The notes beneath the pieces were generated by a model that did not search any database, had not been told where the DNA came from, and saw nothing but the letters and a program-made list of their open reading frames with translations. From the IMG/VR virus record IMGVR_UViG_3300043468_001540, positions 1-64,000 of that record: a stretch of DNA of 64,000 bases; one strand, written 5' to 3'. The stretch comes from a virus. This document shows positions 1 to 64,000 of the stretch, piece by piece. How positions within the stretch are numbered: position 1 is the stretch's first letter; every line of letters begins with the position of its first letter. The position numbers and the translations under genes were made by a program.

Positions 1-257
1 ATAATGTCGTTAAGAACACTAGAACCATACATATGCATACCATATCTTTCTTTAAAGCATTTGTAAATTGAACCAGAAAATCCTTCAAACAAGTAAGACT
101 CTTCAGATTCTGACAACGTTTTGATTCCACTATTGAGCTTCCAAGAATCAGAACCAGTATAACCACCATACCAGCATCCAAATACTTTGTAGGTCAAAGG
201 AACATTTTTTCCTTCAATTTTTACAACTACCCATTTGTCTGGAATGTAATCACTCAT
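1..257 (-). CDS. Phage hypothetical protein, runs off the window start
   Basis: Not in the ORF track. Read manually from ATG 257 (ATGA overlap with the stop of 254..457): MSDYIPDKWVVVKIEGKNVPLTYKVFGCWYGGYTGSDSWKLNSG..., open to position 1. Confidence 0.8.
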   Translation of the reverse strand, partial: MSDYIPDKWVVVKIEGKNVPLTYKVFGCWYGGYTGSDSWKLNSGIKTLSESEESYLFEGFSGSIYKCFKERYGMHMYGSSVLNDI

Positions 258-457
258 TTGACATAATCTTTTTGATAGTTTAAAAGACCTTTGATTTGAT
301 CAGAGGAATAATCCTTAGAGATCGCTTCTTTTATAATTTCATTTGTTTGCTTATTTAACAAAAATTTTGTATGAGCTTCGTAAGACATACACGAAAATAT
401 CACAATCATTAAAGCTGTAAAACAAACGCATATTAATTTTTCGATAGTTAAATTCAT
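254..457 (-). CDS. Small membrane protein
   Basis: 67 aa, N-terminal hydrophobic helix, ATGA overlaps with both neighbours. Confidence 0.7.
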   Translation of the reverse strand: MNLTIEKLICVCFTALMIVIFSCMSYEAHTKFLLNKQTNEIIKEAISKDYSSDQIKGLLNYQKDYVK

Positions 458-675
458 ATTTTATCAAACCAGCCAAGTTCATACTCCAATTCACCAGTCT
501 CTTCTAGTTTGACTCCAGTTGAAGAAGATGCAACTGAAATTTCTTTTACTGTATAAACTTTCTCTACTTCTAGTTTATTTGCATTCTCTATCCTATTTTT
601 AAAATAATGCCACGTTCCAGCTTTTTTGAAAATTATTTTATCTCCACGTTTTGTATTTTTGTAATCTGCTCTCAT
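454..675 (-). CDS. Hypothetical protein
   Basis: 73 aa, tightly packed in the operon. Confidence 0.7.
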   Translation of the reverse strand: MRADYKNTKRGDKIIFKKAGTWHYFKNRIENANKLEVEKVYTVKEISVASSSTGVKLEETGELEYELGWFDKI

Positions 676-699
676 AAATTTATTTAATATATAAAATTT

Positions 700-1278
700 T
701 TAGGAAGAGAATTGTAAATAACTCCCTAATATATATTTATCGTTATTTTTTGGCATAAGACCTGCGTGTGGATAAGTCCAAGTTGGAGGGAACATAATCA
801 TTCTACCAATTTTTCTTTCACAAATGAAATTTTGGTCAAATAGCGCTGTTCCGCCCCCCTCCCCTTCATCTAAATATAAGAAAAACACAAGAAATCTCGG
901 TGAAGAAGCTAAACATATAGAGTCCACATGAGGCTTAAATTCTCCGTTTCCAGCAAGATATTGCTTCATTCTTATTTGTTCAAATCCATACTGTCTAGGG
1001 AATTGGTAGTTATGTATATTACAATCGAATTTATATTTTTCGATAGTTCCTGAAAATACATTGAATAAAAAATCTATTTCTTTGTCAAAGAAATTTTCAT
1101 GTTGTGACAGATTTATTTCATTAAATACATATAAGTGTTCTTTTCTTTTAATTTGTAAAGACTCGTGAGACTTAAATTTTGAAATCATGTGATCACAAAA
1201 ATTTTTAGAAACTACATTATCATATACTTTTATATATTTTGATATATTTTGATCGTTCATATGCATTAAATATTCCAA
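700..1278 (-). CDS. 2OG-Fe(II) oxygenase (prolyl-4-hydroxylase-like)
   Basis: HxD (PHVD), FFLYL..GGGT strand, distal His (YPHAG), KYI. Confidence 0.85.
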   Translation of the reverse strand: MEYLMHMNDQNISKYIKVYDNVVSKNFCDHMISKFKSHESLQIKRKEHLYVFNEINLSQHENFFDKEIDFLFNVFSGTIEKYKFDCNIHNYQFPRQYGFEQIRMKQYLAGNGEFKPHVDSICLASSPRFLVFFLYLDEGEGGGTALFDQNFICERKIGRMIMFPPTWTYPHAGLMPKNNDKYILGSYLQFSS

Positions 1279-1568
1279 GTCGTAGTGCTAACAGTATCCC
1301 CACATTGTTCACAAATTGTAGGATCATATTCATAATCATCATATTGAAAAAGACGAATAACTTCTTCTAAAAGAATTGTTTGTTCCCCAATTCCTTCTTT
1401 AATTTTCTCAAAGAGATAATTCAACATTTCATTATATTCTTGTTCGGACAGTTCTGAAAATGACTTATTATTAACGGTAAAATCAAAAGCAGTACAACCA
1501 GTAGTTTCTACGAATTTATATCTAGTTTTTTCCATGCGTTTCTCTAATTTCTTTTTCAACCATTTCAT
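1266..1568 (-). CDS. Hypothetical protein with C-terminal CxxC (true start probably 1535)
   Basis: ICEQCGD motif; the 5' part overlaps the small ORF 1522..1686. Confidence 0.7.
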   Translation of the reverse strand: MKWLKKKLEKRMEKTRYKFVETTGCTAFDFTVNNKSFSELSEQEYNEMLNYLFEKIKEGIGEQTILLEEVIRLFQYDDYEYDPTICEQCGDTVSTTTWNI

Positions 1569-1686
1569 TTAGTCTCTCCATCTTCAATGGCGACTGTTTT
1601 TCTATATAATGTCTAAAAACGGACATTGTTGCAAAAAGTATAACAATACCTAAAAGCACTAAAACACGTTTTATTAACCCTGGCAT
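1522..1686 (-). CDS. Small membrane protein, 54 aa
   Basis: Manual translation MPGLIKRVLVLLGIVILFATMSVFRHYIEKQSPLKMERLNEMVEKEIRETHGKN; fills an otherwise empty gap. Confidence 0.65.
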   Translation of the reverse strand: MPGLIKRVLVLLGIVILFATMSVFRHYIEKQSPLKMERLNEMVEKEIRETHGKN

Positions 1687-1711
1687 TTTTTTTGATTTAA
1701 AATTTAAATAC

Positions 1712-2305
1712 TCACAATTCTTGCCACTTGATTCCTTCTACGCCTTCATTCACATCATATCCTTTTTCGATAGCAATTTCATCACACATTGTTCTATGCC
1801 AGCCTTTTGTATAAAGCTTGCCGTCTTTACCGGTTTCTTCACAAGTAATTGAAGATTGATACTCTGTGTAATTAATAGCAAAGTCTACTTTTTTATAGAA
1901 GTTTTTTAGTTTTTTATCATAATCTTCTAGATCTAGATTCTCTTTGGTCTCGTCCGGTACGCTATCTATATCATCAAAGTTAGCATGATAATAAACAGTA
2001 AGCGTTCCATATTTTTCTTTTACTTGACTAATAGTGATTTGAGGGGGCTTAATATGATAAGAATAATACTTTTCATAATAATCTTTATCGTTTTTATACC
2101 GATCTCTATAATCTTTCTTATAGTTGATGACTAAATCTGTAGTCATAAGAGAATTCAAATAACTAAAAAGATGATCTAGTATTTTGTACCAACCATCGGC
2201 GTGGTCAAAACCCCATGCCATGCATGTCTGCCTACAATCCCCCCCATGTTCTTTTAAGAGTTCTGGATATTTTTGTACAAGTTTTTGTTCAAGTTCTTTA
2301 TTCAT
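1712..2305 (-). CDS. Conserved phage hypothetical protein
   Basis: GW..IL, QVKEKYGTL and SSITCEETG motifs typical of a widespread phage family. Confidence 0.75.
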   Translation of the reverse strand: MNKELEQKLVQKYPELLKEHGGDCRQTCMAWGFDHADGWYKILDHLFSYLNSLMTTDLVINYKKDYRDRYKNDKDYYEKYYSYHIKPPQITISQVKEKYGTLTVYYHANFDDIDSVPDETKENLDLEDYDKKLKNFYKKVDFAINYTEYQSSITCEETGKDGKLYTKGWHRTMCDEIAIEKGYDVNEGVEGIKWQEL

Positions 2306-2306
2306 A

Positions 2307-2906
2307 TCAAAGCATATATTTAAATATAAATGTTCTTATTCCGTCAATGAGGGAAGAAAGTTTAAACAGGCATTTGTTTAAAGTTCTCCATACCCATGAC
2401 CATCCTAGATAAGACATGTATCTTTTAAATACATTCCAGGGCTCTTTATTTCTTCTTTTGATCTCTTCAAAAAATTCTTTGTTTCTTTTCTTGCTTTCAG
2501 AGTCTATATTAAATTCCACAAGTTCAATTTTATCTAATTTGCCATAAACAAAATAAGCTTGGAAATCGACCCAAAAATTACTATCCTCATTTAAAGAATC
2601 AAATGTATAAAATTTTATAGTACCATGATAGTTTGTATTTCTATAGATTTTTTCTTTTTCTATTACTTCCTTCCAAATATGCCAAGGTTTTGGTTTTAAC
2701 TCTTTTTTTTCCTTTTCTGTATAAGGAACGTATTCCCTTTCGGTAATAACTTCTACAAGCTCGCTATATTCATTGATAATATACTCGCTCAAACAGTTAT
2801 CTAAATCTTTAGTTTGAAAAGTATAGTTTTTCCAATCTTTTAAAGATTTAATTTCATCTGGAAGCGGTAGATCCTGCTTCACGTAAATTTCGTCGTACAT
2901 GCCCAT
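2307..2906 (-). CDS. Phage hypothetical protein
   Basis: MGMYD start and FQTKDL motif; has its own TTGACA promoter. Confidence 0.75.
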   Translation of the reverse strand: MGMYDEIYVKQDLPLPDEIKSLKDWKNYTFQTKDLDNCLSEYIINEYSELVEVITEREYVPYTEKEKKELKPKPWHIWKEVIEKEKIYRNTNYHGTIKFYTFDSLNEDSNFWVDFQAYFVYGKLDKIELVEFNIDSESKKRNKEFFEEIKRRNKEPWNVFKRYMSYLGWSWVWRTLNKCLFKLSSLIDGIRTFIFKYML

Positions 2907-2912
2907 TTTTTG

Positions 2913-2941
2913 TTTATATAATTTTTTTTAATTAATGTCAA
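2913..2941 (-). promoter_or_regulatory. Sigma70-like promoter
   Basis: TTGACA-N17-TATAAA, 6 nt upstream of ATG 2906. Confidence 0.65.
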
Positions 2942-3309
2942 TCGTTTTCTTCTATGTCCGGAGAAATACCGAGTAATTCTCTTAAAAACCAAAGAGAATT
3001 TGATGTATAGTCACAACTAGTCCAGTCTCTAAATTGCATTGAGTCTTCAAAATACTTCTCTTGTTGTTTTATTTTTTTTATTAAATCTTTTTTAAAATCC
3101 TCGGATATATTTTTCTTTATTAATTCTAAAATAGGCTTTATATCATCGTCATCTAGATGAAGATTCAAAATAGCCCCGTCTTTTTTAGATCCATAATTAA
3201 ATTCTATTTTAATTTCTACTGGAGGATTGCAATCTCCTAGATTTTTACCAGAAAAATCAGAATAAAATACCGCCTCTTCTCTTTCCGCTGGTTTAGTTAT
3301 TTTTTTCAT
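2938..3309 (-). CDS. Hypothetical protein
   Basis: 123 aa, packed in the operon. Confidence 0.7.
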   Translation of the reverse strand: MKKITKPAEREEAVFYSDFSGKNLGDCNPPVEIKIEFNYGSKKDGAILNLHLDDDDIKPILELIKKNISEDFKKDLIKKIKQQEKYFEDSMQFRDWTSCDYTSNSLWFLRELLGISPDIEEND

Positions 3310-3932
3310 ATCTTATAAGGTTCCTCAACAATTACATAATACGTGCCAGAAACTTCTTCTATTCTTGTTTTACTTCCTTTCGGTAATGGATTCTTTTTAA
3401 AAGAAGCCTCTACTATGCCCCATAATTTTTCATAATCTTTATTTTCCATAGCTTTACGAATGGACTTCTGTTTACTTTGAGGGATTCTGAATTCTTTTTG
3501 TGGCTTCCAGTATTCATTAATTGCGTCTAAAACTTTAGGAGCAGGTATACCAGATATTTCTAAAGGGCCGTCCCCAGAAACATCGACAATATTTCTCATT
3601 CCATCATTTTGTTGATAATGTTGATATTGTTCAATTACTTTTTTAATCTCCCATGCCACCGTGCCATCCTTCATATTAAGACAACCAACACCATAATACG
3701 AATTTCGATTATTTATTATTTCCGGGTCTTTACGAAATACGAGAGTTCTTACTAAGCTTTCTATAACTTCTCCGTCATTATAAGTCAAATCTTTATCCCA
3801 AAAAGCTGCGTCTATTGCGAATTTAATTTGACCAGAACGAAGACGACTATAAACTTCTAGCGCGGTAGTTAGAGTTCTTAAATGCTGTTCGTCAAACTCG
3901 ATTGATATTTTCTCTGATTTTATTTTTTTCAT
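3306..3932 (-). CDS. Hypothetical protein (start revised from 4037 to 3932)
   Basis: ATG 3932 makes an ATGA overlap with the stop of 3929..4312. Confidence 0.7.
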   Translation of the reverse strand: MKKIKSEKISIEFDEQHLRTLTTALEVYSRLRSGQIKFAIDAAFWDKDLTYNDGEVIESLVRTLVFRKDPEIINNRNSYYGVGCLNMKDGTVAWEIKKVIEQYQHYQQNDGMRNIVDVSGDGPLEISGIPAPKVLDAINEYWKPQKEFRIPQSKQKSIRKAMENKDYEKLWGIVEASFKKNPLPKGSKTRIEEVSGTYYVIVEEPYKI

Positions 3933-4312
3933 TTTTGAAATTCGGCATAAATAATTTCGTTGTCCCATCTTCCGCGAATTTTTTCCGCTTGAGTTGCAAT
4001 CATTAGAGCATCTTCTTTCCAAGCTCTTGTTCTCCATGACCCCTCATAATCATAAGTCCACATCTGATTTTTACCAGGTGGATACATGTATGCCACAATA
4101 CTATGACCTTTTAGTTTTTTTGTTTTGTAATCAATATAACGATAAGATACTACTTCTGCCCATAAATCATATTTTTTAAGCCCTTCTCTAAAAGAGATCG
4201 CTGTTGGTAAACATGCGTTCTGTTCTCTTTCCATCCATTTTTCAGAGTTTTCTGGTAATGTTTCACATCCGGCAACAAAAAAACCTAATACAATAAATAA
4301 AATATATTTCAT
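3929..4312 (-). CDS. Lipoprotein, possible transglutaminase/papain-like Cys protease fold
   Basis: Signal peptide with lipobox VAGC; spaced C (NACLPTA), H (GHSIVAY) and D (WTYD). Confidence 0.55.
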   Translation of the reverse strand: MKYILFIVLGFFVAGCETLPENSEKWMEREQNACLPTAISFREGLKKYDLWAEVVSYRYIDYKTKKLKGHSIVAYMYPPGKNQMWTYDYEGSWRTRAWKEDALMIATQAEKIRGRWDNEIIYAEFQK

Positions 4313-4314
4313 AA

Positions 4315-4638
4315 TTAAAACGGCGTTCCGATTACTTCTAATCCTAGAAGATGTTCTACTTTATCAAGAATACTAAGAGAAGCGCCTCCAATTTGCCATT
4401 GATATAAATCGCGCGGAATTTCTTTTGTTTTCCAGTCGTAAATAGTAGCAAAATCACCGTCCTGAAAAGAAATTTCCCAAGTGCATTTAACTTTTTTGTC
4501 TCCGCTTGGATTTAAGTTAGGTTCTCCTAATTTATTAATTAAATAGTCGTATGTTGTTAAAACATAACCTTTTAAAGAAATTTGTTTTCTATTTGGGTAT
4601 TTTACGCCTTGTACTTTTTTTCGATTAATTTTTGCCAT
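4315..4638 (-). CDS. Conserved phage hypothetical protein
   Basis: SLKGY..LGEP..DKKV..W..ATIYDWK..WQIGG pattern. Confidence 0.7.
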   Translation of the reverse strand: MAKINRKKVQGVKYPNRKQISLKGYVLTTYDYLINKLGEPNLNPSGDKKVKCTWEISFQDGDFATIYDWKTKEIPRDLYQWQIGGASLSILDKVEHLLGLEVIGTPF

Positions 4639-5687
4639 TGTATTTTTGTTATTGGTTTATTGTCAAGAATTGTAAAAGCGTACGGAGCATCTTCCAGATA
4701 ATTTCTTTTTATCATTATCGCTTGCTCTTTTCTAGTTTCAACCTTTCTTATATCATGAATCATTTCTAATATATTGTCAATATATTTTTTTGCCTTTCCA
4801 CCAGCTTCGCAAATTTTTTCTATCTCGTTCTTTAATTGAAATGCTATTTCATAATCGAATTCCGATTCAATAATTTTATAGAAATCTTCTTCTACTGGCA
4901 TTTCTCGATCAATATAGAATTCAATAAGATTATCGGTAGAATTTAATTGTGATTTTACCCTATGACAAAATAAATACCAATCCGATTTTAATTTTATTCT
5001 ATTTTTGCCATTATTATAGGAAACTACTACCCCCTCTTTGCCTTTCCAGTTTTTAATTGTTTCTGCAATTTTAGAAATGTCTTTTGTATTTAGAAAATTA
5101 TAAGATTGTGGTACTGGAATTGGCCCTATTTTTCTCCATATATCTGTAAGATTTTCAGAAGAAACGATGCCCATTTCATTTTTATTAATAGCTCCTATAA
5201 GATAAAATTCTACCTCTTTTGGTCTAATAACTATTACATTTCTTGGGGTTACTATTTCAAATAACAAGCTAATGTGATGGTTTTCTTTTAAGAATTCTAC
5301 CACTTTCGGATACTTTTCGGGTAGCAATTCAAAATCTTTTGCATTTTCTTGAGTTATGTAAGAAACTGTACCCCTAGTTCTCATGGAAAATTGACCGTTT
5401 ACATAATCAGCTATAAGAAGAGAGCCGTCTAATTTATCTTCGCACTTCCAGTCATTAAATTTTTCTGGGCTAGGATAACAATCTAGTTTTTCCCCAAAAT
5501 TAAAAAATTTCGGCCATCCGGATGATAAAACATCACCCTCTTTGTCTAAAATCAAAGAACGATATAATAGATTGGCGTCATTCCATTTAGCGTCAATTTG
5601 TGGAGTTATCAAATAACAATCCAAATCGCAAAATTTACTTGGAGTTATATTAAAATAACCATCTTCTATCGGTAGTCTTATTTGCAT
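4602..5687 (-). CDS. T4 Rnl1-like RNA ligase
   Basis: PKFFN, motif I EDKLDGSL, FEIVTP.N.IV, EGVVV, KLKSDWY. Confidence 0.85.
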   Translation of the reverse strand: MQIRLPIEDGYFNITPSKFCDLDCYLITPQIDAKWNDANLLYRSLILDKEGDVLSSGWPKFFNFGEKLDCYPSPEKFNDWKCEDKLDGSLLIADYVNGQFSMRTRGTVSYITQENAKDFELLPEKYPKVVEFLKENHHISLLFEIVTPRNVIVIRPKEVEFYLIGAINKNEMGIVSSENLTDIWRKIGPIPVPQSYNFLNTKDISKIAETIKNWKGKEGVVVSYNNGKNRIKLKSDWYLFCHRVKSQLNSTDNLIEFYIDREMPVEEDFYKIIESEFDYEIAFQLKNEIEKICEAGGKAKKYIDNILEMIHDIRKVETRKEQAIMIKRNYLEDAPYAFTILDNKPITKIQWQKLIEKKYKA

Positions 5688-6265
5688 TTTTTACTCAAGA
5701 ATATATCCCATTCCTTTATACCGTATTCATTCTTTATATAAAAAGATACCGGCATAATTCTTGGTTCGTTTGGTTGTTTTAAAAGTTTCAACCCAACTTC
5801 TTCTGGTTTATTATTTGCTTTTTTAGCATTTATATCTTTATGGGCTAAAACGCAATTTTCCCAAGTAGTTTTTCCACCTTTTGACCTAGGAATAACATGA
5901 TCTATATTTCCATCAAATTTATTAATTTTTTTACCTGTATATTGGCACGTGTAATTATCTCGCTCCCAAAGATTTTTTTGGGTAAATTTAATTGATTGCC
6001 TTGGAATTTTATCAAAATGATTTAATACTATTATTTTAGGAATTTTAATTCCGCCTTTTACAGTATTTACAAATAAATCTCCATCAATATTTAAAGTAAC
6101 CCATTGATCCCAACCGATTAATTCCATTTCTCCATCTTGATTAAAATTTAGAGATTTGGCGTTATCGTTGTACAATAAAGCAAATGAATGTTTCGGGGTC
6201 GTTGTATTGATTGGTATCCAATTTTTATTTAAAATTAATACTGATCTACTATTCAGACTTCTCAT
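5678..6265 (-). CDS. HNH endonuclease (McrA-like)
   Basis: RDNYTCQYTG, NIDHVIPRSKGG..WENCVLA...N. Confidence 0.9.
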   Translation of the reverse strand: MRSLNSRSVLILNKNWIPINTTTPKHSFALLYNDNAKSLNFNQDGEMELIGWDQWVTLNIDGDLFVNTVKGGIKIPKIIVLNHFDKIPRQSIKFTQKNLWERDNYTCQYTGKKINKFDGNIDHVIPRSKGGKTTWENCVLAHKDINAKKANNKPEEVGLKLLKQPNEPRIMPVSFYIKNEYGIKEWDIFLSKKCK

Positions 6266-6271
6266 TTTGTT

Positions 6272-6979
6272 TTAAAACTTGTACTCCCAAAGCTCATTAA
6301 TGTTAAGAAGCTTGTGTATGCACCCATTAATTCTCTCTGTAACTGAGTCATGAAAATGACCATAAAGATGTAACCTTGGCTTACATAATTTAAATATTTC
6401 ATCAATGATTGCTCTTTCGTCTGTTAAATCTTCTATTAAATACGCGTCTTCTCTAGCCCAACCGTACACCATTTCGTTAAATTTTTGCGGAAAGCACCAA
6501 GATGGCGCAGTGTGCGTTACTAAAACATCAACATTTTTACATGCTTCTTTTTTAAAAACGACTCCTTCATTTACCCAATATGAAACATTTTCTCTTCTTC
6601 CGGTTCTATCAATAGATATAGCGCCACCAATGAATTGAATTGTTTTTTGATTATATTCTAATATTGTATAATCTTCTATTAGCTCGAAATTTTCATATAC
6701 AATCCTATCCTTTCCTTTAAAAAAGGAAGGATCATCGTGATTACCCCTGATTCCTAGAAAATGAATGTTTCTTTCTTTAAAGAAATTGCTCAAATTTTCA
6801 GCAGACTTATATTCATAATCTTTTTTAAATTTGAACCCAATTCCTAAATCTCCTACAGAGATAATTGTACAGTTTTTTAAATTTTTTTCTCTAATTATAT
6901 CAGAAAGTATGCCCCAGCTTCCATGATGATCGCCTAAAAAAATTAATGGTTTACCCCCATCCAGTATAGTCTTGTTCAT
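6272..6979 (-). CDS. Calcineurin-like metallophosphoesterase
   Basis: GDHHG, VGDLG, RGNHD, THTAP and GHFH motifs. Confidence 0.9.
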   Translation of the reverse strand: MNKTILDGGKPLIFLGDHHGSWGILSDIIREKNLKNCTIISVGDLGIGFKFKKDYEYKSAENLSNFFKERNIHFLGIRGNHDDPSFFKGKDRIVYENFELIEDYTILEYNQKTIQFIGGAISIDRTGRRENVSYWVNEGVVFKKEACKNVDVLVTHTAPSWCFPQKFNEMVYGWAREDAYLIEDLTDERAIIDEIFKLCKPRLHLYGHFHDSVTERINGCIHKLLNINELWEYKF

Positions 6980-7298
6980 TTTGTAAATAATTTTTATATT
7001 CCTCTATTTCGTAAGTCAAAGTATTTTTTAAAAATTCTAGGGCTAATTCATAATTTTCACATTCCTCTTCAATTCTGTCTATAAGATATCCGTAATGCTG
7101 CACGACATATTTTGGCTTTTCTCCGTACGACCATTTAGTTTCAATATACCAATGACAATCACGATCCTTATGATGATTTGGACCTATTAATTTATACCAA
7201 TATTCAGTTAATTTTGTAATTTCTTCTATCATATAATCAGCTGGTTCTAGGTAATAAAATTGCAATTTCCTTTCCATCCGCGTATATACATTCTTCAA
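6951..7298 (-). CDS. Hypothetical protein (start probably further downstream)
   Basis: HHKDRDCHW motif; 5' end overlaps the upstream gene. Confidence 0.65.
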   Translation of the reverse strand: MKNVYTRMERKLQFYYLEPADYMIEEITKLTEYWYKLIGPNHHKDRDCHWYIETKWSYGEKPKYVVQHYGYLIDRIEEECENYELALEFLKNTLTYEIEEYKNYLQNEQDYTGWG

Positions 7299-7479
7299 AA
7301 TCTCCTAACCACCAAAGTTTGCTTGGATCTTTTAACTTGTCTGGATTGGGCGAGATACAAACTCGTTTCAATTCTTTTAACTCGTCAAAACCACCCTCAT
7401 AGCCATTTAAAACAATTCTTTTCTCGCCATCTTCTTTTTCTAACAATAAAATTAGATCTTTTACTTTCATTCGCCGCAA
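7237..7479 (-). CDS. Hypothetical protein
   Basis: MKVKDLI..L...D....V..GYEGG, common small phage family. Confidence 0.7.
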   Translation of the reverse strand: MRRMKVKDLILLLEKEDGEKRIVLNGYEGGFDELKELKRVCISPNPDKLKDPSKLWWLGDFEECIYADGKEIAILLPRTS

Positions 7480-7724
7480 AGTAAATCTGTATAATCTACA
7501 CCGTGCTCTAATAGGTAGTGATCAAAACCATCATACTCTCCAGAACTATTGAAAACATAGTCAAAAAGCCAATCGCTTCCCTTGTCATTAAGATTTAAAT
7601 CAAGTACTAATTGATTAAAATAATAATCTTGAACATTAGAAAGCTCATTAATGAACTTTTTGACATTGTAGATTTTATCTTCTGGATGATTATTTTTGTC
7701 TGTATAAAATTTTTCGGTAATCAT
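7467..7724 (-). CDS. Hypothetical protein
   Basis: 85 aa, ATGA overlap with thyX. Confidence 0.65.
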   Translation of the reverse strand: MITEKFYTDKNNHPEDKIYNVKKFINELSNVQDYYFNQLVLDLNLNDKGSDWLFDYVFNSSGEYDGFDHYLLEHGVDYTDLLCGE

Positions 7725-8353
7725 ATTGTTTTATTTTTCTTCCAGGATTCTATAGTATATTGAAAGGGATTTCCAGTAATATTTTCAACTAAAACTAACA
7801 TTTGATTGGCTATATCTCTAATTTCTGTTTGAGCGTGATCACTATTTCTTAGTTTCTGAAAATTTGCAAAACTTCTCATATTAAACATAATATCTGACTG
7901 AATTTGACTATTATATGTTTTAAAATATCGAGCAGACTCTTTGGCTCTTTTTCTTCCTAAAATTGGTTCTAACTCTTTAATAGATTGATGATATAAACCA
8001 TTACCTAATTCGGTATAATCTTTTAGAATGTGAGACCATTTTTGGTTCCAGTCGTTTGGAATATAAAATTTATCTTCTTTTAATTCTTTATATCTTGCAG
8101 ATTCTGCATTTATACTAGCAATTCTGTGCTTTAAGAGATGTATATGGCTAGCGATGTCACAATTTACAAGAAAATGAACGCTCGCCTTTTCGAACGGGGT
8201 TTCATGTCCATTAGACCAAAGTTGATCTAAAAGATTCGGAACCCTCTCTTTTTTTTCGGTAGTTAATTCTCGATTTGTAGAAGTCCATGCCGAACAAGCA
8301 ATAATTTCATCAGATCCGTAATGTCCTAATAATTCTACAGAATTATTGCTCAT
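7721..8353 (-). CDS. thyX: Flavin-dependent thymidylate synthase
   Basis: GHETPFE, KHRIASINAESARY (variant of RHRxxSxxxxSxR), LRNSDHAQTEIR; likely start MSNNSV at 8353. Confidence 0.92.
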   Translation of the reverse strand: MSNNSVELLGHYGSDEIIACSAWTSTNRELTTEKKERVPNLLDQLWSNGHETPFEKASVHFLVNCDIASHIHLLKHRIASINAESARYKELKEDKFYIPNDWNQKWSHILKDYTELGNGLYHQSIKELEPILGRKRAKESARYFKTYNSQIQSDIMFNMRSFANFQKLRNSDHAQTEIRDIANQMLVLVENITGNPFQYTIESWKKNKTI

Positions 8354-8591
8354 ACCCAATAGAATCTTCGTCATTAAAATTCTTTTTAAACTTTTTAATT
8401 TGTTTCTGTTTATGCTCTTTTATTTTTTGCTTTTGCTCTTCGGAGTGAATTCCAAGAATATCTTCCCTCCATGTTCTATTTGCCTCTTCTTTAGAAAGAG
8501 TCGGTTGTCCTTTTTCCGCCTTTTTTTTCAACGCAACTCTAATTTCTTGCATTATTGGCGACTTTATTGATTTCCATGTTGCTAGGTTCAT
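8343..8591 (-). CDS. Small basic hypothetical protein
   Basis: 82 aa, Lys-rich. Confidence 0.6.
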   Translation of the reverse strand: MNLATWKSIKSPIMQEIRVALKKKAEKGQPTLSKEEANRTWREDILGIHSEEQKQKIKEHKQKQIKKFKKNFNDEDSIGYEQ

Positions 8592-8604
8592 ATGTTTATA
8601 AATT

Positions 8605-9171
8605 TTAAGTCCAAAAATAATCTCTAGATTCTATCATTTTTTGTAACATCTCGGTATCTTTTTTATGAATTAATTTTTCGATACGTATTACTTCTTTATA
8701 TTTAACTTTGTATGGTATTTTATCATTTTTCAAATATATTCTTGTCGTACCATCATCCTGAGGTATACGCTCGAACATTTCTTCTATAGGCCGCGAAGGT
8801 GGATAAGCAAGCTCTAATTTCTTATTTAACAATGGCCTTTCTTCTGTTATGTATTTATAGGCTTTTTTTAACCATTTTTCGAAATTTTCGTGATTTTTAC
8901 TAGACGCTTTCCAGTCTACAAAACCCAATAAATATTCATCCTCATAGAATTCTTTTATCATTGCAAAATTAACATCAACAATTAAACTCACTGTATCAGC
9001 CCAAGTTCTAGGTATTGACTTTCGAAGTTTTTTATGACAAGGTTTAAAAATAGGTTTTATATGATCAAAATAAAAATATTCCACCTTCCGATTGAAGAAG
9101 TCGTATTTATCGTTTATATATTCTATTAATTTTTTTATATTTTTTTTCATAAAATTAAATATTTTTTGCAT
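8605..9171 (-). CDS. Hypothetical protein
   Basis: 188 aa, ends in RDYFWT like many phage proteins. Confidence 0.7.
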   Translation of the reverse strand: MQKIFNFMKKNIKKLIEYINDKYDFFNRKVEYFYFDHIKPIFKPCHKKLRKSIPRTWADTVSLIVDVNFAMIKEFYEDEYLLGFVDWKASSKNHENFEKWLKKAYKYITEERPLLNKKLELAYPPSRPIEEMFERIPQDDGTTRIYLKNDKIPYKVKYKEVIRIEKLIHKKDTEMLQKMIESRDYFWT

Positions 9172-9439
9172 CTTGAGTGTTTACAAATTTTTCTAAAATA
9201 TCATTAATAACATCATTTACCGATATGTCTTTCTCGACAGAGAGAGAAATTAACATTTCTAACGCCCCCCTATCAAAATCATTTAAATCAATATCCAACG
9301 GAACAAATTTTTGTAAAAGAATACCGTCTTCTGTTTCTTTCCAAGAAAATTTATCACCTTCATTAATGTTTAGAGCGGCTAATTCTTCTTTTGAGAATTG
9401 TATATATAAATCTTCAGATCTGAGAATTTTTTTTTGCAT
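9155..9439 (-). CDS. AbrB/MazE-like DNA-binding protein
   Basis: LYIQF..E.LAALNINEGD.FSW..TEDGILL swapped-hairpin pattern; C-terminal RHH-like SVNDVINDIL. Confidence 0.6.
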   Translation of the reverse strand: MQKKILRSEDLYIQFSKEELAALNINEGDKFSWKETEDGILLQKFVPLDIDLNDFDRGALEMLISLSVEKDISVNDVINDILEKFVNTQDAKNI

Positions 9440-9448
9440 ATTTTATCC

Positions 9449-9477
9449 GATATATCGTATTTTTTATTTATAGTCAA
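9449..9477 (-). promoter_or_regulatory. Sigma70-like promoter
   Basis: TTGACT-N17-TATATC, 9 nt upstream of ATG 9439. Confidence 0.55.
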
Positions 9478-10571
9478 GGCTTATTTTTTTTAAATTCTTC
9501 GTTCGGGAAAAGACCATAATCTATGCCGAAAGATATATAGTGTTTGAACAATCTTTCTTCTTCTGTTAAGTCTGAGTTACTAAGTAAGAAATTTTTTGTA
9601 GTTGGGTAAGATTTAATATAAAACACGGGATCAAATATCTTTCTAATATTCTCTTCTTGGGATTTATAATATAATGACGGTCTAATATTTGAAGCATAAA
9701 TGGACGAATTAAGGGGAATTTTTATAATTTTTTCTGATCCGCCGGATGAACGACTAGAGAGATTGCGTATATAATTGTTATATTTATAATTCGAAATTAT
9801 ATATTCACAAATATCTTGACTTTTTTGAGGTATATTGGAGATATTAATTTTAAGATAAGTTATAAAAGTATCTATTAAAAAATTTAGATTGGTAAGCTTG
9901 AGAAGTTCATCTTTACTTATCAAATAAACTAGAACTTTCATTAACGCTTGAAAAGCGGGGTGTCCAGTTGCATACAAACATACGGTTTCATTTTTTGTAA
10001 TAAAATATTCCTGATTCTGAATGTATTCATTCGTATAAATTTGAGACCCCGAAATTAAAAATTTATCGCCAAAGTTACAATAATTATAAATTTTTTTAAA
10101 AAAGTATTGTCTTATTAGCGTATGTTTGGTTAAAAACAGGCTTATATTTTTATTTTTTAAAACATTAAAAATTTTAAATAAATATAAATTAGAAGGTTGC
10201 TCGTTCGCCTGATCGTTACTTTTAAGCTTAAAAAACACAACTTTTTTAAAGAAATTCCGTATTTTTTCTATATATACTGATAAATTACTATTTTGAATTT
10301 CCGTATCCGATAGCAAAGAGAAAATATTGAACTCTAATTTCTGACAAAAAAATCGGTCGGCTGGACTTTGAGATAAAATAGTAGTTAATTGTTCAAAAAA
10401 TTCTTTTAAATTTTCAGTGTCATCTAAGATTAACACAACAGATTCTATATTTTTATTAAGGCTTTCTATGTCACTTTTTAAAAAGAATTGTAGGGTTGGA
10501 ATACTTTTTTCTATTAAATTAATTATATAATTATGAGTGCTCGTGCTTATGTCGTTCATTGATGTAATCAA
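9474..10571 (-). CDS. Hypothetical protein with C-terminal FDP.FY...Y...HY...G module
   Basis: 365 aa; the C-terminal module resembles one often fused to glycosyltransferases. Confidence 0.6.
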   Translation of the reverse strand: MITSMNDISTSTHNYIINLIEKSIPTLQFFLKSDIESLNKNIESVVLILDDTENLKEFFEQLTTILSQSPADRFFCQKLEFNIFSLLSDTEIQNSNLSVYIEKIRNFFKKVVFFKLKSNDQANEQPSNLYLFKIFNVLKNKNISLFLTKHTLIRQYFFKKIYNYCNFGDKFLISGSQIYTNEYIQNQEYFITKNETVCLYATGHPAFQALMKVLVYLISKDELLKLTNLNFLIDTFITYLKINISNIPQKSQDICEYIISNYKYNNYIRNLSSRSSGGSEKIIKIPLNSSIYASNIRPSLYYKSQEENIRKIFDPVFYIKSYPTTKNFLLSNSDLTEEERLFKHYISFGIDYGLFPNEEFKKNKP

Positions 10572-10606
10572 TTATATAAAGTATTTAAATATTTCTATAA
10601 AAAATT

Positions 10607-10616
10607 AGTGTAAATA
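10607..10616 (+). promoter_or_regulatory. Putative phage late-promoter motif (GTGTAAW)
   Basis: AGTGTAAATA 13 nt before ATG 10630; the motif recurs before 11598, 17855, 24252 and 48447. Confidence 0.5.
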
Positions 10617-10629
10617 AAAAATACTATAT

Positions 10630-11268
10630 ATGCATTTTTCGGCAGAACACTTAACGTTAATAATAGTCGCCCTGATCACCGGGCTTATCTCTCCACTAAC
10701 AGTACAATTAATGCAGTATTTTATGAGAAGGGGGTCGGAACATAAAAAAAGGAACCTAAATCAAAATGAGGCAATAAAAAAAGATGAATTAGTCACTTTG
10801 AAACTTAAAACATTAATGGAAAAATACGTGTGTGATCGAATATGGATTGCAGAGTTTCACAATGGAGGCCATACATACTCCGGAAAAAGCTTTCAAAGGT
10901 TCTCTACTACCTATGAAGTCGTATCAGATGGAGTTTCGAGCGAAGCTCTTCGCGGCCAAAATATTCCAACATCTATTTTCTCTGGATTTTTTAAACAATT
11001 AGAATCTCAAACTCATATTTTCTGTAAAGATATAAAAAGCCGAAACCATAAAAGAAAAGAAGATGATCCAACATATTACGCTATGCATAGCTTTTTTTCG
11101 CAAAGAGGCTCTTCTAGTTTTCTTTGTCTGCAAATAAAAGATATACAGGGTAATTTTGTAGGATTTTTATGTCTCGATGGCGTGATTAGGCACTTAGACC
11201 TAAGTGAAGAAGAAATTAAATTATTAGTGTTAGCGTCGTCTAATCTAGCTGGATACCTGGAAGGATAA
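10630..11268 (+). CDS. Single-TM + GAF-like domain protein, putative holin
   Basis: N-terminal TM helix, then DRIWIAEFHNGG...YEVV..GV....QNIP.S...IKD.QGNFVGFLCLD (GAF-like); architecture resembles T4 holin T. Confidence 0.55.
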   Translation: MHFSAEHLTLIIVALITGLISPLTVQLMQYFMRRGSEHKKRNLNQNEAIKKDELVTLKLKTLMEKYVCDRIWIAEFHNGGHTYSGKSFQRFSTTYEVVSDGVSSEALRGQNIPTSIFSGFFKQLESQTHIFCKDIKSRNHKRKEDDPTYYAMHSFFSQRGSSSFLCLQIKDIQGNFVGFLCLDGVIRHLDLSEEEIKLLVLASSNLAGYLEG

Positions 11269-11276
11269 TAATAACT

Positions 11277-11354
11277 ATGGAATATTTTCTCACATATTGC
11301 ATTGGTTGGGTTATAGGAGAAGCAATTCGCTCCTATTTCTTTATCAATAGCTAA
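11277..11354 (+). CDS. Possible 25-aa hydrophobic peptide
   Basis: MEYFLTYCIGWVIGEAIRSYFFINS, starting 8 nt after the holin-like stop. Confidence 0.3.
   Translation: MEYFLTYCIGWVIGEAIRSYFFINS
11313..11342 (+). terminator. Possible intrinsic terminator
   Basis: ATAGGAG-N10-CTCCTAT followed by TTCTTT. Confidence 0.35.
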
Positions 11355-11393
11355 AAAGTTTGTAAAAACCTACTATTTTTTGTTTTTCTATTG

Positions 11394-11510
11394 TTAGAAT
11401 AGAAATTTTAATATAAAATCTAGTAATTTATAGGTTTCAACCATCGTTGTTATAAGTATTAACAATAAAATTGTCGATAAGGGCCAATTTTGTTTTAAAA
11501 ATTTGATCAT
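11394..11510 (-). CDS. Possible 38-aa membrane peptide
   Basis: MIKFLKQNWPLSTILLLILITTMVETYKLLDFILKFLF. Confidence 0.4.
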   Translation of the reverse strand: MIKFLKQNWPLSTILLLILITTMVETYKLLDFILKFLF

Positions 11511-11597
11511 AACTTTAATTATATTAAATATTTTTAAGATTAAATCGAAAAAATTTTGACCAAAATATAAAAATAAATGTAATACCTAGTTAAGCTT

Positions 11598-12287
11598 ATG
11601 GACTCTATTAATCAAATGTATAGGAAATTGGGGTTCGGTGGTCTAGTTTTTGGTTTACATACTGACACCGGTTTCGCTAATTATGTAGAACCTGAATATG
11701 ATACCCAAAATGTTATAGCAGGTATTGCTAACATAAATGACGGATTTGAAATAACAACAAGCGCTATTAATTCATTCATTGCAACTTCAGGGGTAGAACC
11801 GATAACTTCTCCAGTCGATGGTCTTGGATATCCGGTACAAGACCCTAGAAATCCAATTGATACTGTGGGCTTTTTTAAAGTAACAAGCTCCCCATCCGGG
11901 ACCCCAACGCCAGCTGAGTTTACGAGTGTAAGATTATCTGGGGTGTCTAATCCTCAAAATAGTGGATCGTTAGGCTTTTTTATAGCTTCCCCTAAAAATC
12001 AAAATTTTGAAGCTACCATTACAATACTAGGAGATTTGTATGAAGTATCTTCTATGAATAATTATGCTTATAGAATAACAGGAGACGAAGGATTATCTAT
12101 AATTAAGTATAATGGTAATGAAAATAAGAATTTTGATTTTATTTTAATTACAACGGAATTAACACCCCCAAGTGGATATGTAATAGATGATACTATTGAA
12201 TCATCTTCATCTTCTTCTTCGTCTATAGCGCCAAGCGCATCTTCTTCTTCATCAAGTAATATTTTTCAAATACCAATACTTAACTGA
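11598..12287 (+). CDS. Putative virion protein with C-terminal poly-Ser tail
   Basis: G/T/S/P-rich, ESSSSSSSSIAPSASSSSSS, TGTAATA upstream. Confidence 0.6.
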   Translation: MDSINQMYRKLGFGGLVFGLHTDTGFANYVEPEYDTQNVIAGIANINDGFEITTSAINSFIATSGVEPITSPVDGLGYPVQDPRNPIDTVGFFKVTSSPSGTPTPAEFTSVRLSGVSNPQNSGSLGFFIASPKNQNFEATITILGDLYEVSSMNNYAYRITGDEGLSIIKYNGNENKNFDFILITTELTPPSGYVIDDTIESSSSSSSSIAPSASSSSSSNIFQIPILN

Positions 12288-12339
12288 ATAAGAAAAATTT
12301 AACAAAAATAAAAAACAAATATTAGAAAGAAAAATTTTT

Positions 12340-13242
12340 ATGGCAGCAAAATGTAGAGGAACAATACCCAAATCACAAACAACATGGCCCACCTCAAGCA
12401 TAGGAGACACTGAAATATGGAGTCAATATGCAAATTCGGTGTTTCCATACGTAGTTATCGTACCGAACGTGTCTAAGAATAAATACGAATGGGCGCAAAG
12501 ACATAGTACTGGTTGGAGGGGAATAGGGTGGATGAGAAAACCATATGGCAAATATGAATTTTGGCAAGAGGGCAAATGTCGTGGTAATCAACTATGCGGC
12601 AAATGGGCGAGTGTTGGTAGTGTTAATACCGAAACCCTAGTATACAGGATAAATAATTCTAATACATGGACGACTACGACTATGAATGGATTTTTCGGTA
12701 ATACTTCTTCTGTTTATACCGATATATTAGATAAATTCCCTACTGGTAAGTTTGACTTTTACACTGGATTTACAAAAAATTGCGTACAGCCTAGCAAAAC
12801 ATCAAGTTTTAAAACAATTTATAAATTGCCATGGGCGATTTCTTGGACTTTGCCATCTAATAAAACAGTAGGATCATTTAACTTACCAAATTCATTTTTT
12901 GGAGCACCGTTTACTGTTAATGGTTATAAAGCTTGTTATCTTACCCCAAGTGGTCAAGGTGGTAACATGGTGTGGAGTTGTGCGCCGACAACAATCTCAA
13001 TACCGAGTACGAATGGTTTATATGCAGAAGCAGGAACTGGCTGGAATTTATCAAATCTTCCTAGCGCTTTTCCTAAAGTAACGGGTCTTTCTGTTGTATT
13101 GACTACAAGTGGACAGGTAATAGTTCAAAAGCCTTCTACGCTCAGACAAGTAAAATGGCACTGTAATATATCTGCTAATATACCACAAACAGGTGGCGAT
13201 ATTTCATCATTTTATCAACCTAAATTAGAAATTATTTTATAA
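12340..13242 (+). CDS. Putative virion/structural protein (W/C/T/G-rich, beta-rich)
   Basis: Composition and position in the plus-strand cluster. Confidence 0.55.
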   Translation: MAAKCRGTIPKSQTTWPTSSIGDTEIWSQYANSVFPYVVIVPNVSKNKYEWAQRHSTGWRGIGWMRKPYGKYEFWQEGKCRGNQLCGKWASVGSVNTETLVYRINNSNTWTTTTMNGFFGNTSSVYTDILDKFPTGKFDFYTGFTKNCVQPSKTSSFKTIYKLPWAISWTLPSNKTVGSFNLPNSFFGAPFTVNGYKACYLTPSGQGGNMVWSCAPTTISIPSTNGLYAEAGTGWNLSNLPSAFPKVTGLSVVLTTSGQVIVQKPSTLRQVKWHCNISANIPQTGGDISSFYQPKLEIIL

Positions 13243-13272
13243 TAATATCGTTAATTAATTATAATACAACAT

Positions 13273-13827
13273 ATGATAAACTTAAAACCGTTCAGACAGT
13301 ATAGTGAGCACGATGTAATCAATTTATTTAGTTATATTGGAAATTACCCAACCGAAGCCGGAACTATAGTAAAAATTACCCATAATTACCAAAATGATGG
13401 AAATGTTTTAAATATTTCCACGAATTTAACGTCTGCTAATAACGCCCTTTCTCCAATATTCGGAGTTGCCGGATCAGTTACAAAAGTTCTGGCTTTTAAC
13501 GAAACTCCACGACCAATCGGGATATTATTAAATAATGTGGCTGAATACGACGAAAATGGGGATCCATTAATATACAACCCAAGAAAAGCAGCGGAAACAA
13601 ATACCGTATTACCAAATCAGGCGGTTCCTATCTTAACTAAAGGCATTGTTTTAATTAATGAAATTGATCTATCAGATCGTGGAACTGGTGGTGGTGCTCC
13701 AGAAACAGGCGATACTGCTTATGTAGGGAATGATGGGAAAATAGGCACAGATGGTATTATACCAATTGGTCAATTTTTAAGCGAAATTGATTCAGATGGG
13801 TACGCTTTAGTTAAACTAAATTTTTAA
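13273..13827 (+). CDS. Putative capsid decoration/cement-like protein, paralog 1
   Basis: NLKPFRQYSEHDV..YDENGDPLIYNPRKAAE..QAVPILTKG..IGQFLS.ID.DGYA; clear paralog of 17855..18415. Confidence 0.55.
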   Translation: MINLKPFRQYSEHDVINLFSYIGNYPTEAGTIVKITHNYQNDGNVLNISTNLTSANNALSPIFGVAGSVTKVLAFNETPRPIGILLNNVAEYDENGDPLIYNPRKAAETNTVLPNQAVPILTKGIVLINEIDLSDRGTGGGAPETGDTAYVGNDGKIGTDGIIPIGQFLSEIDSDGYALVKLNF

Positions 13828-13834
13828 TATAAAT

Positions 13835-16800
13835 ATGTCTTCACCTATAACAAATACAGCCCTAAAATATAACTTAGGAAATGAAATTAACTGTTGCGGA
13901 ACAGCCGACTCTACTGTTCCGATCCCAACCTATAATACAGCTTCTGGCATTGCTTATTTGTACAATATAGGTAAACAGGTAACCAGTTGTGATTCTTACA
14001 TAGGGTTTTCTGGAAATCAGATAATCCAAACAACTCTTACGGTCAAACAAAAATATGCTTTAGGGCTAGAGCAGTGTAGCGATGAATATTTAGCATATCT
14101 CTCATCTAGTTCTTCTAGTCAAGTGGTATGGTGTGCGAATAATCCAATTCTATGTTGGGCCCAATCATCTTCAAGTGACGCTCAATTTTGTATTGATTTT
14201 CCAATTGCCTGCTGGTATAATTCATCCTCTTCAAGTCACGCCGCATGGTGTGCCGCGAACCCCGTTCCCTGCGCAAGTTCTTCTTCAAGTCAAAATACAT
14301 GGTGCGCCGCCAACCCTATCCCATGTGCAAGTTCTTCAAGCGAAGCTGCTTGGTGTCAACAAAATCCGCTACCATGTGCTTGGCAAGAATTCGTATCTTC
14401 TAGCTCTTCAAGTCACGCCGCATGGTGTGCCGCGAACCCCGTTCCCTGCGCAAGCTCTTCCTCAAGTCACGCCGCATGGTGTGCCGCGAACCCCGTTCCC
14501 TGCGCAAGTTCTTCAAGCCAAGCCGCATGGTGTGCCGCGAACCCCGTTCCTTGCGCAAGCTCACAATTTCAAGATTGGCTATCCTCCAGTTCTTCAGCAT
14601 GGTGTGCCGCGAACCCCGTTCCCTGCGCAAGCTCTTCAAGCCAAGCCGCTTGGTGTGAGGCAAATCCAGTGCTTTGCTCTTATCAAGATTGGCTGTCTTC
14701 TAGCTCTTCAAGCCAAGCCGCATGGTGCGCCGCAAATCCAGTGTCTTGCGCAAGTTCTTCAAGCCAAGCCGCATGGTGTGCCGCGAACCCCGTTCCCTGC
14801 GCAAGCTCTTCCTCAAGTCACGCCGCATGGTGTGCCGCGAACCCCGTTCCCTGCGCAAGTTCTTCAAGCCAAGCCGCATGGTGTGCCGCGAACCCCGTTC
14901 CTTGCGCAAGCTCACAATTGCAAGATTGGCTGTCTTCTAGCTCTTCAAGCCAAGCCGCATGGTGTGCCGCGAACCCCGTTCCCTGCGCAAGCTCTTCCTC
15001 AAGTCACGCCGCATGGTGTGCCGCGAACCCCGTTCCCTGCGCAAGTTCTTCAAGTCAGGCTGTTTGGTGCGCAGCAAATCCCGTTCCTTGCGCAAGCTCA
15101 CAATTTCAAGATTGGTTATCCTCCAGTTCTTCAGCATGGTGTGCCGCGAACCCCGTTCCCTGCGCAAGCTCTTCAAGCCAAGCCGCATGGTGTGCCGCGA
15201 ACCCTATCCCATGTATTGAGTATTTGTACAGTTCATCTAGCTCTTCGGCATGGTGCGCTGCCAATCCGGTAATATGCTCTATCATTAATTCTTCGTCTAG
15301 CGCCGCCGCATGGTGTGCCGCGAACCCCGTTCCTTGCGCAAGTTCTTCTTCAAGTCACGCCGCTTGGTGCCAAGAAAACGCTTTAATATGCTGGGTTTCC
15401 TCTAGTTCATCTAGTGCTGCCGCATGGTGCGCAGCGAATCCAATTATTTGCGCAAGCTCTTCCTCAAGTCACGCCGCATGGTGTGCTGCGAACCCCGTTC
15501 CCTGCGCAAGTTCTTCAAGTCAGGCTGTTTGGTGCGCAGCAAATCCCGTTCCTTGCGCAAGCTCACAATATCAAGATTGGTTGTCATCCTCTAGTTCTTC
15601 TAGTTTTGAAGAATGGTGCGAAAGTAACCCAGTTTCTTGTGTTAACTATAGTTCTTCTTCCAGTCAAGCCGCGTGGTGCATCGCTAATCCGATTTCCTGC
15701 GCAAGTTCTTCGAGTCAAGCCGCTTGGTGTTTAGCTAATCCCATCCCTTGTGCAAGCTCTTCAAGCCAAGCCGCTTGGTGTATTGCCAATCCGGTTGCAT
15801 GTTATCTGTCTAGTAGTTCTAGTTCTGCTGCCTTTTGCATCGGAAATCCCTGGGAATGCGCGCAAAATGACAGTTATATTTCTGGTTGTACTGGAGATGG
15901 GCGCGGGTGGAGTGGGTGCTGTAAAGAATTAGCCCTAACTACAACTGTAGCTAATCAAATATCATCAAAAATGATAAATGAGTTAAATAGTATTTATGGT
16001 AATAACTTAGTTTCTCGTGGAGAGCCCACTTCTTTAACATCCGCGTGCGAAGATAGACCATGTTGCGTATATGGGAAAATAACTGGTCAGGCTTATATAC
16101 CCCGTACCGTTCAAATATGTACAAGTGGATGGGAAGATTATACTTATCTACAAGAAAAGTGTGTAACTGCCAGTATTACGGGTAACTCAGGTTTGACTGG
16201 AATCGTTCTTGATACCCCATTGGTTATAAATGGGTACGCAAGATATAATGTATCTAAAACACCATTTAAAATACCATCGCCTTTTTATGTAGATGAATCA
16301 CCTTCATTCACGCCTAACTGCGCTGGCGGGCATGTTTGTAGTAGGGCTCGTTTTATACCAGTGGCGAAATTTGGATCTATTGAGATAAACGGAACCCCAG
16401 AAATTAATTTAGATAATGTTGGTGGAGCAACAGATTTGAAAAAAATTCCCATTGGGGCTAGTAATCAGGCAGAGAGAGAAAGTTATTTTACGATAACCTT
16501 GCCACAAAATCTAAATACAACGGAATTCTGGTCTAACGCAAACTTTTACTTGAAGTGCAATACGAGTAACAATAATTGTCATAATGGAATTACTTATGTA
16601 GTTTTAAATATAAATGGTACAAATACTACTATATTTAATTCTTGTATTGTTCCTGGCCAATTTAATCAGAAACCAATTGTTACACTCGAAACAAAATGCC
16701 AAGACATCGAGTTGACTGGACAAAGACTTGTTACCACATGTGTTCCTAGTGGGTATCTTTCACTAGAAAACGTCGTATTAGAAAGAAAATTCCTTTTACC

Positions 16801-17827
16801 GTGGAAAGATCCAGCCTCTGAAGGGTACAACGTCGAAATAACCGATAATTGTCCTAATTGTGGTGATAAAGCAGATTTACCTATTACGGAAACCATAGTT
16901 ATGAAAGACCCCGTCTTTAGTATCACTAGAGGCGGACGACCGGATTGCGCCGCAGGTACAACGGCAAGGTACGCTGATTGGGAAGACAATGGTCCAGATT
17001 GTCTTAACAAAATTCTATACATGTATGTAGATACGTCTTATTTAAAAGTAGCTGTCTATACTACAAATAGACTAGTACCTAGAATCGGAGGCAGTGTTCT
17101 TGATAAAATTGAGATTATACATTACGACAAATCTACGAAACAGACGAGTTATAAAGCATTAAACTCTCAAAATCCTGAAGACTTAACAAGTAATCCAACC
17201 TTTGTATTCCATAATGGTCCCGTAGAGTATTGGGGTACCCCCAAAGGTAGGGTCGTAGTTAGCGTACGAGTGGCTAAGTCTGATGATGCCGGCCATTTCT
17301 TTGAACTAGATACTAATTTCAATCGCGAGGCAATAAGACGTGTTGCTGTTACTCCGGAACTTCAACAAATAATTAATGGCGGAACTGGACTCCAAGACGT
17401 TATTACTCTTGGTGGCGGGCTAGCATTCGTATTGAAACGCGTTACGCTTGAATATAAAACACAAGCAGAGGCATGGGACAAATGGGTACTCGCAGGACGG
17501 GGACAAACAGCGACGCCGCCGCCAGCGCCATCGCCGTATTGGGCGTCACCTAGCGGACCTACTATTGACGGATTCTCCGAGGCTGGGGCTCCTTTCGGTC
17601 TTAGTAGAAAACATTTAGAGGCGGCGGCGCTTTTCGGGCGAAATAGTACCGAATGGGCAAAAGTTATGTTCGCAGGTTCAGAATTTGCTGATTTACTTAA
17701 GCTGACACCCGAGTGCCGCCCACCAATAAGCCGCCCATGGGATCCAACACCTCAAACGAGTTCTTCTTCTTCAAATTTTGCAGCCTTGCCCGTCTCGCCC
17801 GGTACAATTGCAAATATTTTCATATAA
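13835..17827 (+). CDS. 1330-aa Cys/Ser repeat protein, putative virion fibre/appendage
   Basis: About 30 WCxxNPxxC modules with poly-Ser spacers, followed by Cys-rich beta domains. Confidence 0.75.
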   Translation: MSSPITNTALKYNLGNEINCCGTADSTVPIPTYNTASGIAYLYNIGKQVTSCDSYIGFSGNQIIQTTLTVKQKYALGLEQCSDEYLAYLSSSSSSQVVWCANNPILCWAQSSSSDAQFCIDFPIACWYNSSSSSHAAWCAANPVPCASSSSSQNTWCAANPIPCASSSSEAAWCQQNPLPCAWQEFVSSSSSSHAAWCAANPVPCASSSSSHAAWCAANPVPCASSSSQAAWCAANPVPCASSQFQDWLSSSSSAWCAANPVPCASSSSQAAWCEANPVLCSYQDWLSSSSSSQAAWCAANPVSCASSSSQAAWCAANPVPCASSSSSHAAWCAANPVPCASSSSQAAWCAANPVPCASSQLQDWLSSSSSSQAAWCAANPVPCASSSSSHAAWCAANPVPCASSSSQAVWCAANPVPCASSQFQDWLSSSSSAWCAANPVPCASSSSQAAWCAANPIPCIEYLYSSSSSSAWCAANPVICSIINSSSSAAAWCAANPVPCASSSSSHAAWCQENALICWVSSSSSSAAAWCAANPIICASSSSSHAAWCAANPVPCASSSSQAVWCAANPVPCASSQYQDWLSSSSSSSFEEWCESNPVSCVNYSSSSSQAAWCIANPISCASSSSQAAWCLANPIPCASSSSQAAWCIANPVACYLSSSSSSAAFCIGNPWECAQNDSYISGCTGDGRGWSGCCKELALTTTVANQISSKMINELNSIYGNNLVSRGEPTSLTSACEDRPCCVYGKITGQAYIPRTVQICTSGWEDYTYLQEKCVTASITGNSGLTGIVLDTPLVINGYARYNVSKTPFKIPSPFYVDESPSFTPNCAGGHVCSRARFIPVAKFGSIEINGTPEINLDNVGGATDLKKIPIGASNQAERESYFTITLPQNLNTTEFWSNANFYLKCNTSNNNCHNGITYVVLNINGTNTTIFNSCIVPGQFNQKPIVTLETKCQDIELTGQRLVTTCVPSGYLSLENVVLERKFLLPWKDPASEGYNVEITDNCPNCGDKADLPITETIVMKDPVFSITRGGRPDCAAGTTARYADWEDNGPDCLNKILYMYVDTSYLKVAVYTTNRLVPRIGGSVLDKIEIIHYDKSTKQTSYKALNSQNPEDLTSNPTFVFHNGPVEYWGTPKGRVVVSVRVAKSDDAGHFFELDTNFNREAIRRVAVTPELQQIINGGTGLQDVITLGGGLAFVLKRVTLEYKTQAEAWDKWVLAGRGQTATPPPAPSPYWASPSGPTIDGFSEAGAPFGLSRKHLEAAALFGRNSTEWAKVMFAGSEFADLLKLTPECRPPISRPWDPTPQTSSSSSNFAALPVSPGTIANIFI
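14100..15860 (+). repeat. Coding tandem repeat, 51/54-nt units with higher-order blocks
   Basis: Core GCCGCATGGTGTGCCGCGAACCCCGTTCCCTGCGCAAG repeated near-identically; larger blocks recur at 14561/15098 and 15056/15521. Confidence 0.97.
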
Positions 17828-17840
17828 AATCTAAAAACAA

Positions 17841-17850
17841 GTGTAATTAA
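17841..17850 (+). promoter_or_regulatory. Putative late-promoter motif
   Basis: GTGTAATTAA just upstream of ATG 17855. Confidence 0.5.
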
Positions 17851-17854
17851 TAAT

Positions 17855-18415
17855 ATGCCAAACTTAAAACCATACAGACAGTACAGTGAAAATGATGTAG
17901 TAAACGGTTTATTTTCTTATTCCGGTCCTTTACCCATCAACAAAGGTACAATCGTTAAAATAACGAATAATTATAAAGATGCAGAAAATCAAATTTTTGA
18001 TATTACTGAACTATCAACTCATGCAAATGGAGTCGTCGCGCCTTTATTCGGCACAATAGGTCGAGTAGCAACGGTAGTAAATTTTAACGATAACGCTCGT
18101 CCATTAGGCGTCTTATTAAAAGACGTAAGAGATATTGACGAAAACGGGGATTTATTATTATATAATCCTAGAAAAGCCGCTGAAATGGATTGCTTATTAC
18201 CACATCAATCTGTACCAATATTAGTACGTGGAATTATAATGGTAAATGATTTTGATTTAACTGATCGTGGTGGCGGAGGTGGAGTTCCAAATCCTGGCGA
18301 CTCGGCATATGTGGGAAACAACGGTAAGATTGCTACCGAAGGTCTTGTTAAAATTGGCCAATTTCTTAGTGCTATAGATCAGGATGGCTACGCTATAGTG
18401 AGAATTAGTTTCTAA
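17855..18415 (+). CDS. Putative capsid decoration/cement-like protein, paralog 2
   Basis: Same motifs as 13273..13827. Confidence 0.55.
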   Translation: MPNLKPYRQYSENDVVNGLFSYSGPLPINKGTIVKITNNYKDAENQIFDITELSTHANGVVAPLFGTIGRVATVVNFNDNARPLGVLLKDVRDIDENGDLLLYNPRKAAEMDCLLPHQSVPILVRGIIMVNDFDLTDRGGGGGVPNPGDSAYVGNNGKIATEGLVKIGQFLSAIDQDGYAIVRISF

Positions 18416-19137
18416 TAAAGATTTATTGAGTCAGAGTTTTTAGAATGAACTATTGCAGCATAAGGTTTTAGAAGTTTGTAATTTAACTTCTGATCTCCTT
18501 GACTAGAAATATTTAATATAAAGTCGCTGTCAATATTTAAATTTAATAAATTATAACTCGCCATAACTTTATAAAGAGCCATATCATAATTTAGCTTTAA
18601 ATAATCAGCTTTAATATCATTAAAGCATTTATTAACGGTAGAAACAAAGTCATTTGATCTATTGTAAACGGCCACTCCGTTCATATGATTTTTATAAAAA
18701 TTCTTCTTTTCAGGATTTTCTATGTGAGAGAAAGTTGACTTTCCATAATAAGAAGACCCGTAAATATACCATTTGTTTTTTATTTTATTTAAATCTTTAT
18801 TCAAGGTCTCAATAAAACCTGTCTTTAAAGCACAATCAGTTTCAAGTAAAATAACCCTTGGGTGTTCTTCGTGCCTATAATTCATCAAAAATCTAAAACA
18901 ATACGTGGTAGGATTTTCATATTTATTATCAATAATAAAAACCATTTTTTTGAATAAAGATCTAAAATCAGAAATCTTATTTATTAAATCCTGAGAACCA
19001 TGGTCAAAAAAAATATAAATTGGAACGCCAGCTGAATTCAAAATTCGGTAATTTTTTTGTAAAAAATTATATAACCGATTACTTTCTAATTCTTTTCTCT
19101 GGCTTTGAATAAAAATAGCGTCGATGTTATTATTCAT
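18412..19137 (-). CDS. Glycosyltransferase-like (GT-A) protein
   Basis: LLETDC (ExD), IYGSSY, HMNGVAVY, C-terminal IVH. Confidence 0.45.
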   Translation of the reverse strand: MNNNIDAIFIQSQRKELESNRLYNFLQKNYRILNSAGVPIYIFFDHGSQDLINKISDFRSLFKKMVFIIDNKYENPTTYCFRFLMNYRHEEHPRVILLETDCALKTGFIETLNKDLNKIKNKWYIYGSSYYGKSTFSHIENPEKKNFYKNHMNGVAVYNRSNDFVSTVNKCFNDIKADYLKLNYDMALYKVMASYNLLNLNIDSDFILNISSQGDQKLNYKLLKPYAAIVHSKNSDSINLY

Positions 19138-19139
19138 TT

Positions 19140-20126
19140 TTATAGTTCATAATAATCGTTAAAAATTTTAACAGACTCTGTCTTTAATACAGCTGGAATT
19201 GTTTTTTTAAAAAACGGTATCCCAATATCCTCTAAAAACTTAGAGATAGCCAATATTTTATTAAAATTAAAAATAGATAAGTCTTCGTAAAAAGAAAAGC
19301 TATCTGTATTTATTTTTAAAATTTTTCTACAAAATTTATCTAAAAAAAGATGGATTTTAATCTTATTCTCATTACTTAAATTCCTGTTGTCCAGCTCCTT
19401 TAAGAAGGATTTGAAAAGTGGGTGAACTTTTAAATACTGAACCTTCCGTGATTCAAATAATTTTATATCATTATGGCTTAAATCAGAGTTATAATTTAGA
19501 ATATTTAAAAATTTTTCTAAAAAATTCTCGCCCATTAAGTCAAGCGCGTCAGAGTCAAGCGCGAAAATTCCGCCTTGAAAGGATTGAATGGAATTCTTTA
19601 TATTATCAAATAATTCAATTGTATCCAACCATGTACAGAAATCATTGAAATCATTAAAAAATGGTCGCCGCCCTCCAGAAGAATGTAATAAGAATAAATT
19701 CTCAATAGTATTAAAAATATTAGAGTATTGAAAAATAAAAAACAAATTAAAATGTTCCGTTAAACGTTCTTTTAAAACCGATAATTCTAGACTTTTAATA
19801 GTAAAAAAAGCTGGGATAATAATCAAAGCATTCTCCTCTGATGCATCATTAATTTCTTTAATAGTTAAATCGATATAAGTATTAAATAACTCATCAACCA
19901 TTTTAGATTCTTCGGCATTTTTTTTAGGATCAAGATTGAAATAACTAGAAATTAATTGCTTAGATAGAAAACTATGTCTATAGTTATGCGTTTCGCATAT
20001 TGGAGCTTGCGGGTATACAAACGATTTATCGAAATTGGATTTATTATTATAAATATAAGTACCTAATCTGTGGCCATAGTTTTCGGTTATTTCTGCGAAT
20101 AAATATAAATTTTTTTTATTACTCAT
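19140..20126 (-). CDS. Hypothetical protein
   Basis: 328-aa ORF. Confidence 0.65.
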   Translation of the reverse strand: MSNKKNLYLFAEITENYGHRLGTYIYNNKSNFDKSFVYPQAPICETHNYRHSFLSKQLISSYFNLDPKKNAEESKMVDELFNTYIDLTIKEINDASEENALIIIPAFFTIKSLELSVLKERLTEHFNLFFIFQYSNIFNTIENLFLLHSSGGRRPFFNDFNDFCTWLDTIELFDNIKNSIQSFQGGIFALDSDALDLMGENFLEKFLNILNYNSDLSHNDIKLFESRKVQYLKVHPLFKSFLKELDNRNLSNENKIKIHLFLDKFCRKILKINTDSFSFYEDLSIFNFNKILAISKFLEDIGIPFFKKTIPAVLKTESVKIFNDYYEL

Positions 20127-20137
20127 CTTAGTTTTTA

Positions 20138-20602
20138 TTAATTATTTTTTTTGGCTAAGTTATTTAGTGCGTTAAGTTGTTCAAGTGATGTAAAATATTC
20201 AATAATTTTTATATACCAGCTATCAATAATAGAAGCTAAATTTTTTTCTGTTAATTCTATTTTGTTTTCTACCATTAAATTAGAGACTCTTTCGTGCTCG
20301 CTAAAATTCCATAAATAGTCTGAAATATACTTCATTACTTTTGTTTTATCTTTAAATGATAATATCTCTTCTTCTATTTTTTTGAAATAGAAAGTTTTAT
20401 CCTTTCTTTTATTTATTTTTTTAAAGATTTGGTGCATCACTATATATTCTTTAGTACTTTTAACATAACATCCATAGATACAATAAAATAAATTTTTAAT
20501 TTTAACATTTTTATTACTGGACCCGACGGGGTTTTTAGATATAAATGTTGAAGGAATAGCGTCAAAAACGATTTGATATTTAAAATTTTTAAAACTTTCC
20601 AT
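20138..20602 (-). CDS. Hypothetical protein
   Basis: 154-aa ORF. Confidence 0.6.
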   Translation of the reverse strand: MESFKNFKYQIVFDAIPSTFISKNPVGSSNKNVKIKNLFYCIYGCYVKSTKEYIVMHQIFKKINKRKDKTFYFKKIEEEILSFKDKTKVMKYISDYLWNFSEHERVSNLMVENKIELTEKNLASIIDSWYIKIIEYFTSLEQLNALNNLAKKNN

Positions 20603-20652
20603 TATAATATTATTATTTATATAGATGTTTCTATATAAAATATTTAATTATT

Positions 20653-21687
20653 TTAAAATACTGTAATGTCTCCGAGCTGTTTTAATGCCCTGTTAATAGT
20701 TTTAACCTCTAATACATCTATGCCTTTAAATTTTGAGATTTCTTGCAGGGCATTTTTAAAATAAACAGCATGTTTTAAAATGAAATTTTTAAATTCACTA
20801 TCTTGAAAATATAAAGAAGATATACGTTCTTCATCTAAAATTGGTAAAAAGAATTTCATGTAATCGTCATTTCTTTTTATAATGGGTAAACTCCCGTGAT
20901 AGTTATTTTCTTGCTCAAAAAATTTTGTGACTTCTTTAGAAGAATGCTTTTTGAACATATCTTTTAGCTTGTCTTCTAAGCTTCCATTCTTTAATGTCGC
21001 TAGTAATTTAGTAGGATTCGTTTTTGAAGGTAGTACGTCAAACACGTCGCCGCCCTCGTTATAAACCTCTAAGGCATAATCTAATCTACGAGGAGACACT
21101 AATTTTTTAAAATCTTTTGGAAGTCCATTCCACCATTCTACGGCTGATTTAGAATGATCTTTGCCATATTTTTTATCAAAATATTCCGAATCAGGAGAAT
21201 CGGGCATTTTAATTTGTATTTGAAATCTATCTTGTTGGGCAGGATCTAATTCTTCAACATCATAATCATCGGAATCTTCGTCGTTTGGATTTATCGCCGC
21301 CCAAACAACTTTTAAATTTGGAAACTTACGGCCATTTATACTTTTAAATTGAATCAATTCCATTGTGGCATTTTTTACTTTTTTATGGCTACGATTATAT
21401 TCGTCAATAAATATAGCTTCGACTTTATCATCTGCCATTTGTTCTGGTAACACGAAAGATAATACATAATTATTATCTTTTTTAACTTCTTTGGGGATTC
21501 CAATAAAATCTACCCATGGATCTAGAGTAGCTCCAGAAAAATATAACCATTTTCCACAATTTTCGGTGAAAATTTCGGTAATCATGGAAGTTTTTCCGGT
21601 CCCATGCCTTCCCTCAAGTAAGACATTCTTGCCAGATTTGAAATAATTTACTAATTTTTGTTTTATTTCAGAGTATTGTTGCATCAT
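20653..21687 (-). CDS. MoxR-like AAA+ ATPase
   Basis: Walker A GRHGTGKT, Walker B IFIDEYNR, AAINP, LDPAQQDRF, SPRR. Confidence 0.9.
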   Translation of the reverse strand: MMQQYSEIKQKLVNYFKSGKNVLLEGRHGTGKTSMITEIFTENCGKWLYFSGATLDPWVDFIGIPKEVKKDNNYVLSFVLPEQMADDKVEAIFIDEYNRSHKKVKNATMELIQFKSINGRKFPNLKVVWAAINPNDEDSDDYDVEELDPAQQDRFQIQIKMPDSPDSEYFDKKYGKDHSKSAVEWWNGLPKDFKKLVSPRRLDYALEVYNEGGDVFDVLPSKTNPTKLLATLKNGSLEDKLKDMFKKHSSKEVTKFFEQENNYHGSLPIIKRNDDYMKFFLPILDEERISSLYFQDSEFKNFILKHAVYFKNALQEISKFKGIDVLEVKTINRALKQLGDITVF

Positions 21688-21702
21688 ATAATATGGTATT
21701 AT

Positions 21703-22938
21703 TTATTCGAAATTTTGCAAGTCATAAATTTTACATCCATTGGGAATATATTCTTTAGAAGAATTCTCTGTTAAAAACCATGACCACTTTTTAATTTGAT
21801 TTTGGGGTATATTAATTTTATCTCCGTAGCCATCAGTTAAAATCCACACATATGGACATTGTTTCTTATTTAAATAAATAAAATTACCAATAATTTTAAA
21901 ACTAGTTCCACCACCTCCAATTATATTATTGTTTGCTAAATTAACAGGGTGAATTTTAGTGTCAAAAAAATAATATTTTACATCAAAAATTTCTGGATCT
22001 AGGCTTTTAGCTGCTTTAAAAAAGCGATCTGCTAAATTCCAGCAACTACCACTTGTATCCATAAAAAACCATGTTTCTATTTTCTCTCCGTGGCTTTTTC
22101 TAATCGATGATTCTATTTCTGAGGGTATAAAAAGACTTGAGTTTAAATTAGAAACACGTCTATTTTTATAGACCCAATGAGTATCTTCAAGTTCTATTTT
22201 TTTAATTTTTTTCTCAAACTTTTTAATCACTGATTCCCACTTTTTTTTCTTTGAAACATGGCCTAAAATATAAGATTTTCGTAAATTACCGTCAAAAGTA
22301 CCACGCAATTGGGACTCTTCTTTTTTTGAATTTTTTTCGGAATCTTCAGCTATATTTTGAATAACCTCAAGCTCTTCTTGCGAAATATTATCAAACAATT
22401 CTTTCGAAATTTTATCCTCTATTTCTTTTAGACCATTATGGTCATTAAATATTTTAAAATTAGGTTGGCTTATTTTAGGCTTACTGTTTAACTTGTTTAA
22501 GTAATACTCAAAATTATGCCATAGCTCAACGTTGTCTTCTTTTTCAAAGCATGTGTCTAGCCAGCAATACTCATTTTTGGGGTCAATTTCTTTTCTATTA
22601 AAATTAAAATATTTAACAAGAGATTCGTTCACGACTATATCCATAGCTTGATTTGCTTGAATCGTAAATTTACCATTAACCCTTTTCGAATGTAAGTTAA
22701 TAACGTGCCAGCACTCGTGCGCTATAATAAATTTTTTATTATGCTCTGACTGGTTTTTCCAGAAATCTGGGTTTATTAAAAATTGTATACAGTTATTATT
22801 GTTATCAAAACTAACCGCCGCAGTTTCAATTTCTGAAGAGAATACTGGTCTAGATATTTTCCAGAATTTATAAAATATGGAATGATACTCAATTAACGAG
22901 TTTAAGATTGACTTGAATTCCTCACTATCAAAGTTCAT
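21703..22938 (-). CDS. Metallopeptidase-like + vWA domain protein (DUF2201-like)
   Basis: HECWH (HExxH), N.A.D..VN, MIDAS DTSGS, GGGTSF, LTDGY. Confidence 0.88.
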   Translation of the reverse strand: MNFDSEEFKSILNSLIEYHSIFYKFWKISRPVFSSEIETAAVSFDNNNNCIQFLINPDFWKNQSEHNKKFIIAHECWHVINLHSKRVNGKFTIQANQAMDIVVNESLVKYFNFNRKEIDPKNEYCWLDTCFEKEDNVELWHNFEYYLNKLNSKPKISQPNFKIFNDHNGLKEIEDKISKELFDNISQEELEVIQNIAEDSEKNSKKEESQLRGTFDGNLRKSYILGHVSKKKKWESVIKKFEKKIKKIELEDTHWVYKNRRVSNLNSSLFIPSEIESSIRKSHGEKIETWFFMDTSGSCWNLADRFFKAAKSLDPEIFDVKYYFFDTKIHPVNLANNNIIGGGGTSFKIIGNFIYLNKKQCPYVWILTDGYGDKINIPQNQIKKWSWFLTENSSKEYIPNGCKIYDLQNFE

Positions 22939-23227
22939 TTTTATTATGAAGGACTTTATCTATTTCTCGTTCTAATTCAGATGCTAATGAGTAAAATCCA
23001 GCATTTGCTAAAATAGACGAAGTTAAAAGAATTAAATGCTCGGATTCGGAATTCATTTCAGAATGATTAAGTTCTAAAATTATACTTAGATCGGTGCTTA
23101 AGCTTTGATCTGCGAAGCGTTTTTCTATGCACTGAGTTGCAACTTCAATGGGAGGTGTTTCTTTATCTAAAAGAATAGATTCTGTCCAGCCAGCGCTTTT
23201 TAAATTCCATTTGACGACCATAATCAA
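22928..23227 (-). CDS. Hypothetical protein
   Basis: 99 aa, overlaps the start of the vWA gene. Confidence 0.6.
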   Translation of the reverse strand: MIMVVKWNLKSAGWTESILLDKETPPIEVATQCIEKRFADQSLSTDLSIILELNHSEMNSESEHLILLTSSILANAGFYSLASELEREIDKVLHNKNEL

Positions 23228-23265
23228 ATGGTATCGTATTTTTATATAAAATCAATGTTTTATTT

Positions 23266-24252
23266 CTACCAAGATTTACAAGCCCAATATCTAGCTTTCC
23301 ATTTAGGGCCGGGATTTTCACAGTTATGTCTAGCGCGGAAACTCTTTCTTCTTGCTGGGATGTTTTTCTTTATTTTCATATTTGGATCCCCAAATCTAAC
23401 AATAACTACATTCCCACTTTCATTTTTAACATATACAGCAAACTTTTTTGGTCCTCCTGGGGTTCTAAATGGTTTATTTAATGTGACTTTTCTCCCTTGG
23501 TATTCAGAACCTTGAGCTTTTTCCCAAGCTTTTTTATCAGGGCGGTCTTTATCGCCAGGTTTCGCTGGGCGATAATTTTTGCCCTCTCTTTGTTTCTTCT
23601 TTCTTATATTTTCCCATAATCCGGGTCTTTTAGCGGAAATATCGTATTCTTCTAATTCCGATTCATCAAATAAAACCTCTGCTAAAGTTACATATTCGGG
23701 CTCTTCTGGTATATAAAGGTTATACTCATTAACCTCTTCCGCGCTAGCGTCTAATTCTTCGTCTGTATCTTCTTCTTCCATCTCACCCTCATCTTCCCCT
23801 TCTTCGTCCGTTTCCTGTGCAAACATAACATAATTGTGAACTGTAATCATGTAATCTTCCGCAAGAGCAAGCTGTTGCTGTAAGAAGGGTTCTGTTAAAT
23901 TATCTTTAATTTGAGGGTTAGATTGTATTCCGGCTAAAATATTTTCAGCATGTTTCTTAATAGACGCTATTGATCCTAAAGCCATCTCCAAAAATTCGTT
24001 TTTATACTCTACAAGTTCTTCTTCTTCAATGGCTTTTATACTAATATTTTTAGAAGAATTTAATATTAAAACTTCATTATCACCATCGCCAACACACGCT
24101 ACCGCGCTTGCCTTTGCTTCTTTCCATTGGGAGTAGCACACGGCAACTCTTTGCTTTTGGTCTGGAAAGTCTTTATTCATTGTTTCATTCCCGGCACAAC
24201 GAGAAATGAAATCACTTTGTTTTTCACTCTTATTGGGTTTTGGCAATGGCAT
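23266..24252 (-). CDS. Modular phage protein (MPLPKP..FISRC N-terminus, acidic linker, basic C-terminal domain)
   Basis: PGLWENIR.K module and FGDPNM...RRKSFRARHNC...ARYWACKSW module; GTGTAATA upstream. Confidence 0.75.
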   Translation of the reverse strand: MPLPKPNKSEKQSDFISRCAGNETMNKDFPDQKQRVAVCYSQWKEAKASAVACVGDGDNEVLILNSSKNISIKAIEEEELVEYKNEFLEMALGSIASIKKHAENILAGIQSNPQIKDNLTEPFLQQQLALAEDYMITVHNYVMFAQETDEEGEDEGEMEEEDTDEELDASAEEVNEYNLYIPEEPEYVTLAEVLFDESELEEYDISAKRPGLWENIRKKKQREGKNYRPAKPGDKDRPDKKAWEKAQGSEYQGRKVTLNKPFRTPGGPKKFAVYVKNESGNVVIVRFGDPNMKIKKNIPARRKSFRARHNCENPGPKWKARYWACKSW

Positions 24253-24260
24253 ATATAAGA

Positions 24261-24272
24261 TATATTACACTT
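24261..24272 (-). promoter_or_regulatory. Putative late-promoter motif
   Basis: AAGTGTAATATA, 8 nt upstream of ATG 24252. Confidence 0.5.
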
Positions 24273-24275
24273 ATT

Positions 24276-25067
24276 TTAGTCTTTATCGTCAACGAAATGA
24301 ATGTTAGAAAATTTTGAAAGAGACGCTTCAAATACAGATTTATTTTTAAAATAAATATTATTATATAAATACACTTCTCTTTCTAGAAATAATCCACATA
24401 TAGCGAAGTGAAGCCTATTCGTATGAATAATCTTATATCTAGATGCTTTTTCAAAGTAATCATAAAAAGTATCGCAATTAAGAACTGGGTCTTCTTCTAA
24501 AGAAAGATTCTTTATGTTTAGTTTTACATTTTTTTCAATATCATCTCTAAAAAAATACCCCTTTTCTGATATTATGGGGCGTTTAATAAAGCTTTCTATC
24601 TTTGAATCGATTTCAAAACCTAGAGCTAAATCATGACAAAAAATTGCTTTTGGTTCGAAAAATGTACTATAATTGTCTCTTCTAAACATTTTGAAAAATG
24701 TACTATCATCTTTTGAGGTCCATGTTTGTGGTAAAATTACCATGTTTTTATGATTTTTATCGCATAAAATTTTAGTAAATCTTCTTAATTTCTGTGGATT
24801 ATGTACGATACTTTTATAAAAGTCCCCCATATTCCCACCCCCAGACCAAAAAGTAACGTCACTCTTAACGATATTTTTTTCTCTCTGTGACGGAGTATCT
24901 GCTGGAAATGTATTTATAATAGAAATGTCAAATTTTTTCATTAATTGGATTGCTCCTTCCCAAATAAGCCAATCACCAGCATTACCAAAAGGATACGCAA
25001 TATTCGCTATACATCCAGAATATTCTGAAAATAAATGACTAAAGTCATTTTTATTGTAAAGTTCCAT
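24276..25067 (-). CDS. Polysaccharide pyruvyltransferase-like protein
   Basis: GNAGDWLI, SGGGNMG, LPQT, RD..S, HDLA, TNRLHFAI. Confidence 0.85.
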   Translation of the reverse strand: MELYNKNDFSHLFSEYSGCIANIAYPFGNAGDWLIWEGAIQLMKKFDISIINTFPADTPSQREKNIVKSDVTFWSGGGNMGDFYKSIVHNPQKLRRFTKILCDKNHKNMVILPQTWTSKDDSTFFKMFRRDNYSTFFEPKAIFCHDLALGFEIDSKIESFIKRPIISEKGYFFRDDIEKNVKLNIKNLSLEEDPVLNCDTFYDYFEKASRYKIIHTNRLHFAICGLFLEREVYLYNNIYFKNKSVFEASLSKFSNIHFVDDKD

Positions 25068-25082
25068 AAATGTTATAAAATC

Positions 25083-26864
25083 TTAAATTTTATTTAAAAA
25101 TAATTTTATTTTTTCGATGTCCGCTAAAAATGGAGTGTCCCGTTTAACTTCGAAAATAAGACTATGGTAATCCATGCCAACGGCTTTTGCTAAACTAGCA
25201 TAATATGCATAAATATGAAAAGATGGAAGTAATTCAATTAATGTAGATCCTTTTTGACAGAAACAACAGTCTGCTAAATTTGAACCATGTACGCCCATAA
25301 CAATTTTAGCTTCATTAAAAATCTGCGGTAAATTTTCTGTTTTATGGGGTATAATTATTTCAAATCCTTCCGAAGAAAGAAATTCGCATAATTCTTTCTC
25401 GTTATTCATATTTCTTTGCGCCTCAGATCTAGAAATATAAATTTTTCTAAAAGGTTTAATATTATCTTCTAAATTAAAGATAGGTCGTAAAAAATTAAAG
25501 CTACCTTTTCTAAACACCCTGCCTGAACCTCTGAATGTTGGTACATACAGAGAATCAAATTGGTACAAAGATTCATTCGGAATTTCTAGTAATTGATTAT
25601 CTTTATACCCCAAATATTTTTTAAACACGTTAAAATGGCGAAAATTTTTATGTGGAAGAACTATATATTCAAAATCCTCAATTTTGATGGGTAGCTTATT
25701 TTTTATAATTTCTAATTTGGGTAGCTCATCCAAAAGAATATGACCATATACACTATCAAATAAAGATTTGATATACAAACATTTACCATTTAATTTTTTA
25801 ATTTCTTTTGCTTTACTAAATTTTGCATAATTTTGAAGAAAAAATAGGGTTTGTCTTTGGTCTCTATTTAATCTATTACCTATCCATGAAGTTTCATTAA
25901 TCGCAAATTTTTGAAAATTAAAAACCATTCCATCATTACCAGCAAACCCAAGTGGAAGATGGAGGAGACCATTGCTTGGAATATAATTTTGTTTCTCAAG
26001 ATGTAGGTTATCAGATAATTCAGATTTTTCATAAGTAAAAATATCTTCTGGCTCATATTCTAGCCAATCAATATTAGAGTTAGACTTATCTATATCTATT
26101 TCGCCGAAATTTTTTTCAATTGTCTGAATCGTGCTATCTAGTTCTCCTGATTGATATACCAATCCACACATATTTTTATCTCTAACTTGAAATTTCTTAT
26201 AATTTGTAGAGCTTTTGGCGTCATGACATAACATGATGGATTTAACAATATCCCGTTTAATTAAAGAATTAAAAAAATGATCAATTGGGTGAATAAAATT
26301 TTTTTTATCGTAAAAAATTTCAACAGCGATTTTAGCAAAATTTTTATTTACCAACATGGCATGAGTTTGGAGAACTTGGGCTCCATAAATTATATTTTTG
26401 AGACCACCTATAGATTCTGCCTCAGATTTGTCAAAAATCCATCTTTTATCGTCACCACTTGACCAATACCATCCGCCTAAATATAGAATGTCAAAATCGT
26501 CGGCATCTAAAGACAGGGTATCTATCTCCTTTGTGAAATTTGAATGTAGAATTATATCATCTTCAAATATTAAATGAAAAGGTTTTTCGTTATTTAAAAA
26601 ATTTTCTAATATACTAATATGGGCAAAAGCGCACGATAGTTCATTATCAGTGGCTTTAGTTTTTAAGAAATTATCATTCCCACTCTTTTTATAAAGTATT
26701 TCTCTTATATTTGACTCTTTTACATCTGTAGCCGCATGTCTAGTTATATTTTTAAATCCACCCGTCTTTAACTGGATAAAAGAATTCGCATATCGAGATG
26801 GGTATTTATTTAAATTAATAATACTTGCTTCGATTTCCAATAAATTATTTGTATCTAATTTCAT
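25083..26864 (-). CDS. Bifunctional glycosyltransferase, GT25 + GT61 (DUF563)
   Basis: N-half: INL...R, C...H, IFEDD, DILYLG, THA. C-half: YGH.LLD.LP, KIYISR....R...NE, GVHGSNL, LIEL. Confidence 0.82.
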   Translation of the reverse strand: MKLDTNNLLEIEASIINLNKYPSRYANSFIQLKTGGFKNITRHAATDVKESNIREILYKKSGNDNFLKTKATDNELSCAFAHISILENFLNNEKPFHLIFEDDIILHSNFTKEIDTLSLDADDFDILYLGGWYWSSGDDKRWIFDKSEAESIGGLKNIIYGAQVLQTHAMLVNKNFAKIAVEIFYDKKNFIHPIDHFFNSLIKRDIVKSIMLCHDAKSSTNYKKFQVRDKNMCGLVYQSGELDSTIQTIEKNFGEIDIDKSNSNIDWLEYEPEDIFTYEKSELSDNLHLEKQNYIPSNGLLHLPLGFAGNDGMVFNFQKFAINETSWIGNRLNRDQRQTLFFLQNYAKFSKAKEIKKLNGKCLYIKSLFDSVYGHILLDELPKLEIIKNKLPIKIEDFEYIVLPHKNFRHFNVFKKYLGYKDNQLLEIPNESLYQFDSLYVPTFRGSGRVFRKGSFNFLRPIFNLEDNIKPFRKIYISRSEAQRNMNNEKELCEFLSSEGFEIIIPHKTENLPQIFNEAKIVMGVHGSNLADCCFCQKGSTLIELLPSFHIYAYYASLAKAVGMDYHSLIFEVKRDTPFLADIEKIKLFLNKI

Positions 26865-26866
26865 TA

Positions 26867-29398
26867 TTATTTTAAGTCTCTCATTGTTTTATATATTTTG
26901 CAGTCTTGTTTCAAAATTTTTTCAGCAAAAATTGCATCATTTTTAATTTTACCTTTAACTATTACTATATCATTTTCTTCTGGAAACTTTCCCCCATTCT
27001 CTTCTTTGCATGATTCTAATAAATTATGGCGCCCATCGAATAATAAAACCGATACATTCGCGGTGTCATCATTTAAAGATATTTTAAAGTATTTATTATT
27101 ATTTCTAGACTTAGAAACTCTCGTTTCTAAAACCTGACCGACTAATAAAACGGTGTCATTTTGTTCTTTTGTGCCAAAAGCATTTCGAATTGTATCAAAA
27201 TTTTTATTCTTTCTCTTAAAGATATACGTCAAATTTTGACTATAACTGAACCCCAAACAATTTTTTTCATAAAAGTAATTTGTTAATTCTTCGTTTCTAC
27301 TATTTAACAAATAAATTTCTTTATAAGGAGTATATTTCTTTTTAATCGTTTCAAACCTTGATTCTTTAATTTGATTTTTTTCGGCTAAATTCTTTATAAT
27401 CTGTAGAATATCTTTATTCTCAGTTTCATCATGTATAGTTTTAATTTGACGCTTCTCTTTTTCTGATAAAATATTAAAAGTTTGTGCCTCTAAAACAAGT
27501 TTGGATCTTTTTGTACCTAGATCGTCTAAAGCCCCGGCTTGAATCAAAGCCGATAAAACCCCAATATTAAGCCCAGCCTGTTTTGCGGATATAAAACAAT
27601 CAATTTTACTATCATATTTTCCTCTAAATTTTACCAATTTTTCCATTGCATTATCGGAGATCCCTTTGATAGCACTAAGCCCGAATCTTATGTTATTTCC
27701 TTCTATTGTAAAATTAGTATTTGATTTTAATAAATGCGGAGGAAGGAGTTTAATATCGAAAACTGGAAGTTCCTGTTCTATTAGCCGAATTTCTTCCATT
27801 GGATCTGGAAGCTTGTGAATAGAATTTAAACATGACGTAAAAAACTGTAATGGATATTTATACTTTAAATATACGGTTAAGGCTCCAAGATAAGCAACAC
27901 AGAAAGAGTGCGACTTATTGAAACTATAATCTGCTGAATCAAGCATTACTTTCCAGATAGCCTCTGCAACTTGATCTCCAAAATTATTTTGATTACAAAC
28001 CTCGAAAACCTTGTCTTTCCATTTAGGCATTTCATCTTTTTTCTTTTTACCAATAATACGTCGAATATATTCGGACTCATCGGCTGAGAAACCCACGGTA
28101 ACTAGAGCTTGAATTAGTTGCTCTTGATAAAGAGGTAAATTGCGGGTTTCTGCAAAAACTGATTGTAATTTTTTATGGGGAGACTCTCCCGAGAAATTTA
28201 TATAATTCCCCTCGTAAGCTAAAGCTCCCGGTCTAGCGATAGCATTTACGTCGCTAAGCTGATGAATATTAGCTGGTTTAATATTTTTACAAACCCTGTA
28301 AGCACAGTCCGCACTTATTTGATATAAGCCATAAGGAAGAAGGTCGTCTCTTTGTAATTGAGAATATATAAATTCATCCGAATCTAAATTTATATCACTT
28401 AATTTTTCGGGTATATTCTCAAATATATTTTTAATAATTTCATTGCTAATAAGCCCAAGCAGATCAAGTTTGATTCCAAACTTAGCGGCTGTATTCATTT
28501 CATATGAAATAGAAAGTTCGCCATCTTTATTTAGCTCGATAGGAACAAACTCTGTTAATGGAAAATAAGAAATAAAATAGCCGCTTGCGTGAGTTGATTT
28601 TCCTCTGATTAGACCCCTTAGTTTTAAAGCGATTTCGTATGTTTCTTTATACCTGTCAGCCCAATCTTTAAATTTTTCACTATTATTATAAGAATCCTCA
28701 ATATCCTCAACGACTCCAAATATTTTAGCAATATTATCAACTAGAGCACTCGCATCCTCTTCTGAGGCTTCGTTGACAATTTTAAAAACATCTTTAATTA
28801 GAATCTTACCAGAAAATGTAGAAAAAGATGAAATTTTACATACTTTATTTGGATAGCATTCTTTTAACCAGCTAATGATTTCTTCTCTTACTCCACCTAA
28901 GTTAATGTCTACGTCTGGAGCTAGATCGCCTTGTATATAAGTAATCCCATCAATAATTTCTTTTTTAGCTCTAGTTTTAGAAATAAATCGAGTAAAAAAT
29001 AATTTTTTATCAATAGGGTCTACTCCCGTAACCCCTATTAAAAAGAATATCAGGCTTCCTGCCGCGCTACCGCGCCCCCAATCAATAAAAGCGCCGAGTT
29101 CTCTAGCTTTATTTATAACCTTCCAAACCAATAAAAAATAATCAATAAATCCAAGGTCTTTAATAATAGAAAATTCTTCTTTAATTCTATCTAGATATTC
29201 TTTCTTTTTCTCTGCTGGTATTTTGTTTTTAAAATTTTTCCAACCTTCATTTATTAAATTTTGGAGGAACCTCTCATTGGATTCATCATTAGTCGCTAAA
29301 TCATTGCTAGAATGATTTATATCTATATTCGGTAGTCGAACTAAATTTAGATTTGTAATTTCTATATTAGAAAATTTCGATTTAAATTCTTGTATCAT
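26867..29398 (-). CDS. dnaE: DNA polymerase III alpha, catalytic core (no PHP domain)
   Basis: GRGSAAGS, PDVDIN, STHASG, KLDLLGL, YQEQL, YSFNKSH, IRFGLSAIKGI (HhH), C-terminal OB fold. Confidence 0.95.
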   Translation of the reverse strand: MIQEFKSKFSNIEITNLNLVRLPNIDINHSSNDLATNDESNERFLQNLINEGWKNFKNKIPAEKKKEYLDRIKEEFSIIKDLGFIDYFLLVWKVINKARELGAFIDWGRGSAAGSLIFFLIGVTGVDPIDKKLFFTRFISKTRAKKEIIDGITYIQGDLAPDVDINLGGVREEIISWLKECYPNKVCKISSFSTFSGKILIKDVFKIVNEASEEDASALVDNIAKIFGVVEDIEDSYNNSEKFKDWADRYKETYEIALKLRGLIRGKSTHASGYFISYFPLTEFVPIELNKDGELSISYEMNTAAKFGIKLDLLGLISNEIIKNIFENIPEKLSDINLDSDEFIYSQLQRDDLLPYGLYQISADCAYRVCKNIKPANIHQLSDVNAIARPGALAYEGNYINFSGESPHKKLQSVFAETRNLPLYQEQLIQALVTVGFSADESEYIRRIIGKKKKDEMPKWKDKVFEVCNQNNFGDQVAEAIWKVMLDSADYSFNKSHSFCVAYLGALTVYLKYKYPLQFFTSCLNSIHKLPDPMEEIRLIEQELPVFDIKLLPPHLLKSNTNFTIEGNNIRFGLSAIKGISDNAMEKLVKFRGKYDSKIDCFISAKQAGLNIGVLSALIQAGALDDLGTKRSKLVLEAQTFNILSEKEKRQIKTIHDETENKDILQIIKNLAEKNQIKESRFETIKKKYTPYKEIYLLNSRNEELTNYFYEKNCLGFSYSQNLTYIFKRKNKNFDTIRNAFGTKEQNDTVLLVGQVLETRVSKSRNNNKYFKISLNDDTANVSVLLFDGRHNLLESCKEENGGKFPEENDIVIVKGKIKNDAIFAEKILKQDCKIYKTMRDLK

Positions 29399-30024
29399 AT
29401 ATCAATTGTTAGTAACTGTTTTTTAAAGATTTCTAAGCACTTTGTATTATCATATACAGCATCGTGTGCAAGATCTTCATTAAAATCAATGTCATAAAGA
29501 CCGCATAAATGCTTAACAGAGGTTTTAACGCCCTTCTTAACGTAATGATACATCTGATATTGCCATGCAAGCCTATTTTCTGGAACAGTTTTTAATCCGA
29601 GATAAATTCCTTTTTGAATACATTGTATATCTAAAACTCTATTCAAATAAGAATAATCAGATTTTAAACCCATTAATTTTCGTAAAGTATTAATGACGTA
29701 TATATCAAATCCGAATAAATTTGCGCCAACTATTAAATAGTTCTCATCAAAAAGATATTTTTCAAAAGAAGCTAATATATTTTTAGGATCTTTGGCTTTT
29801 TGTTTCCATTCGTTATAATTAAAGCGTGTAATCCGGGCCGCGTCACTCGAAATATTCAAATCCGGCCAATAAAGGTAATGATTTTCATTATGAGAATTTT
29901 TACCATCAAAAATTAGCCAAGACAATTGCCAGGGCCTGGTTAAGGCTAAAGCTAACGATTCTGTTTCAGTATCAAAAACTATATATTTTTGATTTTTCTT
30001 AAATCTTAATAGGTTATCGTTCAT
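29395..30024 (-). CDS. DEDDh 3'-5' exonuclease (DnaQ/epsilon-like)
   Basis: FDTETE, N..GFD, AHDAVYD; likely start MNDNLL at 30024. Confidence 0.88.
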   Translation of the reverse strand: MNDNLLRFKKNQKYIVFDTETESLALALTRPWQLSWLIFDGKNSHNENHYLYWPDLNISSDAARITRFNYNEWKQKAKDPKNILASFEKYLFDENYLIVGANLFGFDIYVINTLRKLMGLKSDYSYLNRVLDIQCIQKGIYLGLKTVPENRLAWQYQMYHYVKKGVKTSVKHLCGLYDIDFNEDLAHDAVYDNTKCLEIFKKQLLTIDI

Positions 30025-30766
30025 TGTTAAGAAATGATTCCATGCAAAATTCATCGCTGCCAAAATGATTTAAATTTGGTTTTTGAAATGTAGTTCTGTT
30101 TAAAATACATCTATATGTCATATAAGCCTTGAAATCTTTTTTTCTATTATAGTATATTGTTTTTGACTTTATAATCCTCTCCGGCTTAACTACCGAATTT
30201 AAGTGCTGATTTAAAATATTATCGAAAGGTAGTGAATTGTCTTCACTAAAATACCATGGGTCTGTAAAATCTATTTGAGGAACGCATTCTCTACCATAAA
30301 GAGAATTAAAATGCAAATATGAATCATAAAAAGGAACACCAAGCATAAGATTGTTTGACCAATTTAATCTTAACTGATCAAAATCTAACCTTGGGCTTCC
30401 GTTAAGTAAACCAGAAGTACAAGAAATATTGTGTAAGTGAATTAAATCTTTGAATGACTCATTCGCAGCAAAGATAATAAACTTGCTTTCTGTTTTTTTA
30501 TAATCTTCCGTTTTGACATCTAAAGAATTACATACGTTTACTCTGTATCCAAAACGTAAATTAACTTCAGATTTTTTAGCATTTTCATATGCTTCCACTA
30601 GCCCTGAGAGGGTATTGTCTACAATAAATACTTCTGTTAAATTATTTTTTATTGCGATGTCAAAAACTGAATCTGGGCGATTTTCAATTTTGTCGAGATC
30701 TTTACTTGGAGCGTCAAGTGTCAAGATTGACGTCAAAGAGTAGTTCGACCTAAAAATTGGTATCAT
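30014..30766 (-). CDS. Stand-alone degenerate PHP domain of DNA polymerase III alpha
   Basis: FRSNYSL (HxH ligands lost), VDNTLSG, FGYRV, IIFAAN..FKDL, PRLD, IYY. Confidence 0.8.
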   Translation of the reverse strand: MIPIFRSNYSLTSILTLDAPSKDLDKIENRPDSVFDIAIKNNLTEVFIVDNTLSGLVEAYENAKKSEVNLRFGYRVNVCNSLDVKTEDYKKTESKFIIFAANESFKDLIHLHNISCTSGLLNGSPRLDFDQLRLNWSNNLMLGVPFYDSYLHFNSLYGRECVPQIDFTDPWYFSEDNSLPFDNILNQHLNSVVKPERIIKSKTIYYNRKKDFKAYMTYRCILNRTTFQKPNLNHFGSDEFCMESFLNNER

Positions 30767-30772
30767 TCTATG

Positions 30773-30800
30773 ATAGTAGCATCAATTTTTTATAAGTCAA
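30773..30800 (-). promoter_or_regulatory. Sigma70-like promoter for the polymerase genes
   Basis: TTGACT-N16-TACTAT, 6 nt upstream of ATG 30766. Confidence 0.5.
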
Positions 30801-31785
30801 AATCATTTTTTGAGGCTTTCCAGGCAGGGCAGCCTTCATAAACCCTATTCTCTACTGAGAAGTTTTCTTTTATGTCTCCATCTTTAAAAGATTCGTTAAT
30901 AAAAATAGATTTAATTATTTTTTTATTTTCATCTAATAAAACTTTATATTCAATTTTATTCAAATATGGACATCTCCATCCAGATTTGGTTTGACACATC
31001 CATTTCTTTCCAAAGTCATTAGCAGCGAAATTTGCTTTTCCTTTTTTTTCGTTAAAATTCTTAAGATATTCATTAAGATATTCTAAATAATACTCGAAAC
31101 CTTTAATCTCTTCTTCGGAGAACTTGGGGCATCCTCTCTCTGGATTATCCGGATATCTTAAAAATAAAAATTTAACTAAAATATCTCTAGGGGCGGACTG
31201 TTCGTACATTTTTTTTGTAGCTAAAGTATACATCATCGCCTGAACATTGCTTTCTAAGTCCTCTCCTTGAAAAACCATTTTACTCGATTTAAAATCCCTC
31301 ACTATTAGTGCGCCATCTTTTTCAAAGATCCTATCTATAAACCCAGAAATTCTATAAGCCGGTTGAGTGTTAGATATATCAAATTCGACTTCAGCCCCTA
31401 GAACTTTATCTGAAGTTGTAAAATCAAATTTTAAACCAACTAAAATCATTTGATCGATGCAAGTAAGATTAGACGCTTCCGCTCCATTCTTTTTAATTGG
31501 CTTAACTATTTCATCTAAATCAAGGTTTTCTCTCTTGGCTAATTTACAAATTAATCTTCTAATTGATTTTATTTTTAGACAAGTATCGGCTTTAATAATT
31601 TTTTTTATATAACCTTTATGTCTTTGCTTATCTAAAAGTTCAAAAATTAAATGAGCTATAGTTCCTCGAATTGCGCCCGAGTTATTTTTCTGTGGTAACT
31701 TTAAATTATAATTACAATAATAAGTCCAAGAACAGGATTGTAAAGTTTTGATTCTACTAGCAGACAGTTTAATTAAATTTTCCAT
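30790..31785 (-). CDS. PD-(D/E)XK exonuclease (RecB/AddB/Cas4-like)
   Basis: LSASRI...CSW, GT..H, E, GFIDR, DFKSS, Q..MY, C-terminal C..W.CPY...C. Confidence 0.85.
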   Translation of the reverse strand: MENLIKLSASRIKTLQSCSWTYYCNYNLKLPQKNNSGAIRGTIAHLIFELLDKQRHKGYIKKIIKADTCLKIKSIRRLICKLAKRENLDLDEIVKPIKKNGAEASNLTCIDQMILVGLKFDFTTSDKVLGAEVEFDISNTQPAYRISGFIDRIFEKDGALIVRDFKSSKMVFQGEDLESNVQAMMYTLATKKMYEQSAPRDILVKFLFLRYPDNPERGCPKFSEEEIKGFEYYLEYLNEYLKNFNEKKGKANFAANDFGKKWMCQTKSGWRCPYLNKIEYKVLLDENKKIIKSIFINESFKDGDIKENFSVENRVYEGCPAWKASKNDFDL

Positions 31786-31791
31786 GTAAAA

Positions 31792-32223
31792 TTACTTTAT
31801 TTGATAGGTTGGTATTTGACACTTTTCTAAAAAATTCAGGCCAGCCGTATCACGATATACATTTTTGTAATAGACTTCTGTTATACCGGACCCATGAATA
31901 GCTTTAGCGCACGCTATACATGGAGAATGAGTAATAAACATTACAGAATTATATCCAGAATCGTGACTTTTTGCTAATTTTTGAATACAATTCATCTCCG
32001 CGTGGATAACTTCTTCTTTTGTAGTATTTTCTTCTGTTTCACATCTATTATCCCATCCGGCGGGAGTTCCATTATATCCAATTGATATTATTCTATTATC
32101 TTTTACAATTAAAGCTCCAACTTTTAAACGTTTTGCGTGAGACAGTTCTGAAAATCTAGAAGCAACGTCCATATAAGCTTTTACCCATTTTGTTTTAATT
32201 TTCATACCATTTAATATTTTCAT
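31792..32223 (-). CDS. dCMP deaminase
   Basis: VGALIV, GYNGTP, HAEMN, SPCIAC. Confidence 0.92.
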   Translation of the reverse strand: MKILNGMKIKTKWVKAYMDVASRFSELSHAKRLKVGALIVKDNRIISIGYNGTPAGWDNRCETEENTTKEEVIHAEMNCIQKLAKSHDSGYNSVMFITHSPCIACAKAIHGSGITEVYYKNVYRDTAGLNFLEKCQIPTYQIK

Positions 32224-33091
32224 CTATAGACTGCTCCCCGAAATCATTTTTAAAAGGGAGTCGAATTTCTAACTGATTTGGATCAAAAAAATCTTTGAAT
32301 TTAGATTTAATTTTTATAGAAGCTTTTTGTCCAGCGAAATTTTTATCTTTATTTGTTGCTATAATAATTTTATTTGGGTCGAGTCTAATGATAGCTTTTA
32401 GCAATCCTTTCCCCAAATCCGTACCGAATGTAACTCCGGTATTTTTAATTCCAGACTCCCATAAAGATAACATATCTCCAATACTTTCCACAAGAATAAT
32501 TTCTCTTTTTTCCGCTATTATATTATAATTAAAAATTAATGGATAAGCCCATTCATTTTTTGCCCCAATATGCTTCCATTTAATTTTGGGGTTTTCGGAG
32601 ACATCTCGTCCAGAAAATCCCCTAATTTTAAACCGTGAATCAAAAATTGGAAAAACATATCTATTATACATTTTACCACTTAAACACAACCCACCTTTAA
32701 ATTGCTTGAGAGTTTCTTCTGAAATTCCTCGATTTTTCCAATAAGAATGATTATCTTTTAAGGAGGATAGGTATTCATGGGGATAAAATTTTGAAGCACT
32801 CGAAAATGGATCTTGGGGTGTTGTATCATTAAACGCGAAATTAAAATATTCGCCATCCGAAGTTAGAAGTGACCTGGCTTGTTCCGTATCTTTTAAATCT
32901 AAAGTAGATTTCAAAAAGTCCTCAATAGAGAAAACTTTACCAGTAACAAAATCTTTTACAATATTTTTATTAAAATATATTGCTATAGAACTTGGGTCAT
33001 TACCCCCCCTGTACTTTGCGCTACAAGTTATATATGAGCCATAATTTTTAGGGTTGCATCCTGCTTGTTTAAGCAGTTCTAAAATTCTCAT
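32195..33091 (-). CDS. DnaG-like primase
   Basis: RGIS, NRYVFPI, GFSGR, TOPRIM LVESIGDMLSL, NDFG. Confidence 0.85.
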   Translation of the reverse strand: MRILELLKQAGCNPKNYGSYITCSAKYRGGNDPSSIAIYFNKNIVKDFVTGKVFSIEDFLKSTLDLKDTEQARSLLTSDGEYFNFAFNDTTPQDPFSSASKFYPHEYLSSLKDNHSYWKNRGISEETLKQFKGGLCLSGKMYNRYVFPIFDSRFKIRGFSGRDVSENPKIKWKHIGAKNEWAYPLIFNYNIIAEKREIILVESIGDMLSLWESGIKNTGVTFGTDLGKGLLKAIIRLDPNKIIIATNKDKNFAGQKASIKIKSKFKDFFDPNQLEIRLPFKNDFGEQSIDENIKWYEN

Positions 33092-34557
33092 AGTAAATTA
33101 TTTTCTTCATTTTGCCTATCAAACAGATTTACACCTACTCCGTTTTGATGATCTATAATATCTTGTAAAGTGCCTTTCTCCTCCACATTGAAATTTTTAA
33201 CATCAAAAGATATAAAGTTTTTACGATATTCAACACGATTGTTTACCATTACCCTTACTAAATCAGAATGTCCATGAGCAAATTCTCCTTGATATCTAGA
33301 GGCTAATTCGATCATTTTATGTGATCCGAATTGAGCACCGTCTTCCGCCTGTTCTTCTAAAGTTTTTCTTCTAAAAATTCCAACGTAAGCTGCAAACCAT
33401 TGGAGTCTATCACTTTGAGCAATAGCGGAACTATCATCCGTTCCATTCTCAGCGCTTCTGTTTAATTGACAAGCTGTTAGAATAGGTATATTTAATCTAA
33501 CCGATAATTCTTTTAATCTATCAACTTTATCTCCGATTAATTGGTATTCTTGTTTATTTTTTTCATTTTCTCCTGTTAGTTTGATATAGTCATAAACAAC
33601 GATAGCCGGGTTACCCCTGCCAACTTGCCCTAAATACCACCTTTGAATAATTGATTCAATTTCTGCAATCGGCTTGCCTGATACTTGAAGATGTTTCACG
33701 CGGCCATTTGTGATAGCAAGTTCTGATCTACTGCTATTCCACTTCGCCAACAATTCTTTATTTTTTTTAAAATTTCCTGTTTCTAGATGCCACATAGGTA
33801 TTCCGGTAATACTACTTGCAATTCGAAATTTAATTACTTCTGTTTGCATTTCCGTATCTAGAATAAGGGCATTCAAATTTGGGTTTATTACCGTCGCTTT
33901 TGAGGCTATATGGCTTAGAATAGTACTTTTTCCATGCTTAGGTCTACTTACCCAAGCATAGAGTTCTCCAGGACGAAGTCCTCCATAATTTTTATTAAAA
34001 GTTTTAAATGGCGTTAAATATCCAGTTTGTGTTATCGGATTTGATGCCCTGTGCTCGATAAGTTCCGCAATTCCACCCAATAAGTCTTCTGGGCTACTAT
34101 CTAAGTCATAAGCTGTAATTTTATCATTGTACATCTTATCTGCCATGGTAATAATTTCATCGGCAGATTTGTCGCCACAGGATGACATCGCTTGAGAGAT
34201 AGAAGTTGCCGTATCTGCAATTTCACGTCTAATGGTAATAGTTTTTAAATTTTTACATGCATCTGATAGTGACTTTTGGCTAATTTTTAAAAATGTTAGG
34301 CTCTCTATGTAATCAAAGATATCAAAATCCTGTTTAAATGAAATTCCTAGATTTTTAATTTTTTCTGCAATTATAACGGGCTCTAATGGTTCATTTTTTG
34401 TTATTTGATTCCTAATAATAGAAAAAATAGTTTTATGACCATTAGAAAAATCATTTTCTGAGATAAAGTCAGAAACTTCAAAAAAAGATTGAGGGTGTTT
34501 TATAAACCCAGCTAAAACATGCTTCTCTATATCGACGCTTCTAATCTGGTTTGACAT
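33088..34557 (-). CDS. dnaB: Replicative helicase
   Basis: GGLRPGEL, SRPKHGKST, DTEM, YDYIKL, CQLNRS. Confidence 0.93.
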   Translation of the reverse strand: MSNQIRSVDIEKHVLAGFIKHPQSFFEVSDFISENDFSNGHKTIFSIIRNQITKNEPLEPVIIAEKIKNLGISFKQDFDIFDYIESLTFLKISQKSLSDACKNLKTITIRREIADTATSISQAMSSCGDKSADEIITMADKMYNDKITAYDLDSSPEDLLGGIAELIEHRASNPITQTGYLTPFKTFNKNYGGLRPGELYAWVSRPKHGKSTILSHIASKATVINPNLNALILDTEMQTEVIKFRIASSITGIPMWHLETGNFKKNKELLAKWNSSRSELAITNGRVKHLQVSGKPIAEIESIIQRWYLGQVGRGNPAIVVYDYIKLTGENEKNKQEYQLIGDKVDRLKELSVRLNIPILTACQLNRSAENGTDDSSAIAQSDRLQWFAAYVGIFRRKTLEEQAEDGAQFGSHKMIELASRYQGEFAHGHSDLVRVMVNNRVEYRKNFISFDVKNFNVEEKGTLQDIIDHQNGVGVNLFDRQNEENNLL

Positions 34558-34560
34558 ATT

Positions 34561-35169
34561 TTATAAATCTAACTTTACTTTAATAGTATTGCAATAGGTT
34601 TCTTCAACTATTTTTTGGATTTCATTTAGGATACATTCTTCACTTAAGAAGGTCGGCACTTTAATTGAACTATCGGCATACTCCCTAATGATTTGATCAT
34701 TTATTGATTCATCCATATTAGCGGGAGGTACCAGACTACCATCCGGTAGCATTCTCTGAATATGAATAAAACAATTTAAAGGTTTTCCTTTTAGCCATGG
34801 AACTTCATCTTTTTCATATTGAAAATAACGAATATCTGGTATAATACATATATCTACGTCGGAATTTTCTAGACTTAGATCTAAGAGGTTTGTCCAATAC
34901 TGGCCATGGGTTTGTTGCCTTTTTACTTTTCCATACCAAACTAATAACTCTCTAAAAATAGACTTTTCCTCGGTATTATCTGAGAACACATTTAAATTTA
35001 ATTTTTCTCGAACAAAAGACTCGCAGTCCTGTTTAAGAGGCGCCGCTAACGGACAAATCTTTATTTTTTTATTTGGAGTGGACAGTTCTAATAATTTTTT
35101 TAGATGTCTTGCGAATGAGTCTTTTCCGGCTCTAGCTACTCCGCTTATTCCAATATAGGACCTTTGCAT
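34561..35169 (-). CDS. dNMP kinase-like P-loop kinase
   Basis: GISGVARAGKD, A.PLK, RELL, IPDIRY..E. Confidence 0.75.
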   Translation of the reverse strand: MQRSYIGISGVARAGKDSFARHLKKLLELSTPNKKIKICPLAAPLKQDCESFVREKLNLNVFSDNTEEKSIFRELLVWYGKVKRQQTHGQYWTNLLDLSLENSDVDICIIPDIRYFQYEKDEVPWLKGKPLNCFIHIQRMLPDGSLVPPANMDESINDQIIREYADSSIKVPTFLSEECILNEIQKIVEETYCNTIKVKLDL

Positions 35170-35210
35170 TTTTGCATATTAACCTATTTAGGATAAATTT
35201 TCAATTTAAA

Positions 35211-35624
35211 TTATAAAGTCAATGAGAATTTTTCTTCTAGCCATTCCTCCGAAAGAAACTCGAATTCATTCTCAAAAATTTCAATAACCTTAAATCCGTT
35301 TAATTCTAACCACTCATGCTTTTGAAAATCTCTTTTTACGCTATTTTTAAAACCTGTTCTTGTTTTATGAAAATGTTTAACGAATTTTTCGTGCTGCAAT
35401 CCATGGGTTTCAACTGCAATTTTTTTTGTAAAATTAATTAAATCGCATTTCATTCTTGTTCCAAATACAGGGAACTCTTCTACTACCACATGAGTCTTCC
35501 AAAAATTAAAGAAAAATCTTTTAACTTTAAACTGAACTTTGCTTTTGCATGGATCATCCCATTTGACTAAAAATTTATTTATATTTTTATTAACTTCTCT
35601 TCCGAAGATGTTTTTAAATTTCAT
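35211..35624 (-). CDS. DUF559/Vsr-like endonuclease
   Basis: EFPV...D......AVETHGLQH...RD.QK..W...NG..VIEI. Confidence 0.75.
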   Translation of the reverse strand: MKFKNIFGREVNKNINKFLVKWDDPCKSKVQFKVKRFFFNFWKTHVVVEEFPVFGTRMKCDLINFTKKIAVETHGLQHEKFVKHFHKTRTGFKNSVKRDFQKHEWLELNGFKVIEIFENEFEFLSEEWLEEKFSLTL

Positions 35625-36759
35625 TAAGATCGTGCAAAACCATTTTTTTAACTAGATCATTAAATGACGACTTCGGCTTCCACTTAAGCTCGTTTCTCGC
35701 CATACTTGAATCTCCTAATAACAATTCTACTTCTGCTGGTCTATAAAATTTTGTATTAATTTTCATCAAAACTTCCCCAGTATCTTTTCTCAGAGCTTCA
35801 TTTTCTGGACGATGATCGTCTCTATCAAGATTTAAACTAGACCAGTGACAAGGAATTCCAGCGGCGAGAAAAGCTTTTTCTACGAATTCTCGGATGGTAT
35901 GGGTTTCATTAGAGGAAAGAACGTAATCTTTAACTTCTTTTTCCTGGTTAAGCATTAACCAAACCCCCTCAACGAAATCTTCCGCATCGCTCCAATCTCT
36001 TTTCGCGTCGATATTCCCCAGTTCGAGTGGAACAATTTTTTGATTATTATTTATTTCATTCTTAATTCTAGCAATATTTTTTGTAATTTTTCTTGTGACG
36101 AATTCTTCTCCACGACGTACGCCTTCATGGTTGAATAACCACCCCTGAACAGCATAAAGACCATAAGACTCCCTGTAAACTTTTATCAACTGTCTGGAAG
36201 CAGCTTTACTTGCTCCATAAGGGCTTCTAGGTCTTAAGGGGTGATTTTCATCCTGTGGGGAATATAAAACATCTCCAAATTCTTCGCTAGATCCAGCCTG
36301 ATACAAACGACAAGAAGGTTTATATAATCGGATACCTTCTAATAAATCTAGAATTGCTGTAGAATTTGCACTCCACGTTTGTCGAGCAAAATCCCAACTA
36401 CTTGCAACAAAACTTTGAGCGGCAAAATTTATAAAATAATCTGGCTGTAGTTTTTCGATAAGTCTAGATATCGAATGAGCATCTGTTAAATCAAAATTAA
36501 CCAAGTAGAATCTATCGGACTGAATATTTTTAATATTTTTATGATTATAAACACTTAACCTTCTTACTCCGCCAAATATAACATAATCTTGAGTATTTTT
36601 TAGTAGATATTCTACCATAAGACTCCCATCTTGTCCTGTTACTCCTGTAACTACAATACATTTCCTCCCATTTAATGCTATTTTAGCATCTTCAATATTT
36701 AAGATATTCGCTGTATCAATTTTTTTGCTCATGTACAAAGTATTTATATTTTTTTCCAT
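35614..36759 (-). CDS. gmd: GDP-mannose 4,6-dehydratase
   Basis: TGVTGQDGS, AAQSFV, YQAGSSE, PRSPYGASK, FNHE, FVTRKIT, LGN.DAKRDW, RPAEVELLLGD. Confidence 0.95.
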   Translation of the reverse strand: MEKNINTLYMSKKIDTANILNIEDAKIALNGRKCIVVTGVTGQDGSLMVEYLLKNTQDYVIFGGVRRLSVYNHKNIKNIQSDRFYLVNFDLTDAHSISRLIEKLQPDYFINFAAQSFVASSWDFARQTWSANSTAILDLLEGIRLYKPSCRLYQAGSSEEFGDVLYSPQDENHPLRPRSPYGASKAASRQLIKVYRESYGLYAVQGWLFNHEGVRRGEEFVTRKITKNIARIKNEINNNQKIVPLELGNIDAKRDWSDAEDFVEGVWLMLNQEKEVKDYVLSSNETHTIREFVEKAFLAAGIPCHWSSLNLDRDDHRPENEALRKDTGEVLMKINTKFYRPAEVELLLGDSSMARNELKWKPKSSFNDLVKKMVLHDLNEI

Positions 36760-36768
36760 TATATGGAA

Positions 36769-36798
36769 TATATAATAATATTTTTAATTTAAAGTCAA
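36769..36798 (-). promoter_or_regulatory. Sigma70-like promoter
   Basis: TTGACT-N18-TATATA upstream of gmd. Confidence 0.45.
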
Positions 36799-36805
36799 AC
36801 TAATT

Positions 36806-37582
36806 TTATATTTGAACCCAGTTTTCTGGCCGAATGTCTTTATCATCAGAATTATTACTACCAAACCATTCTTTAGGACAAATAATTCGTTTGTTTAGAT
36901 TTCTATTTAACCACGCGCCCCACCAGCTAAATGAGCTATTTGCAATAATATTATCTTTACAGTTAGACATTTGAGCTAAATCTTCTATATTAGAATTTCC
37001 GTCTATAAAAATTGAGTTGCTATGTGTTATATTTTTTTTGCACCACTCTATATCATCTGAAAATATGAATACATTTCCGCTGGGATTTAATATTTCTAAA
37101 GCTTTTTCGTAATAATTTACTGGCAAAATTGGGTGTATATCTCTTAAATTTAAGTAGTCGCCTCTTCTTATATGGAGAGAGCAGGAGTTCTTAAAATCAC
37201 AATCCTTAAATGCTGGTAATTGAATAGACGCCAGGATGTCTTCCCTATGATTTTTAAAAAATTTTTCGCTTTGCCAATAACCGTTTAAAAAATAAATTTC
37301 ATTTTTATCGAAAACAATATCAGTATATGAAAAATTATCGTTTATAATTGTAATATTTTTATTTTTTAATTTTTCAACCACTTCCTGTGTAAGAAAATTA
37401 ATAGGAGTATTAATAATTTTATTTAATTCTAAATTTCTTTTATCAACAACTACTCCAATATTTTCAGAACTATAATAGAAAGATACGTCAAAGTAAACTT
37501 CATGTTCTTTAGATAGTGAGTATCCATAAGCCCATTGAAATAATTGATTACCCAGACCCCCCTGTACTTTAACTATAATCAT
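36806..37582 (-). CDS. GT11 alpha-1,2-fucosyltransferase
   Basis: GGLGNQLFQ, GYWQSEKFF, HIRRGDY, FSDDIEWC, IANSSFSWWGAWL. Confidence 0.93.
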   Translation of the reverse strand: MIIVKVQGGLGNQLFQWAYGYSLSKEHEVYFDVSFYYSSENIGVVVDKRNLELNKIINTPINFLTQEVVEKLKNKNITIINDNFSYTDIVFDKNEIYFLNGYWQSEKFFKNHREDILASIQLPAFKDCDFKNSCSLHIRRGDYLNLRDIHPILPVNYYEKALEILNPSGNVFIFSDDIEWCKKNITHSNSIFIDGNSNIEDLAQMSNCKDNIIANSSFSWWGAWLNRNLNKRIICPKEWFGSNNSDDKDIRPENWVQI

Positions 37583-38241
37583 ATAGTCTTTATTAAAAAG
37601 TTTTTATTTTCTAACAGGAGATCTCCACCGAAATCATATAATATACTCCATTCATTTCCTAAACTTTCTAATATTTGATTTTTACTTGCTTGATTTTCAT
37701 AGAGTTCTTCATTACTATATTCTGTATAGATATAATGTATTTTATCTTTAAAATCTTCGATTCCCTTTATTATATTCAATTCAGCGCCTTGTACGTCCAT
37801 CCAGACAAAATCTATATTTTTTATATTGTTTTCTAAGCAATATGTCTTAAATTTTTTTGTTTTTACTTCTATGGTTTTGTTGAATTTAAGCCATGGTATT
37901 TCTTTAATAAGATTTTTTGGCGTCTTTAAAGATGATGACGCCGACCAATCATTTTTATTTATAAAATCATTATCAGTTGGGCCATAAATAGAGTCATAAA
38001 CATTACCACTAGATAAGTAAAATTTAGAAATACCATCTGTATCAGAAAGGGCATACTCATTTAATTTAATAGGCAAATTTAAATTTTTAAATATTTTGAT
38101 ATTTCTAGGGTCTGGCTCGAAACAGTGCAAGTTTTTAGTTAGTTTTATAAATTCTTTAGTATCAAATCCAAAATGAGACCCTATCTCAAAAAAAATACTA
38201 TTTTCGTTTATATTTTGTTTAATGAAATTATAGATGTTCAT
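37579..38241 (-). CDS. FkbM-family methyltransferase
   Basis: EIGSHFG, FEPDP, IDFVWMDVQGAEL, YTE. Confidence 0.9.
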   Translation of the reverse strand: MNIYNFIKQNINENSIFFEIGSHFGFDTKEFIKLTKNLHCFEPDPRNIKIFKNLNLPIKLNEYALSDTDGISKFYLSSGNVYDSIYGPTDNDFINKNDWSASSSLKTPKNLIKEIPWLKFNKTIEVKTKKFKTYCLENNIKNIDFVWMDVQGAELNIIKGIEDFKDKIHYIYTEYSNEELYENQASKNQILESLGNEWSILYDFGGDLLLENKNFLIKTI

Positions 38242-38900
38242 TTGTTACTTGCTTGGTTTTTATGTATTCTATAATATAATAATAAATCTTTATGTATTCC
38301 GAATTTATACCCTCTTCTTATTGACCTTACCCATAAATCTAAATCTTCTTTCGGTGTCTTATTAATATCATATCTGTTTTCTTTATCTTCCCAAAATCTT
38401 TTATTATAACAAACCGATGGGTGCGCTATAACATTATGCCCCGCCTCCAAATTTTCTTTTATATATGGAGTTACTATATTTTTATATAAAGTTATAACAT
38501 CTTCTTCTTCGGGTCTATTTTGCTCTTCTATATAACAAAAATCACTACTAACTATATCAAGATCATTTTCTTTTATCATTTTAGTTTGTAATAAAATTCT
38601 ATCAGGAGAGTAATAATCGTCCAAGTTTGTATTAAAAACATAATCGCAACCATCATTAAACGCATTATCTAATAATATGTTCATGGCTTCAGCGTAATTT
38701 GATAGCTTCTGCGACCAAAAATTTACTTTATTTTTATTAGTATTTGATACTAATGACGTATGATCATCTCCATAATTTAACTCATAAAATATAAAATCAT
38801 TCTCTGTTTGATTTAACATCGATTCTAATGATTTGTTTACCCACCTATCACTATAAATTTTTTTTATATTACTATGATATATTATAACCCCTCTTTTCAT
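38238..38900 (-). CDS. GT2-like glycosyltransferase
   Basis: SMLNQT, NLDDY..PDR...Q, HPSV, EDLDLW.R, YYRIH.NQ. Confidence 0.85.
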   Translation of the reverse strand: MKRGVIIYHSNIKKIYSDRWVNKSLESMLNQTENDFIFYELNYGDDHTSLVSNTNKNKVNFWSQKLSNYAEAMNILLDNAFNDGCDYVFNTNLDDYYSPDRILLQTKMIKENDLDIVSSDFCYIEEQNRPEEEDVITLYKNIVTPYIKENLEAGHNVIAHPSVCYNKRFWEDKENRYDINKTPKEDLDLWVRSIRRGYKFGIHKDLLLYYRIHKNQASNK

Positions 38901-38903
38901 ATT

Positions 38904-39536
38904 TTAAGTATGTAGATAGCAATTGATACCCTTATCTTTAAATATTGAAATATAAAGATCTTTTTCTTTACATTTGTCTAAAAAATCGGGTCGGTCGATC
39001 CAAAATCTTTCGTGCCACTCAATATAAATTGAATTAATGTGTTTGGCGTACTTGGATTGTATTATTTTTGGTAAAACAATAAACTCTGAACCTTCTATAT
39101 CGCACTTGATGTAAATTTTTGCGTCAAGATCTTTTTTGCAGATTGAGCTTAAAATATCATCTACATCTATGGATTCTACTTCATATTCAATAGAATCAAA
39201 AATAAATCCATTCCCAGAATCAAATTCGGGATTAAAATAAAGCGCATTTGCTCCAGTTTTATATCCTTGTATATAATTGTTTTTACCTGCATCTGACCAC
39301 GCCCCCTTGTGACAATTAAATTTAATATATCCATTCTTATCTAAGATGGCTTTGTTAAAAAATTCGAATGAGTTATATTTTTCAGAAATTTGGCTAAGTA
39401 AAGTTTTAATTTCTTCTATGAGAAGAATGTTTGGCTCGTAACAAAGGACGTTCCATTCTTTATTTATTTCAAGTTTTTCTGTAAATTCCAGTAATCCTTC
39501 GAATTTATGACTTCCAAAGTCTAGAAAATAATTCAT
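38904..39536 (-). CDS. FkbM-family methyltransferase
   Basis: FLDFGS, YEPN, IKCDIEGSEF, IEWHER. Confidence 0.88.
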   Translation of the reverse strand: MNYFLDFGSHKFEGLLEFTEKLEINKEWNVLCYEPNILLIEEIKTLLSQISEKYNSFEFFNKAILDKNGYIKFNCHKGAWSDAGKNNYIQGYKTGANALYFNPEFDSGNGFIFDSIEYEVESIDVDDILSSICKKDLDAKIYIKCDIEGSEFIVLPKIIQSKYAKHINSIYIEWHERFWIDRPDFLDKCKEKDLYISIFKDKGINCYLHT

Positions 39537-40282
39537 TTTAAAATTGATCTAATAACTTCGTTAAAAATTTTTGTTTTTTCGAATAATGGATCGGCGGTCC
39601 CCTTCCAATTAGAGTGCCAGTTTGTGGCAGCCCTATAATGTAAAAATTTCTTGTTTAAATGTAGCTCCATATTATAACCCTTAGTATTTAATTCGTTTTT
39701 CACCAATATATTATTAATTTCATCTGGATATTCGGCTCCGGTATTTTTCATTTCTATTTTATTTGTTTTAAAATAATAATAAGTGAATCCGCCTACATCT
39801 GTTAGTTCTCCGTCAACGACTCCGTTCGAAAAGTCGATATTCTTATCAGGTAATTTTCCCATGTTAAAAACCATAAGACCGTTCCACATATATTTAACGT
39901 GCCCTCTAACTTGTTCAAGGCCCGCAATTAAGCTGTCTTTCATATAATCTATTATATCAAATTGATCGATAAGAAACATATCAGAATCGATAAAAAGGAC
40001 CATCTCTTCGGAATGATTTTTTTTAATTATATTGTCATAAGTCCATTGAACTGTATTTGCACACGCCGTAGATGGACAATGAATATTCTGATATGGCTTT
40101 TTATAATATTTACAATTGTTTTCTGCGCATATTTCTATAAAATTGGCGGATAATTCCGGATCATTAGAATCGTCAACCACATGAAATACAAAAGGGTTTA
40201 GCAAGAATTTATCAAATAATTTTTTTTGCAAAAAAATAAAATTTGGTCGATTAACTACTGTTGTAAATATATTTATAATCAT
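39533..40282 (-). CDS. GT-A fold glycosyltransferase-like protein
   Basis: VVDDS, FIDSDMF (DxD), TDVGG, FLHY. Confidence 0.65.
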   Translation of the reverse strand: MIINIFTTVVNRPNFIFLQKKLFDKFLLNPFVFHVVDDSNDPELSANFIEICAENNCKYYKKPYQNIHCPSTACANTVQWTYDNIIKKNHSEEMVLFIDSDMFLIDQFDIIDYMKDSLIAGLEQVRGHVKYMWNGLMVFNMGKLPDKNIDFSNGVVDGELTDVGGFTYYYFKTNKIEMKNTGAEYPDEINNILVKNELNTKGYNMELHLNKKFLHYRAATNWHSNWKGTADPLFEKTKIFNEVIRSILK

Positions 40283-40287
40283 TATTT

Positions 40288-41019
40288 TTATTCAGTGGGA
40301 TTGTTTATATATGACTTAATGTAAATGTCTCCAAATTCATAAGAAAAATCTTCAATATTTGATAAATATTTTTTTATACTGTCTATATCTTGCCATTCCT
40401 TAAAAAAGAAGTGGTCATTTTCTCTATATACATAGTTATACTCGCAATTTTGATTATTTAATGCGTGTAAATAGTCTATACATTTTTCTGAATTTTTATA
40501 TAACTCTGGGGTAAATTCTATAGATATATATTCTACTGGAGAACTGAGCCCCTTTAGTACATTATATTCAAATCCTTCTACATCAATTTTTATATATTTA
40601 GGTACACCAAATTCACAAATTGAATCGTCTAGGGTACGCGTTGCTACTTGAATTTTATTATTCCATTTAGTCCCAATAAATCTTTCTTTTTCAGCCTCTA
40701 TTATAAAATCTTCAGACATACTTGATAATACGTGCTGGTCAGAAGTATAAAAATCTGCGAATCCTACCGTATCAGATAATGCCGCGTTAACACCTTTAAA
40801 AGAACCATTGGTTCTATTTACCGCGAATCTTTGCATCGCATGATCATAACAATCTTTTTGTGGCTCGAAACCGATTACGGAAGCTCCCAAATATAAAAAA
40901 TATGCAGATTTATTACCTAGGTTTAGCCCAACATCAAAAACTAGCGTGTCTTTTAGTTCAAAACCATAATCCATATGGCCATTGTTAATAAGAGAGTCCT
41001 TACGTTCTATATTTTTCAT
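40288..41019 (-). CDS. FkbM-family methyltransferase
   Basis: FDVGLNLG, FEPQ, TLD, IKIDVEGFEYNVLKG. Confidence 0.9.
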   Translation of the reverse strand: MKNIERKDSLINNGHMDYGFELKDTLVFDVGLNLGNKSAYFLYLGASVIGFEPQKDCYDHAMQRFAVNRTNGSFKGVNAALSDTVGFADFYTSDQHVLSSMSEDFIIEAEKERFIGTKWNNKIQVATRTLDDSICEFGVPKYIKIDVEGFEYNVLKGLSSPVEYISIEFTPELYKNSEKCIDYLHALNNQNCEYNYVYRENDHFFFKEWQDIDSIKKYLSNIEDFSYEFGDIYIKSYINNPTE

Positions 41020-41677
41020 GTTCTTTTACTAATGCTGCAATTCTTGTTCGAGTAGTAATTTGATTAGAAGGTGTGCAATAATCCGCATTTAATATTGTAG
41101 TAGGCGGATTGTCAATAAAATACCTATTCATATGCGATTCGTCATGCCATATAGCAATGATATTTTTTTTAAAATCTTCTCTAATTTTAAAAGAAATAAT
41201 GTCGCACATTTTTAAATATTCTTCTGTCGTTCCCCCATTAAATCCACCCGCAAAATATTCCATGTGCTCATGCTCATAAACGCACGCTAAAGACAAGGGA
41301 TTAGTTTCTGGAGTTCCTCTAGACCCACGAAATGCAGGGTGCTGAGTAGCGACTCTATTACTAAGAATGTCTTCTCCTATATTTGAACAAAATAACATAT
41401 CAGCATCAGAATAAAACAAATAATCCATATCTTTAAATATATCAGAATTTTTAAAGAAAATTTCGTACCGACCTAGGGTCATCCATGGCCAGTCTTTATG
41501 CTCAGTATAAGTTTTTATAATATTTCTACTGCTAGATACCTCTAGCTCTTTGTCACTAAATATAAAATACGTAACATCTCCTGGATTAAAATATTTATCA
41601 GCGCTAGTGATCAGCGGTTGTAGAAAATCTATATATTTATTTGTTGCTATGATTAGCAATCCTATTTTTTTCCTCAT
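41000..41677 (-). CDS. GT6 (ABO blood-group-type) alpha-1,3-GalNAc/Gal transferase
   Basis: IATNKY, SADKYF, WPWMTLGR, DYLFYSDADM, HP, YFAGGFNGG, AIWHDESHMNRYF. Confidence 0.92.
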   Translation of the reverse strand: MRKKIGLLIIATNKYIDFLQPLITSADKYFNPGDVTYFIFSDKELEVSSSRNIIKTYTEHKDWPWMTLGRYEIFFKNSDIFKDMDYLFYSDADMLFCSNIGEDILSNRVATQHPAFRGSRGTPETNPLSLACVYEHEHMEYFAGGFNGGTTEEYLKMCDIISFKIREDFKKNIIAIWHDESHMNRYFIDNPPTTILNADYCTPSNQITTRTRIAALVKEHEKYRT

Positions 41678-42545
41678 TTATATATTTTATAATATCTATA
41701 CGTGGAGACCATTTCAAATCTTTCTTTATTTTATCAATATTTGACTCACTGTACAGTATATCATTAGATCTGTAGTCTTTATATAGAATATTCTGACTAA
41801 TTTGTTTTGCGATATAATCTATTGTATAAGATTTTCCAGTTCCAACGTTATAAGTTAAATTGCCACTAGATGTAAATTCTGCACATTTAATGTTACAATC
41901 GACTACATCTTCTACATGAATAAAATCTCTTGTCTGCTGCCCACCATTAACTAATAGTGGCTCATTTTTTTTATATAAATCAAAGAATTTGTTTAAAACG
42001 GAAGAGTATTCGCTTATGTTGCTATTTTTTCCAAATACATTAAAATATCTTAATATAATAGTATTAAGCCCATAAAGATCAGAATATATTCTACATAAGC
42101 TTTCTCCCAAGATTTTACTCGCGCCATATGTAGTTGTATTCCCAGATATTTCTGAATTTTCGGATACAGGCTTTTTCGAGCATTTATATACCGCAGATGT
42201 TGATGAGAAAATTAACTTTTTAATATTATTTATTCTAGAAGCTTCTAATACATTCGTATTAATAATAGAATTATTTAAACAGCTTTCTCTTGGATTGCGA
42301 AGGCAATAATCTATAGAGACATCGCTAGCCAAATGAAAAACAACGTCTATTCCATTAAAAATAGGAGTGATTTTATCGTAATTTTTTAAATCGATAAAAA
42401 AATATTCAGCATCTTTAAACGTCGTGCAATTATTAAAATTTGAACTTTTATTATCAATTACTCTTACATCATAACCACCATCTATTAGCTTTTCAACAAG
42501 ATTGCTACCTATATATCCCAACCCACCAGTCACCAAACATTTCAT
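41637..42545 (-). CDS. NAD-dependent nucleotide-sugar epimerase/dehydratase (GalE-like SDR)
   Basis: TGGLGYIGS, FSSTSAVY, YGASK, LRYFNVFG, RDFIHVEDV. Confidence 0.9.
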   Translation of the reverse strand: MKCLVTGGLGYIGSNLVEKLIDGGYDVRVIDNKSSNFNNCTTFKDAEYFFIDLKNYDKITPIFNGIDVVFHLASDVSIDYCLRNPRESCLNNSIINTNVLEASRINNIKKLIFSSTSAVYKCSKKPVSENSEISGNTTTYGASKILGESLCRIYSDLYGLNTIILRYFNVFGKNSNISEYSSVLNKFFDLYKKNEPLLVNGGQQTRDFIHVEDVVDCNIKCAEFTSSGNLTYNVGTGKSYTIDYIAKQISQNILYKDYRSNDILYSESNIDKIKKDLKWSPRIDIIKYINEEKNRIANHSNK

Positions 42546-43474
42546 AATAAACTTTCAAACAAATTCATATATGTTTTATCATATATTGAAAAATTAGAAT
42601 TTTCTAGTTTTCCGCCAAGTGAATTTTCATAGTTATCTAAAGTCAAATTGGCATATACACTTCCACTTTTGGCTAAGCTCCTCAAAATATCTGCCCCTTC
42701 TATAAGAGAAGAAGACAATAATTTTGAAGCAAAATCAATTAAAAATACTTCTGGAAAGTTTAAATTTAAAGTCCATTCCGGAGTTTTCATAAAATTTCTT
42801 CTAAAGATTATTCTTCCTAAGCTAGAATATGATTTATCATTATGATAGACTAGCACTTTTGGATAGTGAGTTATTTTAAATCCTGCTTCTCTGCATCTAA
42901 GAGAAAAGTCTGTATCTTCATTATGTTTTCCATCTGCATAATCTTTTCTAGACTTCATTTCATAAATTAAAATATCTTCGTTCCATTTTACTTGATTCCA
43001 TCTATTTTTTTTAATAAGCCATGATTGACCACCAGACATATAGATATAGTCATCTTGTTCTGTATAGTTTAAATTAATATGCCCTTTAATTGGGCTCATA
43101 TAGCAGGAATTGTCCCAAAATCTTGTTCCGTCTGGATTTTTAATACAGGTGGTCAATATATCAAAACTCGGGGCCGTCAATAAATTTTGATACCAATCTA
43201 ATGAAAATAGCATATCGTCATCAGAGATAACAAGATTTTCATATTTTGCTTGCCCACAAGCATTATTTCTTAAACCACCAAGAGAGCCTCGCTCTGCATT
43301 ATATTTATCTTCGATTAAAACTAGTCTAGAATTATTAGGATATTCTAGCCCATCAATATTACCACAAATAATAATCTCATAATTTTGAATATTTAAATTC
43401 AAAATACTTTTAACTTGAAGTTCAAGTTCTGTCTTCTTTTTTCCATTCGTTATAATGATGAAAGAAATATCCAT
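42542..43474 (-). CDS. GT2-like glycosyltransferase
   Basis: ISFIIIT, RN, SDDDM, EDTDFSLR. Confidence 0.8.
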   Translation of the reverse strand: MDISFIIITNGKKKTELELQVKSILNLNIQNYEIIICGNIDGLEYPNNSRLVLIEDKYNAERGSLGGLRNNACGQAKYENLVISDDDMLFSLDWYQNLLTAPSFDILTTCIKNPDGTRFWDNSCYMSPIKGHINLNYTEQDDYIYMSGGQSWLIKKNRWNQVKWNEDILIYEMKSRKDYADGKHNEDTDFSLRCREAGFKITHYPKVLVYHNDKSYSSLGRIIFRRNFMKTPEWTLNLNFPEVFLIDFASKLLSSSLIEGADILRSLAKSGSVYANLTLDNYENSLGGKLENSNFSIYDKTYMNLFESLL

Positions 43475-44574
43475 TACTTAACAAGAGCATTTTTAAATTT
43501 ATTAAATAAGAAAGTGCAAATTGCTCGATTCTCTTCGAGAAAAGTTCTCAACTGTTCTAATCCTTGAATTTTTTCTGGAAAAGTTTGTGAAGTTTCTTTT
43601 AAGATTTCTGCTACAAAGTCTTTATCAAAAGATAACCATGCTCCAGCTTTTTTGGCCATACCCCATTTTAAAAGCATATCAGATATTTCATACTCTAGCC
43701 ATACGCTCTTACCATCGGATCTTCCATGTTTTATAGGATATAAAATCTCTAGACCATCTTTTTCATTTGTTGTTTTTCGTAAAACCAACTTTGCCCAGTG
43801 CCCTATAATCTTATTATTTTCAATGATTTGATCACTTTTGTATCTGGGTTGAAATTCAAAAATCCAGTCAGCATAATGCTGTAAAGCATTCCCGCCAGAA
43901 CTGTTTGTTAATTTTGGATCAGTTTTTGCGTATGGATTAATTTGGACATTTGATCTAACTTGAGAAATAAGACCGCAAATATGTCCAAATGTTGACAGTG
44001 GTAACATTATTCTACGTAAAAAATTCGAAGTCAAAACCGCTCCCGCCGCAACTTTTGCACTATCATCAAAGCCCTTGCTTAGGTCATTTTTTGAAATTAA
44101 TGCGTCCATGCTATCAATTAAAAAGTAGTACCGGATATTTTCAGGATTATTTTGAATTAATTCTAAAATTAATGTTGCTATAGTTTCATATACATTAGAT
44201 TTTAGAACAAAACAGCTTCCCGCTTCCCATTCGGCGGGATTTTCGACAAAATTAACTCCTGAAATATTTTTTACATTAGAGCTTAGTCTACCCTCTGCTT
44301 TAACTAGAAAACCTTTTGAGTTCGGAACTGTCTTCAAAAAATTATTCATTATCAATAGCGCAGAACTAGTTTTACCTCCGCCACTTACCCCCGTAAATCT
44401 TAAAATAGCGGGAATTTCAATTGAGCCTCCTACTTCAGAATCTAAGAGTAAAGATCCCGTAGAGACATTAAAAATGCTACAATCTTCAAAATTGTAATGA
44501 GCGTCTTTATTATCCTTTAAAAAGGATGATAAAATGCTTTTACTGTTATTAGTATTTTCTTTTTCTTTTACCAT
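43474..44574 (-). CDS. recA: RecA/UvsX-like recombinase
   Basis: STGSLLLD, GVSGGGKTS, AEGR, IDSMDAL, ISQVR, SGGNALQHY, KAGAW. Confidence 0.88.
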   Translation of the reverse strand: MVKEKENTNNSKSILSSFLKDNKDAHYNFEDCSIFNVSTGSLLLDSEVGGSIEIPAILRFTGVSGGGKTSSALLIMNNFLKTVPNSKGFLVKAEGRLSSNVKNISGVNFVENPAEWEAGSCFVLKSNVYETIATLILELIQNNPENIRYYFLIDSMDALISKNDLSKGFDDSAKVAAGAVLTSNFLRRIMLPLSTFGHICGLISQVRSNVQINPYAKTDPKLTNSSGGNALQHYADWIFEFQPRYKSDQIIENNKIIGHWAKLVLRKTTNEKDGLEILYPIKHGRSDGKSVWLEYEISDMLLKWGMAKKAGAWLSFDKDFVAEILKETSQTFPEKIQGLEQLRTFLEENRAICTFLFNKFKNALVK

Positions 44575-44981
44575 AAATTAAGATAATTTTTTAAATTCTT
44601 TTTCTTTTTTAACTGTATTTGAGGATCGTAGTCTATTTTTTCGTTAAAAACAATTTTATTTTCATTTAATGAAAATACTTCTGCTACGGGCATTTTGAAC
44701 TCGAATTTTTTATATTCTTTGTTTAGGAACTTTCTTCCATCGTCTGAAAGCAGCCAACACAGGCTGTTTAATTTAAATTTTAATTCTAACGAGTTCCAAA
44801 AAAGCTCGTTCGGAAAAATAGTAAATAACGTTTTAACTATTTTCATCTCTCTTGGCCAAGAGATGTTTTCCGTATTTTTTAAAAATTTTTTAACAAAAGA
44901 TTTCTTACTTAGGCTCGTACTGTTGGCAGGTTTTACAGATTTCTTCTGTGACGTCTGTAATTTCTCTTTTGAAACACTCAT
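44568..44981 (-). CDS. Hypothetical protein (start uncertain)
   Basis: 137 aa; 5' overlap with 44905..45111. Confidence 0.6.
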   Translation of the reverse strand: MSVSKEKLQTSQKKSVKPANSTSLSKKSFVKKFLKNTENISWPREMKIVKTLFTIFPNELFWNSLELKFKLNSLCWLLSDDGRKFLNKEYKKFEFKMPVAEVFSLNENKIVFNEKIDYDPQIQLKKKKNLKNYLNLW

Positions 44982-45111
44982 AAGCGCTTACTGTATAGTT
45001 ACCACCTTGACAAGAACATCTATGGATTGTTCTTTGAACTTTTTCTGGACTTCTATGCTTGCAAGTAAGAAAATTACTAGAAGGATTGATGTTTTCGATA
45101 TTAGAGTTCAT
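44905..45111 (-). CDS. Small Cys-rich protein
   Basis: Six Cys in 68 aa; TTGACT promoter at 45140-45145. Confidence 0.65.
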   Translation of the reverse strand: MNSNIENINPSSNFLTCKHRSPEKVQRTIHRCSCQGGNYTVSAYECFKREITDVTEEICKTCQQYEPK

Positions 45112-45154
45112 AATATATTTATTACATATTTTTTTAGAAAGTCAACTTTATTTT

Positions 45155-45565
45155 TTATTCAGATTCCGCGATCGAATTTAAAAAAAATGTTTCTATCTTA
45201 TTAAGAATAGAATAATATTTTTGTTGATAAATTTCAGTAGTTTCAATCATTTCATTCTCATTACTTAATGCCGCGCTAAATAAATTTATATCAGAATTTA
45301 ATTCATTATTAATCATTTCGATATCTTCTTTAATTATATTATCATTGATGAATTTCTTCCAATGTCTAAAGAATTCTTTTTGAGTGTAGAATGGGTCTAT
45401 AGTATCTTCTTCCTCATTGAAAGAATGACAAATTTGATTAAATACAAACATTAAAATTGACCACTGTAAATTTTTAATAAGTTTATCTTCTAAAGTGGCA
45501 TCTATTGAAGCATCTCTTATTTTTTTATTTTTATCTATAATTTTTATTGGCTTCTTTTTTTGCAT
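45155..45565 (-). CDS. Hypothetical protein
   Basis: 136-aa ORF directly after nrdA. Confidence 0.65.
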   Translation of the reverse strand: MQKKKPIKIIDKNKKIRDASIDATLEDKLIKNLQWSILMFVFNQICHSFNEEEDTIDPFYTQKEFFRHWKKFINDNIIKEDIEMINNELNSDINLFSAALSNENEMIETTEIYQQKYYSILNKIETFFLNSIAESE

Positions 45566-45570
45566 TTTAA

Positions 45571-47226
45571 TTAGCTTTCGCAGCTTTTACAGGTTAAAAT
45601 TGATCTTGCCAGTTCTTGAGCGGGATTGGCACTTCTCTGATAGTAAAGAGACTTGATACCTTGTTCCCAGGCAAAAATCATGAGTTCATTCACATCTTTT
45701 GGTTTTGTATCGGGGGGAATCATTATATTTAGACTCTGCCCTTGATCAATATATTTTTGACGTTGTGCCGCTTGTATAATAATTTCTTTTTGAGAAATTT
45801 CGCCAAATGTTTTAAATACCTCTTTTTCTTCTTGCGTTAAGAATTCTAAATGTTGAACACTACCACCTTTAATAAGAATAGATTTCCAGGTGTCGTCTTC
45901 ATCTTTTCCTTTTTCTTTTAAGAGTTTTTTGAGATAAGGATTTTTAAAAGTAAATTTACCTTTTGCTAAATCTTTTACAAAATAATTACTGTTCAATGGC
46001 TCTATGCTTGGTGAAACTTGCCCTAGAATAAAACTTGATGACGTGGTAGGAGCGACGGCAAGTGTTGTTGTATTTCTCCTTTTTTCTTTCGAATCTTTAT
46101 AGATAGGGGCTTCTTTAAAAGAAGACGCCAGTTCTTTTGTAGCTAAGTCTGCTTTTTCTCTAATAGTTTTCCAGATTTGATTATTTAGCATTTTAGCTTC
46201 CATGGACTCAAAAGCTATCATCTTGGATTGAAGTAGCGAATGCCAGCCCAAAGCTCCTACTCCCAATGCTCTTTGATTTATTGCAAATCTTCTAGGGGCT
46301 TCCATGAATTTTATCCCCTCTGTTTTATTGATAAATTCTGTCATTACGGCATCGAGAAAATAAACTAAAGTTTCCACCGCGTCGGTTTCTTTCCACTCGT
46401 CCCATTTTTCAAAATTTAAAGAAGAAAGGTCGCAAACGAAGGATTCTTCTTGATTATTTGAAAGCATAATCTCGCTACACAGGTTTGAATTATTAATTTT
46501 ATAACCTTTTTCTTTATAAATTTCTGGCGCTTGATTATTTGCATTATCTGTAAAGAAAATATATGGATAACCTGACTCAAAGCGCTTTTTAATGACAAGC
46601 CCCCACACTCTGCGAGCTTCTTTATCTCCATCAAGCATTTTTTTCATCCATTCGTCTGATACACAAACTCCAATAGAAAGATTTTGTATAGAGTGTCCTT
46701 CTCCACGAATTTTTAAAAACTCTTCAATATCTTGGTGATCAATTGGAAGATACGCGGCAAAAGACCCTCTTCTAACATTTCCTTGCGAAACTACTTCCAT
46801 AAGTTTATCATAAAGCTCCATAAAATGGACAGATCCTGTTGACTCTCCACCAGACGAAATCGGAGTCCCCCTTGCTCTAAGGGCTCCAAAATAAGCGGAA
46901 GTCCCCCCTCCATGTTTTGTCATAAGAGAGACTTCTGAGACTTTTTCCATTATATCTTCCATTGTATCTCCTACATAAGAACCAAAGCATGAAATTGGAA
47001 GTCCTCTTTTTCTACCGAAATTTGCCCAAATAGGAGAACTTATTGAATAGTACCCTCTGCGCATGTATTCTTCAAATTTATCAGCAAAACATAGTATTCC
47101 TAAATACTTTTCAGCAATGTCTGCCATATCTCGAATACGTTGTTCTGGAGATTCTGCGTCTAGAAGATATCCTCTTTCTAGAAATTTTCGAGAATCTTTA
47201 TTTAACCAATAAATATCTTTTGACAT
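45571..47226 (-). CDS. nrdA: Ribonucleotide reductase alpha subunit, short, no ATP cone (class Id-like)
   Basis: GLPISCF, GGGTS, RRG, NLCSEI, APTTSSS, KSLYY, C-terminal CKSCES. Confidence 0.95.
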   Translation of the reverse strand: MSKDIYWLNKDSRKFLERGYLLDAESPEQRIRDMADIAEKYLGILCFADKFEEYMRRGYYSISSPIWANFGRKRGLPISCFGSYVGDTMEDIMEKVSEVSLMTKHGGGTSAYFGALRARGTPISSGGESTGSVHFMELYDKLMEVVSQGNVRRGSFAAYLPIDHQDIEEFLKIRGEGHSIQNLSIGVCVSDEWMKKMLDGDKEARRVWGLVIKKRFESGYPYIFFTDNANNQAPEIYKEKGYKINNSNLCSEIMLSNNQEESFVCDLSSLNFEKWDEWKETDAVETLVYFLDAVMTEFINKTEGIKFMEAPRRFAINQRALGVGALGWHSLLQSKMIAFESMEAKMLNNQIWKTIREKADLATKELASSFKEAPIYKDSKEKRRNTTTLAVAPTTSSSFILGQVSPSIEPLNSNYFVKDLAKGKFTFKNPYLKKLLKEKGKDEDDTWKSILIKGGSVQHLEFLTQEEKEVFKTFGEISQKEIIIQAAQRQKYIDQGQSLNIMIPPDTKPKDVNELMIFAWEQGIKSLYYQRSANPAQELARSILTCKSCES

Positions 47227-47262
47227 CCTTATATTATATATAAACGGGATTGTAAAGTATAA

Positions 47263-47400
47263 TTAATTACAATTATGTGTGATTGTATTTTTTGATTTGC
47301 AAATCAAGCTTGCAATATAAATATCTTTTAAGGCTGTTACGGTAACACAAGACAGTACTGTAATGCAGATTGCAGTTACGAGTTTAATTGAGTTCTTCAT
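47263..47400 (-). CDS. 45-aa Cys-containing hydrophobic peptide between nrdB and nrdA
   Basis: MKNSIKLVTAICITVLSCVTVTALKDIYIASLICKSKNTITHNCN; promoter directly upstream. Confidence 0.5.
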   Translation of the reverse strand: MKNSIKLVTAICITVLSCVTVTALKDIYIASLICKSKNTITHNCN

Positions 47401-47403
47401 ATA

Positions 47404-47436
47404 TACAGTGATACTGTAATTTGTAGGAAACGTCAA
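47404..47436 (-). promoter_or_regulatory. Sigma70-like promoter with overlapping palindrome (operator-like)
   Basis: TTGACG-N17-TATCAC; inverted repeat TACAGT-N3-ACTGTA (47404-47418) spans the -10 box. Confidence 0.5.
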
Positions 47437-47448
47437 CAAAAAAAATTC

Positions 47449-48447
47449 TTAAAATAGGTCGTCTTCCGTAAAAGATTGATTCTTTTTAGAGTATTCAACT
47501 GGCCTAGAATGAAAAAAGTCAGTCATGTTGTTTCCCAATAATTCTTCTTGAAACCAAATGGTTGAAGAAAGTATTTTATTATCAATCTCAAAAGCTTTCG
47601 GAAAACCAATTTGCACAAGTGATTCGTTAATTCTATTTTTAACAAATTCTTTCAAAATTATAGAGCTTAAGCCTTCTTCTTGAATGCCATTAACCATCCA
47701 ATCTATTATTTTAGATTCAGACTCATAAGCTTCTTTAGCTTCACTTATAACTTTTTCAAGTAGTTCGTCATCAAAAAGATCGGGATATTCTTCTCGTATT
47801 GTGTTAATAATTTTTATACCAACTAGGGCATGTATATTTTCTTCGTTGCGAGTATATTTTACTTGCTGATCAGTATCTTTTAAAACATTTTTATGGCGAG
47901 CAAACCAGTTAATTATATAAAATTGAGAGAATAACGAAACATTTTCTACAAATAATGTAAAAAGAATAAGCGCGTATAGATATTGTTTCTTGCTATCTTT
48001 ATAAAACCTGTGGGTATATTTTTTAAGATATTTCACTCTCCCCTGTATCCAATCAAGCTTTAAGTTTTCTTCAAATATTTGTTCAAGACCAAGAGTCGTA
48101 ATTAATCTTTCGTAGGCATTATTATGAATTACTTCTACGTTTGCCATAACATATCCTAGATCTGATAACGCTGGATGAGGTAAGTTTTCACCTAATTTCG
48201 CCCAAAAAGTTTTTACCGCAATTTCAATTTGACCAATAGCGGATAAGGTTCTAATCACAATTTCTCTTTGCTGGTCTGTTAAAGATACTTTAAATTGTTG
48301 AATATCTGACTTAAATGAAAATTCTTTATCGGTCCAAAACCCGTTATGCATGGATTCTATAAATTTATCAGTCCAAGGGTAAAGATTGGGCTTTCTAGAG
48401 ATTTGTTCGTCAAAAATTCGAATCTTTGCGGCGTTATTTTTGTCCAT
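47449..48447 (-). CDS. nrdB: Ribonucleotide reductase beta subunit (class Id-like)
   Basis: QIEIAVKTFW, EVIHNNAY, ENVSLFSQF, EENIHA, DFF..RPVEY. Confidence 0.93.
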   Translation of the reverse strand: MDKNNAAKIRIFDEQISRKPNLYPWTDKFIESMHNGFWTDKEFSFKSDIQQFKVSLTDQQREIVIRTLSAIGQIEIAVKTFWAKLGENLPHPALSDLGYVMANVEVIHNNAYERLITTLGLEQIFEENLKLDWIQGRVKYLKKYTHRFYKDSKKQYLYALILFTLFVENVSLFSQFYIINWFARHKNVLKDTDQQVKYTRNEENIHALVGIKIINTIREEYPDLFDDELLEKVISEAKEAYESESKIIDWMVNGIQEEGLSSIILKEFVKNRINESLVQIGFPKAFEIDNKILSSTIWFQEELLGNNMTDFFHSRPVEYSKKNQSFTEDDLF

Positions 48448-48495
48448 AGATATTTTTTACACGATAAAAAAGTTAAAAATTTTTTAAAATCAATT

Positions 48496-49365
48496 CTAGA
48501 AATTTAATTTGTCTGTCTCTAAATTTCTGTATTTTAGAATTTCGTACAATTTATATTCAATATCTTTTTTTTGTTTAAAAATTGAAAAAATTTGTGTACC
48601 GTGATTTAAATCGGATCTTTCTTTTGAGTCTACTCCTACATGAGAGCGGGTAGGTAACACGTTTTTAATAAAATGCTCACTAAGAATAATACCACACTTT
48701 TTATAAATAGAAACGAACGAACTCTCAAGATTTTCAATATCAAAAAATATTATTTTTTTTGTAATAGTATCTATCGTGTGTATATCGTCATTTTTTAATA
48801 AAACGCTATTTTTTTCTAAAAGGGAAGTCGCTAACCAAGAGTCTTGCATATCTTTTTTAACGTAGTCTTCAAAAGAAACGTCGCCATAAGGTTTATGTAT
48901 ATCTTCATGCTTCGACGCTTCACTTCTTAAATAAAAGAACCAAGATTTTTCTCTTTCCCAGGGGTCTCTAATAGACATAAAATATAAAGGGTCAATAGTT
49001 GTATAGTTACTTAAAATTATTTGCAAAAAGTTATTTCCAAAAAATCTTACTCCGTGACCGGTAACAACAATTGAATGAATTTTTAATTCTGTTTGCCATT
49101 TAAGCGCAATTGGAAGCTCATCTAATGGCATATACCAACCATACTGTGTATGACGAAAAGTATTATTTAAGTTAGATCCGTCAAAATTTTCAACAAAAAG
49201 ATGAAATAAATGATTTTGAGAGAAGTCATAAATATATAAAATAGACTTTTTATTTTTATTTCCGCTTTCAAAAAAGACTGCTTCTATTTTCTCGCGGATA
49301 CTCATGCCGCCACACTTCGGATAATGAAGAAAAACAGGCGTTTTTGCTTTATTTATTTTTTCCAC
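48496..49365 (-). CDS. Sulfotransferase-like protein
   Basis: FLHYPKCGGMS (5'-PSB-like), GH, RDPWER..S.F.YL (3'-PB-like). Confidence 0.7.
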   Translation of the reverse strand: MEKINKAKTPVFLHYPKCGGMSIREKIEAVFFESGNKNKKSILYIYDFSQNHLFHLFVENFDGSNLNNTFRHTQYGWYMPLDELPIALKWQTELKIHSIVVTGHGVRFFGNNFLQIILSNYTTIDPLYFMSIRDPWEREKSWFFYLRSEASKHEDIHKPYGDVSFEDYVKKDMQDSWLATSLLEKNSVLLKNDDIHTIDTITKKIIFFDIENLESSFVSIYKKCGIILSEHFIKNVLPTRSHVGVDSKERSDLNHGTQIFSIFKQKKDIEYKLYEILKYRNLETDKLNF

Positions 49366-49669
49366 GTTTCTTTTTCCAATCTTTTACGTAATCTTTTTTA
49401 ATTGGATCATTTTTAGAACCGCCTCTTTTATCACTTAACTCTTTTGAGAGATCAAATAGATCGCCTAACGTACCGCTTTTTTTTGTTTTTTCTAAAAAAG
49501 CTTTTTTTGAATGAGGATCTATTCTAGAATCCATCATCATATTCGGTATTGTTAGAAGCCTATCCCATTTTACCCCATTTTTATCTATATAAATTTTTTC
49601 ATCCGACATCTTTAGCCAGACATCAATAGTTTCTTCTGTCTTTGGATGTTGGAAAGAATAAAATGGCAT
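49349..49669 (-). CDS. FmdB-like small protein lacking the zinc cysteines
   Basis: MPFYSF.HP.T.E.......M.D......W.R pattern. Confidence 0.55.
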   Translation of the reverse strand: MPFYSFQHPKTEETIDVWLKMSDEKIYIDKNGVKWDRLLTIPNMMMDSRIDPHSKKAFLEKTKKSGTLGDLFDLSKELSDKRGGSKNDPIKKDYVKDWKKKRGKNK

Positions 49670-50772
49670 TAAATATTTTCTAAAATAGAAATAATTTTAT
49701 TAGTAAAATTGGAATAAGTGAATTTTTCTTTTAATTTTAACCCCTCTGTATTAATAGGTGATTTAATAAAGTTTGACTCAGCGAGTTCCATTGCAGACAC
49801 AAAGCTATCTTCATTCCAATCAAAAATTGACCCCTGGTTGAATAAAGCTCCTTCTTTAAAGAATATATTATCATACGCAGGAATTTTTCCAGTTGGATTA
49901 ACTAAAGTTGTATTCTCTGGAGTCATCCAGTCTTTATAAGCATGAGCGTTTAAACCAACGCAATGCTTTCCCATGGCCACCGTCTGAAATTCTGGAAGCC
50001 CCCAGCCTTCTCCTCCACTCATGGCTAACACAATGTCCGTATTATTTAAGACTTCGTTGTATTGTTCATTCTCTGGTAGATGGGGAAGAAAATTGATATT
50101 CCAATATTTTTGACCTCCAAGCCCGCTCATTATAATTTGTGATTGTGCATTAGGGTCAATAAATGGATTGAAAATAGTACAATTCAATCGATATTTTGGA
50201 TTATTGCCATATTTCTTTGCCCAAGAAGACAGGACTTTTAAGTGCCGTTTTCTTTGAGGCTCTAATTTTCCGAATAGACCAAACTCAATAACATCTTTGT
50301 TTTCTTTTCGTTCTTTTTGTTTAAAATGACAAGAATCGAACGCTAAAGGCAAAAACTCTAAATTTTTTGCCCCAAACTCCTCAAATTTTGAAATTGTATA
50401 ATTACTTGAAAACAAAGTTTTAAAGTTGTTTTTAGCTATATTTAGCTCTACTGGGGTAGGGGAATCTAGCTCATAAAAACTCAATAAAACCTGTTCTTTC
50501 GATAAAGATTCTAAAGAACCATTTAAATGCCAAATTTTAAATACCGGCGACGTTTTAGAATGATTATAAAGCCCCTCTCTAATAGAGGAGTCTAGCCATT
50601 GATTAAAAGCCGGATCTTGCTTTTGAGACTTGTTGTCAATTTGACCTATCGGAAATAGTGAAATTTCTCTCTTTTGATTAAAGAGTTCCCTCAATAGGGA
50701 GAATGATACTTGCCCTAAAGAGGTACTATTTAAAGGTAGATGAAATGCGAGTTTACTCATTTCAAAACGCAA
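49669..50772 (-). CDS. GT-B (GT4-like) glycosyltransferase
   Basis: FGKLEP.RK, SGGEGWGLPEFQTVAMGK. Confidence 0.8.
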   Translation of the reverse strand: MRFEMSKLAFHLPLNSTSLGQVSFSLLRELFNQKREISLFPIGQIDNKSQKQDPAFNQWLDSSIREGLYNHSKTSPVFKIWHLNGSLESLSKEQVLLSFYELDSPTPVELNIAKNNFKTLFSSNYTISKFEEFGAKNLEFLPLAFDSCHFKQKERKENKDVIEFGLFGKLEPQRKRHLKVLSSWAKKYGNNPKYRLNCTIFNPFIDPNAQSQIIMSGLGGQKYWNINFLPHLPENEQYNEVLNNTDIVLAMSGGEGWGLPEFQTVAMGKHCVGLNAHAYKDWMTPENTTLVNPTGKIPAYDNIFFKEGALFNQGSIFDWNEDSFVSAMELAESNFIKSPINTEGLKLKEKFTYSNFTNKIISILENI

Positions 50773-51055
50773 TATCTTCTTCTACGGGGGGAGTAGGGGA
50801 CTTCTCTATTTCTGGCAGCTTTGCTTTTGTTTGCTTTGGCGCTCCTGCTTCAGAAGGAGTTGTTTCTTCTAGATATAAGCGGTAATCCGGTTGACTTGAT
50901 CCTTCTGTCTTATAAGAATTCTTAAAAATTACAAATTTAACAAGTTCTCCAGAACTTGTAGTTAAGTTCCCAGAAAGAAACTTGTTGCCTTGCTTTGATG
51001 TTCTAACCCAGAGAGCCCCTGAGTCTTTTCTTTTTTGCATGTTGTCTTTTTCCAT
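50762..51055 (-). CDS. DUF736-like putative ssDNA-binding protein
   Basis: GALW.RTSK.G.KFLSG...FKN..K...QPDYR, acidic C-terminal tail EEDIAF. Confidence 0.65.
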   Translation of the reverse strand: MEKDNMQKRKDSGALWVRTSKQGNKFLSGNLTTSSGELVKFVIFKNSYKTEGSSQPDYRLYLEETTPSEAGAPKQTKAKLPEIEKSPTPPVEEDIAF

Positions 51056-51063
51056 AATTATTA

Positions 51064-51663
51064 TTATATATTAATATTTTTATCTTTTGTCAACTTTTTT
51101 TTAGCAATCTTTATAAATTTATTATGCCAATTCAGGGCTGTTTGGGCTGTAACGTTTAAAATCTTACCGATTTCGTTATAATTCAAAACCTCTCCGTCTT
51201 TGTAAAAGTATCTATAATAGATAACGTCTTTTATTTTTTTATCTTGAATCTTATTCAAGATATCTTTGACATTAAAGATAAGTTCTCCTTCTGCCTTTTT
51301 TTCTCTAGCATTCTCACTATTTATTAGAAATTCTAGAGAAGAATCATCTGTTATGATTAACCGATTATTTTTATTTTTTAAATTTAAACAAAAATATCTT
51401 ATCTGATTTGCTAGCCATGTCGAAAATTTTACTTTCATTTTCGGATTAAATGACTTTATAGTTTCGAATAATATATTATACCTATTTGATGTAAATTCGT
51501 CGAAATTGGAATTATTAAATCCAATAATCTTTGAAGATATTGAGGAAAATAATTTGATATGCCTCTCAAACAACGACTGAAAAGAAGCCGAGCAGTTTTT
51601 AGTTAAAACGTTTTCGCATAGCTCTAAGTCAGTAGAGGGTTTGATTTTTTTAGTTAATTTCAC
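51064..51663 (-). CDS. Phage sigma70-family factor
   Basis: Region 2 (F..LFERH, FNP....KFSTWL) and region 4 HTH (YRY....LNYNEIGKILNVT.Q). Confidence 0.8.
   Translation of the reverse strand: MKLTKKIKPSTDLELCENVLTKNCSASFQSLFERHIKLFSSISSKIIGFNNSNFDEFTSNRYNILFETIKSFNPKMKVKFSTWLANQIRYFCLNLKNKNNRLIITDDSSLEFLINSENAREKKAEGELIFNVKDILNKIQDKKIKDVIYYRYFYKDGEVLNYNEIGKILNVTAQTALNWHNKFIKIAKKKLTKDKNINI
51065..51093 (-). promoter_or_regulatory. Sigma70-like promoter
   Basis: TTGACA-N17-TATATA, 9 nt upstream of ATG 51055. Confidence 0.6.
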
Positions 51664-51702
51664 TACCGAAGTGTAGACTGATTTTTATTTAAAAGCAATT
51701 TA

Positions 51703-51788
51703 TTTTTGATTTCAAAAACGAAATAACTTAAAATAATTAAGTTTTACGAACGGATGTGAGTAAAAATGACTGAACGCAGTGAGGTCAT
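51703..51788. other. Tandem hairpin cluster in a divergent intergenic region
   Basis: Four consecutive inverted repeats, two of them enclosing GA-AC-(GCA/GGAT)-GT-GA. Confidence 0.7.
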
Positions 51789-51809
51789 CAATCGAACAAT
51801 ATTACCTAT

Positions 51810-52235
51810 ATGAATTATTTTTTTAAAGACATGTCAAGTATTTTTTTTATAATAACCATTTTAAATTTTGCACTACTTGTTCATTTATGGTTTAATACAG
51901 ATTTTTTCGCTTACTACGTAAAACTATTTAAGAAATTAATTCCAATTAAATTTTTTAATTTCCTACTAATAGAAGAATACTTTTCTCATGATCATTCGAA
52001 GATTTCTTTTCAAAGTTACATTGATTTTTTTGCTTACAAAAAATCGTCTTCAAAAGATTTCTTGTTTTTATTTCTTTTAAAAATTTTATCATGCAAAATG
52101 TGCCTCACTGTATGGTTATCTATTATAATATCTATTGTATTTAATAATATATATTTACTAGGTTTAATTTATCTCTTATTAAGAATTGTGGATTTTATTT
52201 TAGAAAAAATTACATTTAAATCTAATACTAAATAA
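51810..52235 (+). CDS. Membrane protein with CxxC..W motif
   Basis: Several hydrophobic helices, LSCKMCLTVW. Confidence 0.65.
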   Translation: MNYFFKDMSSIFFIITILNFALLVHLWFNTDFFAYYVKLFKKLIPIKFFNFLLIEEYFSHDHSKISFQSYIDFFAYKKSSSKDFLFLFLLKILSCKMCLTVWLSIIISIVFNNIYLLGLIYLLLRIVDFILEKITFKSNTK

Positions 52236-52242
52236 GAACGAT

Positions 52243-52695
52243 ATGAAAAGGCTAGAATTTTATAAACCACAAAAAAGTGGAAACGGGGCGTGTTGTACAT
52301 TTCAATATACAATTGATCAAGAAGACGTAAAAAAAACAGGATTTTACGTAAATATTATAAAACAATCCTCATGGGATGAGTCTTCAAGAACGGGGTCTTT
52401 TAAAACTAACGTCAACAATCCAGAAAAACATAAAAAAATAAAATTGAATGAAAATGAAATTGCGTCTATAATCAACGTAATTGAATTAAACGGAACTCAA
52501 AAGTTTTCAACAGTGCATGTTAATGGTCAAAATAAAACACCTTTCTTTTTTGAACCTTTTTTAAGAGAAAATGTATTTGTTGGATATTTATTAAAAATAT
52601 CGAACTTGAGCATTGCTTTTACATTGCCGGAATCTGTTAATATCAGAGAGTATTGCAAAGCCTCTTTGAGGGAAATTTATTCTTCATCAAAGTAA
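52243..52695 (+). CDS. Hypothetical protein (possibly a nucleic-acid-binding beta fold)
   Basis: FYKP...G.C..F, IKQ.SW..., IKLNENE. Confidence 0.65.
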   Translation: MKRLEFYKPQKSGNGACCTFQYTIDQEDVKKTGFYVNIIKQSSWDESSRTGSFKTNVNNPEKHKKIKLNENEIASIINVIELNGTQKFSTVHVNGQNKTPFFFEPFLRENVFVGYLLKISNLSIAFTLPESVNIREYCKASLREIYSSSK

Positions 52696-52702
52696 AAAAA
52701 TA

Positions 52703-54616
52703 ATGAGAAAAAAAAGAATTTTATATTTGAGCGATTACGCTGGAGCGTATACTGGTTTTGGAAAACAAACTAAACTTTTATTAACTTACCTTTACAAAAC
52801 TGGTAAATATGAAATTTTAAATTTAGCGCAAGGCACCAGAAAAGATGGCCCGCACCAAACCAAATTTCCATGGAAAACCCTTGGGGTAATTCCTACCGAT
52901 CCGTCTTTCAATGATAAATGTTCAAAAGATCCAAATTTACCAAGAGCAGCGTCATATGGAATTCTAGAAATAAATAATGCAGTAAAAGAATTTAAGCCCG
53001 ACGTCATTTTCTCTGTAAATGATACCTGGGGATCTCAGTTTATTGCAGATCAACCATTTTCTTCTAAAATTCCGTATGTGTGCTGGAATACTTTTGACTC
53101 GCTCCCACTATTGAAAGATACGGTTGAAAAAGCAGGTAAAATTAAAAACTATTGGACTTGGAGTGATTTTGCAAGAAAAGAGTTTCATCGACTGGGATTT
53201 GAACATGTAAAAAATCAATATCCATTAGTCAATACTGATAGGTTTTATAAACTACCCGCCCAAAAAATAAATGAAATAAAAATTCAAAACTCTTTACCTG
53301 TTGATAGCTTTATTATCGGCTTTGTTTTTCGGAACCAATTAAGAAAACTAATCAATACTCAGATTGAAGCTTTCTCAATTTTTAAGAGAAAAAATCCACA
53401 TATTAAAAATGTGTATTTATATACACATACTCATTACTCTGAAGGTTGGAATATTCCTGATCTTTGTAAGCAATATGGAGTAAACCCAGAAGAAGTTTTA
53501 TGTACTTATATTTGTACCGTAACTAGGCAATATTTTATACTTCCGTTTAGAGGGCAAAATATAGAAAATCCAATAACGAAATCAAAAACTCTAATAACAT
53601 CTAACGCTGAAATTGGAGTTACAGACGAACAGTTAAATGAAATTTACAACATTTTTTCATTATATTCTCATCCAGCTACATCTGGAGCGTGCGAGTTACC
53701 ATGCGTTGAAGCTGCTTTAACAGAAAAAATTATAACAACTTGCGCTTATTCATTTGGAGATGATATAATAAACCTCAACAAAGGTAGCATTCCAATGCTA
53801 TTTAATTTTTACACTGAGCATGGGACACAATTTTTAAAATCACAACCTTATCCAGAAAGCATAGCCGATATCTTCTTACAAGTCTATTCAATGGACATGA
53901 ATAAAAAACTTGAATTAGAAAAACTATCAAGACAATGGGGTTTAGAAAACTACTCAATAGAAACAAATGGAAAAAAAATTGAAAATTTTATTGATGATTG
54001 CTGCGATTTTTTAGATTTTGAAAACATCGATTTAACAAAATCATCGGCTAATAACCCTAATCCTAATGCTGTAGTTGAACATACTCCGGATAATAAACAA
54101 TGGGTAAAAAATTTATACAAGTTCATTCTAGATAGGGAAGTTTCAGATCAGGACGAAGGGCTTTTGCACTGGCTTCAAAAAATTAGCATGAACGCCCCAA
54201 AAGAACAAATTGAGCAATATTTTAGGCAAGTCGCCTCTCAAGAGCAGGCTAAAAATAATCCTATTCAATTTGAAGAACTCTTAGATAAAAATGATAAGGG
54301 CAAAAGAGGTATTTTTGTGGTTCCAGGTTCGAAGTCAGATGTTTTATGCTCGATAAGTTTAGCGGAATCTTTTAAATCTACATATCCAAATTATAATTTA
54401 TATGTAGCAGTAAAATCAGAAAATTTTGATGTTATTGAAGGAAATCCCCTTGTTCATAAAATTTTGCCATATGTTGAAGAATTCAATAACCAAAATTGGT
54501 TAGAAGGTACAAAAGAAAATCCTGGTAATTTTGAAATTTCTTTTGTATTTTTGCCTGGCGATTTATATCGATATAACAATAAAATAAAAGCTAACTTAAA
54601 TCTTCAATCATGCTAA
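52703..54616 (+). CDS. GT-B (GT4-like) glycosyltransferase fused to a DUF4214-like repeat and a GT9-like C-terminus
   Basis: TGFG, FRNQLRK, LNEIYN.F, SGACELPCVEAA, LY..IL.R...D.EGL.HW, GNP.VHKILPY. Confidence 0.75.
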   Translation: MRKKRILYLSDYAGAYTGFGKQTKLLLTYLYKTGKYEILNLAQGTRKDGPHQTKFPWKTLGVIPTDPSFNDKCSKDPNLPRAASYGILEINNAVKEFKPDVIFSVNDTWGSQFIADQPFSSKIPYVCWNTFDSLPLLKDTVEKAGKIKNYWTWSDFARKEFHRLGFEHVKNQYPLVNTDRFYKLPAQKINEIKIQNSLPVDSFIIGFVFRNQLRKLINTQIEAFSIFKRKNPHIKNVYLYTHTHYSEGWNIPDLCKQYGVNPEEVLCTYICTVTRQYFILPFRGQNIENPITKSKTLITSNAEIGVTDEQLNEIYNIFSLYSHPATSGACELPCVEAALTEKIITTCAYSFGDDIINLNKGSIPMLFNFYTEHGTQFLKSQPYPESIADIFLQVYSMDMNKKLELEKLSRQWGLENYSIETNGKKIENFIDDCCDFLDFENIDLTKSSANNPNPNAVVEHTPDNKQWVKNLYKFILDREVSDQDEGLLHWLQKISMNAPKEQIEQYFRQVASQEQAKNNPIQFEELLDKNDKGKRGIFVVPGSKSDVLCSISLAESFKSTYPNYNLYVAVKSENFDVIEGNPLVHKILPYVEEFNNQNWLEGTKENPGNFEISFVFLPGDLYRYNNKIKANLNLQSC

Positions 54617-55800
54617 CATTAGAAAATTATTCCTTAAACTCAGGTTTAAAATACTCAAAACCAATTATACATGAAGTCTTCTATCCAATTACTGCTAGCA
54701 AGTATATTATAATAGAAACAACGGATAAAAAAGAAGAAGGCATTTCAAAATCAACAATTTGGTCTCAAATTGCTATTGATTTAGACAGCGTGCTAGCTAA
54801 ACAAAATTCTGATATTAAAATACTTTTATTAAGCCCCCAAGGATACGGAATAGATGAAACAAAAAACATTATTTCCTTAAATAGGAAAAGCATCACGTTT
54901 AAGCAGTTAGCATATATTATTAAAAATAGCTTACTATATTGCGGAGAAAAAGATGATTCTATCATGCTCGCTTCTATTTTCGAAAAAAAAATAGTTCAAG
55001 TTTCAAGCTTTGTCAGCAGTTCTAAACCTTTTTGGTCGGATTCTAAAGATTATATTTCAATTGATTCCGAAGATATAAATACACCAATATACCCAGAAAT
55101 TATCACTAACTCTATTCTAGATAAATTAAATCTAAATAAACTTAAAAATCATAAAACAATTTATATAGGTAGCAACTATATTTCTCCAATTATTTTAGAA
55201 AGTACGCCGGATATGGTTTGCACCAATGTTGCGGTTAACATGCCATTACATATTAGATATGATTTCGTAAAATCTTTTTCAGAGGAAGATATAAGAAATA
55301 CTATTTCTAACCTGCAAGGAAGAAAATGCGCAATAATTACCAATAAAAATATTCCGATTGAAAGTTTCTATCCATTAAAAGATAATATTATCTATATAGT
55401 TTACGACGTAACAGAGTCCTTGGATATAGATTTTCTTAAAAAAGCAAATTTTGTTTCTAGTAACATTAAATTAATCTTTTTAAAAAAGAGTCCTCTTGAT
55501 GATCCCATAATAGAAAAAAGAAAATTTGATCTAATAGATACTCATTATATATTAGAAATAATCGATATGTCTAATAAAAAAGTGGCGGATATAGACTTTA
55601 AAAGCAACGCCTCCTACAAAAGCAAAAAAATTCTTTTATCTAAAAATAAAGTTTTTTATAGCAAAGCTGCAATGTTGTCGGGCAAACCAATTCAAAGCGC
55701 ATCAGAAAATGTGTATCAAAAAATTTCAGAAATAAGCCCAAAATACCGAGACGATTTCTTAAAAGAAGAAATAGATTTCTGTTATTTATCATTGACATAA
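54610..55800 (+). CDS. Degenerate GT9-like / hypothetical protein
   Basis: QLAYIIKNSLLYCG.....LAS.F.KK.V resembles GT9. Confidence 0.5.
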   Translation: MLTLENYSLNSGLKYSKPIIHEVFYPITASKYIIIETTDKKEEGISKSTIWSQIAIDLDSVLAKQNSDIKILLLSPQGYGIDETKNIISLNRKSITFKQLAYIIKNSLLYCGEKDDSIMLASIFEKKIVQVSSFVSSSKPFWSDSKDYISIDSEDINTPIYPEIITNSILDKLNLNKLKNHKTIYIGSNYISPIILESTPDMVCTNVAVNMPLHIRYDFVKSFSEEDIRNTISNLQGRKCAIITNKNIPIESFYPLKDNIIYIVYDVTESLDIDFLKKANFVSSNIKLIFLKKSPLDDPIIEKRKFDLIDTHYILEIIDMSNKKVADIDFKSNASYKSKKILLSKNKVFYSKAAMLSGKPIQSASENVYQKISEISPKYRDDFLKEEIDFCYLSLT

Positions 55801-55820
55801 TTTTCATATTATATCAATAT
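55792..55820 (+). promoter_or_regulatory. Sigma70-like promoter
   Basis: TTGACA-N17-CAATAT, 8 nt upstream of ATG 55829. Confidence 0.45.
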
Positions 55821-55828
55821 ATGAAGAT

Positions 55829-56602
55829 ATGGAACAAAACGAATTTTTCCAAAAAATATCGAAATGCGCCCGCAATGAGTATGGGTTGATGTCATCTGTT
55901 GAATATATATTAAACGATGACAATACAATTAATTGGCGATCAATGCTTAAAAAAGAGCATCTAGTCCCGAACAGAGATGCCTTTAAAGATAAATCTAATC
56001 TAAAAAATATAGACGTCTCTACACTTCCAGACAATCAATTATTAATTTTGCTCGCCGGAATTAAAGAACTAGCTCAAATCCGTGGCTTTAATAATGTTAA
56101 ATATAAAGTAATACAGGCCAGTCCAGAGTATGTAGCTGTAAAATGCACTATTAACTGGATTCCTAATTTTGAAACGAATAATCAGCCAGTATCATTCTCT
56201 GCCCTTGCGGACGCACATCTAGACAATACAAAAGATTTTGCTAAAAATTTTTTAATGGCAATTGCAGAAAACAGGGCTTTTATTCGGTGTGTTCGAAATT
56301 TTCTAAAAATAAATATTGTTGGAAATGATGAAATAGGAAAAACAACTTCTTCTGTTGAGGCCCTGATAACAGAAAATGAACATCCAAATATGGATATAGC
56401 CCAACCGATTGCTCTATTGAAACAAACAATGGAAAAATATGGTATTTCTTTTGATCAAATAAAAGAAAGGGCTGTTCAGAAAAATATGGATGGGGCTATA
56501 AACTGGTCAAGTATAGAAGACATGACACCATTGGCAATGTTTACAGTTATTAGTGGGATAAAAAAACGGGCAAAATCTAAGTCACAGGTGGAGGAAAAAT
56601 AG
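55829..56602 (+). CDS. Putative Rad52/Sak-like single-strand annealing protein
   Basis: L.GIKELA, AVKC.I, ADA, AIAENRAF.RCVR..L.I...G.DEI. Confidence 0.55.
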   Translation: MEQNEFFQKISKCARNEYGLMSSVEYILNDDNTINWRSMLKKEHLVPNRDAFKDKSNLKNIDVSTLPDNQLLILLAGIKELAQIRGFNNVKYKVIQASPEYVAVKCTINWIPNFETNNQPVSFSALADAHLDNTKDFAKNFLMAIAENRAFIRCVRNFLKINIVGNDEIGKTTSSVEALITENEHPNMDIAQPIALLKQTMEKYGISFDQIKERAVQKNMDGAINWSSIEDMTPLAMFTVISGIKKRAKSKSQVEEK

Positions 56603-58508
56603 TTTTCTCAGAAAAATCCGCCTCTAACCATCCATTAACACGAAGTTTAAAATCATCTAAATTCCAATTAGCGTTTACGGTTCCGTCTATACAAACACGT
56701 TCGGAGCCAGAACTAGAGGATGAACTACGATTATAGACAGCTTTTAAAGATTGAACTTCAAAGCGAAGGCACTCAAAAGTAAGTTTTTCTTCACCAGCGT
56801 CCGTTTTTATAAATAAAGGTAGTTCTATTTTTTTTAGTTTTTTTTCTTTTTCATCTTCTAGTTCGTTATCTACTATATCATTTATATCCACGGTTGATAA
56901 TAGTACGCCCCTATCAATTAATAATGAAGCCTGATCTTTTGTAGCCCCATCTACTTTATACTTTAAAGGAAACTCCTCATAAAATTTTTTACCATCTTTA
57001 CTTTTCAGAGCGGCCGCCTCAAAATCTCCGGCATTCCAAACGGCCTGATTAAGATAACTACGAACTTCAGACTCAATATCTACATAAAATATATATTCTT
57101 TTGTACTTTCTATATAAAGTGGGGTAGATAGAGAGTAAATTAAAATATAGCCCGTTGCATCACTCATAGCATTACCTAAATTTGACTGATCGGTTTTAAT
57201 AGTAGCCTCTCCTAAGTTTTTAGATTTAAACTCTCTATTTGATGTTAAAAAGTTTTCATTTTTTTCATCAACGGGTGGCCTGTCTTTTATTTGATAAGCA
57301 AATCTAACTAACTTACTATTTTGAAATGTGCTCCTTTCATATAAAGGAGTTAAAATGGGATCATTTATAAGAGTTGAATTTAATGGAAAGTTAATATTAG
57401 TTTTTGTTTGATCTGGACTGCTATCCCCGCCTTGGAATAATTTTTTAAATTCTTTTTCATCAAACTTCCACTCATCTTTATAAATAATTAAAGAATTTAC
57501 GTGCAGCGTTTCATTCTTACCAAGAACAGAACTTGATGAACTCCCCGGATCTCCTACTGAACCGTAAAACATATTCATGCTAGTCGGCGAAATTCTATTC
57601 TTTAGGTTTGATTCATCAAAAATTTTACCAGTATCAATCTTAAGACTTCCAGTTATTTTTTTTGAGTGTTTTCTTTGGCACTCATATCCAGTTGAAACGA
57701 CTCCAGCCAAACGCCCAGTATCAGGATTTGTTTTTTTATATTTTGGAGGACAACAGCACAATGCATCAGAATAGTCATTATCGGGGCGACTACAAGCCGG
57801 TACAAAACTCACTCCTTGAGCGACACTAACATTTGCTATGATGGTGTCTGATTCAGTATCTTTTACCTCCATCGATGTTACGGTACTATGAGGATCATCT
57901 ATTTTAGCAGTAATTTCAACTTCTATCTCTTCATCTATTAAAGCCTTTTCTACTTGAGCTTTTGAAAGATTAAAAGGACCAGAAGACCTACTTCCACAGT
58001 CTGATGCATTATTTAAATTTATTGTTCCTAATTGGTTACCACCAGCAGAAAAAGAAAATATAGCTCTATCACAACAATGACCGCCACTTTCTTTTTTATA
58101 TTCAGCAAAAAAACTTACTGGGGTTGGAATACAGCAAGTTCTTGATATTGGCCCTTTAGTGTCTCCCTGTATTGTAAAATTAAAATTATGATCGAATCCA
58201 TGGCTTTTTATTAAGTTGTGAAATAAACAGCGAAACTTACCCAAATCTTGCAATTTTACAATTACATAATTTTTTAAAGCATTTTTCTTTGATGTCTCGC
58301 TTTCGTCAGGATAAACAACCTCTCTTGTTTCCTCTTTCTTTTCGAATTTAACAAATCCATTTCCAGTATTTTCTTTTGTTTTCGGTACGCAGTTAATAAT
58401 AGGCCAATCTGCATATAAATATTTTGGAGTACCACCTTCAAATTCTGGTTTTAAATAGTCAAAAAGATAAAATCCATGAAAAAGATGGTTTACTATTGTT
58501 GCTGCCAT
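56577..58508 (-). CDS. Putative virion/tail-associated protein with Cys-rich insert
   Basis: GGHCCDRA module, Cys clusters, poly-Ser patches. Confidence 0.55.
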   Translation of the reverse strand: MAATIVNHLFHGFYLFDYLKPEFEGGTPKYLYADWPIINCVPKTKENTGNGFVKFEKKEETREVVYPDESETSKKNALKNYVIVKLQDLGKFRCLFHNLIKSHGFDHNFNFTIQGDTKGPISRTCCIPTPVSFFAEYKKESGGHCCDRAIFSFSAGGNQLGTINLNNASDCGSRSSGPFNLSKAQVEKALIDEEIEVEITAKIDDPHSTVTSMEVKDTESDTIIANVSVAQGVSFVPACSRPDNDYSDALCCCPPKYKKTNPDTGRLAGVVSTGYECQRKHSKKITGSLKIDTGKIFDESNLKNRISPTSMNMFYGSVGDPGSSSSSVLGKNETLHVNSLIIYKDEWKFDEKEFKKLFQGGDSSPDQTKTNINFPLNSTLINDPILTPLYERSTFQNSKLVRFAYQIKDRPPVDEKNENFLTSNREFKSKNLGEATIKTDQSNLGNAMSDATGYILIYSLSTPLYIESTKEYIFYVDIESEVRSYLNQAVWNAGDFEAAALKSKDGKKFYEEFPLKYKVDGATKDQASLLIDRGVLLSTVDINDIVDNELEDEKEKKLKKIELPLFIKTDAGEEKLTFECLRFEVQSLKAVYNRSSSSSSGSERVCIDGTVNANWNLDDFKLRVNGWLEADFSEKTIFPPPVT

Positions 58509-58513
58509 AATAA

Positions 58514-59056
58514 TCAGTTATTTTTGCCGCCACAAATTGGTACTGGGTATACAACAGGAATTCCATTAAACACCATATTTGCCATTATTAGATGGGATGA
58601 AACTAATTGATGTACGTAGGCGGTTTTAATACCATCAGAAGGAAGTCCGGCTTTTTGTTCCGTGTCAAAAATAATACCTCCAATAATAACCCTAGCTTCA
58701 CTTTGTTTTAGAGTATTTTCATTTACAAATTTAATAGGAGCAAGAGAATCTTCATTTTCATCTTTAATCCACTCAATATTGGCCTTTACAGCACGATAAT
58801 CATTTATAGTAACTTTTAATACTGCGTATGCGGATTTTTGATCCAAACTGGCAGTGGCAAAACTAGTCTGAACATCCAACCCAGAAATTGCTAATTTTTT
58901 GTATTTTAAAAGAGCCCCGGATTGTTCCATTCCCACATACAAAGATGAGTGATAAGATATAGCCGCTTTAATATTAACATTATCTGGTCTTTCAAAATGT
59001 ATTTGAAATGGGTGTGAAGCGAAAGAAACGGTTGGGGTAAGTTTTTTTAATAACAT
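58514..59056 (-). CDS. Putative tail-associated protein
   Basis: HPFQI N-terminus and Q.V...L.M.NMV.NG.PVVYP C-terminus. Confidence 0.5.
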   Translation of the reverse strand: MLLKKLTPTVSFASHPFQIHFERPDNVNIKAAISYHSSLYVGMEQSGALLKYKKLAISGLDVQTSFATASLDQKSAYAVLKVTINDYRAVKANIEWIKDENEDSLAPIKFVNENTLKQSEARVIIGGIIFDTEQKAGLPSDGIKTAYVHQLVSSHLIMANMVFNGIPVVYPVPICGGKNN

Positions 59057-59063
59057 AATATTA

Positions 59064-62000
59064 TTATAAAATTATTCGACCCGAATATAAAAAATCACTA
59101 CCCCTAATTGTATACTCTGAAATATCCGTATTTGAGTATGTGTATTTATTTCTATTTATTAAAAACTTAACTCCAGTAAAACTAGGCGTCTGCCCACTTT
59201 TAACAATACCATTTCCAGAATAGATACCTAAAGACGAAATAAAAGGTACATTAGAGCCGCTAAATTCTCCTGCTAGATCAGAGGAAAAGTCTCCAGTTAT
59301 TATTGTATAATTTTTACTAAAATTATTATTCCAAACAATCCCACTACCAATTCCAACATATGGAGATATATTATTATTATAATAGTAAGTTCCGGAGTTT
59401 TCTTTTGTTATTCTAGAATAGTACTCATAGAAGAAGCCAGTATAAGGAGCTGTTCTTTTTTCTCTTAAGGTCTCGCCTCCTGTAAAATATTTGTTTGGTA
59501 TTCTTATACCAAATAAATCTTGAGTATCTCTTGATACGCTAAAATCATTAGCTTCTTCACCGCTAGAAGACATGCTAAATAAATTTAAAGTATTTCCATT
59601 TGTAACATAGCCAGTAATGCCAACCAATGGAGCCCCACTTAATAAAAACTTATTTAAGTCTCTAAACCAATATGGCTCAGTATCAGCTTCTTGCTGGGTA
59701 TCCTTATAAATAAAAGCGGTCTCATTTAAATATAAAATATCACCATCAATTAATCTTCCCGTATCAACAAATATTTTATTTGAAGACTGTTTATACCCAG
59801 TAATAAAATCAAAATAAATATTATTAGGAACGCCAGTTCCGGTAACCTCTACTCCAGCCCAGGAAAAAGTGCTTCTCGAACCACGGATTTGGCCAGTAAG
59901 CTTGCCTGTTTCATATGATACTAAATTAAAATATCCAGATGGATTATTTATAATACCAGTAAAAATTGTACCACTTGGCGGATTTGCTGAAATTGGCCCG
60001 AAGCCAGTAATTCCAGATAAATTATTTGTAAAAATAAAGTTATCAAAATCATATGTAAAATTTGCCTGCTTAACTCTAGAGATCACTGCGTCTATAGATT
60101 CTCCAGCAGATACATATAAAGTTCTCAATTCTCCAGTTAATATACTAGAGGATGGTCCAATTAATATATTAATAATAGAGGGAGGTCCTTTATATTTATT
60201 TGTACAGTAATACGGATCAATAACACAAGTCCAAAAGCCAGTTTGAGTAGGTTTTCCAATAATACAATTATAAGTACTTAAAGACAAGCCCGGAGGCAAA
60301 TTATATCCAGCTCTGACTTCAAAAGATGTTGGCACAATTCCAGGGTTAACATACAAATTAGTGCCCGGTGAAAGAGAAAAAATTTCTCCATTTGTAATTT
60401 TATCTTCTAAAGAAATTCCGCTATAGGTAAACATTTCCTGACCAACTGTCCCAAATAAAATTTGGTTTGAAGCCGCGCGACTAATCTTAGAAATATTATC
60501 ATTACATCCTATATAATAAGTAGATAGATCTTTATCAAATAAAGTTCCAATCGCTTTAACTGGATTATTATATGATATTGCTGTCGGAGTTATTATTATT
60601 CCGCTATAAAAATTTGGAAAAAGTGAAGATGAAATGCCAAATCCAGTAATGTAATTACGGCTTAAATTTTGATAATCTCCATATCTATCATTAATATAAA
60701 TTTTATTACCCAAAAATTTATTTTCTATATTTGAAATATTCGTGGATACTTCTGTATTAGTAGAAGTAAATATATTAGTATTGCTTTGAATCGCCCCATT
60801 CGAAACTGCTATTCCATGTTTTCCATTTTTAGTATACCTTAAACCGTATAAATTCGTATCTATATGAATAGTAGAATATTTATCTAAACTACTAAATAAT
60901 AATCCGGAAAAATTTTCAAACAAAGAGTCTTGACGTTGCAAATATTCAAAAATAGGCATTCGAATTTCTCTCTTTTCCACAAAAGAGTCTCTTTCATAAA
61001 ATCCGGACTTCAATACAGCGCTGCAACCTATAATGTCATAAGCATTATTTAATAAATTACTTTCAGTAGAACCACTTAAATTAGAACTCGTATAAGAATA
61101 GCATTTTGCGTCAATTAATTCATTTTCCACAAATGCCCCTCTATTGTATTCTATATCAAGTTCCCATCTTAAAATAGGTGCAAAAGTTTGCCCCCGATCA
61201 TGACTTATATACGGGATTCCATATCTAGGTCCTTTTTCATTTACCAATAAAGAATTAAAATTATTATTAAACCTATCACCTCCATTTGTATTTTTTAAAA
61301 GGTAAGAAATATGGTTACCATCATTTGAAACTGTTAGATATTCTATTTTACCAATAGGCGAAGACTCTAACCATGTAGATCCTGAGTTATAACTTGTTAG
61401 AACAGAGCGAAGGTCGTCTTTATTGCTTAAATGATTTATTATAAGTCCTAATGGTTTTGATGAAATTTGTTGATTATAAAAAGGCTCCTCTAGGGCAACT
61501 AAAACAGAAGAGTTTTGATTTGCTTTTAAATATTTTAATTTTCTAGATCCAGTTGGGAAAAATCTTAATTCTGGATCTTTATTGCAGTATTTTTGAGTAT
61601 TTTGTATAGTTTTATATGTCCAAGTTGACCCGGAATTTGTACTATGAAAATAGCCATTTGAAAATCTATTTTCGTACTCATATATATTTCCTCCGCTTAT
61701 GGTATAATCGTTTGGAAATATATTTTCGACTGTAAGATATAGTGTTTTGGGAGTCCCGGCCCCATTAGTATAATCAGAGAAACCAATAGAATTGATTTGT
61801 TGATTACTATATCCACTCAAAAGAGAGCCATACTTTATAAAATTTGCGGATGGTACCTCGCTTGTAATCGCAGAATAAAAAGTACTATTATACCCAGGGG
61901 TTATTTTCTCTCCCGTTCCGCTGTAAGTTATATCCACAATAAGTCCAGATTTTAACCAAGTTACACCATAATCCTTACTAGCATACAATGCCGTACCAGC

Positions 62001-64000
62001 ACCTTGAACTTTTTCTATGTTATAAGATATAGAATTTTTATAAAAGTTTTCTCCAAATGGTAATAATTGGACTTTACCTATTAGAGAAAAATCTGGGCGA
62101 TTATATTTATCCTCTGAATTAATCTTATTAAATTTTGCGGCAAAGTAATTATTTCCAATAAAAAGCTGAGATTGTCCATCTGATGTTATATCTGCGTCTC
62201 TAATAGAAAGTCCTCTGGGCCCACCACATTCAATGTAAGATACTGACCAAGAGGCCCCGTAATTAGTTGACCTGTAATATGGACTAAAGAATCGCGTCTT
62301 ATATAATTTTAAAGATGAATCCGGCTGGGTAATTAAATCGACACCACTAGCAATAATACTATCGGAAAATACTGTTTGATATTGACCATTTTCACTTATA
62401 ATTATTCTAGATAAGTTAGAAGGGTATAATCCAGTTTGGCCGTTAGTTAAAACATTAAAAGAAGTATTTTCTATATTAAATAGACCAGTTAAATTAGGCG
62501 GGCGGAAAGTAGACCAAGTAAGCCCAGAGTTTTGAGACGATACTATCAGCCCGTAAGGATTAGATTCTTTCGTATAAATATAATAATTTTTTATGTCAAA
62601 TATATTACCAGATACTTCTGAACTATATTCAATAATAGATTGAAAATCATTTTTAAATATACCAGAGAAAGATCCAGAATTAAGTATATAAGTTATATAT
62701 CTTCCGTCAGTCCCTCCTATAGCAATATCTCTCATTGTTGGGTAATTATTCAACAATCCTGACCAACTATAAGTTCCAGCAATAAGAGCTGGAGACACTA
62801 AAGTTGGGATTGTAGCCGCTGGAGTAGTAGGAAAAGAATTTGATAAAAACACCCTTCCCTGGTCTAAAACTAATGTTCTTGCTCCATCAGAAGAAAGAAG
62901 AACCCTAGAGTTCCAGTTATCAATATCTAAGAGTTCTGGTATATATTCAGTTTCTGGAAAATTAAAATAAGAAATTAATTCTTTAGAAGAATCATAGCTT
63001 ATATTTCCAATTACTCTTTGAGATAAATAATTATTGTGACGCCGAAAACCAGAAAAATTTAAAGTTTCCATTTCCTGCATTTGCCATGAAAGTCCAGAAT
63101 TAGAACTCGAAAAATATAGTAGATTACTATCTGGCTGCACCCCGGATTTATAATTTGCATATTGAGCGTAAGTTAAAGCAGCTCCATATCGATAAGAGCC
63201 ATCAGCAGATAAATATTTTGTTGAGTTCGGTCGGCCTATAATCCGAAGTTCCTTAAGGTCATTGCTACAAGAAACTGAAAAACAGAATAGACCTGATGGT
63301 AAAGATCTTATTCCAGACCAAGTTTGACCGTAATTTGTACTTACGTAAATATCTGGATTTAAGGTATCTGTAGTTACAATATTTGATAACCAGTCCCTGC
63401 CTAAAGAAGCCGGATCGGAAGCTCTATATGCAATTTCATCTATTCCGCTACTATTAATAAATCCTTGACCAGCAACAACTTGATATTGGCCATTAGATGA
63501 CATATCGCAGCATATTGGCAGAAAAGTTCTTCTCAAGCGTCCAGTTTCATATGTAAGTGTTAAAGGGTTTGCAAATTGATCTCCTTCATTCGAGGGGTTC
63601 GGTACTTGCTCTGAATAGTTAATCATTCCAATTTCAGAATCTACAAAATCTGGATTTAATTTTGAACTTGAATTCGATCCAAAATTATTATTCACCAAAA
63701 CTCCATGAACCGGAGAAGCTATTAATTGATACTGGCCATTAGAAGATAAGGAACACTGCTTTCGCCCAAAATAAGAAAATTTATCACTAGATACCCCGGC
63801 AATAGGGCCTTCTGAAGAAAAACATACCGATTTATAGTAATCATAATTTGTATTTAAATAATACTCTCTCAATGGGGCGTCATAAGAAATTTCCCAAGCA
63901 TGTCCTGTATTTGTAGATAATAAAATATTATTTTTAAAAATAGGTTTAGAGTTATCGCTAATTTCAACGTATTCTTCAATATAAGTATCCGAGCCGATGA
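59064..64000 (-). CDS. Large Asp-box (BNR) beta-propeller protein, putative tail fibre/baseplate; truncated at the window end
   Basis: Many SxNxGxTW Asp-boxes and an Ig-like LPPGLSL..I.G.PT module. The frame stays open beyond TTG 63872 to the window edge (..LLSTNTGHAWEISYDAPL), so the track start is not the real start. Confidence 0.8.
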   Translation of the reverse strand, partial: IGSDTYIEEYVEISDNSKPIFKNNILLSTNTGHAWEISYDAPLREYYLNTNYDYYKSVCFSSEGPIAGVSSDKFSYFGRKQCSLSSNGQYQLIASPVHGVLVNNNFGSNSSSKLNPDFVDSEIGMINYSEQVPNPSNEGDQFANPLTLTYETGRLRRTFLPICCDMSSNGQYQVVAGQGFINSSGIDEIAYRASDPASLGRDWLSNIVTTDTLNPDIYVSTNYGQTWSGIRSLPSGLFCFSVSCSNDLKELRIIGRPNSTKYLSADGSYRYGAALTYAQYANYKSGVQPDSNLLYFSSSNSGLSWQMQEMETLNFSGFRRHNNYLSQRVIGNISYDSSKELISYFNFPETEYIPELLDIDNWNSRVLLSSDGARTLVLDQGRVFLSNSFPTTPAATIPTLVSPALIAGTYSWSGLLNNYPTMRDIAIGGTDGRYITYILNSGSFSGIFKNDFQSIIEYSSEVSGNIFDIKNYYIYTKESNPYGLIVSSQNSGLTWSTFRPPNLTGLFNIENTSFNVLTNGQTGLYPSNLSRIIISENGQYQTVFSDSIIASGVDLITQPDSSLKLYKTRFFSPYYRSTNYGASWSVSYIECGGPRGLSIRDADITSDGQSQLFIGNNYFAAKFNKINSEDKYNRPDFSLIGKVQLLPFGENFYKNSISYNIEKVQGAGTALYASKDYGVTWLKSGLIVDITYSGTGEKITPGYNSTFYSAITSEVPSANFIKYGSLLSGYSNQQINSIGFSDYTNGAGTPKTLYLTVENIFPNDYTISGGNIYEYENRFSNGYFHSTNSGSTWTYKTIQNTQKYCNKDPELRFFPTGSRKLKYLKANQNSSVLVALEEPFYNQQISSKPLGLIINHLSNKDDLRSVLTSYNSGSTWLESSPIGKIEYLTVSNDGNHISYLLKNTNGGDRFNNNFNSLLVNEKGPRYGIPYISHDRGQTFAPILRWELDIEYNRGAFVENELIDAKCYSYTSSNLSGSTESNLLNNAYDIIGCSAVLKSGFYERDSFVEKREIRMPIFEYLQRQDSLFENFSGLLFSSLDKYSTIHIDTNLYGLRYTKNGKHGIAVSNGAIQSNTNIFTSTNTEVSTNISNIENKFLGNKIYINDRYGDYQNLSRNYITGFGISSSLFPNFYSGIIITPTAISYNNPVKAIGTLFDKDLSTYYIGCNDNISKISRAASNQILFGTVGQEMFTYSGISLEDKITNGEIFSLSPGTNLYVNPGIVPTSFEVRAGYNLPPGLSLSTYNCIIGKPTQTGFWTCVIDPYYCTNKYKGPPSIINILIGPSSSILTGELRTLYVSAGESIDAVISRVKQANFTYDFDNFIFTNNLSGITGFGPISANPPSGTIFTGIINNPSGYFNLVSYETGKLTGQIRGSRSTFSWAGVEVTGTGVPNNIYFDFITGYKQSSNKIFVDTGRLIDGDILYLNETAFIYKDTQQEADTEPYWFRDLNKFLLSGAPLVGITGYVTNGNTLNLFSMSSSGEEANDFSVSRDTQDLFGIRIPNKYFTGGETLREKRTAPYTGFFYEYYSRITKENSGTYYYNNNISPYVGIGSGIVWNNNFSKNYTIITGDFSSDLAGEFSGSNVPFISSLGIYSGNGIVKSGQTPSFTGVKFLINRNKYTYSNTDISEYTIRGSDFLYSGRIIL

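What the first reader, a model, noticed from the sequence alone, without database searches (positions are those of the whole stretch)
11598..58508. Candidate virion O-glycosylation system: poly-Ser tracts in putative structural proteins plus a large glycosyltransferase arsenal
Seen: runs of Ser in three putative virion proteins (the C-terminus of 11598..12287, about 30 linkers in 13835..17827, and patches in 56577..58508). The runs use mixed TCN/AGY codons, which points to selection for Ser rather than slippage. The same window holds about 16 glycan genes (GT2, GT4, GT6, GT9-like, GT11, GT25, GT61, pyruvyl-, sulfo- and methyltransferases). Established: some actinobacteriophages glycosylate capsid and tail proteins with their own glycosyltransferases, and GT61 includes protein O-GlcNAc transferases such as EOGT, which acts on Cys-rich EGF repeats. 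Inference: the Ser linkers are mucin-like acceptors that give the virion a phage-made glycan coat.
Basis: inference. Interest (0 to 1): 0.85.

Follow-up and report, generated by a model that had tools for sequence, protein, structure and literature searches.

The report
Serine-run phage particle proteins plus sugar enzymes
A large uncultured phage puts runs of serine on three likely particle proteins and carries about a dozen sugar-handling genes; in 16 related phages such serine runs appear and disappear together with one specific two-gene sugar-transferase cassette, so a sugar-coated particle is plausible, but no sugar has been seen and that cassette is not in this window.

Summary
The serine runs are real. 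Runs of 4 or more Ser occur only in 3 of 65 ORFs: 35 runs against 1.8 expected by shuffling, with mixed TCN/AGY codons. They are conserved in homologues down to about 30% identity. The 1330-aa protein holds 30 modules of S4-7 followed by [W/F]-C-x2-N-P-x2-C and has no relatives beyond copy-number variants of itself.

The glycan gene count is about 13 (11 solid), not 16. A GT9-like enzyme was confirmed as a split gene; no sulfotransferase was found.

Sixteen relatives were recovered from IMG/VR. All of them, including members with no Ser runs, keep GMD and the GT4-like/split-GT9 block. The window's GT11/GT6/GT25-GT61/FkbM/pyruvyl island is unique to this phage. What tracks Ser runs is a two-gene cassette (a GT-B Glycos_transf_1 enzyme plus a 265-aa partner). 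It is present in 5 of 5 informative Ser-run genomes and cleanly absent at the same site in 6 of 6 genomes without runs. Two of those six (one a complete genome) are nested inside the Ser-run clade. Orthologous tail proteins gain and lose Ser runs accordingly.

So a link between tracts and a transferase is supported for the family. The cassette is not in this window. This scan has flagged the same theme on other phage DNA before.

The parts
11598..12287 (+). 229-aa orphan protein (P0001). A roughly 200-aa body is followed by S8, a short variable spacer, S6 and a conserved C-terminal peptide N-x-F-Q-I-P.
   Evidence: Homologues at 68% and 63% identity keep both Ser runs and the tail peptide. No Pfam, PHROG or Atlas assignment.
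12340..13242 (+). 300-aa conserved Cys-containing protein that travels with P0001. Its function is unknown.
   Evidence: Only 4 homologues in 1.84 billion clusters. One of them lies on the same 19,851-bp contig as the P0001 homologue.
13273..13827 (+). Cement/decoration-like protein, paralogue A.
   Evidence: PF22758 Phage_cement, E=6.5e-6, 26.8 bits against a cut-off of 27. It is 57% identical to paralogue B. In relatives the single orthologue lies inside the long structural operon.
13835..17827 (+). 1330-aa protein (P0002). It has an N-terminal domain of about 90 aa, 30 modules of S4-7 plus [W/F]-C-x2-N-P-x2-C (residues about 90-676), a Cys-rich C-terminal domain of about 630 aa, then S5 and a short hydrophobic tail.
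   Evidence: The only database relatives are 1151- and 1154-aa copy-number variants; one lacks exactly 179 aa (537 nt).
14102..15862 (+). The repeat array inside P0002. It is 51% GC in a 30% GC genome. Central units are near-identical and edge units are diverged.
17855..18415 (+). Cement/decoration-like protein, paralogue B.
   Evidence: PF22758, E=0.0011, 19.5 bits.
24276..25067 (-). Polysaccharide pyruvyltransferase.
   Evidence: PF04230, E=1.7e-7, above cut-off. No homologue in 16 relatives.
25083..26864 (-). Two-domain glycosyltransferase, GT25 (N-terminal) plus GT61 (C-terminal).
   Evidence: PF01755 E=1.3e-12 and PF04577 E=6e-22. Nearest solved chain is POMGNT2, E=0.04. No homologue in relatives or in GenBank phages.
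35614..36759 (-). GDP-mannose 4,6-dehydratase, the first step towards GDP-6-deoxyhexoses such as fucose.
   Evidence: PF16363, E=4e-102. Conserved at 53-62% in 15 of 16 relatives, including Ser-free ones.
36806..37582 (-). GT11-family (alpha-1,2-fucosyltransferase type) enzyme.
   Evidence: PF01531, E=4e-30. Only G006 has a homologue, at 41%.
37579..38241 (-). FkbM-type methyltransferase.
   Evidence: PF05050, E=3.4e-15.
38238..38900 (-). GT2-like protein (weak hit).
   Evidence: PF00535, E=2.4e-4, below cut-off.
38904..39536 (-). FkbM-type methyltransferase.
   Evidence: PF05050, E=5e-5, just above cut-off.
40288..41019 (-). FkbM-type methyltransferase.
   Evidence: PF05050, E=3.3e-16.
41000..41677 (-). 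GT6-family enzyme (blood-group A/B transferase family).
   Evidence: PF03414, E=4e-34. Best solved match is Bacteroides ovatus BoGT6a, E=5.8e-36. The phage has D-A-D where BoGT6a has N-A-N.
41637..42545 (-). SDR sugar-nucleotide epimerase/reductase.
   Evidence: PF01370, E=1e-50. GalE-like and Fcl-like matches are below equivalog cut-offs.
42542..43474 (-). GT2-like protein (weak hit).
   Evidence: PF13641, E=6.6e-4, below cut-off.
52703..54616 (+). 637-aa protein (P0027). It has a GT-B (GT4/GT1-like) part, a DUF4214 part and a C-terminal stretch that looks like a GT9 N-lobe.
   Evidence: phrog_2170, E=1.4e-16. DUF4214 E=8.6e-5 and Glycos_transf_1 E=0.054. Identity is 59-68% in all 16 relatives. 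The N-lobe was read by eye only.
54610..55800 (+). 396-aa protein (P0028). Its first 180 aa or so are a GT9 C-lobe (donor side); the rest is unknown. It is one half of a split GT9.
   Evidence: Family profile A6 matches residues 206-346 of E. coli heptosyltransferase II (1PSW, E=2.4e-7) and GT9 entry 3TOV (E=0.0018). Present in 15 of 16 relatives.
55829..56602 (+). 257-aa conserved partner (P0029) of the P0027/P0028 block. Its function is unknown.
   Evidence: 56-70% identity in 15 of 16 relatives. No family hit.
56577..58508 (-). 643-aa Cys-rich protein (P0003) at the far end of the tail-side operon. It has Ser runs at residues 323-327 and 595-600.
   Evidence: In 9 homologues the C-terminal run is kept in 6, down to 29-33% identity. 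In the AF2 model both runs lie in low-confidence loops. Profile matches in G003, G004, G006 and G007 carry S11-S15 runs.
58514..59056 (-). 180-aa protein that travels with the P0003 family.
   Evidence: Homologues at 39-40% sit next to the P0003-like gene in G003, G004, G006 and G007.

Best explanation
The Ser runs are selected features of proteins that act outside the cell: tail-fibre-side and head-decoration-side proteins of a roughly 120-150 kb, 30% GC phage. Most likely they are exposed O-glycosylation sites, modified in the cytoplasm by phage-encoded soluble glycosyltransferases before or during assembly. The result would be sugar-coated fibres and linkers.

Within this phage family the initiating enzyme is best assigned to a two-gene cassette: a GT-B Glycos_transf_1 enzyme plus a 265-aa partner. 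It comes and goes with the tracts. That cassette is not in this window, so for this phage its presence is a prediction.

The genes in the window would supply and shape the sugar. GMD and the SDR make a GDP-6-deoxyhexose. The family-wide GT4-like/split-GT9 block and the phage-specific island would extend and decorate a glycan that differs from phage to phage. The island comprises GT11, GT6, GT25-GT61, three FkbM methyltransferases and a pyruvyltransferase.

Shown: the tracts, their conservation, the enzyme families and the co-variation in relatives. Inferred: that the proteins are in the particle, that Ser is the acceptor, and that the window's enzymes act on it.
For: (1) Ser runs are confined to 3 of 65 ORFs and are about 20-fold over chance.

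(2) The runs are conserved at fixed positions. Both P0001 runs are invariant at 63-68% identity. The P0003 C-terminal run is kept in 6 of 9 homologues, down to about 30% identity.

(3) In the P0003 model the runs sit in disordered loops. P0002 and P0003 are Cys-rich (6.3% and 2.2%) and lack signal peptides, as expected for proteins that fold outside the cell.

(4) There are 16 relatives (PolIII 72-79% identity). Eight have 3-16 Ser runs of 5 or more, up to 111 residues long, nearly all in large genes downstream of the 3001-aa TMP-like gene.

(5) Of 1053 protein clusters only 4 track Ser status. Two of them are an adjacent pair: a Glycos_transf_1 enzyme (E=1.1e-9) and a 265-aa partner.

(6) The pair is present in 5 of 5 Ser-run genomes where it could be found. 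It is absent in 6 of 6 genomes that hold the syntenic site. In complete genome G005 the two flanking genes abut directly.

(7) G005 and G009 are nested inside the Ser-run clade with 94-100 SH-aLRT support. This gives at least 2-3 independent co-changes.

(8) Orthologue contrasts agree. Cluster 108: G001 has runs [9,7,6], G005 none. Cluster 204: G002 has S37, G005 none. Cluster 289: G003/G006 have up to S111, G009 none.

(9) In G011 the cassette (44.4-46.2 kb) lies among the fibre-side genes that carry Ser runs.

(10) No glycan-gene product in the window has a membrane segment, and no flippase, polymerase or priming transferase was found. This fits soluble cytoplasmic enzymes.

(11) Precedent: mycobacteriophage glycans on the C-termini of capsid and tail-tube proteins (Freeman 2023, as summarised in PMC12619734), and Ser-specific hyperglycosylation of adhesins by TibC (PMC4358343).
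Against: No sugar has been observed on any protein.

The tract-linked cassette is absent from this window, and no window protein resembles it (tblastn; hhalign probabilities under 10%).

GMD and the P0027-P0029 block persist in Ser-free complete genomes (G005, G015, G016). The conserved sugar genes therefore have a job that does not need Ser runs.

The window's island has essentially no homologues in relatives (only a 41% GT11 in G006 and 24-28% FkbM/SDR hits), so nothing ties it to the tracts.

The window's tracts are short (4-8 residues). P0001 and P0002 are absent from all 16 relatives; P0003 gives no BLAST hit there and appears only as weak profile matches in 4 of them. The family result therefore transfers to this phage only by analogy.

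The co-variation rests on only 2-3 independent events.

Poly-Ser linkers exist in secreted bacterial enzymes, and no modification is reported for them in the genome papers read.

Virion membership is positional. The cement hits are just below cut-off, and the P0002 C-terminal model failed.
Confidence: 0.45

Rival explanations
1. The Ser runs are plain flexible, hydrophilic spacers between folded modules and are not modified. They would resemble the polyserine linkers of secreted carbohydrate-active enzymes. Under this reading the sugar genes act on something else, most likely host envelope glycans during infection: receptor masking, superinfection exclusion, or keeping progeny from sticking to debris.
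For: Polyserine linkers between small Cys-containing modules are well known in extracellular enzymes of Saccharophagus, Teredinibacter and Cellvibrio. Their function is unknown (PMC2386152 and PMC2699552).

P0002 is built the same way, with tiny disulfide-type modules separated by Ser.

The conserved sugar genes (GMD, P0027-P0029) are kept by Ser-free relatives.

A hypervariable island at a fixed site resembles surface-antigen loci.

GT25, GT11 and GT6 are families known from LPS/LOS and O-antigen synthesis. The best solved GT6 match is a Bacteroides enzyme.
Against: This reading does not explain why a GT-B cassette is gained and lost with the runs, at one site, in nested lineages, with orthologues switching state.

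The window holds no priming transferase, flippase, polymerase or ligase, and no membrane-bound GT.

Runs of 60-111 Ser in relatives are longer than a spacer needs.
Confidence: 0.3
2. The sugar genes hypermodify phage DNA by attaching glycan chains to modified bases. Under this reading the Ser tracts are unrelated to them.
For: Phage GTs are classically DNA-modifying, and multi-sugar DNA glycans are now described (bioRxiv 2023.12.21.572611, listed).

The island sits inside the replication and nucleotide module, between dnaB-side genes and recA, beside dCMP deaminase and ThyX.

One weak PHROG hit is to a beta-glucosyl-HMC glucosyltransferase (E=0.005).
Against: The window has no base hydroxymethylase or TET/JBP-type gene; its only 2OG oxygenase is of the PF13640 type.

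GT11, GT6, pyruvyl- and FkbM-type enzymes act on oligosaccharide acceptors. I know of no such set for DNA (own knowledge).

This reading does not explain the link between cassette and tracts.
Confidence: 0.07
3. In P0002 the acceptor is not Ser but a residue inside the Cys loop. It could be the near-invariant Asn of N-P, as an atypical N-linkage like that of chlorovirus capsid protein. Or it could be a hydroxylated Pro. The Ser runs would then be spacers.
For: Asn is 29/30 and Pro 29/30 in the loops.

Chlorovirus Vp54 carries virus-made, fucose-rich, methylated N-glycans at non-canonical sites, including N-I-P-G (PMC9614988).

The window encodes a PF13640 2OG-Fe(II) oxygenase at 700-1278, GMD and three methyltransferases.
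Against: N-P is also a plain turn motif. This reading does not account for the tracts in P0001 and P0003, or in relatives that lack the loops. No N-glycosyltransferase candidate was identified.
Confidence: 0.05

Closest known systems
Mycobacteriophage virion glycosylation (Che8, Corndog, Myrna; Freeman et al. 2023, Cell Host Microbe; paper not held here, known through PMC12619734 and PMC11256854)
   Same: Phage-encoded glycosyltransferases and exposed acceptor stretches at or near the C-termini of particle proteins. The P0001 tract lies within the last 30 residues, and P0002 has an S5 run 22 residues from its end.
   Different: The host type is different: a low-GC aquatic-type phage, host unknown. 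The acceptors are homopolymeric Ser, mostly on fibre-side and decoration-side proteins rather than capsid and tube. The enzyme set is far larger, with sugar-nucleotide synthesis, methylation and pyruvylation. Nothing has been shown by mass spectrometry.
Polyserine linkers of secreted carbohydrate-active enzymes (Saccharophagus degradans, Teredinibacter turnerae, Cellvibrio; PMC2386152, PMC2699552)
   Same: Ser-only spacers between small folded modules in extracellular proteins.
   Different: Those linkers average 39-44 residues and sit in secreted enzymes. The window's runs are 4-8 residues, in phage proteins without signal peptides. In the phage family the runs co-vary with a glycosyltransferase cassette.
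Ser-directed hyperglycosylation of bacterial adhesins: TibC/AAH heptosyltransferases (PMC4358343). From my own memory, also the GtfA (GT4)/GtfB pair acting on serine-rich-repeat adhesins.
   Same: A cytoplasmic GT-B enzyme, with a partner in the GtfA/B case, decorates many Ser residues of a repetitive surface protein encoded nearby. TibC modifies Ser and not Thr.
   Different: No sequence similarity was shown: PDB sequence searches with both cassette proteins found nothing. The phage GT9-like enzyme is split between two genes and is kept by Ser-free relatives, so it is not the tract-specific enzyme.
Chlorovirus and mimivirus capsid/fibril glycosylation (PMC9614988)
   Same: A virus-encoded, host-independent cytoplasmic pathway with GMD, many GTs and sugar methyltransferases, producing virus-specific glycans.
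   Different: Those are eukaryotic giant viruses with N-linked glycans (chlorovirus) or fibril glycans. No homology of the acceptor proteins was found.

Membership tests
Phage virion O-glycosylation system (mycobacteriophage type) | Phage-encoded glycosyltransferases present | tested here: met
Phage virion O-glycosylation system (mycobacteriophage type) | Glycan covalently attached to particle proteins | not testable with these tools
   This needs mass spectrometry or glycan staining of particles.
Phage virion O-glycosylation system (mycobacteriophage type) | Acceptor stretch and transferase gained and lost together across relatives | tested here: met
   Met for the family: cassette present in 5 of 5 Ser-run genomes and absent in 6 of 6 without runs, with nested losses and orthologue contrasts. 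For this window's own genome the cassette could not be looked for outside the 64 kb.
Phage virion O-glycosylation system (mycobacteriophage type) | Tract-bearing proteins are particle components | tested here: inconclusive
   Position only. P0003 ends the tail-side operon. P0002 is flanked by cement-like paralogues scoring 26.8 and 19.5 bits against a cut-off of 27. Ser-run genes in relatives lie downstream of the TMP-like gene.
GT61 / EOGT-type protein O-GlcNAc transfer onto EGF-like repeats | PF04577 catalytic domain | tested here: met
   E=6e-22.
GT61 / EOGT-type protein O-GlcNAc transfer onto EGF-like repeats | Acceptor Ser/Thr inside a disulfide loop of the repeat | tested here: not met
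   26 of 30 C-x6-C loops have no Ser or Thr; the Ser runs lie outside the loops.
GT61 / EOGT-type protein O-GlcNAc transfer onto EGF-like repeats | Specific relatedness to EOGT rather than to other GT61 enzymes | tested here: inconclusive
   The only solved GT61 match is POMGNT2, E=0.04.
GT9 (heptosyltransferase-type GT-B) | C-terminal (donor) Rossmann lobe | tested here: met
   The P0028 family profile matches WaaF 1PSW residues 206-346, E=2.4e-7, and 3TOV, E=0.0018.
GT9 (heptosyltransferase-type GT-B) | N-terminal (acceptor) lobe on the same polypeptide | tested here: not met
   P0028 starts at the C-lobe. An N-lobe-like stretch ends the preceding gene P0027, read by eye only; no Pfam GT9 hit.
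Phage_cement (PF22758; E217 gp24 / Pam3 gp6) | Score at or above the curated cut-off | tested here: inconclusive
   26.8 and 19.5 bits against 27. The G015 orthologue scores 22.8 bits. No PDB sequence match.
GT6 (A/B transferase family) | Family domain and DXD metal motif | tested here: met
   PF03414, E=4e-34. D-A-D aligns with the N-A-N of metal-independent BoGT6a.
Polyserine linker (PSL) as defined for marine CAZymes | Long (tens of residues), at least 80% Ser stretch joining modules of an extracellular protein | tested here: inconclusive
   The window's runs are only 4-8 residues, while relatives reach 21-111. Export or particle location has not been shown.
Two-gene GT-B cassette linked to Ser tracts (this phage family) | Homologue present in this window | tested here: not met
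   tblastn and hhalign against all window ORFs were negative. The rest of the genome was not available.

The most novel reading that the evidence does not exclude
A whole family of roughly 120-180 kb aquatic phages runs a modular particle-glycosylation system with three parts. A universal core (GMD plus a GT4-like/split-GT9 block) initiates or extends a glycan on particle proteins. A plug-in two-gene GT-B cassette opens poly-Ser tracts as extra acceptor sites, and these tracts then spread by minisatellite expansion into fibre, tube-side and even tape-measure proteins. A hypervariable island sets a phage-specific sugar code; here it would be an H/A-blood-group-like, methylated and pyruvylated glycan. 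P0002 would then be a phage-made mucin: 30 disulfide-pinned, glycosylated modules forming a bottle-brush fibre on the head.
Probability: 0.2. Interest if true: 0.85.

Novelty: new variant of a known kind. Interest (0 to 1): 0.6.

Why it matters
Sugar-coated phage particles have been shown by experiment only in mycobacteriophages. If this family does the same, glycan coats would be a general strategy of tailed phages. They could serve against adsorption to decoys, proteolysis or grazing, or for sticking to polysaccharide-rich particles. Poly-Ser or poly-Thr tracts would then become a readable genomic marker.

The family found here offers a natural experiment that makes the question directly testable. 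Close relatives exist with and without the tracts and a two-gene transferase cassette, inserted at one site. The cassette can be co-expressed with a tract-bearing fragment and the product weighed.

P0002 is also a new kind of repeat protein: 30 modules of Ser run plus C-x6-C, with no relatives among 5.8 billion proteins.

Tried and rejected

Searches that found no relatives:
- P0001, the 300-aa protein and the P0003 family, as single sequences or alignments, in IMG/VR, JGI metagenomes and GenBank phages.
- The GT25-GT61 protein in GenBank phages.
- The W-C-A-A-N-P-V-P-C motif: absent from IMG/VR, with one chance-level hit (about 35 expected) in a Hyphomicrobiales MAG.

Structure work:
- The single-sequence AF2 model of the P0002 C-terminal domain failed (pLDDT 29.6).
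- The P0003 model (pLDDT 68.7) gave no Foldseek match. VIA-align found only a generic beta-sandwich at residues 124-242, Z up to 6.1, below the tool's own noise level.
- ESM Atlas gave nothing for P0001 or P0002.
- PDB sequence searches with the cement paralogues, the 300-aa family, P0027, P0028 alone, GT11 and both cassette proteins found nothing meaningful.

Annotation gaps:
- A Pfam HK97 capsid model found no capsid gene in four relatives, so the '374-aa capsid' next to the cement orthologue is positional only.
- No sulfotransferase was found, and no family for 39533-40282, 18412-20126 or 23266-24252.

Motif rejected: GTGTAA upstream of starts was checked as a possible late-gene mark. It precedes 10630, 17855, 23266 and also the RNR small-subunit gene, so it does not separate particle genes from others.

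Not run: complex prediction. An enzyme-substrate or orphan pair was unlikely to give a usable verdict.

Full report
WHAT THE WINDOW IS. The window is 30% GC and densely coded. It holds a phage replication and nucleotide module: a split PolIII-alpha replicase, DnaB, primase, RecA, RNR, ThyX and dCMP deaminase. Unchecked notes from earlier readers place the tail operon, tape-measure gene, capsid gene and lysis genes beyond the window's end. No whole genome is held.

THE OBSERVATION. Runs of four or more Ser occur in exactly three of 65 ORFs.
- 11598-12287 (P0001): S8 and S6 within the last 30 residues.
- 13835-17827 (P0002): 31 runs.
- 56577-58508 (P0003): S5 and S6.

That is 35 runs against a mean of 1.8 (maximum 6) after shuffling each protein. 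Ser accounts for 35 of the 44 homopolymer runs of four or more residues in the window. Codons inside the runs mix TCN and AGY.

P0002 contains 30 cores of [W/F]-C-x6-C, each preceded by S4-7. Cys is 30/30 at both positions, Asn 29/30, Pro 29/30 and Trp 28/30. Edge units differ from central units largely at synonymous sites. The array is 51% GC in a 30% GC genome.

Two database variants of P0002 are identical outside the array but shorter. One lacks exactly 179 aa, which is 537 nt, one higher-order block. This could be natural copy-number change or assembly collapse.

THE GLYCAN GENES. Nine genes reach curated Pfam cut-offs: pyruvyltransferase, a GT25+GT61 fusion, GMD, GT11, three FkbM methyltransferases, GT6 and an SDR epimerase.
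- 52703-54616 (P0027) is a PHROG glycosyltransferase (E=1.4e-16). It also has a DUF4214 part and a weak Glycos_transf_1 hit.
- Earlier notes of this scan described, in other genomes, a GT9 enzyme split between this gene and the next. I tested that. A profile of 11 members of the P0028 family matches only the C-terminal lobe of E. coli heptosyltransferase II (1PSW residues 206-346, E=2.4e-7) and a second GT9 entry. The N-lobe at the end of P0027 I could read only by eye.
- Two GT2-like hits are below cut-off.
- I found no sulfotransferase.

The count is therefore about 13 genes, 11 of them solid.

None of these proteins has a membrane segment. The window has no flippase, polymerase, ligase or priming transferase.

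ARE THE THREE PROTEINS PARTICLE PROTEINS? This is probable but positional.
- P0003 is the last gene of the minus-strand operon that runs in from the tail region. Its homologues in four relatives sit at the same place.
- P0002 is flanked by two 57%-identical paralogues. They hit the cement-protein family just under the cut-off, at 26.8 and 19.5 bits against 27.
- In relatives the single orthologue lies inside the long structural operon. It sits between conserved 606-aa and 374-aa genes, upstream of connector-sized genes and a 3001-aa TMP-like gene. That is where a head-decoration gene would be expected, but I could not annotate its neighbours.
- P0002 and P0003 are Cys-rich and lack signal peptides. 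This fits proteins that fold after release from the cell.
- P0001, the 300-aa protein and P0002 are orphans.
- Compared with G001, the whole stretch 9474-20126 is an insertion specific to this lineage.

ARE THE TRACTS SELECTED? Yes.
- P0001 homologues at 68% and 63% identity keep both runs, while the spacer between the runs varies. They also keep the peptide N-x-F-Q-I-P that follows.
- In nine P0003-family members the C-terminal run is kept in six, including members at 29-33% identity. New runs appear in other loops.
- In the AF2 model of P0003 (pLDDT 68.7) both runs fall in low-confidence loops.

THE RELATIVES. P0027 led to 16 IMG/VR contigs of 36-178 kb, four of them complete with terminal repeats. 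I fetched them whole.

They are one family with the window's phage: PolIII 72-79%, DnaB 71-82% and RecA 71-81% identity, and they are syntenic. Three results follow.

Result 1. The conserved sugar genes are GMD and the block P0027-P0028-P0029. They are present in essentially every member, including those with no Ser runs at all. The window's other glycan genes have no homologue in any relative, apart from GT11 in G006 (41%) and weak FkbM and SDR hits. Each phage carries different genes at the same site between the dnaB-side genes and recA. The 'arsenal' as such therefore does not track the tracts.

Result 2. Ser runs are bimodal across the family.
- Eight genomes have 3-16 runs of five or more Ser, with lengths up to 60, 66 and 111. 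Nearly all are in large genes downstream of the TMP-like gene.
- In G011 the runs are even inside conserved tail-side genes and the tape-measure-like gene.
- Six genomes have none, three of them complete. Two genomes have only two or three short runs.

Result 3. I clustered all 1053 protein families and asked which are present in at least 5 Ser-run genomes and in none of the five Ser-free genomes. Four clusters qualified.
- Two are an adjacent gene pair: a 346-aa GT-B enzyme (Glycos_transf_1, E=1.1e-9) and a 265-aa protein of unknown family.
- One is the 180-aa partner of P0003.
- One is a short ORF that is probably spurious.

tblastn confirms the pair in G001, G003, G006, G008 and G011 and nowhere else. 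At the syntenic site G003 reads flank, GT, partner, flank. The complete Ser-free genome G005 reads flank, flank. G009, G010, G014, G015 and G016 also hold the site without the pair.

On a six-protein tree, G005 and G009 are nested inside the Ser-run clade (support 94-100). The other Ser-free genomes form a separate clade. That gives two or three independent co-changes.

Orthologous proteins switch state accordingly:
- Cluster 108: G001 has runs of 9, 7 and 6; G005 has none.
- Cluster 204: G002 has S37; G005 has none.
- Cluster 289: G003 and G006 have up to S111; G009 has none.

In G011 the pair lies among the fibre-side genes that carry the runs. Ignoring phylogeny, 5/5 against 0/6 is unlikely by chance (about 1 in 460). 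With phylogeny the number of events is small, so I call this strong suggestion and not proof.

WHAT THIS MEANS FOR THE WINDOW. tblastn and profile comparison of both cassette families against all window ORFs are negative.

The window's phage sits on a long branch at the base of the Ser-run clade. The cassette may lie in the unseen 54-88 kb, or this lineage may use another initiating enzyme.

The EOGT analogy does not fit. The Ser runs lie outside the Cys loops, 26 of 30 loops have no Ser or Thr, and the GT61 domain is not specifically EOGT-like.

MECHANISM I THINK MOST LIKELY (0.45). Soluble phage transferases O-glycosylate the exposed Ser runs in the cytoplasm. In the family the initiating step belongs to the GT-B cassette. 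GMD and the SDR supply a GDP-6-deoxyhexose. The conserved GT4-like/split-GT9 block and the phage-specific island extend and decorate the glycan. Here the island has GT11 and GT6, which in other systems build Fuc-alpha1,2-Gal and add alpha1,3-Gal/GalNAc, together with methyl and pyruvyl groups.

RIVALS.
- Plain polyserine linkers, with the sugar genes aimed at the host envelope (0.3). Such linkers are well known in secreted marine enzymes, and the conserved sugar genes clearly have a job in Ser-free phages.
- DNA glycan hypermodification (0.07).
- An acceptor inside the Cys loop, either the invariant Asn or a hydroxylated Pro (0.05). This recalls the non-canonical N-I-P-G site of chlorovirus Vp54.

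COMPARISON WITH WHAT IS KNOWN. Particle glycosylation has been shown for mycobacteriophages, at the C-termini of capsid and tube proteins (Freeman 2023, as summarised in PMC12619734). Ser-specific hyperglycosylation of repetitive surface proteins by cytoplasmic enzymes is known in bacteria (TibC, PMC4358343).

This scan has already noted poly-Ser or poly-Thr particle proteins next to transferases in many other phage genomes. Some of those genomes share the P0027 block.

I therefore rate this finding a new variant of a known kind. It has two features of its own: the family-level natural experiment, and P0002, a repeat protein without relatives.

Noticed in passing
window 41000-41677: The phage GT6 has D-A-D at the position where the metal-independent Bacteroides ovatus enzyme has N-A-N. 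It may therefore be metal-dependent like the vertebrate A/B transferases, although its best match is the bacterial enzyme.
   Followed up: partly
window 13835-17827: Other assemblies of the same phage encode P0002 variants of 1151 and 1154 aa. One lacks exactly one 537-nt higher-order repeat block. This could be natural copy-number change or assembly collapse. The ORFs 14133-15272 and 15414-15734 are open alternative frames of the GC-rich array and are not genes.
   Followed up: partly
window 45571-48447: Both ribonucleotide reductase subunits have homologues only in the distant clade (G012, G014-G016). Their identity of 76-85% is higher than that of the core replication genes to that clade (about 72%). 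The closer relatives lack them. This suggests module exchange between clades.
   Followed up: no
window 31792-32223: The dCMP deaminase is about 70% identical to those of G005 and G009 but only 25-37% identical to those of the other relatives. An allele appears to have been replaced inside an otherwise collinear module.
   Followed up: no
window 9474-20126: Relative to G001 this roughly 11-kb stretch is a lineage-specific insertion. It sits between conserved genes (8605-9171 and 20138-20602) that lie about 3 kb apart in G001. It holds P0001, the 300-aa protein, two cement-like paralogues, P0002 and three ORFs without relatives in these genomes: 9474-10571, 18412-19137 and 19140-20126.
   Followed up: partly
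window 700-1278: A PF13640 2OG-Fe(II) oxygenase, the family type of prolyl hydroxylases, with no homologue in the 16 relatives. It could in principle hydroxylate the N-P-x-P loops of P0002. This is pure speculation.
   Followed up: no
L055 (G006 81616-84912): A 1098-aa fibre-side protein has a run of 111 Ser built from a 15-nt unit, (AGC AGT TCG TCG TCG)n. Across the relatives TCG makes up 28% of Ser codons inside runs, against 6% outside.
   Followed up: partly
G011 16494-31261 and 44407-46208: In G011, Ser runs (S46, S6+S6, S8) have entered conserved tail-side genes and the 3367-aa tape-measure-like gene. The GT-B cassette sits among the fibre-side genes instead of at the usual site.
   Followed up: partly
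G005 107770-113633: Ser-free genomes share a different sugar cluster: GT17 (E=5.8e-28), an FkbM methyltransferase and unknown genes. It is absent from the Ser-run genomes.
   Followed up: partly
window 3929-4312: A small predicted lipoprotein with an N-terminal hydrophobic stretch ending in V-A-G-C.
   Followed up: no
window 10608, 17841, 24265 (minus strand), 48457 (minus strand): GTGTAA lies 10-20 nt upstream of several start codons. These include 10630, 17855, 23266 and the RNR small-subunit gene. It may be a promoter element and is not specific to particle genes.
   Followed up: partly

Follow-up and report, generated by a model that had tools for sequence, protein, structure and literature searches.

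On the minus strand of the 64-kb DNA stretch analyzed here (the window), which comes from an uncultured phage, positions 35614 to 43474 carry ten co-oriented, mostly overlapping genes by which the phage would assemble a glycan entirely in the cytoplasm. The activities, step order and product are predicted from sequence, and the balance tips slightly towards a product with an A-type cap, like that of human blood-group A. That such a product is, at the same time, attached to phage proteins is a more tentative proposal. The gene order (GT2-like, SDR, GT6, FkbM, GT-A, FkbM, GT2, FkbM, GT11, Gmd) had been proposed in a first-pass annotation and was confirmed by the open reading frame list and the family assignments. 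Neighboring genes either overlap by 1-41 nt or lie 3-46 nt apart, which makes them translationally coupled.

The upstream flank is a RecA/UvsX-like recombinase (43474..44574, minus strand; phrog_97, 2e-25), 42-45% identical to the recA of related phage contigs, and its stop overlaps the start of the first cassette gene, g1. The downstream edge is an HNH endonuclease (35211..35624; phrog_559, phrog_9084), followed by a dNMP kinase (34561-35169; phrog_139) and a DnaB-like helicase (33088-34557; phrog_19), all on the minus strand. The cassette had been described as inserted between recA and dnaB. This is correct on the recA side, but the HNH endonuclease and the dNMP kinase, as assigned by PHROG, intervene on the dnaB side. 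In the relatives G001-G003, the HNH gene lies directly between recA and dnaB. In the window, and likewise in three relatives, cassette and replication genes share a single run of one orientation; the insertion site of the cassette is not the same among related phages.

Enzymes of the cassette

All ten genes are on the minus strand. The third, g3 (41000..41677; PF03414, 118 bits), encodes a DXD-type minimal transferase of the ABO family GT6, with ~225 aa and only the catalytic domain; its score is below the cutoff of the NCBIfam GT6 subfamily model. The best structural match is BoGT6a (4ayj, E 6e-36), while GTA/GTB are matched at E 1e-27. The metal-binding DAD (91-93), H113, A115, the AGG donor loop (143-145) and the catalytic WHDES (177-181) are all recognizable. 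The AGG loop is that of the GalNAc-transferring BoGT6a, in which the AGGL loop is critical for the choice of UDP-GalNAc over UDP-Gal (PMC3516806). At the acceptor site, g3 has His at A1 and Ala at A2, and its C-terminus has no Trp; in GT6, room for the 2'-fucose is given by a His at A1 together with small A2 and A7 residues (PMC3516806). PaGT6 of the DXD clade, which requires Mg/Mn, transfers GalNAc to 2'-fucosyllactose or the H antigen, making the A antigen, but not to LacNAc (PMC3516806). The pattern of A-type specificity residues is kept in 101 of the 109 GT6 homologues. Hence, g3 is a predicted alpha-1,3-GalNAc transferase whose acceptor residues fit a fucosylated acceptor, and the DXD clade, the AGG loop and these residues lend sequence-level support to the earlier reading of a GT6 acting on an H-type acceptor.

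The predicted alpha-1,2-fucosyltransferase of family GT11, g9 (36806..37582; PF01531, 105.5 bits; phrog_2644), retains all three motifs of these enzymes (HIRRGDY, IFSDDIEWCKKN and NSSFSWWGAWLN). By its sequence matches, g10 (35614..36759; PF16363, 342 bits) is a clear GDP-mannose 4,6-dehydratase (Gmd) without an Fcl partner: GMDs account for 11 of its 12 PDB matches, with 2z1m ranking first at 263 bits, and it scores 330 bits against TIGR01472, under the equivalog cutoff of 415. The extended SDR g2 (41637..42545; PF01370, 173 bits; phrog_540) looks like a GalE-type NDP-sugar 4-epimerase, a candidate source of UDP-GalNAc/Gal. It scores 139 bits against GalE (TIGR01179) versus 78.5 bits against Fcl (NF047922), both under cutoff, and its best PDB matches are the UDP-GlcNAc/Glc 4-epimerases 6dnt and 4zrm. 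These profile scores and structures thus agree with the first-pass assignments of GT11, Gmd and a GalE-type SDR.

An Fcl function was also considered for g2 and judged unlikely. The catalytic-serine stretch reads SSTSAVY, and the Fcl-type Cys is absent; without the Fcl signature, g2 is an unlikely source of this step. No Fcl or second SDR was found within the 64-kb window, as had been stated before, so the supply of GDP-fucose depends on genes outside it. Of the two suppliers suggested for the Fcl step, the host or the SDR, the latter is therefore no longer favored. Gmd is without Fcl in six related contigs of the same phage family; in the relative G003, a true Fcl follows Gmd.

Three further glycosyltransferases are predicted. 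The GT2-like g1 (42542..43474) has a DDD motif, invariant in six homologues, and a helical C-terminal extension of ~80 aa; its Pfam GT2 match is under the cutoff. In Foldseek, its AF2 model (pLDDT 81) matches the GT2 enzymes AvpGT, K4CP and TarS (E 5e-11). The second, g5 (39533..40282), gave no match in Pfam, NCBIfam or PHROG and belongs to no named family. It has 20 viral homologues in which D99 and D101 of the DSD motif are invariant, and its AF2 model (pLDDT 93) displays a GT-A fold, with Foldseek matches to GT-A. Judged from these models, g1 and g5 are GT-A glycosyltransferases. So is g7 (38238..38900), as a GT2 member: PF00535 is matched at 21.5 bits, under the cutoff, and the family profile built from ten homologues retrieves the GT2 structures 6p61 (8.5e-11) and SpsA. 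This protein is 66% identical to its homologue in the loci L006/L007.

The FkbM-family methyltransferases are g4 (40288..41019), g6 (38904..39536) and g8 (37579..38241), with 86.5, 42.6 and 73 bits against TIGR01444 (cutoff 37.7 bits). The divergent g6 also matches PF05050 at 23.9 bits (cutoff 22.7) and has no homologue in any of the loci compared. Next to the GT6 of megaphage LR745206 lies an FkbM gene with 48% identity to g4, and g8 is 71% identical to the gene that follows the g7 homologue in L006/L007.

Occurrence and closest known systems

GT6 and GT11 are rare in phages, being present in only 72 and 103 of 50,697 phage records, respectively. Within 10 kb of GT6 in 80 viral loci, however, GT11 was found in 62, Gmd in 43 and Fcl in 38, and the two transferases are adjacent in S-CAM9, B23, S-PRM1 and DSL-LC02. 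In comparison, GT11 lies within 10 kb in only 4 of 28 cell-labelled GT6 loci. The linkage GT6-GT11-Gmd(-Fcl) in viruses is thus strongly non-random. The core set is shared with P-SSM2, in which it was annotated as early as 2005, and with many other phages; the P-SSM2 cluster and these counts bear out the earlier remark that the parts are not new and occur in cyanophages. Particular to the window are the three FkbM genes, the orphan Gmd, the best relatives that are mixed gene by gene and the variable cassette site. The middle of the cassette also varies among relatives.

The 'LPS' cluster of the Prochlorococcus phage P-SSM2 (PSSM2_257-271; Sullivan et al. 2005, PMC1079782) is, like the cassette, a co-oriented single cluster. 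Identities with the window are 41% for Gmd, 33% for GT11, 32% for the FkbM-type gene, 41% for the DXD/AGG GT6 and 36% for the g2-type SDR. This T4-like cyanomyovirus carries the cluster among host-like genes (pstS, hli, psbA in the stretch examined), and the cluster also holds GT2s and, unlike that of the window, an Fcl-type SDR, a GT1 and a 2OG oxygenase. In the window phage, the replicase is of the DnaE type, and the cassette, with its three FkbM genes and no Fcl, is part of the replication module. In a quick tree, g3 lies on a long branch among the GT6s of large phages and megaphages; this viral clade is the sister of a Dependentiae/Chlamydiae-type bacterial clade and stands apart from the P-SSM2 clade. 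The AGG/DxD GT6 is conserved over two deep viral clades, one with P-SSM2 and the other with the family of the window and very large phages.

In E. coli O86, GT6 is paired with GT11 and gmd/fcl, and in bacterial ABH-mimicking loci the glycan is started on a lipid carrier and exported by a Wzx/Wzy-type route, functions that were not found in four module-carrying phages. The O86 cluster is cited as an ABH-mimicking O-antigen system (ref. 13, as cited in PMC3516806). The GT6s of bacterial O-antigen loci differ from g3 in having NXN for DXD, in being metal-independent and in a membrane-binding BHB tail, absent from DXD-type GT6s (PMC3516806). Closer are the minimal DXD GT6s of P-SSM2 and Parachlamydia (PaGT6; Thiyagarajan et al. 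2012, PMC3516806), which share the ~225-aa size, the AGG loop and the absence of this tail; GalNAc transfer has been measured for PaGT6, whereas for g3 it is predicted. Bacteroides ovatus BoGT6a shares the conserved catalytic and acceptor residues and needs a fucosylated acceptor.

Chlorovirus PBCV-1 resembles the window in its virus-encoded GMD, soluble cytoplasmic glycosyltransferases and sugar methyltransferase domain (PMC5408694). Chlorovirus capsid glycans arise in the cytoplasm, with viral GMD/GMER and this domain taking part; those of PBCV-1 contain fucose, and a terminal rhamnose presumably carries a methyl group (PMC5408694). PBCV-1 differs from the window phage in being a giant virus of eukaryotes, in encoding GMER, in lacking a GT6/GT11 pair and in having a known acceptor, Vp54. 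Mycobacteriophage glycosyltransferases, according to Freeman et al. 2023 (as cited in PMC12619734), have been shown experimentally to decorate capsid and tail-tube subunits; in that account, they are likewise phage-encoded but of other families, in phages of actinobacterial hosts.

Proposed product and target of the glycan

The pathway would start with Gmd, committing GDP-mannose toward GDP-fucose, with the epimerase/reductase (Fcl) step provided by the host or by phage DNA outside the window. The GalE-like SDR would provide UDP-GalNAc (or UDP-Gal), and g1, g5 and g7 would make a short chain ending in a beta-galactoside; the beta-galactosyltransferase step is assumed. GT11 would attach Fuc-alpha-1,2, the metal-dependent GT6 would put alpha-1,3-GalNAc on the fucosylated Gal to yield the A-type terminal trisaccharide, and the three FkbM enzymes would O-methylate sugars. 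It is unlikely that the product is not A-like, with the Gmd product reduced, for want of Fcl, to GDP-D-rhamnose or another 6-deoxyhexose and with GT11 and GT6 using other donors or acceptors. PBCV-1 GMD by itself also yields GDP-D-rhamnose (PMC5408694), and the Gmd without Fcl in the window and six related contigs, the Gmd and SDR scores under equivalog cutoffs and the long GT6 branch would fit such a product. However, the GDP-fucose motifs of GT11 are intact, the A-type specificity residues are those of the 101 homologues, and a true Fcl is paired with Gmd in other family members and most viral loci, so that the orphan Gmd looks like a lost step that the host could supply.

No acceptor gene lies inside the cassette. 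Our leaning, at slightly under even confidence, is towards cytoplasmic glycosylation of phage (virion) proteins; host lipid-linked envelope glycans are a less probable target, and the remainder falls to others. A protein target is favored because none of the ten cassette proteins has a TM-like segment and no Bac_transf, WecA-type, Wzx or Wzy/ligase families were found in four complete or near-complete module-carrying phage genomes. It is also favored by the tailless DXD-type GT6s, by five glycosyltransferases that would be enough for a de novo glycan, by the conservation of the cap enzyme in both viral clades and, by analogy, by the chlorovirus and mycobacteriophage precedents. Poly-Ser proteins are encoded at 11598-12287 and 13835-17827; they were counted for a protein target, have no counterparts in three related module-carrying contigs and were not identified as virion proteins.

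With the same chemistry, soluble enzymes on the cytoplasmic side of the membrane might instead act on host undecaprenyl-linked O-antigen or capsule precursors, exported by the host flippase and ligase. The infected-cell surface would then be altered, with receptor masking, phage exclusion or less progeny loss on debris as a result. All characterized bacterial GT6 and GT11 relatives serve O-antigen synthesis (PMC3516806), which by analogy speaks against a protein target, and cyanophage clusters of such genes, as in P-SSM2 and S-SCSM2R, are read as LPS/cell-surface genes (PMC1079782, PMC12801897). The variable cassette middle recalls serotype loci, and co-orientation with replication genes would suit a pre-lysis effect needing time, if the run is expressed early. 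This explanation is nevertheless doubtful: since the four module phages yielded no initiating transferase, flippase, polymerase or ligase, a methylated five-sugar unit foreign to the cell would need to be accepted by the export machinery of very different hosts. Furthermore, the phage GT6 type has no membrane-binding tail, and the phage looks lytic, leaving little time for surface-glycan replacement.

That the sugars go onto phage DNA, as hydroxymethyl-pyrimidine glycans, and not onto protein or lipid is very improbable. The cassette does lie inside a replication and nucleotide-metabolism module adjoining a dNMP kinase, a 2OG-Fe(II) oxygenase gene is present at 700-1278, and phage clusters of GT-A and epimerase genes place mono- to trisaccharides on 5hmC (bioRxiv 10.1101/2023.12.21.572611). 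However, no ThyA-like hydroxymethylase, C5-cytosine methyltransferase or TET/JBP-type oxygenase was found by Pfam/PHROG in most open reading frames of at least 100 aa. For GT6, GT11 and Gmd, which serve in glycan capping, no precedent on DNA is known, the window carries an ordinary ThyX and dCMP deaminase, and the P-SSM2 module lies outside the replication region.

Layout of the cassette and its phage lineage

By its gene content, the window is viral. A DnaE-type polymerase (26867-29398), a DnaB-like helicase (33088-34557) and a RecA/UvsX-like recombinase (43474-44574) are encoded together with a primase, a dNMP kinase, an HNH endonuclease, NrdA, NrdB, ThyX and dCMP deaminase. Among cultured phages, no near relative was found, and a megablast search of the cassette region against phage records gave no match. 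The replicase, primase, DnaB, RecA, RNR and two further glycosyltransferases are shared, at 30-75% identity, with three related contigs carrying the module (G001-G003), which are phages of roughly 125 kb according to CheckV completeness.

The region 35614-43474 is filled by ten minus-strand ORFs that overlap by 1-41 nt or are spaced 3-46 nt apart; at its two ends, the cassette overlaps the recA stop (first ORF) and the start of the HNH gene (last ORF). The ORF list and the family calls bear out the gene order proposed by the first-pass annotation (g1 GT2-like, g2 SDR, g3 GT6, g4 FkbM, g5 GT-A, g6 FkbM, g7 GT2, g8 FkbM, g9 GT11, g10 Gmd). The GC content is ~30% across the window, the cassette being no different. 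Neither Rfam families nor tRNAs were detected in the window, and a sigma-70 promoter scan gave sites not in excess of those in shuffled sequence.

The cassette lies between recA and the HNH gene in the window, between nrdA and recA in G001 and G002, and after dnaB, primase and exonuclease genes in G003. The order recA-HNH-dnaB is kept in all three relatives, with at most one small ORF ahead of dnaB. Both ends of the cassette are conserved, one with g1 and GT6, the other with GT11 and Gmd. The middle varies, with FkbM-g5-FkbM-g7-FkbM in the window versus GT2, GT32-like and class I methyltransferase genes in the relatives. The genes g1, GT11 and Gmd are nearest to the window phage's own family (52-60%), while g7 (66%), g8 (71%) and the SDR (50%) are nearest to a 210-kb phage (L006/L007), g4 to a 635-kb phage (48%) and g5 to loci of the GT6 clade typified by the cyanophage P-SSM2 (57-61%). 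For g6, no relative was found among the fetched loci. In a quick tree, the GT6 of the window has a long branch and is grouped, with weak support, with L006/L007 and not with the other nine family members. On these comparisons, the ancestry of the cassette genes appears mosaic, and the cassette appears to move as a unit in which middle genes are swapped.

Enzymes of the predicted A-type cap

The GT6 gene g3 (41000-41677, minus strand) matches PF03414 with 118.2 bits (cutoff 25) and the NCBIfam subfamily model NF041524 with 170.6 bits, under its cutoff of 250. The E-value is 6e-36 against BoGT6a of Bacteroides ovatus and 1e-27 against the human A and B transferases (GTA/GTB). Its DAD motif (91-93) corresponds in the alignment to NAN in BoGT6a and to DVD in GTA, E180 of WHDES to the catalytic Glu (E192/E303), and the donor loop YFAGGF (141-146) to A155GGL158 of BoGT6a, a segment critical for the use of UDP-GalNAc over UDP-Gal (PMC3516806). 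Small residues in this loop, AGG or LGG, go with the choice of UDP-GalNAc. The AGG loop is present in 101 of 109 GT6 homologues, and DxD is universal among the viral ones. [quoted passage not shown] The acceptor residues H113 and A115 of g3 are clear from the alignment; site A7 falls outside the aligned region, so that for g3 only the absence of Trp from the C-terminus (208-225) can be stated. A DXD-type, minimal, metal-dependent GT6 clade comprises P-SSM2, marine metagenome sequences and PaGT6 of Parachlamydia, and PaGT6 accepts the H trisaccharide or 2'-fucosyllactose for GalNAc transfer and shows no activity on LacNAc (PMC3516806). The earlier proposal of an H-to-A pathway is therefore largely justified at the level of sequence (DAD, H113, A115, AGG and WHDES); the pathway itself is a reasonable reading and stays a prediction. 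A donor polymorphism of the A/B kind was not observed among phage GT6s: almost all have AGG, and IGA occurs once. This variant, at 7960-8640 of the GT6-bearing locus L023, is the only viral GT6 of the set with IGA for AGG, and its loop is reminiscent of MGA in the B (galactose) transferase.

Enzymes of family GT11 have three conserved motifs, HxRRGDY, SDD..W and SxFSWW. All three are found in g9, a predicted alpha-1,2-fucosyltransferase (36806-37582, minus strand; PF01531, 105.5 bits, cutoff 23.9), as HIRRGDY, IFSDDIEWCKKN and NSSFSWWGAWLN. No solved relative of g9 is detected by sequence search; a prophage GT11 makes 2'-fucosyllactose (PMC12748750). The remaining glycosyltransferases of the cassette, all on the minus strand, are g1, g5 and g7. 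The product of g1 (42542-43474) falls below the Pfam GT2 cutoffs and has an invariant DDD motif; its AF2 model (pLDDT 81) gives Foldseek matches to GT2 enzymes with an E-value of 5e-11. For g5 (39533-40282), no family match was obtained; its DSD motif is invariant in 20 viral homologues, and it yields a confident GT-A model (pLDDT 93). The family profile of g7 (38238-38900) matches the GT2 structures 6p61 and SpsA. The three methyltransferases g4, g6 and g8 score 86.5, 42.6 and 73 bits, respectively, against TIGR01444 (cutoff 37.7), and 60.3, 23.9 and 57 bits against PF05050 (cutoff 22.7). A recent duplication of one another was ruled out.

Two enzymes of sugar-nucleotide synthesis complete the set. 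The product of g10 (35614-36759, minus strand) is a probable Gmd with 342 bits to PF16363 and 330.5 bits to TIGR01472, under the cutoff of 415; 11 of its 12 PDB matches are GMDs (235-263 bits), and its SSE and YGASK are aligned with catalytic residues of 2z1m. The extended SDR g2 (41637-42545, minus strand) has GalE as its best NCBIfam model (TIGR01179, 139 bits, under the cutoff of 262), and its nearest solved relatives are UDP-GlcNAc/Glc 4-epimerases. Its catalytic-serine stretch is SSTSAVY, and YGASK provides the YxxxK motif. We take this combination to be GalE-like, as it lacks both the TDE/TSE acid of dehydratases/decarboxylases and the Cys of Fcl, the GDP-L-fucose synthase acting after Gmd. 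No Fcl was found in the window: its only two SDRs are g2 and Gmd, and neither is an Fcl, in agreement with the first-pass annotation. The accompanying suggestion that the SDR might supply this step did not hold: g2 scores 78.5 bits against the Fcl model (cutoff 500), shares 25% identity with a genuine viral Fcl, and has SSTSAVY in place of SSCIYP.

A true Fcl (451 bits) follows Gmd in the related contig G003, and this protein served as the probe for Fcl across the viral loci. Gmd is paired with Fcl in most of them, including P-SSM2 (PSSM2_258), and L005, L008 and L012 retain the pair. Gmd stands alone in six contigs of the window's phage family (L004, L011, L015-L017 and L019) and in two others. 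Its recurrence in six contigs of the family makes the orphan Gmd a lineage trait, not an assembly gap, and indicates that the second GDP-fucose step was repeatedly lost, or else not acquired. Most simply, Fcl would be provided by the host, and the phage Gmd would raise the flux at the committed step. Alternatively, the orphan Gmd might also reduce its own product to GDP-D-rhamnose, as the GMD of PBCV-1 does (PMC5408694).

Genomic linkage and known relatives

Within 10 kb of GT6, 62 of 80 viral loci carry GT11, 57 a g2-type SDR, 43 Gmd, 38 Fcl, 29 g5 and 19 FkbM. GT11 lies near GT6 in only 4 of 28 cell-labelled loci. Of 50,697 phage records, 72 contain GT6 and 103 contain GT11, and the two genes are often adjacent. 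This linkage fits the predicted need of GT6 for a fucosylated acceptor.

Judging by gene content, this kind of cassette is already known, and the window would be one more case. Genes 257-271 of P-SSM2 encode Gmd, an Fcl-type SDR, GT2s, GT11, an FkbM-type methyltransferase, GT6 and a g2-type SDR, and were called an LPS cluster in 2005 (PMC1079782). Comparable cell-wall gene sets have been reported in S-SCSM2R (PMC12801897), and PHROGs families already exist for the GT6, GT11, FkbM and epimerase genes. The gain from the window alone is modest: a further lineage (as judged from relatives, a phage of ~125 kb with a DnaE replicase), a case of Gmd retained without Fcl, and evidence of unit-wise movement with exchange of middle genes. 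If the prediction is true, many aquatic phages from unrelated lineages would make the same vertebrate-like A-type cap. This would bear on the spread of the ABO enzyme family among viruses, bacteria and animals, and on whether particle glycosylation is common in tailed phages.

Glycan target and host

Phage proteins, glycosylated in the cytoplasm, are the acceptor to which we give the most weight, with a probability approaching an even chance. None of the ten cassette proteins has a TM-like segment, all ten enzymes being soluble; the five glycosyltransferases could assemble a glycan from scratch; and phage-type GT6s are devoid of the membrane-binding tail of O-antigen GT6s (PMC3516806). The cap enzymes are conserved over two deep viral GT6 clades, P-SSM2 versus the window family and very large phages. 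Precedents for virion glycosylation exist in chloroviruses (PMC5408694) and, according to a passage in PMC12619734, in mycobacteriophages. Remodelling of the host envelope is a tentative alternative, somewhat less probable: the characterized bacterial relatives of these enzymes act on O-antigen, it is the standing hypothesis for the cyanophage clusters, and the cassette shares its orientation and gene run with the replication genes, as would fit early expression. In favour of a protein acceptor, an initiating transferase, flippase, polymerase or ligase was found in none of four complete or near-complete phage genomes bearing the module, and PF02397, PF00953, PF01943 and PF04932 are absent from the sequences G004 and G005, P-SSM2, the megaphage LR745206 and G001. 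Glycosylation of the DNA itself is unlikely, because, unlike in the model of Pyle et al., a generator of hydroxymethyl-pyrimidines is absent from the scanned ORFs. That scan, covering all but a few short ORFs, gave no source of 5hmC/5hmU (ThyA-like hydroxymethylase, or C5-MT with a TET-type oxygenase) and detected only ThyX, a dCMP deaminase, a dNMP kinase and a PF13640 oxygenase.

Five minus-strand genes elsewhere in the window encode a 2OG-Fe(II) oxygenase (700-1278), a T4-type RNA ligase (4602-5687), a metallophosphoesterase (6272-6979), ThyX (7721-8374) and dCMP deaminase (31792-32223). This looks like an ordinary set of genes for nucleotide metabolism and repair, and nothing in it suggests a modified-base pathway.

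If phage proteins are indeed the acceptor, poly-Ser proteins of the window are possible candidates, as a weak, window-specific hint. Runs of 5-8 Ser occur in proteins encoded at 11598-12287 (plus strand), 13835-17827 (plus) and 56577-58508 (minus), the 1330-aa one having 19 runs and the 229-aa one ending in a C-terminal poly-Ser tail. No structural identity was obtained for the first two in the PHROGs search, and they have no relatives in the viral contigs or in the three related contigs with the module; the protein at 56577-58508 likewise lacks a homologue in these three. Poly-Ser proteins of this marked kind are missing from those three contigs, which weakens the idea, as these relatives retain the module. 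A more specific version of the virion reading, which we consider rather improbable, is a phage 'serotype locus' with conserved ends (g1 and GT6; GT11 and Gmd) and a freely exchanged middle (glycosyltransferases and methyltransferases), coating virion proteins with a methylated, A-type-capped glycan. If true, a particle-borne shield or adhesin would be common to phages of unlike hosts, from cyanomyoviruses to megaphages.

Three weak hints point to a host among the Bacteroidota. The closest GT6 (64%) is on L088, a 31-kb contig labelled as an uncultured Flavobacterium MAG, which also carries a dNMP kinase, GT2, FkbM, SDR, GT11 and the start of Fcl; this contig may itself be of phage origin and have been placed in a Flavobacterium bin. 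In the searched phage records, the nearest GT6s are on two entries of about 640 kb, and the top-ranked polymerase match, with an identity of only 27%, comes from a Chryseobacterium phage; both are counted as hints of Bacteroidota.

In total, glycosyltransferase genes of the window number at least eight, with nine GT domains: those of the cassette, a GT25-GT61 fusion and two of phrog_2170. The latter (49669-50772, minus strand, and 52703-54616, plus strand) are 36-45% conserved in all three related contigs and, by this conservation, appear to belong to the core gene set of the lineage, unlike the middle genes of the cassette. A second glycan block lies beside the polymerase (24276-26864, minus strand), with a polysaccharide pyruvyl transferase (PF04230) followed by the 593-aa GT25-GT61 fusion. 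The adjacent gene (23266-24252, minus strand) encodes a 328-aa phrog_7595 protein, 55-79% conserved, whose middle is acidic and whose C-terminal domain is basic and contains Cys. Its homologue adjoins the cassette in G001, G002 and G003, and in the window it adjoins the pyruvyl transferase/GT25-GT61 block instead.
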